From: Octopus sinensis
Lineage: Eukaryota
Assembly: GCF_006345805.1 (NCBI RefSeq)
Contig: NC_043023.1
Span: forward strand, 13,516,001-13,580,000
Length of the DNA: 64,000 bases
Direction of reading: 5' to 3'
Below, piece by piece: positions 1 through 64,000 of this stretch (positions within the stretch are counted from its first letter, which is position 1; every line of letters starts with the position of its first letter). The position numbers and the translations under genes were made by a program. The notes under the pieces are model-generated. The model made no database searches, was not told the DNA's origin, and worked only from the letters and a program-made list of their open reading frames with translations.

Positions 1-159
1 GTGACATTTAGAAAAATGGATATTTTTTAATGAAATTTTCTCCAAATAATTTTCATATTGCATAAATTCCAATTATATACAAATTCTTTGTGGAAAAACA
101 TTTTCCAAGGTGGGTGAGAAGTTTTGGAAAATTCGCATGAATCCGATGTGTTCCCTCGT

Positions 160-905
160 GACATTAGAAACATTTTTTCACGCTAAGAGTTGCTGAAGCA
201 TAGAACAAACTGTCGGCATCAGTTGTTAGTTGTCGGAGCACTGCATCCTTCAAAACTTCCATGCTTCCTGAGATTCGCCAACACCACACCTGATCTTTCT
301 CCCCTCCATACACACACAAGCATCTATCTGACTCATACACTGTTCACTTCCCAGACATTTGTACATTACTGCAGATGCTTTATACACACTTTCTGACAAG
401 TTGTGGTACACCTGAGCACTGTATATAATACCCTCCATCAGGCATTTGCCATATTCTGAACACCTAACTTCCCTGGGTATGGGCACATTGAAACTCCGAC
501 GTCGGGCATCTGACTTGGCAGACACCCATAAAATTATTAACCATCTTACAAACAATAACTCTGAGCACCTTTTCAAACTCCACCCATCTAACACCCGTGG
601 ACATATTTACAAAGTTAGAAAACAGCACAGCTCCCATGACTTTCGGAAACATTTTTTTCACGCTGAGAGTTGCTGAAGCCTGGAACAAACTGCCGGCATC
701 AGTTGTTGGTTGTCGGAGCACTGCATCCTTCAAAACTTCCATGCTTCCTGAGATTCGCCAACACTGATCTTTCTCCCCTCCATACACACACAAGCATCTA
801 TCTGACTCATACACTGTTCACTTCCCAGGCAGATGCTTTATACGCAGTTTTTGACAAGTTGTGTGGCACCTGAGCACTGTATACAATAATTTCATTATTA
901 TTATT
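160..905 (+). mobile_element. Two 5'-truncated CR1-clade LINE 3' ends
   Basis: Translates to TSLGMGTLKLRRRASDL...TRGHIYKVRKQ...RKHFF, the ORF2 C-terminus pattern of CR1-type LINEs; ends in a (TTA)n tail. Confidence 0.75.
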
Positions 906-1044
906 ATCTTTAAGATCTCCAAGTTGTGTCAGTTGAGGGTTTTTACAATTAGCAAGGGATACAACTAAAGTATATTACACGAGTTACTTCCCTTACGCCG
1001 ACCATGAGAGAATTTATCGCTTTCTTTTAAAAATAATAATAATG

Positions 1045-1500
1045 AAATTATTGTATACAGTGCTCAGGTGCACCGCAACTTGTCAAAAGTGCATATAAAG
1101 CATCTGCAGTAATGTACAAATGTCTGGGAAGCGAACAGTGTATGAGTCAGATACATGTTTGTGTGTGTATGGAGGTGAGAAAATCAGGTGTAGTGATGGA
1201 GAATCTCAGGAAGCATGGAAGTTTTCAAGGATGCAGTGCTCCGACAACTAACAACTGATGCTGGCAGTTTGTTCCATGCTTCAGCAACTCTCAGCGTGAA
1301 AAAATGTTTCCTAAAGTCATGGGAGCTGTGCTGTTTTCTGACTTTGTAAAGATGTCCACGGGTGTTAGGTGTAGTTTTTAAATAATAATAATAATAATGA
1401 AATTATTGTATACAGTGCTCAGGTGCACCACAACTTGTTAGAAAGTGCGTATAAAGTATCTGCAGTAATGTACAAATGTCTGGGAAGTGAACAGTGTATG
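1045..1500 (-). mobile_element. CR1-clade 3' end fragments, minus strand
   Basis: Reverse complement of the 160-905 family with (AAT)n tails at the left. Confidence 0.7.
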
Positions 1501-1547
1501 AGGGTGGGGTAACACATCCCAGCCGAGCTGCAGCAATTTTTGTCTGG

Positions 1548-1650
1548 TTCCCAAAGCATCAAGTGCCAAAAATGAACTTTCTTATCTTCCATTTTAAAGG
1601 GTTACAGAATTAACACAGGTTATAGGAACATAAACCTTCTTCCACGAAAA
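1548..1650 (-). mobile_element. Mariner transposase 5' remnant
   Basis: Minus strand MEDKKVHFWHLMLWE, resembling mariner transposase N-termini; very short. Confidence 0.45.
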
Positions 1651-1794
1651 GATAGCTTAAACTGTGCTCTAAATGGAGGTGTAGTCAAATCCTATTTTAT
1701 GGACTCAACCATGTTCTAAAATAAGACGAAAGGTAAGCTACTATAAATCGGCATGAACTTTCAGAACAACCCAATATAATAATGATAATAATTA

Positions 1795-2290
1795 TAGTAA
1801 TGAAATTATTGTATACAGTGCTCAGGTGCACCACAACTTGTCAAAAGTGCATATAAAGCATCTGCAGTAATGTAGAAATGTCTGGGAAAGTGAACAGTGT
1901 ATGAGTCAGATAGATGCTTGCTTGTGTGTATGGAGGGGAGAAAGCTCAGGTGTGGTGTTGGCGAATCTCAGGAAGCATGGAAGTTTTGAAGGATGCAGTG
2001 ATCCGACAACCAACAACTGATGCCGACAGTTTGTTCCGTGCTTCAGCAACTCTCAGCATGGAAAAATGTTTCCGAAAGTCATGGAAGGAGCTGTGCTGTT
2101 TTCTAACTTTGTAAATATGTCCACGGGTGTTAGACAGGTGGAGTTTGAAACGGTGCTCAGAGTTATTGTTTGTAAGAGGGTTAATAATTTTATGGGTGTC
2201 TGCAAAGTCAGCTGCCAGACGTCGGAGTTTCAATGTGTCCATGCCCAGGGATGTAAGGCCTTGTTCTACATTTTCGGACCGAATGTATTT
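1795..2290 (-). mobile_element. CR1-clade LINE 3' end
   Basis: ORF 1946-2359 contains LTSLGMDTLKLRRLAADF...TRGHIYKVRKQH. Confidence 0.75.
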
Positions 2291-2589
2291 TGTTTTTATG
2301 CTGAACCGTGGGAATCTGCGGGATCGGATTAAGACCCATAGAGATCCATAACACTTCAAAGAATATGCAAGGGTTCAGGGCCGATTAAGACCCACGAAAG
2401 CCCTAAGCACTTTAAAAATGTTGGTGACCCAATATATATGTGACTCAAAATATAGACAATGATAAACGATAAAATAAATTTTTATTTTATTAAAGGAAGC
2501 AAAACAGTATGTATATATAGATGTGTATGTATGTGTGTGTGCATGTATATATTTATACATATATATAATTAAAAATATGACATCCTTAA

Positions 2590-2591
2590 GT

Positions 2592-2679
<88 letters not shown>

Positions 2680-2684
2680 CAGAC

Positions 2685-2750
<66 letters not shown>

Positions 2751-2782
2751 GTAGACATATAAATAGATAGGTAGACAGATAA

Positions 2783-2843
<61 letters not shown>

Positions 2844-2848
2844 CAGAC

Positions 2849-2919
<71 letters not shown>

Positions 2920-2958
2920 CAGATAAATAGATAGATAGATAGATAGGTAGACAGATAA

Positions 2959-3011
<53 letters not shown>

Positions 3012-3012
3012 C
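2590..3012. repeat. Compound microsatellite (TA)n/(TG)n/(TAGA)n
   Basis: Direct reading; source of the spurious YLSI ORFs. Confidence 0.97.
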
Positions 3013-3501
3013 ATTTATGAATTTGTGACTTATACAATAGGTTTCTTTCAGTTTCCATCTATGAAATCCACTCACAAGGGCTTTGTTTGGCCTGAGATTT
3101 ATAGTAGGAGACTCTTGCGCAAGGTGCCACGCAGCACTTCACACTCAAGGAGGAAGCTTCCTAAATACACACACACACAATTATATGTCGTTGGAAAACC
3201 ACTCATGACCTGTGTCACTGAAAAGAGCAAGCTGTCCTCTATGATCAACATCAGAGTACAAAGAGTGACAGGTCCACAAATGTCTATAAAACATCCGGAT
3301 ATGGTGAATATAATAATTTGATGGTAAATAAATCGATCTTTATCAAGCAGTTGTTCGGTTTTAAGACGTACTGTATGAAAACACACTGATTAAGGAAGTA
3401 AGTTTTACACCCATTGTATACCCAGGTACATGTATATAAACCATACATGTAAAGCGAAGGTGGGTGCTGAAAAGTTCATGACTTTATGGGGATGGATGAA
3501 A

Positions 3502-3816
3502 GCACTCCGTCGGTTACGACGATGAGGGTTCCACAGACACGTGTACCCTTAACGTAGTTCTCGGGGATATTCAGCGTGACACAGAGAGTGACAAGTCCGG
3601 CCCTTTGAGATACAGGTACAACAGAAACAGAAAGTAAGAGTGAGAGAAAGTTGTGGTGAAAGAGTACAGCAGGGATCACCACCATCCCCTGCCGGAGCCT
3701 CGTGGAGCTTTAGGTGTTTTCGCTCAATAAACACTCACAACGCCCGGTCTGGGAATCGAAACCGCGATCCTCCGACCGCGATTCCGCTGCCCTAACCACT
3801 GGGCCATTGCGCCTCC
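3502..3816 (-). mobile_element. tRNA-derived SINE, family D (head GGAGGCGCAATGGCCCAGTGGTTAGGG)
   Basis: A-box and B-box-like head (GGTTTCGATTCCC); related copies at about 5400-5730, 13960-14257 and 47820-48087. Confidence 0.75.
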
Positions 3817-3844
3817 ACAACTTTATGGGGGTATTGTAAAGGCT

Positions 3845-4390
3845 TCAAGGCGGCGAAATGCGTAGCCGTATTTCGTCTGACATTATGTTCTTGAGTTCAA
3901 GTTCCGCCGAGGTCGACTTTGCCTTTCATCCTTTCGGGGTCGATAAATTAAGTACCAGTTACGCACTGGAGTCGATGTAATCGACTTAATACCTATGTCT
4001 GTCCTTGTTTGTCCCCTCTGTGTTTAGCCGCTCGTGGGCAATAAAGGAACAGTTATGTTCTTGAGTTCAAGTTCCGCCGAGGTCGACTTTGCCTTTCATC
4101 CTTTCGGGGTCGATAAATTAAGTACCAGTTACGCACTGGAGTCGATGTAATCGACTTAATACCTATGTCTGTCCTTGTTTGTCCCCTCTATGTTTAGCCG
4201 CTCGTGGGCAATAAAGGAACAGTTATGTTCTTGAGTTCAAATTCCGCCGAGGTCGACTTTGCCTTTCATCCTTTCGGGGTCGATAAATTAAGTACCAGTT
4301 ACTCACTGGGGTCGATGTAATCGACTTAATACCTATGTCTGTCCTTGTTTGTCCCCTCTACGTTTAGCCCCTTGTGGGTAATAAAGAAAT
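3845..4390 (+). repeat. Tandem triplication (about 167 bp) of SINE family B body
   Basis: Three near-identical units containing GTCGACTTTGCCTTTCATCCTTTCGGGGTCGATAAATTAAGTACC. Confidence 0.85.
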
Positions 4391-4559
4391 TGGTATTGTA
4401 AAGGCCTGGTTGGTGTACCCAACCTTCTGAGTTATTTTTACAGGGCTGCTGCAATAAGTGGGTGAATCTGAGAGAGGAATATGTCTCGTTTCTCTGTTTT
4501 TTTCGTTGTTCGAAAAAAGTTCGTTTTCTATGTTTTTGTTTTTATGTTTCCAAGTGCGC

Positions 4560-5078
4560 CTTAATAAAAATCCTTCTATTTAAAACTGTATACAGCTATG
4601 GTACGACCACATTTGGAATTCGCATCATCTTGCTCAGAACATTGACCTCCTGGAATCTGTCCAGAGACGTGCAACCAAACGCATACCCTCCATCAGACAC
4701 CTACCATATTCTGAGCGCCTTGTTTCCCTGGGCATGGATTCACTGAAGCTCTGGCGTCTGGCGACGGACTTGGTAAACACCCACAAAGTTATCAACCACC
4801 TCACCAACAACAACACTGAACACCTTTTTTATCTCCATGTGTCTAACAACGTGGACATCCTACAAAGTCAGAAAACAACACAGCTCCCATGACTTTCGGA
4901 AACATTTCTTCACGCTCGGAGTTCCTGAAGCATGGAATAACTGCCTGCGTCAGTTGTTGACTGCCATGACACTGCATCCTTTAAGGCCCTCATGCTTCCC
5001 GAAATCCGCCGAAACTACACCTGATTATATATACACTTTAGATGAGTTGGTGCACCTGAGCACTGTACACAATTATTA

Positions 5079-5163
<85 letters not shown>

Positions 5164-5165
5164 TA
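4560..5165 (+). mobile_element. CR1-clade LINE 3' fragment with long (TTA)n tail
   Basis: LYTAMVRPHLEFAS...IDLLESVQRRATKRIPSIRHLPYSERLVSLGMDSL motifs. Confidence 0.8.
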
Positions 5166-6062
5166 TTATATATGGCACCAGCCCCAGTGCTTTGTAATTG
5201 TCACCAGCACCAATGCATTTTACATGGTATCTTGGTTTCAGGATATCAAATCTTTTGCCGAGAGCAGGTCTTCTCATGTACAGGAAAGTGCCACATGGTC
5301 GTCAGTCGTCAGCCGTATCCTACATAAGACCCAACATTCTGGGAGTGGCCTTCAAATACTTCAGCCCATGTCCTTCCTGGAACCCTTCAACAACTTCCCT
5401 CCACTTTCAGTGATCGGCCCTTCTTTATGCAAGTGGCTGAACACTCCACAGACACGTGTACCCTTAACGTAGTTCTCAGGGAGATTCAGCATGACACAGA
5501 GTGTGACAAGGCCGGCCCTTTGAAATAAAGGTACAACAGAAACAAGAAGAAAGAGTGAGAGAAAATTGTAGTGAAAGTGTACTGGAGGGTCCACCACCAA
5601 CCCTTGCCGGAGCCTCGTGGAGCTTTTGGTGTTTTTGCTCAATAAACACACACAACGCCAGGTCTGAGAATCGAAACCGTGATCCTACAACTACGAGTCC
5701 GCTGCCCTAATCACTGGGCCATTGCACCATCACAAAACAAGCACTCCATCAGTTACGATGATGAGGGCCCCAGCTTGTTCATGAAATTAAGATGCAAGTG
5801 GCTGAGTACACCACAGACATGTGTACCCTTAACGTAGTTCTCAGGGAGATTCGGCGTGATACAGAGTGCAACAAGGCTGGCCCTTTGAAATATAGGTCCT
5901 ACTCATGTTTGCCAGCTGAGTGGACGAGAGCAATGTGAAATAAAGTGTCTTGATCAAGGACACAACACCTCACCTGGAATTGAACTCACGACGTTACGAT
6001 CGTGGGTGAATGCCCCTAACTGCCAAGCCATGCACCTTCACACTGCATATAATTCCCTATAT

Positions 6063-6425
6063 AGGCGCAGGCGTGGCTGTGTGGTAAGTAGCTTGCTTAC
6101 CAACCACATGGTTCCAGGTTCAGTCCCACTGCGTGGATTCTTGGGCAAGTGTCTTCTACTATGGCCTCGGGCCGACCAAAGCCTTGTGAGTGGATTTGGT
6201 AGACGGAAACTGAAAAGAAGCCCATCGTACATGTGTGTGTGTGTGTTTGTCCCTCCACCATCGCTTGACAACCGATGCTGGTGTGTTTACGTCCCCGTAA
6301 CTCAGCGGTTCGGCAAAATTGAGTGATAGAATAAGTACTGGGCTAACAAAGAATGAGTCCTGGGGTTGATTTGTTTGACTAAAGGCGGTGCTCCAGTATG
6401 GTCGCAGTCAAATGATCGAAACGAA
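6063..6425 (+). mobile_element. tRNA-derived SINE, family A (head AGGCGCAGGAGTGGCTGTGTGGTAAG; internal TA/TG tract; tail AAACAAGTAAAAGAGTA)
   Basis: A/B-box-like motifs (TGGCTGTGTGG; GGTTCAGTCCC); more than 15 copies in the window on both strands. Confidence 0.85.
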
Positions 6426-6486
6426 TAGCTTCTGTGTCTCCTTCAACTACACAATCTCGCTGTCCGGCCTTAAATAAGAACGTACA

Positions 6487-7484
<998 letters not shown>

Positions 7485-7619
7485 GGTCAAGATATAGATA
7501 ATGCTGCGAGCTGGCAGAAACTTTAGCACGCCGGGCGAAATGCGTAGTCGTATTTCGTCTGCCTTTACGTTCTCTGTTCAACTTTGCCTTTCATCCTTTC
7601 GGGGTCGATAAATTAAGTA

Positions 7620-8890
7620 CCTATTTCTTTACTACTCACAAGGGGCTAAACACAGAGAGGACAAACAAGGACAGACTCACGGATTAAGTCGATTATATCG
7701 ACCCCAGTGCGTAACTGGTACTTATTTAATCGACTCCCAAAGGATGAAAGGCAAAGTCGACCTCGGCGGAATTTGAACTCAGAACATAGAAGTAGAAGAA
7801 ATATCTATTTCTTTACTACCCACAAGGGGCTAAACACAGAGGGGGCGAACAAGGACAGACATAGGTATTAAGTCGATTACATCGACCTCAGTGCGTAACT
7901 GGTACTTATTTAATTGACCCCCAAAGGATGAAAGGCAAAGTCGACCTCGGCGGAATTTGAACTCAGAACATAGAAGTAGAAGAAATATATATTTCTTTAC
8001 TACCCACAAGGGGCTAAACACAGAGGGGACAAACAAGGACAGACTCACGGATTAAGTCGATTATATCGACCCCAGTGCGTAACTGGTACTTATTTAATCG
8101 ACTCCCAAAGGATGAAAGGCAAAGTCGACCTCGGCGGAATTTGAACTCAGAACATAGAAGTAGAAGAAATATCTATTTCTTTACTACCCACAAGGGGCTA
8201 AGCACAGAGGGGACGAACAAGGACAGACATAGGTATTAAGTCGATTACATCGACCCCAGTGCGTAACTGGTACTTATTTAATCGACCCGAAAGGATGAAA
8301 GGCAAAGTCGACCTCGGCGGAATTTGAACTCAGAACATAGAAGTAGAAGAAATATATATTTCTTACTACCACAAGGGGCTAAACAACAGAGGGGACAAAC
8401 AAGGACAGACTCACGGATTAAGTCGATTATATCGACCCCAGTGCGTAACTGGTACTTATTTAATCGACTCCCAAAGGATGATGAAGGCAAAGTCGACCTC
8501 GGCGGAATTTGAACTCAGAACATAGAAGTAGAAGAAATATCTATTTCTTTACTACCCACAAGGGGCTAAGCACAGAGGGGACGAACAAGGACAGACATAG
8601 GTATTAAGTCGATTACATCGACCCCAGTGCGTAACTGGTACTTATTTAATCGACCCCGAAAGGATGAAAGGCAAAGTCGACCTCGGCGGAATTTGAACTC
8701 AGAACATAGAAGTAGAAGAAATATCTATTTCTTTACTACCCACAAGGGGCTAAACACAGAGGGAACGAACAGGGACAGACTCACGGATTAAGTCGATTAC
8801 ATTGACCCCAGTGCGTAACTGGTACTTATTTAATCGACCCCCAAAGGATGAAAGGCAAAGTCAACCTCGGCGGAATTTGAACTCAGAACG
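7620..8890 (-). repeat. Tandem array of 7 units of about 182 bp from SINE family B, alternating A/B variants
   Basis: Units alternate CTCACGGATTAAG and CATAGGTATTAAG. Confidence 0.88.
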
Positions 8891-9462
8891 TAGCATTTCG
8901 CCCGGCGTGCTAACGTTTCTGCCAGCTCACCGCCTTACGTCGATAAATTAAGTACCAGTTATGCACTGAGGTCGAGGTAATCGACTTTAATCCGTTTGTC
9001 TGTCCTTGTTTGTCCCCTCTATGTTTAGCCCCTTGTGGGTAGTAAAGAAATATGTATTTGTCCCCCAACATTGCTTGACAACCGATGCTGGTGTGTTTAC
9101 GTCCCTGTAACGCAGCGGTTCGGAAAAGAGACCGATAGAAAAAGTGCTAGGCTTACAATGAATAGGTCCTGGAGATGATTTGCTCTCGACTAAAGATGAA
9201 ACAAATATATTTAGCCCCTTGTGGGTAATAGGGAAACAGATATAGATAATGCTAAAAAATGAGAAGGGACGGTCACAGCTGGACTGTCTCCATGCTGAGA
9301 TCTGTCGGCTCCGGTTTGACCTGGGTCAAAGTAGCGAGAGCCCATAAGGCTGTCACTAACAACGTCACCACCACACCACCACCACCATCAATAACAACCA
9401 CTCTATTGTCACCTTCACCGTCGCTATCACCACCACCACCACCACTACCACCAACATCACTG

Positions 9463-9495
<33 letters not shown>

Positions 9496-10659
9496 TACTG
9501 CTACTACTTTTTCCCGCCACCACCACCACCACTCATGAAGTGTGAATTTATTTTTTATATATCTACTGGGAGTGACTTGTGTTAAAATGTGTGTGTATAT
9601 ACATATCTATATACATATATATCTATATTATATGTATATGTATATATAATATATATATATATGTGTGTGTATAAATATTTTGCGTATATACACGTACATG
9701 TATGTGTGCGAGTGTTAGGATGTTTATATACACTATGTAAGTATATGCTGTGTATGTATATAGGATCTTTTCATTTTCAAGGCCTTATATATATATATTG
9801 TGTGTGTGTATATATATATATGTGATTGTGTGTGTGTATATATATATATGTGATTGTGTGTGTGGTTGCCTGTAAGTGTATATGTCACATATATACGTGT
9901 ATATATATGTGTGTGTGTTAGGGGGGGGGGGGCGCTGCCGTATTAAATTACTGTAAACATAGAACTATTATCTCTGTATATATCTATCTCACCGTGAGTG
10001 TGTATATATATATATGTGTGTTTGTATGTGTGCCTACGTATGTGTGTATGTATATTTGTATGTGTATGTGTATACGGATGTATGTATATTTGTATGTGTG
10101 CATGTATGTATGTTTGTATGTACGTACGTATGTATGTGTGTGTGTATGTATGTATGTATATTTGTATAAGTATGTGTATACGGATGTATGTATATTTGTA
10201 TGTGTATATGCATGTCTGTACGTATGTTTGTATGTATGTATGTATATTTGTATATGTATGTGTATACGAATGTATATACGTGTGTATGTGTGCCTGTATG
10301 TATGTATGTATGTATATACGTTTAGATAAAAGTATAAATTCACGTGTATATATTAATGTATGTGTACATATTTGTACGTGTACATGTACGTACGTATACA
10401 TGTGCTACATGAGTATATGTATCTATAAGCCCATGTTTACACCCATTTAATACCGGCAGCCCCCCCCCCCCTGCCAAACACACACACTCACATATATATA
10501 CGAGTGTGCGCGCGCGTGTGTCTTTATGTGCATGTTACTTCCACTTCTCACACACACACACACTCACACTCACACACACACACACACATCACACTAACAC
10601 ACACTCACTCACACTCACATTCCCACAAACAAAAGCAAACAAAAACAATCACACCCCCA

Positions 10660-10872
10660 CATTCGATCTGTGTTCGTCTGCTTCACCTATTTCTCGCATT
10701 TCCATTCATTTCACTTCGTTATCTTCATACAGTCACTTCCTCTCGCCGTTCTGGTAATTCTTCACTGAAATCCGAACCGATATCTCCAGCAACATCTTCG
10801 TAATCGCCGGCATTACGACAACGTCAACAACAAACAAATCTTCTTCGCCGCCATCTTCGACCACAAAACTTT
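10660..10872 (+). promoter_or_regulatory. Candidate promoter / non-coding first exon
   Basis: CpG-containing unique segment with ACTTCCT (ETS-type, 10735-10741), GCCGCCATCTT (YY1-type, 10847-10857) and a donor ttt|GTGAGT at 10873, about 1.1 kb upstream of the ATG exon. Start position is a guess. Confidence 0.45.
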
Positions 10873-10916
10873 GTGAGTGTTTGTGCGCGTGTGTGAGTCT
10901 CTCTCTCTATATATAA

Positions 10917-11305
10917 TAACAAAGGGTAAAATTAATTAATTAAGGAGTAATCAGTAATTTCACCATGTAGAATTCGGCATGAAAAAAGGACCATTTCACG
11001 GTAAACTTAAGTAATACTTAACAATTAGGGTTCAGCAAAGATTTGCTTTACCACATACCGAAGTTTAGAAACAGCAGCCAAAAAACCTTAGCTATTTCTT
11101 CTACTTTAAAAAGGGACTCCCAGAAAAACCAAAATACTTGAAAACAATCCACACAGGCAGAGAGGAACGGTAACGAAAATCAATCAATATCTGGTCACCC
11201 ATGGACCAATAAGCTAAGGTTTTTTGGTCACCAATAGCTAAGGTTTTTTGGCTGCTATTTCTAAATTTCGGTATGTGGTAAAGCAAATCTTTGCTGAACC
11301 TTAAT
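10917..11305 (-). mobile_element. Penelope-like terminal fragment with an inverted end
   Basis: Homologous to 38362-38625; about 75-bp inverted repeat (about 11026-11098 vs 11233-11305). Penelope assignment is inferred from the hammerhead in the sister copy. Confidence 0.5.
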
Positions 11306-11318
11306 TATTAAGTATATA

Positions 11319-11393
<75 letters not shown>

Positions 11394-11955
11394 AACACAT
11401 ATCTATGTGTGTGTGAGAGCGTATATATATACACATATATATATATAATTTATACAGTTATATATTTATACACACACTGATGCGTGTGTGAGTGTATAGA
11501 TGTGTTTGTGTGTGTATGCTGTTGCTGTTATTACCGATGCTGCAATGATCGAAGAGGCTTTCCAGGCGTGACCGTCTCGCTTTATTTTTTTTCTTATTAT
11601 CGGATATAACATCACCACAACAACAGCAACAACTACTACTACTACTACTACTACTACTACGAGTGCTGCTACTGCTGCCTATATTAAGGATCTCATCCGT
11701 AAGGTGTGTGAGAGGGAAAGTGGTGGTGGTGGTGGTGGGTGATTTGGTTGCTATTTCTAGCCGACCCCTTCGACCACTTAAAGCGACTTCCTTGCTCACT
11801 GCTCCTTCCTATATGTGAGCGCGCGAGCGAGAGAGAGAGAAAGAGTTTATACGTCCGAGCGGGCATTTCTGAGTATGTATGTGTTGAGTCTGTAAGCGTG
11901 TATATATATTTATATATGTATGTATGTGTATGTATGTATGTGAGTGGTACAGCTG

Positions 11956-12069
11956 ATGGCGGCGTCAAGGAGAATGTGGCCACCACCGCTGAAACAGCGA
12001 CGGCCCGACACCTATGTCAGTTCAGTTCAGATTCAGTTGTTGGTCAACACACCAGTGGCATTTCCTTTG
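11956..12069 (+). CDS. Probable first coding exon of the RRM + low-complexity gene (MAASRRMWPPPLKQRRPDTYVSSVQIQLLVNTPVAFPL)
   Basis: ATG at 11956 just after a CAG; 38 codons ending at a strong donor TTG|GTGAGT (phase 0); non-repetitive island between microsatellites; QIQLLVNTP resembles RRM beta1/RNP2. Phase does not match the next visible exon, so an extra exon is needed. Confidence 0.55.
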
Positions 12070-12479
12070 GTGAGTATATATATGTATATATATTTATTGA
12101 TATGTATGTATTTATGTATGTATGCATGTGTGTATATATATATATGCATGTATGTATGTATGTCTGTATGTGTGTATGTATGTATGTATATATATATATG
12201 TATGTTTGTGTGTATGTATGTATGTATGTATGTACATATGTATGTATGTGTGTATGTATGTATGTATGTGTGTATGTATGTATGTGTGTATGTATGTATG
12301 TATGTGTGTATAATAAATGGATGTCTATGTACGTATGTATGTATATGTGTATGTATATACATCTGTGTTTGTTTATATATAAATGTACATGCATATGTAT
12401 GCATGCTTGTATATATGTATGTATGTATGTATGTATATGTGAAAGTATGTATGTATGTGTGTATGTATGTATGTATATA

Positions 12480-12579
12480 NNNNNNNNNNNNNNNNNNNNN
12501 NNNNNNNNNNNNNNNNNNNNNNNNNNNNNNNNNNNNNNNNNNNNNNNNNNNNNNNNNNNNNNNNNNNNNNNNNNNNNNN
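12480..12579. other. Assembly gap (100 N)
   Basis: Run of exactly 100 N, a typical unknown-size placeholder, next to a TATG microsatellite. Confidence 0.98.
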
Positions 12580-12771
12580 GATTTTCTGAATTACTACTAT
12601 TTAGCGGTTTGAGTTTGACTGCTCTTTCTAGTGAGTCGAATGGCCTATCAGGGCCATTTCCTTAATATTGTTGAAATTATATATATAAATAAGTCTGTGA
12701 CTATTTTCTCTTTCTCACTGGGCCGCTCGTGGCGAAAAAAATTTCTATTGAATTTTTTGCTACCCTTATAT

Positions 12772-12799
<28 letters not shown>

Positions 12800-12812
<13 letters not shown>

Positions 12813-13010
12813 AAGTTAATCCAAACAAGAGAGCACAAAAAAACACAACAACGCGAGGACATGGAACAAATATAGTATTATTGGACGCTCAGGAAAGAAG
12901 GAGGGTTTAACGTTTCGAGCGGAGCTCTTAGTCGGAAACATAGGAGAAGGAAAGATCCAGAGAAGGGAAGACAGAGGGAAAAAAATCACCAACGGTACAC
13001 ACGCGGTCAC
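12800..13010 (-). mobile_element. Dispersed repeat carrying the minimal hammerhead-like motif (probable Penelope-type terminus)
   Basis: Reverse-complement match to 46345-46535 over about 200 bp. Confidence 0.6.
12905..12939 (-). ncRNA. Degenerate copy of the minimal hammerhead-like motif (G8 lost)
   Basis: Minus strand GTTT-CCGACTA-A-GAG-CTCCG-CTC-GAAA-CG-TT-AAAC; same element family as 46423-46457. Confidence 0.3.
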
Positions 13011-13164
13011 ATTTTGAAAGACCCAAATTCGTGACAGTGGCGCGTGAGAGGCGTGAAGCGGAGTCCCTTACTGAGGAGAGAGCGCTCGGCAGCGGAGAGG
13101 GGGAGGTTGGGGAGGGTATAGTGACAACAGTGCGATATATAATATATATATATATATATATATA

Positions 13165-13640
13165 ATCATCATCGTTTAATGTCCTTTTTCTATGCTAGCA
13201 TGGGTTGGACGGTTTGTCCGGGGTCTGGGAAGCCAGGAGGCTGCACCAGGTTGCAGTCTGATCTGGCAGTGTTTCTTCAGCTGGATGCCCTTCCTAATGC
13301 CAACCACTCTATGAGTGTAGTGGGTGCTTTTTATGTGCCACCGGCACAGGGGCCAGAGGAGGCTGGCAAACGGCCACGATCAGTTGGTGTTTTACATGTC
13401 ACCGACATGGACACCAGTCAGGAGTCACTGGCAACTTCCACGTTCAGACGGTGCTTTAAACGTGTCACCGGCACGGGTATCTTAACTACAATTTCCATTT
13501 GATTTTCATTTTTATGTTGGTGTTGACGTACTTGACTCAATAGGTCTCCTCAAGAACAGCCAGGTCACTCTACGATCCAAGTTTAGCACAGCAGGCCGTC
13601 CCGCGATCCATGAACTCACTTCATATGTCGGGTCTTCACA
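13165..13640 (-). mobile_element. SINE-like family C ending in GGACGTTAAACGATGATGATG
   Basis: Shared core GTTGGCGTTAGGAAGGGCATCCAGC and (GAT)n tail; copies also at about 14685-15065, 16320-17460, 24899-25575, 30340-30800, 33425-33730, 34160-34720, 36770-37990, 39120-39300 and 40040-40310. Confidence 0.8.
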
Positions 13641-13693
13641 GTCACAGCATATATATATATATAATATATATATATATACACACATATGTATAT

Positions 13694-28194: not shown

Positions 28195-28493
28195 GACCAG
28201 CCTCATTGTGTTCCCGAAGGTCAAAAATGCCCTCTTTTACACCGACAAGAATCATTCGATCAAGCTCGACAGCCGACATTTATCAATTCGCTACCTCGGG
28301 CCTCAGAGCACAAAAATTGGCGGAGGCGGCGGAGGAGGAGGTGCCGGTAGTGGCGGCGGCGGCGGTAATAATAGTGTTTCTGGTGGCAACAAACCTGCCA
28401 CCGCTCCCGGCAGCAATCAGCCTAAGATTAAGCCCCGGAGTGAACCACCGCCCAAAGCTAATCCTCAGCCTGACCCGAAGCCTAAAGAGTCAG
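28195..28493 (+). CDS. Coding exon: C-terminal half of RRM1 (TSLIVFPKVKNALFYTDKNHSIKLDSRHLSIRYLG) plus Gly- and Pro/Lys-rich linker
   Basis: Polypyrimidine tract with tttcag| acceptor and cag|gtaagc donor; starts phase 2, ends phase 1, matching the next exon (G+AG = Glu). Confidence 0.88.
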
Positions 28494-28639
28494 GTAAGCA
28501 TGGAAACGAATCTGTTGTCGGCTACGGGCTGATGCATGCCTGCTTCTTCCTGCGTGTTGTCATCGTCATCATGGGTGCTTGTGTTGGTGAGGTCCGCTTG
28601 CTTGTGCGTACTTGTTTGTCATTTTCCACTGCTGACGGT

Positions 28640-28982
28640 CATAGCCATCATCATCACCATCACCACCATCATTGTCATCACTATCATCATCATCACCATT
28701 GTCATCATGGTTATTACCATCAATATCATCATCATCATCATCGTCATCACTATCATCATCATCATCACCATCATAATCATCATCACCATAATCATCATCA
28801 TCATCATTGTCATCATCACCACCATAGTCATCATCACCGTAATCATCACCACCACCATCATCATTATCGTCATCATCACCATCATAATCATCATCACCAT
28901 CATCATCGTCATCACCACCATCATCGTCATCATCACTATCATCATCATTGTAGTGTTTATAATTGTCGTTGTCATCATCCAT
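28640..28982. repeat. (CAT/CAC)n trinucleotide microsatellite in intron
   Basis: Direct reading. Confidence 0.95.
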
Positions 28983-29284
28983 GAATGGGGATTAACGACC
29001 GATCCCAGTAGGTCGGGATTCGCAATATTGGTTGTTCTATTCATCCTTTTGATTGTTGAATACAAAATGCGGCTTGTGAGACACTGGATGAAATGCTTAG
29101 CGACATTTCATCCACTTTGGCATTCTGAGTTCAAATTCTGCTGAGGTTGACTTTGCGTTTCATCCTTCCGGGTTGAGAAATTAAGTGTCAGTTGACTACT
29201 GGGGTTTGGTGTAATCAGCTCATCCCCTCCTGCAAAAGGGATGCCCTTGTGGCAAAATTTGAAACCATTATTATCATCATCATC

Positions 29285-30030
29285 ATCATCATTATTATTA
29301 TTGAGTGAGAGAGCAGTGCATGCCATCAAAGTGACCCTGGGGTAAAATATACGAAGCCCAGTAGACCCATCATGACTACCTGTCTGATAAGGGCACACCA
29401 GGCACATGCATCACAACCATATGTGTGCGACATGGTGATCTCATATCAAGATAAACAGCGCATAATAATAATAATAATAATAATAATGCAGTACCAGGCA
29501 GTGGCTCTCCTGGCTTCTGATCTTAACTGATTGGAGGTGTTATCATGTACATCGTTTAGTCTTGGTATAAAAGATGGGTTTTACAGCAAATATTCTGCTC
29601 AATATTGCAGGTGGGGCCCAGTTAGAATTTTCTTCAGGTCGAGTAACCCATCCCACTCAAAAGGTCCTTGAATAAGGATTAAGGATGTTGAACGAAACAA
29701 CCATGTCTCCGAAGGTGAATTATCCAAACCTCAAAGAATCCCTCTCAACACATGGCCATGATGCTTCCCCACTACTTCTGCTCGTGATCAGAGATGCACA
29801 TATCATCAGCCACTAAGGGACATGCTCAACTGGTTACGGTCAAACAACTGATAAGCAAATCTGTGGTATTGAGCAGAATATTTGCTGTAAAACCCATCTT
29901 TTATACCAAGACAAAACAATGTACATGATAACACTTCCAATCAGTTAAGATGAGAAGCCATGAGAGCCACTGCCTGGTACTGCATCAGGGCATTTATTGC
30001 CTGGTACTGCATCAGGGCATCCATTGGGTA
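29285..30030 (-). mobile_element. About 600-bp (AAT)n-tailed dispersed element with an internal inverted duplication
   Basis: Homologous to 56800-57700 (+); about 115-bp arms at about 29488-29603 and 29867-29992 are reverse complements. Confidence 0.65.
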
Positions 30031-31349
30031 CTGCATCAGGGCATCCATTGTTATTATTATTATCATTATTTTTATTATTATTATGGTGGTGAGCTAGCAG
30101 AAGCATTAGCATGCTGGATGAAATGCTTAGCAGTATTTCATCTGCCTTTGCATTCTGAGTTCAGATTCCACCATTCTGAGTTCAGATTGCCTTTCGTCCC
30201 TTTTGGGGCTCGATAAATTAAGTACCCGTAAAACACAGGGATTGATGAAATTGACTAGTCTCCACCTCCCACCCCCCAAAAAAATTTCAGGCCTTGTACC
30301 TCCAGTAGAAAGAATTATTATTATTATTATTAGGGCATTGGCCACGATTCGGATGGTGCTTTTTACGTGCCACCAGCACGGAAGCGCCGCCTCGACTGGC
30401 TTCCGTGCTGGTGGCACGTAAAATGCACCATCCGAATCGCGGCGATGCCAGCGTCGCCTCGACTGGCTTCTGTGCCGGTGGCACGTAAAATGCACCATCC
30501 GAATCGCGGCCGATGCCAGCGTCGCCTCGACTGGCTTCTGTGCCGGTGGCACGTAAAATGCACCAATCCGACCGTGTCCATTGCCAGCCTCCCCTGACAC
30601 CTGTGCCGGTGGCACGTAAAAAGCACCCACTACACTCATGGAGTGGTTGGCGTTAGGAAGGGCATCCAGCTGTAGAAACACTGCCAGATTTGACTGGGCC
30701 TGATGAAGCCTTCTGGCTTCACAGACCCCAGTAGAACCGTCCAACCCATGCTAGCATGGAAAACGGACGCTAAACGATGATGATGATGATGATGATGATG
30801 GCAGTGAGCTGGTAGAATTGTCAGCGAAATGCTTGGCTGTATTTTGTCCGTCTTTAAGTACCATTCAAATATTGGGGGCCTATTTGATCGACTAGCACCC
30901 CTCCTCCATCCAATTTCAGGCCTTGTGCCTCCGATAGAAAGGTTTATTGTTGTTGTTGTCAGCATTAAGGTCATGTTATAATCTGCTGTGGTCAGTATTT
31001 GAAAATGTTGTTGTTGTTATTATTATTATTATTATTATTATTGTTATTGTTATTGTTGTTGTTATTTTTTATTGATCTGTTAGTAGCAAAGATGACTGTC
31101 CCTTGCTCGGCTCGGCTGAATTCACATAACTAAATAAATACATACATTTTTGCCCTTTACCCTATTCCCTCAAAACCCTACACAACTCACAACCCTTTTC
31201 CGTCTTTAAGTACCAGTCAAGTACTGGGGGGGGGGGGGCGATGTGATCGACTATTCCCCCTCCTGCAAATTTCAGGCGTTGTCCCTTCAGTAAAAAGGAT
31301 TATTAAGATCATATTATAAACTGCTGCAGTCTGTATTTGAAAATATTGT

Positions 31350-32290
31350 TGTCATTATTATTATTATTATTATTATTATTCTATGTTTGACTTTTGCTTT
31401 ACATTTGTACAAGTTGGCTCCAAGTCTCACCCAGAGACCTCAAGAGACAACAGGTTGGAAGTTCATGTTGTTGTTATGCCTAGTGTGCCATATATTTGGT
31501 TTTGTACATAGTGTTGTACTAGTGAATGTCTAAAAAAAACATACAAAAATTATGTTTGTTTTAAAACTTGAGATTACATAGAAAGTATTTTGCGTAGGAT
31601 ATGAGCAGTTCCCATGAGCACTATCTTTTGAATTTCTGCCATTTTTGGATTTCCTGGTATTATTATTATAATATTATCATTATTATTATTATTGTTCTTT
31701 TATATTTGACTTTTGATTTGCATTTATACAAGTTGGCTCCAAGTGTCACCTCAAGAGACAACAAATTGGAAGTTCATGTGGTGTTATGCCTTGGGTACCA
31801 TATATTTGGTTTTGTACTTAGTGTTGTACTAGTGAATGCCTAAAAAAACCATAAGAAAATTATGTTTGTTTTAAACCTTGAGATTACATAGAAAGTATTT
31901 TGCGTAGGATATGAGCAGTTCCCATGAGCACTATCTTTTGAATTTCTGCCACTTTTGGGTTTCCTGGTATTATTATTATTATATTATCATTATTATTATT
32001 ATTATTCTTTTATATTTGACTTTTGCTTTGCATTTATACAAGTTGGCTCCAAGTGTCACCCAGAGACCAAGAGACAACAAATTGGAAGTTCATGTTGGTG
32101 TTATGCCTAGGGTGTCATATATTTGGTTTTGTACTTAGTGTTGTTCTAGAGAATGTTTAAGAGACCATAAGAAAATTATGTTTGTTTTAAAACTTGCGAT
32201 TACTTAGAAAGTATTTTGCATAGGATATGAGCACTATCTTTTGAATTTCTGCCATTTTGGGGTTTCCTGGTATTATTATTATAATATTAT
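31350..32290. repeat. Tandem repeat of about 310 bp, about 3 copies
   Basis: Near-identical ORFs start at 31601 and 31911; each unit carries a (TTA)n block. Confidence 0.85.
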
Positions 32291-32904
32291 TATGCTGAAA
32301 AGTTCCTGGTTTTGGGTAAAACAAAATAGAGGAGGATCAGTTAATTATGATTTTATTCAACATGTTCCCCTCTCAGATTCACACACTTATTGCAGCGGTC
32401 CTTGAGTTTTTCTAAGCCCTGTAAAAAAAACTTGGAAGCTTGGGCCTCCAACCAGGTTTTTCCCTACACCCTTAAAGCCAAGAACTTTTCACCACCCCTT
32501 CGTACATGCTTGTGTGTATATATATTTTATGTTTGTGTGTGTGTATTATATATATATATATATATATATCCTTGAAGCTGGTCTTCTTCTGGGCAACCAT
32601 TTAGCTCTGATCCTGAAGTCGCTAACTATTAATCTATGTTGAGGAGTACATCTTTCGCCTGGAAAGGTTTTGGCATTTATAAGCAGCTCTCTTTCCCTCT
32701 TTCTGGCGAGGATGTAGTCAATCTGGCTAGTGTGTCTGCCAGAACGGTAGGTGAGAGGTGTGTTTCCTGAAGTTGGTATTGCAAACCATAAGGCCAGATA
32801 AGACGGAGCCTGGTGCAGCCTTCAGGCTTCCCAGATCCCCGGTCAAACCGTCCAACCCATGCTAGCGCGGAAAACGGATGTTAAACGATGATGATGATTA
32901 CCAT

Positions 32905-33345
32905 GTGCGTCACAAAATAGGACCACAGAAAGAGAGGTGCTAAAGTCAGGCAGAGAGCAGCTCTGGAAAATCCTCGCTGAGCGATTTACGCACTATCTAG
33001 ACGAGGGAAGAATTCCCTCGCAGTGGAAAGAGTCAAATACCATCCTGCTGTATAAGAAGGGGCGCAGAGAAGATCTAAAGAACTACCGACCCATATGCCT
33101 GCTGTCTCACGTGTACAAGCTGTTCACGAAGTAATTATGAACAGGTTGTCACGTCGTCTCGACGAACAACAACCGAGGGAGCAAGCAGGCTTCCGGAAGA
33201 ACTACAGCACAATGGACCATATATTTGCTCTAACGCAACTGCTTGAGCGAGCAAATGAGTACAAGCTGCCTCTTTGCGTTGCGTTTATAGATTATGAGAA
33301 GGCCTTCGATAGCGTCGAAACCAATGCAGTGCTGAACTCGCTGCA
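32905..33345 (+). pseudogene. RTE-clade LINE reverse-transcriptase fragment
   Basis: WKESNTILLYKKG...NYRPICLLSHVYKLF, then after a frameshift EQAGFRKNYSTMDHIF...FIDYEKAFDSV. Confidence 0.88.
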
Positions 33346-33848
33346 GTTTGTTATATGGGAGTGAAAAATTCATTACAAATATAAGAGTAAATAATTATTA
33401 ATTTAATAATTGATAATAATTGATTGTCGGTGGCACGTAAAAAGCACCATCCGAATCGTAGCCGAAGCGAGTGCCGCCTCGACTGGCTTCCATAAAATGC
33501 ACCAATCCGACCGTGGCCGATGCCAGCCTCGCCTGGCACCAGTGCAGGTGGCACGTAAAAGGCACCCACTACACTCACGGAGTGGTTGGCGTTAGGAAGG
33601 GCATCCAGCTGTAGAAACACTGCCAGGTAAGACCGGAGCCTGGTGCAGCCTTCTGGCTTCCCAGATCCCAGTCGAACCATCCAACCCATGCTAGCATGGA
33701 AAACGGACGTTAAACGATGATGATGATGATGATAAATTTTACCAAGTAGTTTCGGTATGGAAAGAGAACCATTATCGGTAGGAATTTTTGTGTTATGTGT
33801 TAGTATGTATAAATGGTTATGTCTTCATCACTGGTTTTTCTTCTTCAG

Positions 33849-33972
33849 AGGATGACAAAATTGTGGTGATTCAAAATCTACCGAAAGGAATCGGTAAAAT
33901 TGGCGTGTTGCAGATTATCCCCACAGCAAAGAAGGTCAATTTTAAGGGGCCACCAAAGAAATCCAAGTTTGA
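33849..33972 (+). CDS. Coding exon: N-terminal half of RRM2 (EDDKIVVIQNLPKGIGKIGVLQIIPTAKKVNFKGPPKKSKF)
   Basis: ttcttcag| acceptor, ga|gtaagt donor; RNP2-like IVVIQNLP; phase 1 to 2 fits both neighbours. Confidence 0.9.
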
Positions 33973-34844
33973 GTAAGTATAACAGTTTTGCATATGCTGA
34001 GGTCTAATCCCGGATTTCGGTCAGTCATTTACTATTCACACACACACACACACACACATATATATAAATACACACACATACCTACATACATACATATGAG
34101 ACCTATTGAGTCCAGTACATCAACATCAAAAAATCAACTGCAAATTGTAGTTATGATCCCTGTGCCAGTGGCACGTAAAATGCTCCTGCCGGACGTGGCC
34201 AATGCCAGTGCAAACTTGACAGGCTTCTGTGCCGGTGGCATGTAAAAAGCACCAACCAATCGTGGCCATTGCCAGCCTCCCCTGGCACCTGTGCCGGTGG
34301 CATGTAAAAAGCACCCACTACACTCACGGCGTGGTTGGCGTTAGGAAGGGCATCCAGTTGTAGAAACACTGTCGAACCGTCCAACCCCTGCTAGTACGGA
34401 AAACGGACGTTCAATGATGATGATATATAGTCATATACAAACATATATGTAATACAGATACGTCCGTTTACTGTCACATAGCTAGAACTTTATTCTCATC
34501 TACCGATCGTGGCCGTTGCCATCCTCCCCTGGCACCTGTGAGGTGGCACGTAAAAAACACCCACTACACTCACGGAGTGGTTGGCGTTAGGAAGGGCATC
34601 CAGCTGTAGAAACACTGCCAGATCAGACTGGAGCCTGGTGCAGCCTTCTGGCTTCCCAGATCCCAGTCGAACCATCCAACCCATGCTAGCATGGAAAACG
34701 GACGTTAAACGATGATGATGATACACACACACACACACACAACTGGGGAGATTACACTTTACAGAGTGTTCTGGGTGCTTTTAATGTGGAACCAACACCA
34801 TTGAGGTCTCATAGTGCTGCCAGATAAATCTCCCCTCCATACTG

Positions 34845-35520
34845 GAGCACCACCTTTAGTCAAGCAAATCAACTCCAGAACTTATTCTTTGTATGCCTAG
34901 TATTTATTCTACTGGCCTCTTTTGCTGAACCGCTAAGTTGCGGTGACATAAACACACCCCAGCATTGGTTGTCAAGTGATGTTGGTGATTGGGTGGACAA
35001 GTATAGACACACAAACACATGTATATATATATATATGTATATATATATATACGACAGGCTTCTTTCAGTTTCCGTCTACCAAATCCACTCACAAGGCATT
35101 GGTCAGCCCAAGGTTATAGTAGAAGACACTTACCCAAGGTGCCACGCAGTGGGACTAAACCCGGAACCATGTGGTTGGTAAGCAAGCTACTTACCACACA
35201 GCCACTCCTGCACCTATATACATATATACGACAGGCTTCTTTCAGTTTCCGTCTACCAAATCCACTCACAAGGCTTTGGTCGGCCCAAGGCTATAGTAGA
35301 AGACACTTGCCCAAGGTGCCACGCAGTGGGACTAAACCCGGAACCATGTGGTTGGTAAGCAAGCTACTTACCACACAGCCACTCCTGCACCTATATACAT
35401 ATATACGACGGGCTTCTTTCAGTTTCCTTCTACCAAATCCACTCACAAGGCTTTGGTCAGCCCAAGGTTATAGTAGAAGACACTTACCCAAGGTGCCATG
35501 CAGTGGGACTGAAGCCTGAA
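34845..35520 (-). repeat. Family A SINE with the head triplicated (about 177-bp period)
   Basis: Three consecutive head modules. Confidence 0.8.
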
Positions 35521-36680
35521 TGATGTGGTTGGTCAATTAACGTCCATTGTTCATGCTGGCATGGGTTGGATCGTTTGACTAGGGCTGGTAAGCTGAGGGG
35601 CTGTACCCAATTCCAGTCTGATTTGATATAGGTTCTATAGCTGGATGGCCTTCCTAATGCCAACCACTCCGAGAGTGCAATGCAGTGGTTTTCAGCCTGG
35701 GGACCGTGGACCCTTGGTGGTCCACAAAGATGGTACTGGGGGGTCTGTGAACTAAATTCAAAATTTCATATCCAGGTTGTCCTTGACTTACGACCACAGT
35801 TGATTCCGACTGACTGGTTGTAAGTTGGCCTATAGGCTTTTTTTACTCTTTGTTTCAATCATTTGACTGCGGCCATGCTGGAGCACCACCTTTAGTCGAG
35901 CAAATCGACCCCCAGGATTTATTCTTTGTAAGCCCAGTACTTATTCTATCGGTCTCTTTTGCCGAACCGCTAAGTGACGGGGACGTAAGCACACCAGCAT
36001 CGGTGGTCAAGCAATGCTAGGGAGACAAACACACACACACAAACACATACACATACATATATATATATATATACATATATACGACAGGCTTCTTTGAGTT
36101 TCCGTCTACCAAATCCACTCACAAGGCATTGGTCGGCCCGGGGCTATAGCAGAAGACACTTGCCCAAGATGCCACGCAGTGGGACTGAACCCGGAACCAT
36201 GTGGCTGGTTAGCAAGCTACTTACCACACAGCCACTCCTGCATCTATACATATATATATATATACGACAGGCTATAGCAGAAGACACTTGCCCAAGATAC
36301 CACGCAGTGGGACTGAACCCGGAACCATGTGGTTGGTAAGCAAGCTACTTACCACACAGCCACTCCTGCGCCTATAGCTTACATAGCTTTGTTTTATATT
36401 TTTACATTCTCAGATAAAAGTCACACACGGCATTCTGTATTATACTATTAAACTGGTGTTAGTCAAAAATTTCAGAGTCTCAAACAGTTGTCTTATAAAC
36501 AAATACGAGGTTACCTCAATGTCCCTGCGACTGGATAGTCATCCAACACAGTGGTGAGCGATAACCAAACCTAGGGGAAGCATTTGTTAGCTGAGATCAT
36601 CCGTAGGTGGGTTAATTTCTAAGAAATGAAACCCATTAGATTTCAACTGGACTCTGTGTGTGTGTGTGTATGTATGTATG

Positions 36681-36716
<36 letters not shown>

Positions 36717-38361
36717 TATATATACACACACATATATATATATATACACACACATACATAAACATATACATCATCATCATCATCATCATTTAACGTCCGC
36801 TCTCCATGCTAGCATGGGTTGGACGGTTCAACTGGGGTCTGGGGAGCCCGAAAGCTGCACCAGTCCAGTCAGATCTGGCAGTGTTTCTACAGCTGGATGC
36901 CCTTCCTAACGCCAACCACTCCGAGAGTGTAGTGGGTGATTTTATGTGCCACCGACACAGGTGCCAGACGAGGCTGGCAGACGGCCACGCTCGGATGGTG
37001 TTTTTTATGTGCCACCGACACAGGTGCCAGACGAGGCTGGCAGAGCCACGCTCGGATGGTGTTTTTATGTGCCACCGACACAGGTGCCAGACGAGGCTGG
37101 CGGACGGGCACGCTCGGATGGTGTTTTTATGTGCCACCGACACAGGTGCCAGATGAGGCTGGCAAACGGCCACGATCGGATGGTGCTTGTTACGTGCCCA
37201 CAGCACGGAGGCCAGTCGATGCGGTACTGGCTACGGCCACGTTCGGATGGTTTTCTTATGTGCCACGTGCCACCGGCACTGGTACCACAAAGATACAAAT
37301 TCCATTGATGTTCATCTATTTTGATTTGTTTGATGATTGATTTGATTTTCACTTGCCTCAACAGGTCTTCACAAGTGTCACAAGAAGGAAGGTATGCACA
37401 GGTGGACTGACTACGTCCCAGGTAGGGGCCATGGGTTATGGCCTGACTAGTCTTGCCGGGTCTTCGGATGTTGTTTTTATGTGCCACCGACACAGGTGCT
37501 AGATGAGGTGGCGAACGGCCACGATCGGATGGTGTTTGTCATGTGCCCACCGCACTGACTACGGCACTGATGGATTTCTTGTGTGCCACAGGCACTGGTA
37601 CCACAAGATACAAATCCATTGATTCCTCTATTTTGTCTATTTTGATTTGATTTGATTTGATTTTCACTTGCCTCAACCGGTCTTCACAAGTGTCACAAGA
37701 AGGAAGGAAGGTATGCACAGGTGGACTGACTAGTCTTGCCGGGTCTTCGGAAGGTGTTTTATGTGCCACCGACACAGGTGCCAGATGAGGCTGGCGAACG
37801 GCCATGATCGGATGGTGTTTGTTACGTGCCCACAGCACGGAGGCCGGTCGATGCGGAACTGGCTACGGCCACGTTCGGATGGTTCTCATGTGTGCCACCG
37901 GCACTGGTACCACAAAGTGTGTGTGCCACCGGCACTGGTACACAAAGATACAGATTCCATTGATGTTCATCTATCTGGATTTGTTTTGATTTGATTAATC
38001 ATAATATATATAATATATATATATATATCTCCATACATTGATACATACATACACACATACATATATATATGTGTATTGGAAGGTTTGGAGATGATGTACA
38101 GGTATTTTATATTAGAAGAAATGAGGTACTCAGAAATTGGGGTGGTTTTATATTTACAGATATTTATTTGTATATTATATGTTTTTATATATCGTATATC
38201 ATATATTAACGCTTTCATCCATTCTAGTGGAGTTGTCAAATTGAACTAAGTTCTTGGGGAAAATTTGACTATTTTTGCACGCACAGATATGTAGATACAC
38301 ACACACACACACACACGTGTGTGTGTGTATGTATATATATATATATATATATATATCAGTA

Positions 38362-38900
38362 ATAAAGGGTGAAATTAATTAATTTAGAAATAATCATCAA
38401 TTTCACCAAGTAGATTTCGGCATGTAAAAGACCCATTCAAGGAAGATTTAAGTAATACTAAGTAATTCAGGGTTCAGCAACGATTTGCCTCACCACATAC
38501 CGAATTTAGAAATAGCAGTCAAAAAGTTTTGGCTATTCTTTCTACTTAAAAGGGCGATCCCAGTAAAACCAAAGCACTTAAAAAGCAAACGACGCAGGTA
38601 AAAGAGAAAGAAATGACGAAAATCATTCTATATTAAGTTACCTACGGACGTACGTTTCGGAATTAAGTCATTGCAGAGCATAAAAATTAAATAATTATGT
38701 CTTACCTGACTATTTTCCTCCTCAGCGTAGGACTCTTCAATTATAAATAATTGCTTCTCAATTATTAATAATTGTGTATTAAATTTGAAGGCACTAGAAG
38801 ACATCACCTCAACTGATGGTATCAGAGCGAGCGTAAGCCTTACTAATACCACCAAATTCAAAGGGTGAATGAAAGCAAGTCACCATCCCTATTCCACCAG
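38362..38900 (-). mobile_element. Penelope-like terminal-repeat remnant carrying the hammerhead
   Basis: Homology to 10917-11185 plus an intact hammerhead; no RT or GIY-YIG coding sequence recognised, so the class is inferred. The right boundary is uncertain. Confidence 0.5.
38641..38731 (-). ncRNA. Type I hammerhead ribozyme motif with extended stem II
   Basis: Minus strand: CCTACG-CTGAGGA-GGAA...(60-nt stem II region)...TTCC-GAAA-CGTACGTC-CGTAGG. Stem I is 6 perfect bp, the core is intact, the cleavage triplet is GUC and stem III is palindromic (ACGTACGT). Confidence 0.8.
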
Positions 38901-38971
38901 TGTGCTGCCAAAATAAGATGCTACAGTTTTTTAAAAAATTTTTTTTCTATATATTCAATATCTCCTTGCAG

Positions 38972-39087
38972 GTCTGCCTTGTTGGAGTTCAACACTATAG
39001 CTCAGGCGAATGCTGTTATCAAGAAGAACGGTCAGTTGAGAGTTGGTGACCACACACTCTTCATTGAATCCATGACTAATCACAAAA
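38972..39087 (+). CDS. Coding exon: C-terminal half of RRM2 (SALLEFNTIAQANAVIKKNGQLRVGDHTLFIESMTNHK)
   Basis: ccttgcag| acceptor, a|gtaagt donor; phase 2 to 1; beta3-alpha2-beta4 pattern of an RRM. Confidence 0.9.
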
Positions 39088-39990
39088 GTAAGTCGCACCC
39101 TTTGTTCATATTATATTCTATCGTGGCACATAAAATCACCCACTACACTCTCGGAGTGGTTGGCGTTAGGAAGGCCATCCAGCCGTAGAAACACTGCCAG
39201 ATCAGACTGGAGCCTGGTGCAGCCTTCGGGCACCCCAGACCCCAGTTGAACCGTCCAACCCATGCTAGCATGGAAAGCGGACGTTAAACGATGATGATGT
39301 GTCCCTGACAAACCCATCGCAGACCCAGAAATAGGGACCCTGCAAACTTGTTACACACACACACACACATCCACACGCACATAGAAACCGTTGGGCACCT
39401 TCTCATAATTTTTGATAACTTGGCTAAGAATTTTTAGCCAAAGTATCAACACACTGGTTTTTTTTAACGTTTAAAAAAAAATATTTTTTTAGCCTGTTTG
39501 TTTCTTTGGCCAAACTGCGAAGTTACGAGGACATAAACATACCAACACCAGTTGTCGAGCAGTGGTGGGACGTGAGTATGCACACACACACACACATGCG
39601 ATGGGCTTCTTTTAGTTTCCGTCTACCAAATCCATTCACAAGGCTTTGGTCAGCTCGTGGTTATAGTAGAAGACACTTGCCCAAGGTGCCACGCAGTGGG
39701 ACTGAACCTGAAACCATGTGGTTGGGAAGCACATCTTCACATATATGTGTGTTTGTGCGTATATATGACGGGCTTTTTTCAGTTTCCATCTACTAAATCC
39801 ACTTACAAGACTTTGGTTGGCCCCCAAACTATAGTAGAAGGCACTTGCCCAAGATGCCTCACAGTGGGACTGAACCTGGAACCATGTGGTTGGGAAACAA
39901 GCTACTTACCACACAGCGATGCCTGTGCCTATTACCCATGCATGCATGTATATATATAAATATCTGTGTATGTGTGTGTGTGTGTGTTTT

Positions 39991-40037
<47 letters not shown>

Positions 40038-40668
40038 TCCGTGCCGGTGGCACGTAAAATACACCAATCCGATCGTGGCTGTTGCCAGCCTTGTCTGGCA
40101 CCTGTACGGGTGGCATGTAAAAAGCACCCACTATACTCTTGGAGTGGTTGGCGTTAGGAAGGGCATCCAGCTGTAGAAACACTGCCAGATCAGACTGGAG
40201 CCTGGTGCAGCCTTCAGGCTCCCCAGATCCCCGGTCGAACCGTCCAACCCATGCTAGCATGGAGAACGGACATTAAACGATGATGATAACGATGATGATG
40301 ATGATATATAATAATGCATGTGTGTGTATATATGTATATACGACAAGCTTCTTTCAGTTTCCATTTACCAAATCCACTATAGTTTGGTTGGCCTCAAACT
40401 ATAGTAGAAGGCACTTGCCCAAGGTTCCATACACAGTGGAACTGAACCCAGAACCATGTGGTTGGGAAGCAATCTTCTTACCATACACACTCACGCTAAA
40501 ACCCTTTTAAAAAAAAATACGTAATTTATAACAAAATTCAGATGACCTCAAGTCCTCCTTGTCGGCTAACTTCTTTTCAACGTCAACTGTAATCTTTATG
40601 CCCTCCAACACCTTTGACTGTTCACCAATACAAGCTGTTCCTAAAGAGAAAAAAATGTCAATGTTAAA

Positions 40669-40839
40669 CAGGCGCAGGAGTGGCTGTGTGGTAAGTAGCT
40701 TTTTTACCAACCACATGGTTCCGGGTTCAGTCCCACTGCGTGGCACCTTGGGCAAGTGTCTTCTACTATAGCCTCGGGCCGACCAAAAACTTGTGAGTGG
40801 ATTTGGTAGACGGAAACTGAAAGAAGCCCGTCGTATATA

Positions 40840-40892
<53 letters not shown>

Positions 40893-41400
40893 GCGTGTGT
40901 GTGTTTGTGTGTCTGTGTTTGTCTCCCTAGCATTGCTTGACAACCGATGCTGGTGTGTTTATGTCCCCGTTACTTAGCGGTTCGGCAAAAGAGGCCAATA
41001 GAATAAGTACTGGGCTTACAAAAGAATAAGTCCCGGGGTTGAGTTGCTCGATTAAAGGCGGTGCTCCAGCATGGCCGCAGTCAAATGACTGAAACAAGTA
41101 AAAGAGTAAACTTAGCGGTTCGGCAAAAGAGACCGATAGAATAAGTACTGGGCTTACAAAAGAATAAGTCCTGGGGTTGAGTTGCTCGATTAAAGGCGGT
41201 GCTCCAGCATGGCTGCAGTCAAATGACTGAAACAAGTAAAAGAGTAAACTTAGCAGTTCGGCAAAAGAGGCCGATAGAATAAGTACTGGGCTTACAAAAG
41301 AATAAGTCCCGGGGTTGAGTTGCTCGATTAAAGGCGGTGCTCCAGCATGGCCACAGTCAAATGACTGAAACAAGTAAAAAGAGTAAAAAAAAAGAAAGAG
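40669..41400 (+). mobile_element. Family A SINE with its 3' part triplicated (about 138-bp period)
   Basis: TTAGCGGTTCGGCAAAAGAG...GTAAAAGAGTAAAC repeated three times. Confidence 0.82.
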
Positions 41401-41775
41401 TAAAGAGTTAGCTTTAACCCTTTTACTCTGTTGAATGTAATGCTTTAACTCTTAATACGGTTTTGAATTAGTCCTGGATTATCTTGTAGTTTTGAGATTT
41501 CAGTGGTGTGTTTGTTCAGTTTTAGGATGATGTTGTAAGGTTGGCATAAGGGGCCGAATTTTGCTAGTTTGAACATAAAGCTGCTGGAATATTTGAGCCG
41601 GATGTGGTCAGTTTAAACACCAAGCGCTTAGACACTCTGTAGAAACTATTAGAAAGACACGTTCAGTGATCTCAGGCTAGCATTTCTCTGATAACTTTTT
41701 GATATTAGGGAGATGTACTTGCATAGCGAGTGACTTGATCTGAGATTGTGTGCTGGAACGAAAACAATTGCAGCG

Positions 41776-44700
41776 TGGAAGGTGTTTGTAAGCCATTTAA
41801 GAAACACACAAAAGCCGTTCGATTCACTTCAACATTTAAATTTAATTTGTCAAAATATTTTCGTCGCTTTGAGACCGCGACCTGTTCACTGACAAAAATA
41901 TATTGGAAGGTGTTTATAAGCCATTTAAGAAACACACAAAAACCGTTAGATTCACTTCAACGTTTAAATTTAATTTGTCAAAATATTTTCGTCGCTTTGA
42001 GACCGCGACCTGTTCACTGAGAAAAATATATTGGAAGGTGTTTATAAGCCATTTAAGAAACACACAAAAACCGTTAGATTCACTTCAACATTTAAATTTA
42101 GTTTGTCAAAATATTTTCATCGCTTTGAGACCGCGACCTGTTCACTGAGAAAAATATATTGGAAGGTGTTTATAAGCCATTTAAGAAACACACAAAAACC
42201 GTTAGATTCACTTCAACATTTAAATTTAATTTGTCAAAATATTTTCATTGCTTTGAGACCGCGACCTGTTCACTGAGAAAAATATATTGGAAGGTGTTTA
42301 TAAGCCATTTAAGAAACACACAAAAACCGTTAGATTCACTTCAACATTTAAATTTAATTTGTCAAAATATTTTCATCGCTTTGAGACCGCAACCTGTTCA
42401 CTGACAAAAATATATTGGAAGGTGTTATAAGCCATTTAAGAACACACAAAAACCGTTAGATTCACTTCAACATTTAAATTTAATTTGTCAAAATATTTTC
42501 GTCGCTTTGAGACCGCGACCTGTTCACTGAGAAAAATATATTGGAAGGTGTTTATAAGCCATTTAAGAAACACAACAAAAACCGTTAGATTCACTTCAAC
42601 ATTTAAATTTAATTTGTCAAAATATTTTCGTCGCTTTGAGACCGTGACCTGTTCACTGAGAAAAATATATTGGAAGGTGTTTATAAGCCATTAAGAAACA
42701 CACAAAAACCGTTAGATTCACTTAACATTTAAATTTAATTTGTCAAAATATTTTCGTCGCTTTGAGACCGCGACCTGTTCACTGAGAAAAATATATTGGA
42801 AGGTGTTATAAGCCATTTAAGAAACACACAAAAACCGTTAGATTCACTTCAACATTTAATTTAATTTGTCAAAATATTTTCGTCGCTTTGAGACCGCGAC
42901 CTGTTCACTGAGAAAAATATATTGGAAGGTGTTTATAAGCCATTTAAGAAACACACAAAAACCGTTAGATTCACTTCAACATTTAAATTTAATTTGTCAA
43001 AATATTTTCGTCGCTTTGAGACCGCGACCTGTTCACTGAGAAAAATATATTGGAAGGTGTTTATAAGCCATTAAGAAACACAAAAACCGTTAGATTCACT
43101 TCAACATTTAAATTTAATTTGTCAAAATATTTTCGTCGCTTTGAGACCGCGACCTGTTCACTGAGAAAAATATATTGGAAGGGTTTATAAGCCATTTAAG
43201 AAACCCACAAAAACCGTTAGATTCACTTCAACATTTAAATTTAATTTGTCAAAATATTTTCGTCGCTTTGAGACCGCGACCTGTTCACTGAGAAAAAATA
43301 TTGGAAGGTGTTTATAAGCCATTTAAGAAACACAAAAACCGTTAGATTCACTTCAACATTTAAATTTAATTTGTCAAAATATTTTCGTCGCTTTGAGACC
43401 GCGACCTGTTCACTGACAAAAATATATTGGAAGGTGTTTATAAGCCATTTAAGAAACACACAAAAACCGTTAGATTCACTTCAACATTTAAATTTAATTT
43501 GTCAAAATATTTTCGTCGCTTTGAGACCGCGACCTGTTCACTGAGAAAAATATATTGGAAGGTGTTATAAGCCATTTAAGAAACACAAAAACGTTAGATT
43601 CACTTCAACATTTAAATTTAATTTGTCAAAATATTTTCGTCGCTTTGAGACCGCGACCTGTTCACTGAGAAAAATATATTGGAAGGTGTTATAAGCCATT
43701 TAAGAAACACACAAAAACCGTTAGATTCACTTCAACATTTAAATTTAATTTGTCAAAATATTTTCGTCGCTTTGAGACCGCGACCTGTTCACTGAGAAAA
43801 ATATATTGGAAGGTGTTTATAAGCCATTTAAGAAACACAAAAACCGTTAGATTCACTTCAACATTTAAATTTAATTTGTCAAAATATTTTCGTCGCTTTG
43901 AGACCGCGACCTGTTCACTGAGAAAAATATATTGGAAGGTGTTTATAAGCCATTTAAGAAACACACAAAAACCGTTAGATTCACTTCAACATTTAAATTT
44001 AATTTGTCAAAATATTTTCGTCGCTTTGAGACCGCGACCTGTTCACTGAGAAAAATATATTGGAAGGTGTTTATAAGCCATTTAAGAAACACACAAAAAC
44101 CGTTAGATTCACTTCAACATTTAAATTTAATTTGTCAAAATATTTTCGTCGCTTTGAGACCGCGACCTGTTCACTGAGAAAAATATATTGGAAGGTGTTT
44201 ATAAGCCATTTAAGAAACACAAAAACCGTTAGATTCACTTCAACATTTAAATTTAATTTGTCAAAATATTTTCGTCGCTTTGAGACCGCGACCTGTTCAC
44301 TGAGAAAAATATATTGGAAGGTGTTATAAGCCATTTAAGAAACACAAAAACCGTTAGATTCACTTCAACATTTAAATTTAATTTGTCAAAATATTTTCGT
44401 CGCTTTGAGACCGCGACCTGTTCACTGAGAAAAATATATGGAAGGTGTTTATAAGCCATTTAAGAAACACACAAAAACCGTTAGATTCACTTCAACATTT
44501 AAATTTAATTTGTCAAAATATTTTCGTCGCTTTGAGACCGCGACCTGTTCACTGAGAAAAAATATTGGAAGGTGTTTATAAGCCATTTAAGAAACACACA
44601 AAAACGTTAGATTCACTTCAACATTTAAATTTAATTTGTCAAAATATTTTCGTCGCTTTGAGACCGCGACCTGTTCACTGAGAAAAATATATTGGAAGGT

Positions 44701-44936
44701 GTTTATAAGCCATTTAAGAAACACAAAAACCGTTAGATTCACTTCACATTTAAATTTAATTTGTCAAAATATTTTCGTCGCTTTGAGACCGCGACCTGTT
44801 CACTGAGAAAAATATATTGGAAGGTGTTTATAAGCCATTTAAGAAACACACAAAAACCGTTAGATTCACTTCAACATTTAAATTTAATTTGTCAAAATAT
44901 TTTCGTCGCTTTGAGACCGCGACCTGTTCACTGACA
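41776..44936. repeat. 128-bp satellite, about 25 copies, inside a fold-back element
   Basis: Unit TGGAAGGTGTTTATAAGCC...GTTCACTGAGAAAAATATAT; ORF starts spaced 128 apart; the inverted arm follows at 44971-45082. Confidence 0.96.
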
Positions 44937-45304
44937 AAATTCCATACTGCATCACTGCAGTATGGAATTTCAAAAGCGACGAAAATATTTTGACAAATTA
45001 AATTTAAATGTTGAAGTGAATCGAACGGCTTTTGTGTGTTTCTTAAATGGCTTACAAACACCTTCCACGCTGTAATTGTTTTTGATTATAGAACCCAGCT
45101 TAGTATCATTAGCTCTGTGGGCAGTGATGATGGGGAGATGCAGGAACGAAGGAGGGAGGTGTATAAAAATTGTTGTTAGCTCTGTGTGCAGTGATGATAA
45201 GATGTGTGAAGGAGGGAGGCATCTTCCAATTTAGGTTTCCATAGCAACTAATGCTCTCTCTCTCCCCTCCTACTCCACACTCTCTTTCTGATTTTCATTG
45301 GCAG

Positions 45305-45519
45305 GGCGGCCGAAGAACCAACTCGAAGGACCTTTCCATGAACAGACTCCCCCAAAGTCATCCAACGAGGCCAAAGACAGAGGTGGTGGCGGTGGCAATG
45401 ACAAATCCAACCAACAGAAAATGGCGCAGGGAGCCATGGGTTCCGGCCCCAACGAGGACAAGCGCTTTGTGTTTATGAGTAAGCGCGGAGGTGACCAACA
45501 GCAATCTCTTGGTCCAGAG
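45305..45519 (+). CDS. Coding exon: disordered linker (RPKNQLEGPFHEQ...GGDQQQSLGPE)
   Basis: Pyrimidine tract with ggcag| acceptor; gag|gttggt donor; phase 1 to 0; GC-rich unique island. Confidence 0.82.
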
Positions 45520-45699
45520 GTTGGTAGACTCCGCTTCCTTATACAATCATCCTATCTTTTTTTGTGTTATTTTGGTTCATTTTGCATACTTGTTTACCTG
45601 TGTCTATACACAGGTATATATCTTGAGTTGCACATGAGAAAGTAAGGAGGGATGTCAGGAAGGGCATCGCTGTTACACTTCCAGAAGGGAAGGGTCTTC

Positions 45700-46020
45700 T
45701 TTTGATTCTGACATGCAATGTCTGTGCAAGACCCTAGTCATCTTCGTAGTCATAAAGCGAGACAGATGAGTGACAACCTGGCCACTGGTGGTGGTGTAAC
45801 GCACCATACTAATCATATCTGTCGGGCATGTGGAAGAGAGTGTAATTAGGCAGGAGGACTTAACTACAGCCGGCTTTTTACCGGTAAAGGTTTTAGTTGC
45901 CAATTTTGTACAAGACTTTGTAGATCTTTGGCTGGGCTAAAAAGTCACATTCGATCACAGCACTAATAACAGTTAAGCTTTGTGCAATGGCCATACACGA
46001 TAACGAGGGGGCAGCCATAA
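45700..46020 (+). mobile_element. RTE-type LINE 3' end with C2H2 zinc-finger remnants
   Basis: HICRACGREC and CQFCTRLCRSLAGLKSHIRSQH* (45898-45966), then a short 3' UTR. Confidence 0.65.
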
Positions 46021-46422
46021 TATATATATATATGCAAAGTTGGATCTGTGTGTGTATGTCTTAATAATATAAAACAGAGTTTGTGTGTGCGTATGTTCCA
46101 TATGAATTTGAAAACTGTTCATATTGTAGCTTCTGGTGCCAATGCCAAGCAGTACAGCGTGTCGTTTCCAAATTTCTGACAGAACTAATTGCATCATGGT
46201 TCTGTTTTTCTGGCAGACAGTGCCCAGCTGACCCTACTCTACTGTGTAGCCGACAAAATCAAAAACAGACAATCAGCTTGCGTGAAATTAAAAATATAAA
46301 ATGACGACAATTTACTCATCACACGCTGTATGTATATAAGTGTGTGTGGTGACCGCGTGTGTACCGTTGGCGATTTTTTTTTATCCTCTGTCTTCCCTTC
46401 TCTGGATCTTTCCTTCTCCTAT

Positions 46423-46457
46423 GTTTCCGACGAAGAGCTCCGCTCGAAACGTTGAAC
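46423..46457 (+). ncRNA. Minimal hammerhead-like motif (U4C variant)
   Basis: GTTT-CCGACGA-A-GAG-CTCCG-CTC-GAAA-CG-TT-GAAC; AACGTT palindrome in place of a stem III hairpin, the layout of dimer-forming minimal hammerheads. Confidence 0.4.
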
Positions 46458-46643
46458 CCTTCTTTCCTGAGCATCCAATAATACTATATTTGTTCCACAT
46501 CCTCGCGTTATATTTTTTTTTGTGCTTTCATGTTTGGATCAACTGTATGTATATAGGTGTGTATGTATGTATGTGTGTGTGTATATATATATGTGTGTGT
46601 GTATAGTGTCTCTAATGACTTGAACTGTTTTTTTTATTTTCAG

Positions 46644-46696
46644 ATGGGCCAGTATGAGAAAGATTTAACAAACCTTTTCAACTTTCCCAAAGCTGG
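46644..46696 (+). CDS. Short coding exon (MGQYEKDLTNLFNFPKA)
   Basis: tttttcag| acceptor, gg|gtaaat donor; 53 nt, phase 0 to 2, exactly bridging the flanking exons. Confidence 0.82.
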
Positions 46697-46744
46697 GTAA
46701 ATATTACTATTTTTATTATTATTATTATTATTATAATATATGTG

Positions 46745-47322
46745 AGGTATACTAGCCATCTCAATATGGCTAAGCACTAAGGGTTGGTGTTACTGTAGCT
46801 TTTAGCCCCAGGAGATCATCGTCTCCAGCTGGCTTTAGGCACACTTTCTGTGCACTTATGGTATTTGCAAAGGGAGGTCATCCCTCTCTCGTAAACCTAA
46901 GTGATACGCACGTACTGCAGTAACACCCACCCTTAGTGGTTAGCCATATTGAGATGGCTAGTATACCTTACATTGTCGTGCAGTTACTGTTTATACCTCG
47001 TTCAGAAATTTATTATTGCTTGCATACAGTTTTTCGAGATCAGTGATGAAAAGTTACTGGAAAAACGATATAAGGATTTGCATTGGGTCTCCCTTCATCG
47101 AAAACCGGTGATTACCGTACGTTGACAAGAGGCAAATACCTCAAAACTGCAGTCCATGCGTGTCACTTAGGTTTACAAGAGAGGGATGACCTCCCTTTGC
47201 AAATACCATAAGGACACAGAAAGTGTGCCTAAAGCCAGCTGGAGACGATGATCTCCTGGGGCTACAAGCTACAGTAACACCCACCCTTAGTGCTTAGCCA
47301 TATTGAGATGGCTAGTATACCT
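46745..47322. mobile_element. MITE-like element with about 50-bp terminal inverted repeats plus an inverted partial duplicate
   Basis: Arms 46745-46795 and 46918-46968; 46745-46920 is the reverse complement of 47147-47322. Confidence 0.75.
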
Positions 47323-48189
47323 TACATTGTCGTGCAGTTACTGTTTACATCTCGTTCAGAGATTTATTATTGCTATTATTATATATTTTAAACTTTAATA
47401 TTTTATATGTTTTGCTAGTGAAAGTCGGTGAAAATGCTTGACTTAGCAGTTGTGGTTTTGCACTCAGAATTGCAGGGTCATAGTTTCCACTGCAGGACCG
47501 GGCAGTGACATTGTGCCTCGGAGCGCAACACTTCATTTCATGTTGCTCTGCGATCACTTCTGCTTCTGATCCGTGACGCAATGTGCATCTTCTCCAGGCA
47601 ACGTTGAAGGCATGTGATCTAGTGGTTTCGGTTTTGCACTCCTAATCGCAGGATCATCGGTTCAATTCTTGGTTCGGGTGGTGTGTTGTATTCTTGATTT
47701 GCTCTGCAATCAATTTGACACCCGATGCGGGGCTACGCTGTGGCCCCTGTACAGGCAATGTCAGTTGGATGGAGTGAATGAGGGAGCTAATGTACATGGC
47801 ATATATTTCATCATTATCACGTGACTGACCAGACCATCAGATGTTGTTACACATCGCTGGTCACAATGCGTTTGCATTGTTTTAGCCTTCGAATGACGCC
47901 ACCCCACTGGCTAAGCGAGCAGGCCAACAGAAGAAAGAGTGGGTGAAAGAGTACAGCAGGGATCGCCACCCCCTGCCGGAGCCTCGTGGAGCTTTTAGGT
48001 GTTTTCGCTCAATAAACACTCACAACGCCCGGTCTGGGAATCGAAACCGCGAATCTGCTGCCCTAACCACTAGGCCATTGCGCCTCCACATTTCATCATT
48101 ATAAACGAATCATATGTACAAGGAATTACTGAAAGCAAATGTTTAATGGTGATGATTAATAATATAGGTTCATTCTTAATGAAATTGGG

Positions 48190-49245
48190 CTGCAAGCTGC
48201 CTGGTGACCTCACTGGTGTTGGTGCCACATAAAAAGCTCCCAGTAGACTCTGTAAAGGGGTTAGCATTAGGAAGGGCATCCAGCCATAGAAACCATACAA
48301 AAGCAGACCTCATTGGTGCTGGTACCGCATTAAAAGCACCCAGTACACTCTGTAAAGTGGTTGGCATTAGGAAGGGCATCCAGTACACTCTGTAAAGTGG
48401 TGGGCATTAGGAAGGGCATCCAGCCATAGAAACCATACCAAAGCAGACCTCACTGGTGCTGGTGCCACATAAAAAGCACCCAGTACACTCTGTGGAGTGG
48501 TTGGCATTAGGAAGGGCATCCAGTACACTCTGTAAAGTGGTGGGCATTAGGAAGGGCATCCAGCCATAGAAACCATGCCAAAGCAGACCTCACTGGTGCT
48601 GGTGCCACATAAAAAGCACCCAGTACACTCTGTGGAGTGGTTGGCATTAGGAAGGGCATCCAGTACACTCTGTAAAGTGGTGGGCATTAGGAAGGGCATC
48701 CAGCCATAGAAACCATGCCAAAGCAGACCTCACTGGTGCTGGTGCCACATAAAAAGCATCCAGTACACTCTGTGGAGTGGTTGGCATTAGGAAGGGCATC
48801 CAGTACACTCTGTAAAGTGGTGGGCATTAGGAAGGGCATCCAGCCATAGAAACCATGCCAAAGCAGACCTCACTGGTGCTGGTGCCACATAAAAAGCACC
48901 CAGTACACTCTGTGGAGTGGTTGGCATTAGGAAGGGCATCCAGTCATAGAAAACATACCAAAGCAGACCTCACAGGTGCTGGTGCCACATAAAAAGCACC
49001 CAGTACACTCTGTAGAGTGGTTGGCATTAGGAAGGGCATCCAGCCATAGAAACCATACCAAAGCAGACCTCACTGGTGCTGGTTCCACATAAAAAGCACC
49101 CAGTACACTCTGTGGAGTGGTTGGCATTAGGAAGGGCATCCAGCCATAAAAACCATGCCAAGTAGCCATCAGAGCTTGCAATAGTCTTCTGTCAAACTGT
49201 CCAACCCATGCCAGCATGGAAAATAGACATTAAATGATGATGATG
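48190..49245 (+). repeat. Tandem array of family C modules (alternating about 40- and 80-bp pieces) ending in the family C tail
   Basis: CAGTACACTCTGT..AGTGG.TGGCATTAGGAAGGGCATC repeated more than 12 times. Confidence 0.88.
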
Positions 49246-49441
49246 TAAATGTTTAATTGACCTTTCTTTCTCTCCCTTTTCTCCTCTTCCCTCTCTCTTT
49301 CCTCTTCTTTTTCTCCGCTTCCCTCTCTCCTCCTTCCTCTTCCTTTTCTCTTCCTTTCCCCTTACCCATCTATCTCCTTCTCCGCCGTATTATGCATAAA
49401 CATTACTTAATCCCTTTTTTTTTTCTCTCTCTTTCATTTAG

Positions 49442-52400
49442 GACCAACCCTGCTGCTCTCCAGTACGGCTTGGCTGCTCTGGAGAACTTGTTATCGCGGG
49501 CCGCAAAAATGGGGATGAATGAGCTGAAGAGCCTATTAACGGCGAACCCCCGACTGCACCAACTCTTTGCAGAGAACCAGGACTTTCAGCCCCGCCTGCA
49601 GAAGTTGTTTGCCCATAACCAGGACTTCCAACCCCAGCTGAAACGGTTGTTTGCTGCAAATCAGGTTTTCCTTCCCAAACTGCAAATGCTTATTGCAGCC
49701 TCCAGCCAGCAGCAACAGAGCAAAGAGAACCTCAACTTCAACATGGGGTCCCTCGGTCCCTTCGGACCTCACGGGCCCCTCCGACCGCAAGGTCACCCGA
49801 TGGGGCCACCCCAGGGCTCCATGAGGCCACCGTCGGGATCTGTCAGGCCGTCGCAAGGATCTGGCCGGATGATGCAGGGCCCGGGCGGGCCGCCGATGAG
49901 CATGCAGGAGCAGCAAGCGTTTAAGAAAGAGATGATGGTGAGACAACAGCGCCGGATGTACAGTGCGGCACGTGGCGCCGCCGACGACGAGGAGGAGGAG
50001 GAGGAGGAGGAGGATGATAACAACGAAAGGGGTTACCGCGAGGAGCAAGGATTCGGCAACGCTCGGAACTTCCCCGGCAGGGACGGCGGCTCTGGGCCCT
50101 GGCCGAAACAGGACGAGGGTCGGTCCCAGCCGCACCCTAGAATGTTTGACGAGGAGCCAGGCTTTCCCTTCCGTCGCCGTATGAACTTTGAGGGCGACGA
50201 CGATGATAGAAGACCCCCGTCTCAGCACCACCATCACCGCCGCCAACAGCAGCAGCAACAACAACAACAGCAGCATCATCATCATCATCAACAACATCAA
50301 CAAAAACAGCCAATGTTTACAGAAGAGATGGAGGAATTTGCTGAAAAGCAGCGTGTGCTGTACGACCAGGAGAGCGAAAACCGTGACCGGCCGCCGGCCT
50401 CCCCCTCCTCCAAGCGCCGTATGTTCGGGGCGAACGAGGACTCGATGTATAGCGAGGACCAGGCGCTGCTACACTCGGGGAGACAGCAAGGGTTTTACAA
50501 GGGCAGAGGTGGGGGCGACGATGACGACTTTGCTCCCCCCCACAAGCGACGGGCGATATACGTCGACGAACCCGAGAGGGGAGGACCGAATCGCCATCAG
50601 AGGCCCTTCGGAGGCGGCGGAGGAGGAGGAGGTGGAGGTGGTGGAGGAGATAACCTGCAAGATTTTAATGAGGGCCCTAGAATGTATGGGGCTTTTGGCG
50701 GCAGCGGTGGTGGTGGTGGGAGAGACAATTTTGGTGGTGGTGGTGGTGGTGGCGGCGGAAGAGATAACTTTGGCGGTGGTGGTGGTGGTGGTGGCGGAAG
50801 AGACAACTTTGGCGGTGGTGGTGGTGTCGATCCCAGCAACCAGGAAGGAGGAGGCTTTGATGGATCTCGGAACAGGGAGTATCCAGGCTCCAGACCTTAC
50901 GACGAATTTAGACATCGCGGAGGTGGCGGCAATGGTGGTGGTGGTGGTGGCCGTCTTGGCGTGGAAGACGACCGTATGGGAGGAGACGCTGGCGGACGGA
51001 AATCCCGGGAGATGTTCGACGAAAACATGGACTTTCCTAACCGAAATCCGAAGATGTTTGGACACAACGAGCCTTTCCATAGTCACGGGGGTAGCGACAG
51101 CTTTTCGGGGTCAATGATGCCCCCTCAACAATCCAATTTGGACACGAGCGCTCCCGGCCCCAGCATTGGTGAAACGAAACTCAACTACGTCTCCTTTGAT
51201 TATAACCACCAGCACTCTAATGTTCCCCTAACGGACATGGAGCCGTTCAGTAACAACCCCGGAAATTTCTCAGCCGGTGGCGCTGGCAGTGTTTCGCCCT
51301 CGTCCATGATGGGACAGGACAGCGGCAACAACGCCCCCTACGATAGGCACGGCCCCTCCATGTCGAGAAGTGCTGGAGGCGACGATGGTAACCAGTTTGG
51401 CCAGAGGGGTATGGAACCGTCTGGTCCTGGTTTTGACAACGAAATGGATCAGTCGTACTCCTCGCGGGACGACCAGTTTGGCCAGAGGCCCCCTCAGTTT
51501 GGTGTCGGTTCGAGAAACCTGAAGTCAGCCCTGAAGAATAGCTCTGCTTATAGGTTTGAGGACAGTTCCATGTCGGCCGGGAACTCCGACCAGGGCAAGG
51601 ACGTTCATAGCGGTGACTTTGGCAGTAACAACAACAACAACCGGATGTCAGATCCGAGTGAAAATCCGGACTCTGGAAGGGGTTTCAGGGACCGGGACCA
51701 TGAAGAGAGAGACACGTTTATGGGCACTTGGAGGAGCCCCCTTGGTATGGGAAACTACCAGCAGGAGAGAGGAGACGACGTGGGCAGACCCGGAAGCGGG
51801 TTCGGTGATGATATGAGCGGCAACAGACAGATGGATGACACGGCCAGTGTGGAGCAGCAGCAGATGTCGGGCAGCGGTAGCTTCCATGGGAATATGGATC
51901 GTGGCGGGTTTCAGTACGGTGGGAATGCGAGGGGTCAGTCCGACGGCGGAGAGGATTTCCCGGATTGGGGCCGCCAGAGGGACGGCGAAAACGAGGGTTT
52001 TGGAGTCGGGAGGGATAGCAGCGGTGGTGCTGGTGACAGTGGTCGTAGGATGCAGATGGGCGAGTCCCACGACTACGGACACAAGAGCAGTGAGGGCTAT
52101 AACAGGTATTACGGTAGTGGTGGTGGTGGTGGTGGTGGCGGTGGCGGCGGTAGTGATAGCCTCGGTGATGACAGACCTTCCTACCCCAGCCGTGGCGCCA
52201 ACAAAAACAACGACGACGACATCGAAGATCCTGGTTACAACGTGAAGTGGGGCCAAGGGGTCGGTAGCCTGGATCGAGGTTCGTCGAGGGAACGTAGCTG
52301 GATGTCCCGGGGCGACCCTGCGGACTATCGCCGCGTCGAGGACGACAACAACAACGACGACGACGATAGGGGCAAAGGGGCCGGTTACGGTTTCCAGTCG

Positions 52401-53459
52401 GACAGCGAGAACAGAGGGAGCCACTTGTACGAGGACAACTGGCAGCAGAGCGGGGATTACCGCCACCACGATAGCAAGTCGGATTATCCGGGAGACGGAG
52501 CTGGTGGTCATAGAATCGAGTCGTCGTTCCGGCGCGGGGTCAGCTACGGCCGAGACGAGGACCTGGAAGAACCGGCGCGCGATGAGGAGGCCCCGTACTA
52601 TCGTTCCGGCAGGAGTGTTGCGTTTGAGAGGGACAACTATAGTTATAACGAGGAATATGACAATGGCGGTAACGAGAGTAATACTAATGTGGATGAAGGC
52701 GGTTATTATAGTGGGGGCGGGGCTGCTATGGAGCAGAATTTGTCCGACGATAGGGAGAGCTACAGAAGGCAGGAGAGATATGGGGAGCAGAAAATGGAAG
52801 AGGATTTTGAACAGGACGGCTCTGATCCTCCCCTTGGCTGGAGAAGCTCCTCATCGAAACAGGACGGCTCTGACCCTCCGCTTGGCTGGAGAAGCTCTTC
52901 ATCGAAACAGGACGGCTCTGACCCACCGCTTGGCTGGAGAAACCCCGGGTCGAAACAAGACGGCTCCGACCCTCCGCTCGGCTGGAGAAACCCCGCGTCG
53001 AAACAGGACGGTCCCGACCCCCCGCTCGGCTGGAGGAACCACAAGTATTTTTCCTCGTCGCCATCCAAGTCGGATCCCCCGTCCTCGTCGAGGAGGGGCC
53101 GGGACGACGCGGAAGGTGGCGGCAGCTGGGAGAGGAACCAACGCGGTTCTGGGTACCACGGCGACCGATCCGGCGGGGAACAAGGGCATCGAAGAGGGCG
53201 GTCGTCGCGCAGTAACCGGTCGTACGGCCGCAATTCCAACCGCGACAGAGCAGGATCGAGGTGCGGCGGCGGCGGTGGTGGTCGAGGTTCCTACGGCGAC
53301 GCGTCCGAAGGTGACGCGAATACCGGCGGCGGCAGCAAGGAGGACCAGTACGGGCAAGACACGATGCGGAAGGTCGTAATGTCGAGGGACTGGAAAGGCG
53401 ACGGAGGAGGCGGAGGGGAGATGATGCGTCGCCACCACAAGCAGTCGAGGTGGAACTAA
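49442..53459 (+). CDS. 4-kb terminal coding exon: about 1338-aa mostly low-complexity G/Q/D/R/S-rich region with internal repeats
   Basis: Long pyrimidine tract with ttag| acceptor at 49441; phase 2 start; stop-free to TAA 53457-53459; GC-rich against AT-rich flanks; repeat units differ mostly at synonymous positions. Confidence 0.93.
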
Positions 53460-53824
53460 GGTCCCGTGGGCTCTCACACGGTCGAGGGAACAGCTTACGG
53501 TCGAAAAACGAACAAGCAAGTGGAAGCTGCAATACGAGTCGAGGGACGGCCATCTCGGCAGTTTCTTCCAACACGGCAAAAGAAAAATATATATATATGT
53601 ATATATATCAAATGTGAGGATAAAATTCTTTTCGAAAAAAATATCTTCTCGAAAAAAATTTTATCAATGGCCAGCATATTAAAAAATACCTTTAACGTTT
53701 AAATTTATAAACAATTCATAAATGAGGGCAAAGGAAAAAAAAAATTTCAAATGCCAAATATGCCGAAAAATTGGACATATTGTCCATTAACCATATAATT
53801 TTTTCACAGTACGCACGCTACTCG

Positions 53825-53830
53825 AATAAA
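53825..53830 (+). terminator. Candidate polyadenylation signal AATAAA (alternatives at 53936 and near 54447)
   Basis: First AATAAA seen after the stop codon; no transcript evidence. Confidence 0.3.
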
Positions 53831-53863
53831 GGGTCGAAAGAAATTTCTTTAAAATTCCATTAT

Positions 53864-53930
53864 TACCATATCGGACGGATTTCAGAGTTAGCTACTAAGA
53901 GCCCTCTCTTCGTCAGTGATACATGTGGTA
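53864..53930 (-). ncRNA. Type I hammerhead ribozyme-like motif
   Basis: Minus strand: TACCA-CATG-TATC-A-CTGACGA-AGAG...CTCT-GAAA-TCC-GTC-C-GATA-TGGTA. Core intact, bulged stem I, 4-bp stem II base; stem III weak and an A-C mismatch next to the cleavage site. Confidence 0.6.
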
Positions 53931-54504
53931 AAAGAAATAAATGAGATACTTACTCATACCCATGGAAGAAGCAAATACTAAGTCATGGGCACAATTAAGT
54001 ACCCCAAATACATCCAAAATAAAAATACTCCAGCCCATCCGAGGCACGTGCGATTTATGGACAATATGTCCAATTATTCGGCATATTTGGCATTTGAAAT
54101 ATATATATATATATATATATATACGTGTTTGAAATTAGTAGTCGTTCGACAGCCATGGGACCCCCTCTTTGTCATTGCAAAACAAAACATCATCACCATC
54201 ATTTTCATCATCTACAGACAACCCTTTTTTTTTTTTGTCATTTTTCACTGTTCCACCTAGACATACAACAACAGCGAAAGCGGCTGTGTTAAGGAACTTT
54301 TCTTTCTGTCATCAACGGATGAGCACCACAAATTCTTTCTTTCTTTTTTTTTTTGTATCGTCTGTTTCCATTGTTGTAAACCTTGTAGTAAAGGCATGCA
54401 CGCCACTGCATCATATGTTCAACATGTAATAATATGCTTTACTCTCAATAAACCATTCAAAAGATTTTCTGCATTCAAAAGACTTTGTGCATGTATTTAT
54501 TTGC

Positions 54505-55560
54505 GAGCTGGCAGAATGGTTAGCACGCTGGGCGAAGTGTGTAGCCGTATTTCGTCCGCTGTTACGTTCTGAGTTCAACTTCAGCCGGGGTCGACTTTGC
54601 CTTTCATACTTTCGGGGTCGATAAATTAAGTACCAGTTACGCACTGGAGTCGATGTAATCGACTTAATCCGTTTGTCTGCCCTTGTTTGTCCCCTCTGTG
54701 TGTAGCCCCTTGTGGGTAGTAAAGAAATAGGTATTTCGTCTGCTGTTACATTCTGAGTTCAAATTCCGCCGAGGTTGACTTTGTCTCTCATTCTTTCGGG
54801 GTTGATAAATTAAGTACCAGCTACGCACTGGAGTCGATATAATCGACTTAATCCGTTTGTCTGCCCTTGTTTGGCCCCTTGTGGGTAGTAAAGAAATATG
54901 TATTTATTTGTGTTCGGGTGTGTGTAGACCTTTGCCGATGTACTCGTTTTCAGTGAAAACGTTACTGCTAGCTCGCCTCTTTTAATATTCTCTTCTACTC
55001 TAGGCGCAAGGCCCGAAATTTTGGGGGTGGGACCAGTAGATTAGATCGACCTTGGTACTTAATTTATCGACCCCAAAAGGATGAATGGCAAAGTCAAACT
55101 CGGCGGAATTTGAACCCAGAACGTAAAGACAGACAAGACACCTATTTCTTTACTACCCACAAGGCGCTAAACACAGAGAGGACAAACAAGGACGCGTAAC
55201 TGGTTCTTATTTAATCGACCCCGAAAGGATGAAAAGCTAAGTCGACCTCGGCGGAATTTGAACCCAGAACGTAAAGACAGACGAAATACCACTAAGCATT
55301 TCACCTGGCATGTTAAGGATTTTGCCAGCTCACCGTCTTTTAATAGTCTTTTAATTCTCTAGGCACAAGGCCCAAAATTTTGGGGGAGGAGACCAGTAGA
55401 TTAGATCGACTCCAGTACGCAACTGGTACTTAATTTATCGACCCTGAAAGGATGAAAAGCAAAGTTGACCTCTGCGGAATTTGAACCCAGAACGTAGCGG
55501 CAGGCGAAATACCGCTCTACATTTTGCCCGAAGTGCTAACGATTCTGCCAGCTCACCACC
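54505..55560. mobile_element. Cluster of family B SINEs in both orientations
   Basis: Plus copies about 54505-54900 and minus copies about 55000-55560 share the family B core. Confidence 0.75.
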
Positions 55561-58460
55561 AGGCGATGAATATTCAAGTATAAACAGGTATTTACATTAA
55601 TGGATCCAACGACAGAGAAAATTAAACGGGCGGAAGAAAGATGTTGTAAGTTTGCGGTTGGGGCTCGGAGATCCATCATAAGTTGGAAGTGGATTAGGGA
55701 CAGGTGGGGTATTTTTTCAATCAGAAAGAAGCATCACGGTGAAAAAGAAAGTACATGGATTGCTAGAAATAGGAGCCAATGCACACCACCAACTTGTCCT
55801 TCCTCCCTTCCGTTTTTGGAAAAGTACACAGTTATCTGCCAAATTCTTTTCTTCCTTTACTTGTTTCAGTCATTTGACTGAGGCCATGCTGGAGCACCGC
55901 CTTTAGTCGAACAAAGTATAATAGTATATATATATATATGGTTGATATATATATATATATATATATATACCACACAGGAGTGGCTGTGTGGTAAGTAGCT
56001 TGCTTACCAACCACATGGTTCCGGGTTCAGTCCCACTGTGTGGCACCTTGGGAAAGTGTCTTCTACTATAGCCTCGGGCCGACCAAAGCCTTGTGGGTGG
56101 ATTTGATAGACGGAAACTGAAAGAAGCCCATCATATACATGTATATATATATATATGTATGTGTGTTTGTGTGTCTGTGTTTGTCCCCCTAGCATTGCTT
56201 GACAACCGATGCTGGTGTGTTTATGTCCCCATTACTTAGCAGTTCGGCAAAAGAGACCGATAGAATAAGTACTGGGCTTACAATGAATAAGTCCCGGGGT
56301 TGAGTTGCTCGACTAAAGGTGGTGCTCCAGCATGGCCACAGTCAAATGACTGAAACAAGTAAAAGAGTATATATTTATGTTGTCTGTATATATGGTGTGT
56401 GTATGTATATATATATATATATATGTTGTATATACGTGTATATGATATATATATATATATATATATGGTATATATATATACTCTTTACTCTCTTACTTGT
56501 TTCAGTCATTTGACTGCGGCCATGCTGGAGCACCGCCTTTTAGTCGAGCGAATCGACCCCAGGACTTATTCTTTGTAAGCCCAGTACTTATTCTATCGGC
56601 CTCTTTTGCCGAACCGCTAAGTTACGAGGGTGTAAACACAGCAACATCGGCCATCAAGCTATGATGGTGGAGACAAACACAGACACACGTACACACATAT
56701 ACAACGGGCTTCTTTCAGTTTCCGTCTACCAAATCAACTCACAAGGTGCCACGATGTGGGACTGAACCTTGAACCATGTGGTTGGTAAGATCTCTTTGCT
56801 TCTGATCTTAACTGATTGTAAGTGTTATCATGTACATTGTTTTGTCTTGGTATAAAAGATGGGTTTTACAGCAAATATTCTGCTCAATACCACAGATTTG
56901 CTTGTCAGTTGTTTGACCTTAACCAGTTGAGCATGTCCCTTAGTGGCTGACGATATGTTCAGAAGTAGTGGGGGAGCATCATAGCCATGTGTTGAGAGGA
57001 ATTCTTTTGGGGTTTGGATAATTCACCTTTGGAAACATGGGTGTTTCGTTCAACATCCTTAAACAAATCCTTATTCAGGGACCTTTTGAGTGGGATGGGT
57101 TACTCGACCAGAAGAAAATTCTAACTGGGCCCCACCTGCAAGGTCATGCGCTGTTTATCTTGATATGAGATCCCCATGTTGCACACATATGGTTGTGATG
57201 CAAGTGCCTGGTGTACCCTTATCAGATGGGTAGTCATGATGGGTATACTGCGCTTCGTATATTTTACCCCAGTGTCACTTTGATGGCATGCACTGCTCTC
57301 TCTCTCAATAATAACAATAATAATAATAATAATAAATGCCCTGATGCAGTACCAGACAGTGGCTCGTGGCTTCTGATCTTAACTGATTGGAAGTGTTATC
57401 ATGTACATTGTTTTGTCTTGGTATAAAAGATGGGTTTTACAGCAAATATTCTGCTCAATACCACAGATTTGCTTGTCAGTTGCTTGACCTTAACCAGTGG
57501 AGCATGTCCCTTAGTGGCTGACGATATGTGCATCTCTGATCAGGAGCAGAAGTAGTGGGGGAGCATCATAGCCATGTGTTGAGAGGAATTCTTTGGGGTT
57601 TGAATGCCCTGATGCAGTACCAGGCAGTGGCTCTCATGGCTTCTGATCTTAACTGATTGGAAGTGTTATCATGTACATTGTTTTGCTTGTTATGTCCTGA
57701 GTTCAAATTCCGCTGAGGTCGACTTTGCCTTTCATCCTTTCAGGGTCGATAAATTAAGGACTAGTTGTGCATCAGGGTCATTGTAATCGACTTAATCTGT
57801 TTGTCTGTCCTTGTTTGTCCCCTCTGTGTTTAGCCCCTTGTGGGTAGTAAAGAAATAGGTATAAAAGATGGGCTACAGCAGATATTGTGATCAATACCAC
57901 AGATTTGCTTGACCATAACCAGTTGGAAAATTACAAAAAAAAAAAAAAAACAACAACGAAAGTACTGGCGTTAGGGTGGGAGCTGATTTGTTCGGCTGAA
58001 AAATCTTCATGGCAGTGCCCCAGCATGGGCGCAGTCTGAACTGAGCAAAAAGAAAAAATATATTGTTTGTTGCAACTTTGCTGTGCAACGCGTCTAACAA
58101 GGGAGGTAACACACAGTCCGTCACGTCGATTATTTCCCCTTGGACTAACACTTGTCGAGTCGTTTAAATTCCTTTCAAAATTTGTTTTGGCGTCAAACTC
58201 CATGGTTACCAACTGCGCCTCAGATCGCCTCATCTCAATGCGCTACTACTCCTACTACTACTACTACCACTACTACTACTACTACGTTTGATAATGATAA
58301 TAATATAGGCGCGGGCATGGCTGTGTGGTAGCGAACTGGCAGAAACGTTATCCTTTCGGGGTCGATAAATTAAGTACCACTTGCGTACTGGAGTTGGTTG
58401 ATCCAATCGACTGGCCCCCCTCCTTAAAAAAAAGTTCAGGCTTTGTGCCTAGAGTAGAAA

Positions 58461-59968
58461 AGTAGCTTGCTTACCAACCACACGGTTCCGGGTTCAGTCC
58501 CACTGTGTGACATCTTGGACAAGTGTCTTCTACTATAGCCTCGGGCCGACCAAAGCCTTGTGAGTGGATTTGGTTGACGGAAACTGAAAGAAGCCCATCG
58601 TATATATTTATATGTATATATATAGGCGTAGGAGTAGCTGTGTGGTAAGTAGCTTGCTTACCAACCACACGGTTCCGGGTTCAGTCCCACTGTGTGACAT
58701 CTTGGACAAGTGTCTTCTACTATGGCCTCGGGCCGACCAAAGCCTTGTGAGTGGATTTGGTTGACGGAAACTGAAAGAAGCCCATCGTATATATTTATAT
58801 GTATATATATAGGCGTAGGAGTAGCTGTGTGGTAAGTAGCTTGCTTACCAACCACATGGTTCCGGGTTCAGTCCCACTGTGTAGCACCTTGGACAAGTGT
58901 CTTCTACTATGGCCTCGGGCCGACCAAAGCCTTGTGAGTGGATTTGGTTGACGGAAACTGAAAGAAGCCCATCGTATATATTTATATGTATATATATAGG
59001 CGTAGGAGTAGCTGTTTGGTAAGTAGCTTGCTTACCAACCACATGGTTCCGGGTTCAGTCCCACTGTGTAGCACCTTGGACAAGTGTCTTCTACTATGGC
59101 CTCGGGCCGACCAAAGCCTTGTGAGTGGATTTGGTTGACGGAAACTGAAAGAAGCCCATCGTATATATTTATATGTATATATATAGGCGTAGGAGTAGCT
59201 GTGTGGTAAGTAGCTTGCTTACCAACCACATGGTTCCGGGTTCAGTCCCACTGTGTAGCACCTTGGACAAGTGTCTTCTACTATGGCCTCGGGCCGACCA
59301 AAGCCTTGTGAGTGGATTTGGTAGACGGAAACTGAAAGAAGCCCATCGTATATATTTATATGTATATATATAGGCGTAGGAGTAGCTGTGTGGTAAGTAG
59401 CTTGTTTACCAACCACATGGTTCCGGGTTCAGTCCCACTGCATGGCACCTTGGGCAAGTGTCTTCTACTATAGCCTCGGGCCGACCAAAGCCTTGTGAGT
59501 GGATTTGGTAGACGGAAACTGAAAGAAGCCCATCGTATATATTTATATGTATATATATAGGCGTAGGAGTAGCTGTGTGGTAAGTAGCTTGCTTACCAAC
59601 CACATGGTTCCGGGTTCAGTCCCACTGCGTGGCATCTTGGGCAAGTGTCTTCTACTATAGCCCCGGGCCGACCAATGCCTTGTGAGTGGATTTGGTAGAC
59701 GGAAACTGAAAGAAGCCCGTCGTGTATATGTATATATATGCATGTGTGTGTATGTGTTTGTGTGTCTGTGTTTGTCCCCCTAGCATTGCTTGACAACCAA
59801 TGCTGGTGTGTTTATGTCCCCATAACTTAGCAGTTTGGCAGAAGAGACCGATAGAATAAGTACCAGGCTTACAAAGAATAAGTCCTGGGGTCGATTTGCT
59901 CGACTAAAAGGCGGTGCTCCAGCATGGCCGCAGTCAAATGACTGAAACAAGTAAAAGAGTAAAAGAGT
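58461..59968 (+). repeat. 187-bp tandem array of family A SINE heads (7 heads) ending in one complete SINE
   Basis: Near-identical ORFs spaced exactly 187 bp from 58471 to 59593. Confidence 0.93.
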
Positions 59969-60012
59969 ATACATATATATATTACGCGTGTTCTGTAGTC
60001 TGCAATTTTGTC

Positions 60013-60300
60013 ATGGAAAGGAACAGAAATCCAATGTGAAATTTTGAGTTTAACCTGGGAAGTCCGCTATGGCGTCACTGAGCAGGCTTTGGCAAGCTCA
60101 CGGCAACGAGGCAATGGGTTGATGGCAATCTTTTGAGCGGAAGAACATTCCTGAAAAATGATGAATGATCTGGGAGGCCTACCATGAGCATCACCCCCGG
60201 AAATGTGGTTCTATGCATCGCGAATTCATTCTCCAGGGCCAGATAATTAATTCATAGTTGTACAGCAACGTTTTGAAGCGTTTGTGGGAAGAATTTCAGC
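60013..60300 (+). mobile_element. Internally deleted, degenerate mariner
   Basis: Traces of the EQxxNVKF...LGKS...QAxGNEAMG N-terminus and HREFIxQGQ...VLKRL catalytic-domain segment. Confidence 0.5.
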
Positions 60301-60343
60301 GCTGCTCAGAAACACAATTGTCTATATAAGGACTTATGTAATA

Positions 60344-60721
60344 ACTAGCAGTGTCGCCCGGCGTTGCTCGGGTTTGTAAGGGAAATAACTATATAAGCAC
60401 TTTTAGAGAGTTAGAGCAAAAAAATAGCAAAAAAATGGAAAAAAAATTATGGTAAATTTTTTTTTAAATCGTAGATTCATCGTAGACATTTTTAGAGAGT
60501 TACTTCCCTTATATAATAGCGAAAAAATGCATTAAAATGGAAAAAAATGATGGTAATTTTTTTTTTAAATCGTAGACGCGCACTCATACCCAGAAGGGCC
60601 CGATATGAATCACGACTATAAGATACCCGGTTTTGGTTAAACTGCACCGCAAAATGTGGGAGTAGTTAGGAATCTAAATCGAAGGGGACAGACACACAAC
60701 TTGACTTTTATATATAAAGAT
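60344..60721 (+). mobile_element. Probable non-autonomous rolling-circle (Helitron/Helentron-type) element
   Basis: 5' ACTAG followed by a GC-rich hairpin (CCCGGCGTTGCTCGGG); 3' ACAGACACAC...TTTTATATATAAAGAT; internal short duplications. Pattern recognition only. Confidence 0.4.
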
Positions 60722-61070
60722 ATGATAAGGAAAACTTGGCAACCAACAGCTGTTTCGAAGTTGTTACTTGTGATTAAAACTTGTTCATTCCATCTTCTTG
60801 TTTTATTAATTTTTATATAAATTGTGTATATCATGTGTGTATCCAGCTTCAAGAAGAACCCTGCTGTATGATAGCATTTGATAGCCGATTACTGCAGAAG
60901 GGCTTTGAAAGGTAAGTTTTGAGGTTATTACCCAGAGGATATTCAATATCTATCTATCTATCCGTCTGTCAGTCTATAAGTATGTATGCATACACTCACA
61001 CATACAAACATAATGTATATACATACATACATGCATATATATATATACACGCATATATAGATATATACAT

Positions 61071-61114
<44 letters not shown>

Positions 61115-62152
61115 TACACAGAGATTTAAATTGGTTGACCTTTCTCATAGTTCTCCATTACATTAGAATTATCTCCGCAGACATACACAGACACATACAA
61201 GCACAAACGTACATACACACACTGGCACACATATGCGTGCGTACACACACATAGGTACACAGTCACACATGCACACACACACACACTAGCAAACATGTAC
61301 ACACAAATACACTCGCACACACACACATGCGTACACACACTCACACCTACACACACATACATCCTAGCATACATACACTGGCACACACACTCACACCTAC
61401 ACACACATACATCCTAGCATACACCACACACACACACACACTCACACATACATCCTAGCATACATACACTCGCACACACACATGCGTACACACACACACA
61501 CACACACACATACATCCTAGCATACATACACACTCACACCTACACACACATATATCCTAGCATACATACACTGGCACACACACATGCGTACACACACTCA
61601 CACCTACACACACACACACACACACAGTTGTGCTGTACCTCAAAAGAGAAGGCTCAGCACCACACAGACATTCAAACATAAACCAGTGAAGAAGAGTCGA
61701 CAGAGTCAGAGGGCCAGCTAGAAATAGCAGCTAATTCCCACCTCCACCTTCCAAGAAAGCGAAAACACAACAAGCTGTTTAAGAGAAGGGGAGAAAAACA
61801 AAAAAAAAAGGGGACAGAGATACAGCGATGAGATAAAAACAAAGAGGGAGAAAAGAAGAGAGAGAGAGAGAACTGGGATTGAAACCATGTCCTCGTGAGT
61901 TACATATGAATTTTTTATATTTAATGAAAACGTGTATGCTGTATGGTACATGAGGAAAATTTTAGTTGTATTGTGTGTGTGTTTATATCTATCAATCGGT
62001 CAATCTATCGGTCTATCTCTCTAATTTTCTATATATCAATCAATCTCTGTCTGTCAGTATATCTGTCTATTGATCAATCAATCTATCTGTCTGTCTACCT
62101 TTCTATCTATATAGGTATGTATGTATGTATGTATATATATCTATATATATAT

Positions 62153-62550
62153 AGGCGCAGGAGTGGCTGTGTGGTAAGTAGCTTGTTTACCAACCACATG
62201 GATCCGGGTTCAGTCCCACTGCGTGGCACCTTGGGCGAGTGTCTTCTACTATAGCCTCAGGCCGACCAAAGCCTTGTGAGTGGATTTGGTAGACGGAAAC
62301 TGAAAGAAGCCTGTCGTATATATATATATATATATTATGTATGTATGTGTGTGTCTGTGTTTGTCCCCCCAGCATTGCTTGACAACCGATGCTGGTGTGC
62401 TTATGTCCCCGTCACTTAGCGGTTCGGCAAAAGAGACTGATAGAATAAGTACTGGGCTTACAAGGAATAAGTCCCGGGGTCGAGTTGCTCGATTAAAAGG
62501 CGGTGCTCCAGCATGGCCGCAGTCAAATGACTGAAACAAGTAAAAGAGTA
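62153..62550 (+). mobile_element. Full family A SINE
   Basis: Head, body and tail present. Confidence 0.85.
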
Positions 62551-62759
62551 TATATATATATATATATGAATGTGTATATATTTATACACAAGCATATATA
62601 TGAATATATATATATATATGAATGTATACACACAAACACGAATATATGTATATGAATATATATATACACACACGCACTCATATATATATATATGAATGTA
62701 CACATATATATATATATGTGTATATATACATATATGGACGCACGCACATATGAATGTAT

Positions 62760-63235
62760 ACACATATATACTTATATGAATGTATATATATATATGTGTG
62801 TGTGTGTATGTATGTTTAAGTATATATATATGAATGTATACACATATATTTATATGAATGTATATCTATATATGTGTGTGTGTGTATGTATGTTTAAGTA
62901 TATATATATGAATGTATACACATATATATTTATATGAATGTATATCTATATATGTGTGTGTGTGTATGTATGTTTAAGTATATATATATGAATGTATACA
63001 CACATATATTTATATGAATGTATATCTATATATGTGTGTGTGTGTATGTATGTTTAAGTATATATATATGAATGTATACACATATATATTTATATGAATG
63101 TATATCTATATGGTGTGTGTGTTATGTATGTTTAAGTATATATATATGAATGTATACACACATATATTTATATGAATGTATATCTATATATGTGTGTGTG
63201 TGTATGTATGTTTAAGTATATATATATATATATGA
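62760..63235. repeat. About 80-bp AT-rich minisatellite built from TA/TG runs
   Basis: TGAATGTATATCTATA...TATGTTTAAGTATA recurs 5-6 times. Confidence 0.85.
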
Positions 63236-63639
63236 ATGTGTGAGTGTATATATATATATGTCCTGTGTGTCTTTTATCCTTTTTTACTAGTTTCACTCAT
63301 TTGGCTGCGGCCATGCTGGAGCGCCACCTCCAAAGGTTTTTAGTTGAACAAATCAACCCCATGACTTATTTCATTAAGTTGTAGTGCTTATTCTATCAGT
63401 CTCTTTTTGCCGAACTGCTAAGTTACAAGGATGTAAACACACCGTCACCAGTTTTCAAGTTGTGATGGGGGACAAACACAGACACAAAGACACACACTCA
63501 CACATCAAAGGTGCATAGCTCAGTGGTTAGGTTCTAGGTTCAATTCCCGGACCAGGCTATGTGTTGTGTTCTTGAACAAGACACTTTATTTTCATGTTGC
63601 TCCAGTTAACTTAGCTGTAGAAATGAGTTGCGACATGCT

Positions 63640-64000
63640 AAGCGGTATTTCGTCTGCCTCTACGTTCTGAGTTCAAATTCCACCGAGGTCGACTTTGCCT
63701 TTCATTCTTTCGGGGGTCGATAAATTAAGTACCAGTTACACACTGGGGTCGATGTAGTCGACTTAATCCATTTGTCTGTCCTTGTTTGTCCCCTCTGTGT
63801 TTAGCCACTTGTGGGTAGTAAAGAAATAGGTATTTCGTCTGTCTTTACATTCTGAGTTCAAATTCTGTCGTGGTTGACTTTGCCTTTCATCCTTTCGGGG
63901 TTGATAAATTAAAAACCAGTTAATCACTGGGGTCGATATAATCGACTTAATCCCTTTGTCTGTCCTTGTTTGTCCCCTCTATGTTTAGCCCCTTGTAGGT
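63640..64000 (+). mobile_element. Two tandem family B SINE bodies
   Basis: Family B core twice, running to the window end. Confidence 0.78.

What the first reader, a model, noticed from the sequence alone, without database searches (positions are those of the whole stretch)
11956..53459. Unrecognised RNA-binding protein: two degenerate RRMs plus about 1400 aa of low-complexity tail
Seen: six exons join in one frame with canonical splice sites (4825 nt = 1 nt + 1608 codons), and both RRMs have a phase-2 intron just before beta3. Knowledge: tandem RRMs plus a G/RGG/Q-rich disordered tail is the layout of condensate-forming RBPs (nucleolin, hnRNP A, FET). Inference: I cannot match this exact architecture (no acidic N-terminus, very long tail with Trp repeats) to a named family, so it may be a lineage-specific RNP-granule scaffold.
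Basis: partly seen in the sequence, partly recalled or inferred. Interest (0 to 1): 0.72.

Follow-up and report, generated by a model that had tools for sequence, protein, structure and literature searches.

The report
Orphan octopus-type disordered protein gene
This is a real but 5'-incomplete gene for a roughly 1,600-residue, mostly disordered protein with one weakly recognisable PTB/hnRNP L-like RNA-recognition motif, half of a second, and no detectable relative in very large protein databases; it is a modestly interesting lineage-restricted gene rather than a new kind of system.

Summary
Five of the six exons hold up. Exons 28195-28493, 33849-33972, 38972-39087, 45305-45519 and 49464-53459 have AG/GT borders and join into one open frame of 4750 nt (1 nt + 1582 codons + stop). 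The first exon does not. In its ATG-11956 frame it ends in phase 0, but exon 2 needs phase 2. In the frame that does join there is a TGA at 11990-92 and only 19 residues from ATG 12014. The N gap (12480-12579) is intronic and breaks no exon, but it could hide a missing ~80-nt exon. Pfam and PDB sequence searches find no RRM. Against 27 bona fide RRMs, domain 2 scores above chance (best-of-27 shuffles 16/5000) and is closest to hnRNP L, Matrin-3 and PTB RRMs. "RRM1" is only a C-terminal half with marginal support. About 1,245 of the 1,331 residues of exon 6 look disordered (G/S/R/D-rich; AF2 mean pLDDT 33). Exon 6 has only 4 RGG. It carries five 16-residue DPPLGW repeats whose core varies almost only synonymously. 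No homologue turned up among 1.84 billion representatives, although Octopus RefSeq proteins are in the related word-indexed collection. Verdict: a real, unmatched gene. The RNP-scaffold function is untested inference.

The parts
11956..12069 (+). Putative first exon, unverified. The ATG-11956 frame reads MAASRRMWPPPLKQRRPDTYVSSVQIQLLVNTPVAFPL and ends in phase 0 at a TTG|gtgagt donor. It is out of frame with exon 2. The alternative frame, which does join exon 2, has a TGA at 11990-92 and an ATG at 12014 (19 aa).
   Evidence: no significant similarity to exon 3 or to RRM profiles
12480..12579 (.). Assembly gap (100 N) inside a (TG/TA)n microsatellite. It is intronic and crosses no exon frame. 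It could hide the missing ~80-nt exon (length 2 mod 3) needed to link exon 1 to exon 2.
   Evidence: no candidate exon found in the assembled intron
28195..28493 (+). Exon 2 (299 nt, 1 nt + codons, ends in phase 1). It encodes TSLIVFPKVKNALFYTDKNHSIKLDSRHLSIRYLG, a beta3-alpha2-beta4-like half of 'RRM1', followed by a Gly-run and a Pro/Lys-rich linker.
33849..33972 (+). Exon 3 (124 nt, ends in phase 2): first half of domain 2, DDKIVVIQNLPKGIGKIGVLQIIPTAKKVNFKGPPKKSKF (beta1-alpha1-beta2-like).
38972..39087 (+). Exon 4 (116 nt, ends in phase 1): second half of domain 2, (E)SALLEFNTIAQANAVIKKNGQLRVGDHTLFIESMTNHK. It has an RNP1-like strand without aromatic residues and a PTB-like S/T-x-H-K tail.
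   Evidence: local RRM HMM 10.5-11.5 bits, above all 300 shuffles; hhalign P=6.9e-4; best pairwise match hnRNP L RRM1
45305..45519 (+). Exon 5 (215 nt, ends in phase 0): polar linker. Its donor GAG|gttggt is weak and is the least secure junction in the model.
49464..49721 (+). Start of exon 6: an ~86-residue helical region with three NQDFQPxLxKLFA-type units. It is the only ordered-looking part of exon 6.
   Evidence: AF2 helices at residues 3-86, pLDDT 64-79 for residues 1-60 and falling below 55 after about residue 60; hydrophobicity scan; 42-nt tandem repeat; no Foldseek match in PDB
49722..53459 (+). Rest of exon 6: ~1245 residues of G/S/R/D/Q/N-rich low-complexity sequence. It includes acidic runs, a poly-Q/H tract, Gly runs, 3 x RDNFGGGGGGGGG (50706-50826), six [RKP]-M-[FY]-[DGT] motifs and an RG-rich C-terminus, with the TAA stop at 53457-53459.
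   Evidence: AF2 mean pLDDT 32.6, 1169/1200 residues below 50
52812..53051 (+). Five tandem 16-residue units, QDGSDPPLGWR + a 5-residue spacer. In the 11-codon core, 7 of 8 variable codon columns differ only synonymously; all 5 spacer codons change the residue.

Best explanation
The locus is a real, intron-rich, protein-coding gene of an Octopus-type genome whose 5' end is not resolved in this window. Exons 2 to 6 encode at least 1582 residues. In order they are: the C-terminal half of one small RRM-like domain, a Gly/Pro linker, one complete but degenerate RRM-like domain, a polar linker, an ~86-residue helical repeat region, and about 1245 residues of intrinsically disordered sequence.

The complete domain is closest to the PTB/hnRNP L/Matrin-3 class of RRMs. 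It has no aromatic RNP1/RNP2 residues and ends in a TNHK tail after the last strand.

Inferred mechanism: the small N-terminal module anchors the protein to RNA, or to a partner protein as PTB-class and pseudo-RRMs often do. The helical repeats may self-associate. The long tail supplies many weak contacts. It has 112 aromatic and 124 Arg residues spread through a Gly/Ser/Asp spacer, plus repeated short motifs (5 x DPPLGW, 6 x R/K-M-F-D/G, 3 x RDNFG-Gly9). Together these would make a multivalent scaffold of a ribonucleoprotein assembly.

Shown: the exon structure of E2 to E6, coding periodicity, the repeats, purifying selection on the DPPLGW core, the lack of detectable homologues, and above-chance resemblance of domain 2 to RRMs. 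Inferred: the RRM fold, any RNA binding, disorder-driven assembly, and the whole cellular role.
For: Exon model and single open frame.

Coding signal: codon-position composition and GC3 in exon 6. The 1400-codon ORF compares with 349 codons or fewer elsewhere in the window.

Selection on the peptide: 7 of 8 variable codon columns in the QDGSDPPLGWR core are synonymous-only, while all 5 spacer codons change.

RRM resemblance of domain 2:
- Local HMM of 27 RRMs: 11.5 bits against a shuffle maximum of 4.2.
- hhalign P=6.9e-4.
- Best pairwise hit hnRNP L RRM1, then Matrin-3 and PTB RRM1; family-wise shuffle test 16/5000.
- PTB-class HMM 9.8 bits, 0/1000 shuffles.
- Three of the comparators were verified identical to PDB 3r27, 1x4f and 1sjq.

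Exon 2 half-domain: 8/1000 shuffles reach its PTB-class score. It shares intron position and phase with exon 4.

Disorder: composition and hydrophobicity scan; AF2 mean pLDDT 32.6 over 1200 residues. Helical head.
Against: - No Pfam RRM-clan hit, even at E<=10 on the isolated domains. No PDB RRM by phmmer at E<=10. BLASTP of domain 2 against hnRNP L RRM1 finds nothing. hhalign probability is only 27%.
- The N-terminal half of domain 1 is absent from the assembly in frame.
- The E5/E6 junction needs a weak donor.
- There is no transcript, orthologue or expression evidence of any kind.
- RGG boxes are few (4), so the 'RGG-rich RBP tail' analogy is loose.
- Low pLDDT without an alignment is weak evidence of disorder.
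Confidence: 0.45

Rival explanations
1. The protein is a scaffold but not an RNA binder. The degenerate RRM-like domains are protein-interaction modules (pseudo-RRMs), and function lies in the short linear motifs of the tail, for example the five DPPLGW units acting as tryptophan hooks for a partner.
For: The aromatic residues that stack on RNA in canonical RRMs are missing: RNP2 reads VVIQNL and RNP1 reads FESALLEF (sequence). The DPPLGW core is under purifying selection. Trp units sit 16 residues apart in a disordered context.
Against: PTB-class RRMs also lack these aromatic residues and still bind RNA (established knowledge). No partner is known. There is no Pfam Ago-hook, GW182 or other motif-family hit.
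Confidence: 0.22
2. It is a fast-evolving orthologue of a known bilaterian PTB-class RRM protein, of the Matrin-3/RBM20/ZNF638 or hnRNP L kind. Its remaining defining parts (zinc finger, further RRMs, true N-terminus) would lie upstream of the window or in the gap, and its disordered tail has diverged beyond recognition.
For: The best pairwise matches of domain 2 are hnRNP L RRM1, Matrin-3 and PTB RRM1, and exon 2's top four are PTB3, PTB1, hnRNP L and Matrin-3. The 5' end of the gene is missing. Disordered tails evolve quickly (established knowledge).
Against: No U1/matrin-type zinc finger is present: there is one Cys in the 1331 residues of exon 6 and no Pfam hit. True PTB/hnRNP L/Matrin-3 RRMs find each other at E of about 1e-6 to 1e-17, whereas domain 2 finds none at E<=10. 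No homologue appeared in the databases.
Confidence: 0.15
3. The gene model is partly wrong. Exons 2-5 and the large exon 6 could belong to different transcripts, or further small exons are missing, so the 'two RRMs plus tail' architecture would be an artefact of choosing splice sites to keep a frame open.
For: E1 does not join E2 in frame. E5/E6 works only with a weak donor and the second AG, while a stronger donor 41 nt upstream breaks the frame. Stringent splice-site pairs with an open frame occur about 30 times per strand in this window by chance. There is no transcript evidence.
Against: E2, E3 and E4 have near-consensus sites (pyrimidine tract + cag|, |gtaag) and compatible phases. Both halves of domain 2 lie in adjacent exons and together give the RRM-like signal. 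Exon 6 has no plausible start codon of its own, because its ORF upstream of 49464 is a polypyrimidine tract.
Confidence: 0.13
4. It is a decaying or non-functional locus (pseudogene), with the exon 1 / exon 2 frame clash as the first sign of decay.
For: Frame mismatch at the 5' end. There is no annotated protein matching it, although Octopus RefSeq proteins are in the word-indexed collection.
Against: 1583 codons remain open across five exons. Codon periodicity is strong. Variation in the repeat core is synonymous-only. The clash is as easily explained by the assembly gap.
Confidence: 0.05

Closest known systems
PTB / hnRNP L / Matrin-3 / RBM20-class RRMs
   Same: Domain 2 aligns end to end (beta1 to beta4) with hnRNP L RRM1, Matrin-3 and PTB RRM1. 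It shares the non-aromatic RNP1 of the 'Q-A-[LF]-[IVL]-E-[FM]' type (here SALLEF). It also has a short basic tail after beta4 (here MTNHK, against SNHK in PTB and STSQK in hnRNP L).
   Different: Similarity is far below what true family members show to each other (against 12). Helix alpha1 is short and Gly-rich. No zinc finger, no four-RRM array and no PTB-type linker are present. A 1,400-residue disordered tail follows.
FET proteins, hnRNP A/B and nucleolin
   Same: General layout of a folded RNA-binding-type module plus a long Gly-rich low-complexity region with scattered aromatic and Arg residues. The RDNFGGGG units recall hnRNP A-type Gly-rich tails.
   Different: There are no canonical RRMs (Pfam negative), no RanBP2 zinc finger, no SYGQ domain and no acidic N-terminal stretches. 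Exon 6 has only 4 RGG triplets and a net charge of about -46.
GW182/TNRC6 and other GW/WG 'Ago-hook' proteins
   Same: Tryptophans preceded by Gly and embedded in polar disordered sequence, repeated at spacings over 10 residues. A degenerate RRM sits in the same polypeptide.
   Different: Only five GW units, all one recent tandem repeat. There is no Ago_hook, UBA or PAM2 match. The RRM-like domains are N-terminal rather than in a C-terminal silencing domain.
Lineage-specific granule organisers (Oskar, Bucky ball/Velo1, MEG-3; from general knowledge)
   Same: A taxon-restricted, largely disordered protein without recognisable homologues outside its lineage.
   Different: No expression, localisation or genetic data exist here. 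The resemblance is conceptual only.

Membership tests
RRM (Pfam PF00076 and clan CL0221) | Match to a curated RRM-clan profile at or near the gathering threshold | tested here: not met
   hmmscan of the whole protein at E<=1 and of the isolated domains at E<=10 found no RRM-clan family.
RRM (Pfam PF00076 and clan CL0221) | Similarity to bona fide RRM sequences above chance | tested here: met
   Domain 2: 11.5 bits against a shuffle maximum of 4.2; hhalign P=6.9e-4 but probability 27%; best-of-27 shuffle test 16/5000. Exon 2 half: marginal, 8/1000 with the PTB-class HMM and 200/2000 pairwise.
RRM (Pfam PF00076 and clan CL0221) | Aromatic residues at RNP2 position 2 and RNP1 positions 3 and 5 | tested here: not met
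   RNP2 reads VVIQNL and RNP1 reads FESALLEF; exon 2 reads TSLIVF (sequence).
RRM (Pfam PF00076 and clan CL0221) | beta-alpha-beta-beta-alpha-beta fold | not testable with these tools
   Domain 2 is split by a 5-kb intron, and the structure tool refuses spliced sequences. Only the order of hydrophobic and polar segments fits.
Matrin-3 / RBM20 / ZNF638 | U1/matrin-type C2H2 zinc finger next to PTB-like RRMs | tested here: not met
   No Pfam zinc-finger hit; one Cys in the 1331 residues of exon 6. The N-terminus upstream of exon 2 is unknown.
PTB / hnRNP L | Four PTB-class RRMs that match family members strongly | tested here: not met
   At most two domains are present. PDB phmmer finds no PTB or hnRNP L chain at E<=10, while true members hit each other at about 1e-6 to 1e-17.
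FET (FUS/EWS/TAF15) | SYGQ-rich N-terminal domain, canonical RRM, RanBP2 zinc finger, RGG boxes | tested here: not met
   No Pfam hits; 4 RGG in the 1331 residues of exon 6; no zinc finger.
hnRNP A/B and nucleolin | Two (or four) canonical RRMs; for nucleolin, acidic N-terminal stretches and a C-terminal GAR domain | tested here: not met
   Pfam negative. The acidic runs lie inside the tail, not at the N-terminus. The C-terminus is RS/RG-rich but is not a GAR repeat.
GW182/TNRC6 | N-terminal GW-repeat Ago-binding domain, UBA, Q-rich region, PAM2, C-terminal RRM | tested here: not met
   No Ago_hook, UBA or PAM2 hit. Five GW units near the C-terminus and 14 Trp in all. The domain order is reversed.

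The most novel reading that the evidence does not exclude
A cephalopod-restricted GW-type adaptor. The five selectively maintained DPPLGW units, spaced 16 residues apart, would act as tryptophan hooks for Argonaute/PIWI or CCR4-NOT pockets. The PTB-like pseudo-RRM module and helical repeats would bring in RNA or self-association. That would be an independently evolved functional analogue of GW182, built on a different domain order.
Probability: 0.06. Interest if true: 0.7.

Novelty: new member of a known kind. Interest (0 to 1): 0.33.

Why it matters
If the model is right, this is a large protein that standard annotation and profile searches do not recognise, in a group of animals known for unusual RNA biology. 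It shows how a very degenerate PTB-class RRM joined to a 1,300-residue disordered tail escapes detection. It also offers a concrete candidate (the conserved DPPLGW array) for motif-level experiments. On present evidence it does not open a long-standing question. Taxon-restricted disordered proteins are common, and nothing here links this one to a specific process.

Tried and rejected
1. Rejected: the ATG-11956 frame does not join exon 2, and the joining frame has a stop and gives 19 unrelated residues. It scores 0.3 bits against the RRM HMM, and hhalign probability is 0.8%.

2. Search for the missing first half of domain 1 in the window. Nothing plausible came from any of four scans:
   - A beta1-motif scan of 1-28194.
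   - All phase-2 donors with at least 28 open codons, scored with the RRM HMM.
   - tblastn of exon 3 and of exons 3+4 against the window.
   - All AG..GT exons of length 2 mod 3 in intron 1, scored as E1+X+E2 and against exon 3.

3. Homologue searches.
   - Two word-indexed searches of the N-terminal 300-424 residues: none.
   - Exhaustive phmmer of exon 6 residues 1-1200: one hit, E=5e-6. It is a repeat-on-repeat match to a 265-residue metagenomic protein with an N-terminal hydrophobic segment and tandem MRW(A/N)RHG(G/R)KQDADDE repeats, which I read as a neuropeptide-precursor type and rejected as spurious.

4. Exact look-ups of exon 6 ORF products: not on record.

5. Other searches with no result: Foldseek of the helical head against PDB, and Rfam over the window. 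The only weak Pfam lines were Mto2_bdg (E=0.1) and TipE (E=4.5), dismissed as noise.

6. Alternative E5/E6 splice pairings: all three break the frame.

7. Similarity between paralogous exons. Exon 2 against exon 4 is marginal (113/2000 shuffles). Exon 1 against exon 3 shows none.

8. Literature searches for a described cephalopod protein of this kind, or for invertebrate Matrin-3/RBM20/ZNF638 homologues: nothing relevant.


Full report
**Exon structure**

I read the sequence at each proposed exon and rebuilt the model. Five exons are solid.

| Exon | Coordinates | Length (nt) | Acceptor | Donor |
|---|---|---|---|---|
| E2 | 28195-28493 | 299 | ttcatttcag\| | \|gtaagc |
| E3 | 33849-33972 | 124 | tcttcttcag\| | \|gtaagt |
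| E4 | 38972-39087 | 116 | ctccttgcag\| | \|gtaagt |
| E5 | 45305-45519 | 215 | tcattggcag\| | \|gttggt |
| E6 | 49464-53459 | 3996 | tgctctccag\| | stop TAA 53457-59 |

Joined, they give 4750 nt, which is 1 nt + 1583 codons, with a single stop at the very end.

Of the four possible E5/E6 pairings, only 45519|49464 keeps the frame open. A stronger donor after 45478 and the first AG at 49441 both lead to early stops. That junction is therefore the least secure.

Under stringent splice-site rules about 30 open 'exons' per strand occur in this window. Single exons are thus not remarkable by themselves. Four things together are:
- the chain of compatible phases;
- the two halves of one domain lying in adjacent exons;
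- the absence of a plausible start codon for exon 6;
- a 4-kb terminal ORF.

**The first exon and the assembly gap**

In that frame a TGA lies at 11990-11992, there is no acceptor, and the only ATG is at 12014. The product would start MSVQFRFSCWSTHQWHFLW and then run into exon 2.

The ATG at the stated start, 11956, is in a different frame. It reads MAASRRMWPPPLKQRRPDTYVSSVQIQLLVNTPVAFPL and ends in phase 0 at a good donor (TTG|gtgagt). Exon 2 needs a phase-2 predecessor, so the two cannot be joined: 114 + 4750 is 1 nt over a multiple of three.

'IQLLVNTP' does recall the beta1 strand 'IVVIQNLP' of exon 3. The resemblance is not statistically supported.

If exon 1 is real, a further exon of about 80 nt (length 2 mod 3) must lie between it and exon 2. 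Four scans of the assembled intron and of the whole upstream region found nothing credible.

The 100-N gap at 12480-12579 sits in a (TG/TA)n microsatellite. It is 410 nt past the exon 1 donor and 15.6 kb before exon 2. It is intronic in every model, and no exon frame crosses it. Its true length is unknown, however, and it is the obvious place for a missing exon. The 5' end of the gene is therefore unresolved. It may also lie upstream of the window.

**Is it coding?**

Exon 6 shows strong codon periodicity: third-position A is 6-20% and C 29-42% in every 600-nt block, and GC3 is 0.64. Its 1400-codon ORF compares with 349 codons or fewer for any other ORF in the window.

The 48-nt repeat at about 52810-53040 encodes five QDGSDPPLGWR units, each followed by a 5-residue spacer.
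- In the 11-codon core, 7 of the 8 variable codon columns differ only synonymously.
- All 5 spacer codons change the residue.

This is the pattern expected if the peptide motif itself is under selection.

**Are there RRMs?**

Curated profiles say no.
- Pfam found nothing in the whole protein at E<=1, and nothing RRM-like in the isolated domains at E<=10.
- phmmer against all PDB sequences found no RRM.

The three best-matching ones proved identical to PDB 3r27 (hnRNP L), 1x4f (Matrin-3) and 1sjq (PTB).

Results for domain 2 (exons 3+4):
- It scored 11.5 bits against an HMM of the panel; the maximum of 300 shuffles was 4.2.
- hhalign gave P=6.9e-4 but only 27% probability.
- In pairwise Smith-Waterman alignment it matched hnRNP L RRM1 best (score 52), then Matrin-3 and PTB RRM1. 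The alignments run from beta1 to the S/T-x-H/Q-K tail after beta4.
- Only 16 of 5000 shuffles reached that best-of-27 score.
- An HMM of the seven PTB-class members gave 9.8 bits, reached by 0 of 1000 shuffles. The canonical-only HMM gave 6.3 bits, reached by 2 of 1000.
- BLASTP of domain 2 against hnRNP L RRM1 reports nothing, which shows how weak the signal is.

Results for the exon 2 peptide (TSLIVFPKVKNALFYTDKNHSIKLDSRHLSIRY):
- Its four best pairwise hits are all PTB-class.
- It is only marginal: 8/1000 shuffles with the PTB-class HMM and 200/2000 pairwise.
- Against exon 4 it scores at p of about 0.06.
- It shares with exon 4 the position and phase of the preceding intron.

My reading is one complete, very degenerate PTB-class RRM-like domain, and half of a second whose other half is not in the assembled sequence.

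**The rest of the protein**

The first ~86 residues of exon 6 are predicted helical. pLDDT is 64-79 for the first 60 residues without an alignment and drops below 55 beyond that. They contain three NQDFQPxLxKLFA-type units. Foldseek found no PDB match.

The remaining ~1245 residues have no ordered-looking window. AF2 gave a mean pLDDT of 32.6, with 1169 of 1200 residues below 50. This is weak evidence, since no alignment was available.

Composition of exon 6:

| Residue(s) | Share or count |
|---|---|
| G | 18% |
| S | 11% |
| R | 9% |
| D | 9% |
| Q, E, P, N | 6% each |
| F | 4% |
| M | 4% |
| Y | 3% |
| W | 1% |
| I, C, T, V | almost none |
| Net charge | about -46 |
| RGG / RG / GR / FG | 4 / 20 / 21 / 15 |
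| Trp | 14 |

Repeated short motifs are 5 x DPPLGW, 3 x RDNFG-Gly9 and six [RKP]-M-[FY]-[DGT] sites. 'RGG-rich' is an overstatement.

**Relatives**

- Two word-indexed searches with the N-terminal 300-424 residues found nothing.
- An exhaustive phmmer pass of exon 6 residues 1-1200 over 1.84 billion representatives gave one hit (E=5e-6). It is a repeat-on-repeat match to a short metagenomic tandem-repeat protein, and I reject it.

As a calibration I searched the LINE reverse-transcriptase fragment in intron 2. It matches Octopus RefSeq proteins at up to 88% identity. The window is therefore from an Octopus-type genome, and at least some Octopus RefSeq proteins are in the word-indexed collection. 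I infer that a proteome is represented, and that the related representative library covers it too, but neither was tested directly. On that reading the gene is either unannotated there or too divergent to be found. I could not search other cephalopod genomes directly.

**Interpretation**

The safest statement is that this is a real, 5'-incomplete gene for a long, mostly disordered protein with a small PTB-like RRM module at the front.

The most likely role is as a multivalent scaffold in an RNA-protein assembly. The degenerate RRM(s) would provide RNA or partner binding. The helical repeats may provide self-association. The aromatic/Arg-studded tail and its conserved motifs would provide many weak contacts. 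All of this is inference from anatomy.

Rivals are listed in the Rival explanations section:
- a pure protein-interaction scaffold;
- a highly diverged member of the Matrin-3/RBM20/ZNF638 or hnRNP L kind, with its other parts outside the window;
- a partly wrong gene model;
- a decaying locus.

The protein fails every tested defining feature of FET, hnRNP A/B, nucleolin, GW182 and the Matrin-3 family. I file it only as a new member of the broad kind 'RRM-like module plus low-complexity tail'.

**Score**

Interest is 0.33. The gene is unrecognised and has a neat, testable motif array. However, taxon-restricted disordered proteins are common, the RRM evidence is weak, the 5' end is unresolved, and nothing ties it to a process.

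Noticed in passing
window 32937-33364 (+), intron 2: Frameshifted fragment of a LINE reverse transcriptase (PF00078). Its best named matches are Octopus 'jockey-like' RefSeq proteins at up to 88% identity, which identifies the window as an Octopus-type genome.
   Followed up: partly
window 41776-44939, intron 4: A 128-bp satellite of 25 copies at 97% identity (3.2 kb). A second array of 138-bp units lies at 41000-41387.
   Followed up: no
window 48240-49161, directly upstream of the exon 6 acceptor: Tandem array of 100-140-bp units (97% identity) built from a SINE-like element. The same element, whose translations read [14 protein letters not shown]... or [10 protein letters not shown]..., recurs in both orientations throughout the introns, for example at 13179-13502, 17177-17530, 24937-25383, 30127-30744, 33351-33689, 36806-37340 and 39859-40260.
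   Followed up: no
window 28560-28984, just after the exon 2 donor: Long (CAY)n microsatellite that reads as poly-His in the exon 2 frame and poly-Asp on the other strand. It is intronic, but a read-through of the exon 2 donor would add a His-rich tail.
   Followed up: no
window 49750-53500 (exon 6): CpG observed/expected is about 0.8-1.5 across the whole exon at 55-65% GC, so there is no CpG depletion. In invertebrates with gene-body methylation this usually marks sparsely methylated genes with restricted expression (inference).
   Followed up: no
window 33972 and 49442: Exon 3 ends in phase 2, and the first AG acceptor of exon 6 (exon start 49442) needs a phase-2 predecessor. Skipping exons 4-5 would therefore stay in frame and remove the second half of domain 2. 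This is a possible alternative isoform, but it is untested.
   Followed up: no
window 2569-3075, 6730-7434, 9943-10450, 19300-20467, 24143-26686: Very dense (TA/TG/CA)n and related microsatellites. They generate long spurious ORFs on both strands (translations such as YIYIYI or CMYVCM), including the ORFs that appear to span the assembly gap.
   Followed up: no

What the first reader, a model, noticed from the sequence alone, without database searches (positions are those of the whole stretch)
52809..53039. Five tandem 16-aa QDGSDPPLGWR repeats, a candidate GW-type (Argonaute-hook-like) docking array
Seen: 48-bp units whose core differences are mostly synonymous (gat/gac, cct/cca/ccc, ctt/ctc, cag/caa, aga/agg), so the peptide is being conserved. 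Further Trp residues flanked by G/S/T lie nearby (GTWR, KWGQG, GSWE). Knowledge: GW/WG motifs in disordered regions bind Argonaute PIWI pockets (TNRC6/GW182, plant NRPE1). Inference: with RRMs in the same protein, this could link RNA to small-RNA machinery. A generic sticker or other short-motif role is equally possible.
Basis: partly seen in the sequence, partly recalled or inferred. Interest (0 to 1): 0.7.

Follow-up and report, generated by a model that had tools for sequence, protein, structure and literature searches.

The report
Conserved tryptophan peptide repeated five times
A 16-residue peptide module with a strictly conserved 11-residue, tryptophan-containing core is repeated five times in the disordered tail of a large low-complexity animal protein; selection has kept it, so it is probably a multi-copy docking site, but nothing yet shows that it binds Argonaute.

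Summary
Five in-frame 48-bp units lie at 52812-53051 (+), inside a 1,338-codon terminal exon (49442-53459). They encode QDG[S/P]DPPLGWR plus a variable 5-residue spacer.

Among the five copies, the 11-codon core has at least 9 synonymous changes against 1 replacement (pN/pS 0.03, P about 1.6e-5). The spacer in the same units evolves almost freely (pN/pS 0.7-0.85). Synonymous divergence between copies is about 0.5 per site. The copies are therefore old, not homogenised, and kept at the peptide level.

AlphaFold2 (single sequence) predicts no secondary structure for this tail. No Pfam family, solved structure or homologue was found, including in an exhaustive phmmer search of 1.84 billion proteins. 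The searchable collections seem to lack this lineage, so conservation across species could not be tested.

The formal Ago-hook criteria are met: a GW dipeptide, a disordered setting, and Trp residues at least 10 residues apart. But known Ago hooks constrain little beyond the Trp, and here eleven consecutive residues are held. I therefore favour a sequence-specific, multivalent short-linear-motif array with an unknown reader. Ago/PIWI remains a minority possibility.

An RRM-like domain lies upstream, but it is degenerate and its splice link to this exon is unresolved by one nucleotide.

The parts
52812..52859 (+). Repeat unit 1: QDGSDPPLGWR core plus SSSSK spacer
   Evidence: unit profile 33.2 bits
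52860..52907 (+). Repeat unit 2: QDGSDPPLGWR plus SSSSK
   Evidence: differs from unit 1 at 3 synonymous sites only
52908..52955 (+). Repeat unit 3: QDGSDPPLGWR plus NPGSK
52956..53003 (+). Repeat unit 4: QDGSDPPLGWR plus NPASK
53004..53051 (+). Repeat unit 5: QDGPDPPLGWR (core 53004-53036, the only replacement, S to P) followed by NHKYF, where the repeat ends
53064..53096 (+). Possible decayed sixth unit, SK-SDPP-SSSRR. It keeps the SK and SDPP pieces but has lost QDG and LGW. Not significant on its own.
   Evidence: (unit profile -4.6 bits)
49442..53459 (+). Terminal coding exon that holds the array: 1,338 codons plus a TAA stop at 53457-53459. The acceptor follows a tract that is 95% pyrimidine. 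Composition: Gly 18%, Ser 10.5%, Arg 9.3%, Asp 9.1%, Trp 1.0%. No Pfam domain. The tail is predicted to be unstructured.
33849..33972 (+). Upstream exon encoding the first half of an RRM-like domain (DDKIVVIQNLPKG...KSKFE). Good AG and GTAAGT splice sites.
38972..39087 (+). Upstream exon encoding the second half of the RRM-like domain (SALLEFNTIAQANAVIKKNGQLRVGDHTLFIESMTNHK). It gives the best RRM-profile score of about 2,500 ORF pieces in the window. The donor AAA|GTAAGT leaves a 1-nt carry-over.
28195..28493 (+). Upstream exon in phase with 33849: a weak RRM-like C-terminal half (TSLIVFPKVKNALFYTDKNHSIKLDSRHLSIRYLG) followed by a Gly- and Pro-rich linker
   Evidence: (3.3 bits; 13 of 1000 shuffles reach it)
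45305..45478 (+). Candidate exon in phase with the 39087 donor (RPKNQLEGPFHEQ...KRFVFM). It also ends with a 1-nt carry-over, so it does not by itself join the terminal exon, which needs 2 nt.

Best explanation
The array is a translated, selectively maintained platform of five copies of one short linear motif, set in an intrinsically disordered C-terminal tail.

Each 16-residue module has two parts. The first is an 11-residue recognition core, Q-D-G-S/P-D-P-P-L-G-W-R: an acidic/polar lead-in, a Pro-Pro-Leu stretch likely to adopt a polyproline-II conformation, a Gly turn, a Trp anchor and an Arg. The second is a 5-residue Ser/Asn/Pro-rich spacer that is free to change.

I infer that each core docks, Trp first, into a hydrophobic pocket of a folded reader domain that also contacts the flanking residues. 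Five copies at a fixed 16-residue pitch would then give avidity, or recruit several reader molecules to one chain.

What is shown: the repeat, its reading frame, purifying selection on the core but not the spacer, the old age of the copies, and the absence of predicted structure.
For: - Five in-frame units, found nowhere else in the window.
- Core: at least 9 synonymous to 1 replacement events, pN/pS 0.031, P = 1.6e-5. The spacer in the same units has pN/pS 0.69-0.85, which serves as an internal control.
- Only the frame of the long ORF gives this pattern.
- Synonymous difference between copies is about 0.5 per site, so the copies are old and not kept alike by recent duplication or conversion.
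- The tail 52602-53456 has no DSSP-assigned secondary structure, mean pLDDT 45.9 and pTM 0.13. Its composition is typical of disordered regions.
- Trp is rare in this exon (14 of 1,338 residues), and five of these are the repeat Trp.
- Constraint over 11 consecutive residues is what a peptide-reader interface predicts. It is unlike the fast-evolving flanks of known GW hooks.
Against: - No partner, no expression data and no orthologue could be examined. All three word-indexed protein searches, the exhaustive 1.84-billion-protein search and two metagenome scans returned nothing related.
- The core matches no motif class I could test or recall: GYF ligand, UHM ligand, Homer EVH1, AP2 DPW, WW PPLP.
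- The selection test rests on only 10 core events within one gene. Strong transition bias would raise P to roughly 5e-4 (my own estimate), which is still significant.
- The AlphaFold run used a single sequence, so low confidence is weak evidence for disorder.
Confidence: 0.6

Rival explanations
1. Argonaute/PIWI hook. Each GW inserts its Trp into the Trp-binding pockets on the PIWI domain of an Ago- or Piwi-clade protein. The five copies recruit one or several small-RNA effector complexes to this protein, as the tandem repeats of plant NRPE1 or the GW182 Ago-binding domain do.
For: - GW in every unit, in a tail predicted to be unstructured.
- The 16-residue Trp spacing satisfies the published requirement of two Trp residues at least 10 residues apart.
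- The architecture closely parallels the NRPE1 17-residue repeats that carry its Ago hooks.
- The short Trp-containing octarepeat region of the mammalian prion protein is also reported to bind Argonaute (PMC7583789).
- Upstream exons on the same strand encode an RRM-like domain.
Against: - Known hooks constrain Trp and overall composition, not a long flanking sequence: ABD Ka/Ks is 0.63-1.53 in a group of animals that includes molluscs, and NRPE1 repeats vary widely. Here 11 residues are fixed at pN/pS 0.03.
- Leu at -2, Pro-Pro at -4/-3 and Arg at +1 are not the small/polar flanks usual for hooks (my own knowledge of the Till 2007, El-Shami 2007 and Pfaff 2013 descriptions).
- Only 7 GW/WG dipeptides occur in 1,338 residues, and there is no enrichment outside the array.
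- No homology to GW182 or any hook protein.
- The RRM-like domain lacks the RNA-stacking aromatic residues, and its link to this exon is unresolved.
Confidence: 0.12
2. Generic sticker array. The Trp-Arg pairs act as aromatic/cation-pi stickers that tune self-association or condensate formation of this Gly/Ser/Arg/Asp-rich low-complexity protein. There is no dedicated folded reader.
For: - The exon is a typical low-complexity domain with Arg 9.3%, Gly 18%, Phe 4%, Tyr 3.2%, and 15 FG, 11 YG and 20 RG dipeptides.
- The same exon carries other short tandem peptide repeats.
Against: Sticker function needs the aromatic and Arg residues and their spacing, not an invariant Q-D-G-S-D-P-P-L-G lead-in. 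The spacer five residues away drifts freely while all 11 core positions are held.
Confidence: 0.15
3. Neutral in-frame minisatellite. A 48-bp tandem duplication, common in this repeat-rich genome, happened to fall in a tolerant disordered exon and has no function of its own.
For: - The window is full of tandem arrays (34 TRF rows with score of at least 250).
- The same exon holds other in-frame repeats.
- A decayed unit may flank the array.
Against: Neutral decay would spread changes over all codon positions. Instead the core shows 9 synonymous to 1 replacement events at pS of about 0.5, while the adjoining spacer shows the neutral-like pattern.
Confidence: 0.05
4. Not a protein feature at all. 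The long ORF is not expressed (a pseudo-exon or a GC-rich chance ORF), and the pattern reflects something at the DNA or RNA level.
For: - No transcript or homologue evidence was obtainable.
- The antisense strand also has ORFs of 280-290 codons.
- The upstream splice chain does not close.
Against: - An open frame of 1,400 codons ends in a region that returns to about 41% GC.
- A very strong acceptor sits at 49442.
- The substitution pattern is frame-specific and synonymous-biased only in that frame.
Confidence: 0.03

Closest known systems
NRPE1 (plant RNA polymerase V largest subunit) C-terminal 17-residue repeat subdomain, an Ago-hook platform
   Same: Tandem units of nearly the same length (17 versus 16 residues), lying in a disordered C-terminal region, with polar/charged/Ser-rich remainder. 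In A. thaliana NRPE1, ten complete and two degenerate 17-residue repeats carry twelve of the Ago-hook motifs.
   Different: No sequence relationship. The NRPE1 consensus DKKNSETESGPAAWGSW has Trp flanked by Ala/Gly/Ser. Here the flanks are Pro-Pro-Leu-Gly before Trp and Arg after it. NRPE1 repeats vary widely in number and sequence between plants, whereas here 11 residues are under strong purifying selection between copies. Ago binding is shown for NRPE1 and untested here.
GW182/TNRC6 Ago-binding domain and silencing-domain W-motifs (ligands of the Ago PIWI pockets and the CNOT9 pockets)
   Same: Trp in a disordered, Gly/Ser-rich context used as a multivalent anchor. Spacing of at least 10 residues between the Trp residues.
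   Different: - No homology and none of the family's domain order.
- Far fewer GW/WG dipeptides (7 in 1,338 residues).
- GW182 W-rich domains evolve fast in invertebrates, with Ka/Ks up to 1.5.
- The RRM-like domain here lies upstream of a tail of about 1,300 residues rather than near the C-terminus.
Octarepeat region of the mammalian cellular prion protein (reported Argonaute binder)
   Same: A handful of short tandem repeats, each with one Trp next to Gly, in a disordered region. Reported to bind Argonaute (Gibbings et al. 2012, as summarised in PMC7583789).
   Different: Shorter units, different sequence, and an extracellular/endomembrane protein with a metal-binding role. There is no evidence of any relationship.
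GYF-domain ligands (PPG-Phi motifs of TNRC6, TTP, ZNF598, SmB, CD2)
   Same: A Pro-Pro ... Gly-aromatic peptide, often repeated, in RNA-regulatory proteins. The core PPLGWR looks superficially like PPG-Phi-R.
   Different: Gly must follow Pro-Pro directly, because any larger side chain clashes with the domain. The GIGYF/Smy2 pocket is also too small for Trp (PMC10187677). Here a Leu sits between Pro-Pro and Gly, and the aromatic residue is Trp.

Membership tests
GW/WG Argonaute-hook platform | Trp adjacent to Gly within an intrinsically disordered region | tested here: met
   GW in all five units. The tail has no predicted secondary structure, mean pLDDT 45.9 (single sequence).
GW/WG Argonaute-hook platform | At least two Trp residues separated by ten or more residues, so that two PIWI pockets can be bridged | tested here: met
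   Trp recurs every 16 residues. Criterion as stated in PMC9262622.
GW/WG Argonaute-hook platform | Flanks small/polar and weakly constrained; recognition rests on Trp and composition | tested here: not met
   The 11-residue core has pN/pS 0.031, with Leu at -2, Pro-Pro at -4/-3 and Arg at +1. By contrast, Ka/Ks is 0.63-1.53 for GW182 Ago-binding domains in a group of animals that includes molluscs, and NRPE1 repeats vary widely.
GW/WG Argonaute-hook platform | Enrichment of GW/WG across the domain | tested here: inconclusive
   Seven GW/WG in 1,338 residues, five of them the repeat. Outside it, 2 of 9 Trp residues touch Gly, about the chance rate at 18% Gly.
GW/WG Argonaute-hook platform | Trp-dependent binding to the PIWI-domain pockets of an Ago or Piwi protein | not testable with these tools
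   No complex prediction or binding assay was available.
GW182/TNRC6 protein family | Sequence homology and domain order (GW-rich N-terminus, UBA, Q-rich, PAM2, RRM, short C-terminus) | tested here: not met
   No Pfam hit. No related protein among 1.84 billion representatives. The array lies about 1,120 residues into a terminal exon that lies downstream of the RRM-like exons.
GYF-domain ligand (PPG-Phi) | Gly immediately after Pro-Pro | tested here: not met
   The core reads P-P-L-G-W. The requirement comes from PMC10187677.
GYF-domain ligand (PPG-Phi) | The hydrophobic residue after Gly is not Trp (Smy2/GIGYF subclass) | tested here: not met
   The residue after Gly is Trp. The pocket is too small for an indole.
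UHM-ligand motif (ULM) | A basic run before Trp and acidic residues after it | tested here: not met
   Here acidic and Pro residues precede Trp, and Arg follows it. The consensus is from my own knowledge and was not checked in a paper.
   Pfam: no family at E up to 10. PDB sequence search: no RRM. BLASTP against PTBP1: E = 3.2.
   RNP2 reads IVVIQNL and RNP1 reads KFESALLEF. The three canonical aromatic positions are Val, Ser and Leu.
   The exons are on the same strand and are the nearest upstream coding-like exons. But the donors at 39087 and 45478 each leave a 1-nt carry-over, and the acceptor at 49442 needs 2 nt. No convincing bridging exon was found.

The most novel reading that the evidence does not exclude
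The array is a lineage-specific Argonaute/Piwi hook on a large low-complexity protein that may also carry a degenerate RRM-like domain. That would make it an adaptor, independent of GW182, that tethers small-RNA effector complexes to a new RNA-associated scaffold in this animal lineage. Its unusually long conserved flank might give clade- or paralogue-specific Ago/Piwi selectivity.
Probability: 0.1. Interest if true: 0.7.

Novelty: new variant of a known kind. Interest (0 to 1): 0.35.

Why it matters
Tandem arrays of short linear motifs in disordered tails are a known way to build multivalent docking platforms. This core, QDGSDPPLGWR, matches no motif class I could test, and it carries an unusually clean within-gene signature of selection: the core is held while the spacer drifts.

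If a reader is found, that would define a new Trp-anchored motif and its reader domain.

As it stands, this is a well-supported candidate functional motif in an uncharacterised protein, not a demonstrated system.

Tried and rejected
**Homologue searches, all empty**
- Three word-indexed protein searches, each with a different query: the whole exon, the C-terminal 371 residues, and the RRM-like part plus the helical part. The first two saturated at 8,000 low-complexity candidates.
- An exhaustive phmmer search of 1.84 billion representatives gave only two hits, E = 1e-4 and 3.5e-4. Both are unrelated tandem repeats that align to the array by repeat periodicity. One has a 16-residue ...SLGWH... 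repeat; the other looks like a neuropeptide precursor.
- A metagenome scan by protein and another by a degenerate DNA pattern for DGSDPPLGWR.
- An exact-product look-up of the ATG-started ORF.
- I conclude that the collections do not hold this lineage, so absence of hits says nothing about conservation.

**Domain and structure searches**
- Pfam on the exon and on the RRM-like region found nothing. A PDB sequence search gave nothing meaningful.
- AlphaFold2 on the RRM-like plus helical region had pLDDT 45, too poor for a fold search, so none was run.

**Literature.** A full-text search for 'PPLGW' found four irrelevant papers.

**Motif classes considered and rejected.** The GYF ligand was rejected against a published criterion. 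The following were rejected from my own knowledge of the consensus patterns, and none was tested experimentally:
- UHM ligand
- Homer EVH1 PPxxF
- AP2 DPW
- WW PPLP
- tankyrase RxxPDG
- SPOP degron (it would fit only the two SSSSK spacers, which are not conserved)
- LIR motif
- the start of a WW domain
- a neuropeptide precursor (no signal peptide and the wrong context)

**Gene model.** I tried to close the splice chain into the terminal exon with relaxed splice-site scans. No convincing bridging exon turned up.

Full report
**The observation**

The region 52300-53600 reads as continuous coding sequence in the frame of a long ORF, 49257-53459. Tandem Repeats Finder reports one array at 52810-53040 with period 48, 4.8 copies, 89% matches and no indels.

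In frame, the five units start at 52812, 52860, 52908, 52956 and 53004. They read QDGSDPPLGWRSSSSK (twice), QDGSDPPLGWRNPGSK, QDGSDPPLGWRNPASK and QDGPDPPLGWRNHKYF. A 21-nt probe from the core, allowing 3 mismatches, hits only these five sites in the 64-kb window, against zero expected from shuffles. A profile built from the five units finds no other significant copy in the exon. Directly after the array, 'SK-SDPP-SSSRR' (53064-53096) may be a decayed sixth unit that has lost QDG and LGW.

**Is the peptide conserved?**

Codon by codon, the 11 core codons differ between units at nine nucleotide sites. Eight of these are third positions. The minimum history is 9 synonymous changes and 1 replacement (Ser to Pro in unit 5). 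With 23% of core sites synonymous, this has binomial P = 1.6e-5. Allowing a strong transition bias raises P to roughly 5e-4 by my own estimate.

- Nei-Gojobori pN/pS, summed over all pairs of units, is 0.031 for the core.
- For the 5-codon spacer in the same units it is 0.85, or 0.69 without unit 5. This serves as an internal control.
- Of the six reading frames, the frame of the long ORF gives the best ratio, 9:1. The other two + frames give 0:9 and 1:9, and the codon-aligned antisense frame gives 7:3.
- The synonymous difference between units is about 0.5 per site. The copies are therefore old and have not been kept alike by recent duplication or gene conversion.

What has been preserved is the peptide.

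**Context**

The window is a repeat-rich, eukaryote-type sequence. It has many satellites and microsatellites, a LINE-like reverse-transcriptase fragment and a mariner-like fragment.

The array lies about 1,120 residues into a terminal exon. That exon starts at a very strong acceptor at 49442, preceded by a tract that is 95% pyrimidine, and ends at TAA 53457-53459. The 1,338 residues are Gly 18%, Ser 10.5%, Arg 9.3%, Asp 9.1% and Gln 6.6%, with Trp at 1.0% (14 residues, five of them in the array) and a single Cys. Pfam finds nothing.

AlphaFold2 on the last 285 residues (single sequence) gives no secondary structure at all, mean pLDDT 45.9 and pTM 0.13. This fits disorder, with the caveat that no alignment was available.

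The same exon holds other in-frame tandem peptide repeats:
- a 14-residue NQDFQPxLxxLFAx motif, three copies, at 49575-49700, with a partial copy before it at 49542-49574 and weakly predicted as helical;
- a polyGln/His tract at 50244-50310;
- a 13-residue GGGGGGGGRDNFG motif, three copies, at 50706-50826.

So this protein seems to grow by duplicating short modules.

**The 'RRM in the same protein' claim**

Upstream on the same strand I found exons with good splice sites and mutually consistent phases: 28195-28493, 33849-33972 and 38972-39087. The last two together encode DDKIVVIQNLPKGIGKIGVLQIIPTAKKVNFKGPPKKSKFESALLEFNTIAQANAVIKKNGQLRVGDHTLFIESMTNHK, which reads like an RRM.

The evidence on whether it is one is mixed:
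- Pfam does not report it at E up to 10. A PDB sequence search shows no RRM.
- The 38972 exon is the top-scoring piece among about 2,500 ORF pieces on both strands of the window.
- The three aromatic RNP positions are Val, Ser and Leu, so canonical RNA stacking is doubtful.

There is also a splicing problem. The donor at 39087 leaves one nucleotide of carry-over, and so does the donor of a further candidate exon, 45305-45478. The acceptor at 49442 needs two. Scans with relaxed splice-site criteria found no convincing bridging exon. A link between the RRM-like domain and the array is therefore plausible but not shown.

**Relatives**

Nothing related was found. The three word-indexed searches returned no significant hit, and two of them saturated on low-complexity words. 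The exhaustive phmmer search of 1.84 billion representatives with 1,199 residues of the exon gave two marginal hits. Both are unrelated tandem repeats aligned to the array only. Two metagenome scans and an exact-product look-up were empty.

Not even the non-repetitive parts of the query found a relative. I read this as the collections lacking this lineage, not as evidence that the gene is an orphan.

**Mechanism**

A disordered tail, a rare Trp at a fixed 16-residue pitch, a core held over eleven consecutive residues and a freely drifting spacer together fit a multivalent short-linear-motif platform. Each core would be a docking peptide and each spacer a flexible linker. I commit to that explanation at about 0.6.

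The Ago-hook version is a special case of it. In its favour:
- a GW in each unit, in a tail predicted to be disordered;
- Trp spacing above the published minimum of ten residues (PMC9262622);
- a striking architectural parallel in plant NRPE1, whose 17-residue DKKNSETESGPAAWGSW repeats carry the AGO4 hooks (10.1101/111831);
- the reported Ago binding of the prion-protein octarepeat region (PMC7583789).

Against it:
- Their flanks evolve fast. Ka/Ks is 0.63-1.53 for the GW182 Ago-binding domain in a group of animals that includes molluscs (PMC4615383). NRPE1 repeats 'vary widely' under 'low selective pressure'.
- A reader that needs only the indole would not hold Q-D-G-S-D-P-P-L in place at pN/pS 0.03.
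- Outside the array, Trp is not preferentially next to Gly.

I therefore put the Ago/Piwi reading at about 0.12. A generic Trp/Arg sticker role is at about 0.15 and is disfavoured by the same argument. A neutral minisatellite is at about 0.05 and is contradicted.

**Other motif classes**

The nearest look-alike, the GYF ligand PPG-Phi, fails on published structural grounds. Gly must follow Pro-Pro directly, and the GIGYF/Smy2 pocket cannot take Trp (PMC10187677). Here the sequence is P-P-L-G-W. The UHM ligand, Homer PPxxF, AP2 DPW, WW PPLP, tankyrase, SPOP and LIR patterns do not fit. These consensus patterns are from my own knowledge. 'PPLGW' does not occur in any relevant paper in the held library.

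**Verdict**

The repeat is real and translated in frame, and its core has been kept by selection. It is best described as a new Trp-anchored motif array of a known general kind, with an unknown reader. The Argonaute idea is legitimate but weakly supported.

The most useful next data are orthologous sequences, transcript and peptide evidence, and a pull-down comparing wild-type with core-mutant peptides.

Noticed in passing
49542-49700 (+): A second in-frame tandem peptide repeat in the same exon: the 14-residue motif NQDFQPxLxxLFAx, three copies, preceded by a partial copy (ANPRLHQLFAE). AlphaFold2 predicts it as helices, at a modest pLDDT of 52-64.
   Followed up: partly
50706-50826 (+), 50244-50310 (+), 49989-50012 (+): Further in-frame low-complexity repeats in the exon: a 39-bp unit encoding GGGGGGGGRDNFG (3.1 copies), a polyGln/His tract and a polyGlu run. 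The protein seems to grow by duplicating short modules.
   Followed up: no
53064-53096 (+): Directly after unit 5, 'SK-SDPP-SSSRR' keeps the spacer end and the SDPP piece of the unit but lacks QDG and LGW. It may be a decayed sixth copy that lost its Trp. It is not significant on its own.
   Followed up: partly
39087 / 45478 / 49442 (+): The upstream exons chain in phase (28195-28493, 33849-33972, 38972-39087, candidate 45305-45478). But the last donor leaves 1 nt of carry-over and the terminal exon's acceptor needs 2 nt. Either a small exon was missed, a weak donor at 39091 is used, or there is a 1-nt problem in the sequence.
   Followed up: yes
33849-33972 + 38972-39087 (+): The RRM-like domain has none of the three canonical RNP aromatic residues (RNP2 IVVIQNL, RNP1 KFESALLEF). 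If it is an RRM fold, it is probably a protein-binding or otherwise atypical one.
   Followed up: partly
41776-44939 (+) and 48240-49161 (+): The intron before the terminal exon holds a 128-bp satellite of 25 copies (97% matches). It also holds overlapping 100-, 140- and 240-bp arrays that end about 280 bp before the acceptor.
   Followed up: no
32898-33361 (+); about 27190-27330 (+); 23878-23973 (-): Transposon remnants in the introns: a LINE-like reverse-transcriptase fragment (YRPICLL...FIDYEKAFDSV), a mariner-like transposase N-terminal fragment, and another RT-like piece on the minus strand.
   Followed up: no
28646-28948 (+): A (CAT)n microsatellite of about 100 copies, just 3' of the 28493 donor, reads as a long polyHis run in one frame. 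It lies in the intron and is not coding in this model.
   Followed up: no
P0002, not in the window: One of the two marginal hits of the exhaustive search is a 265-residue protein with eight KQDADDE[AG]MRW[NA]RHGR units between basic sites. It looks like a neuropeptide-precursor-type repeat and resembles the array only in periodicity and in a Trp-Arg pair.
   Followed up: no
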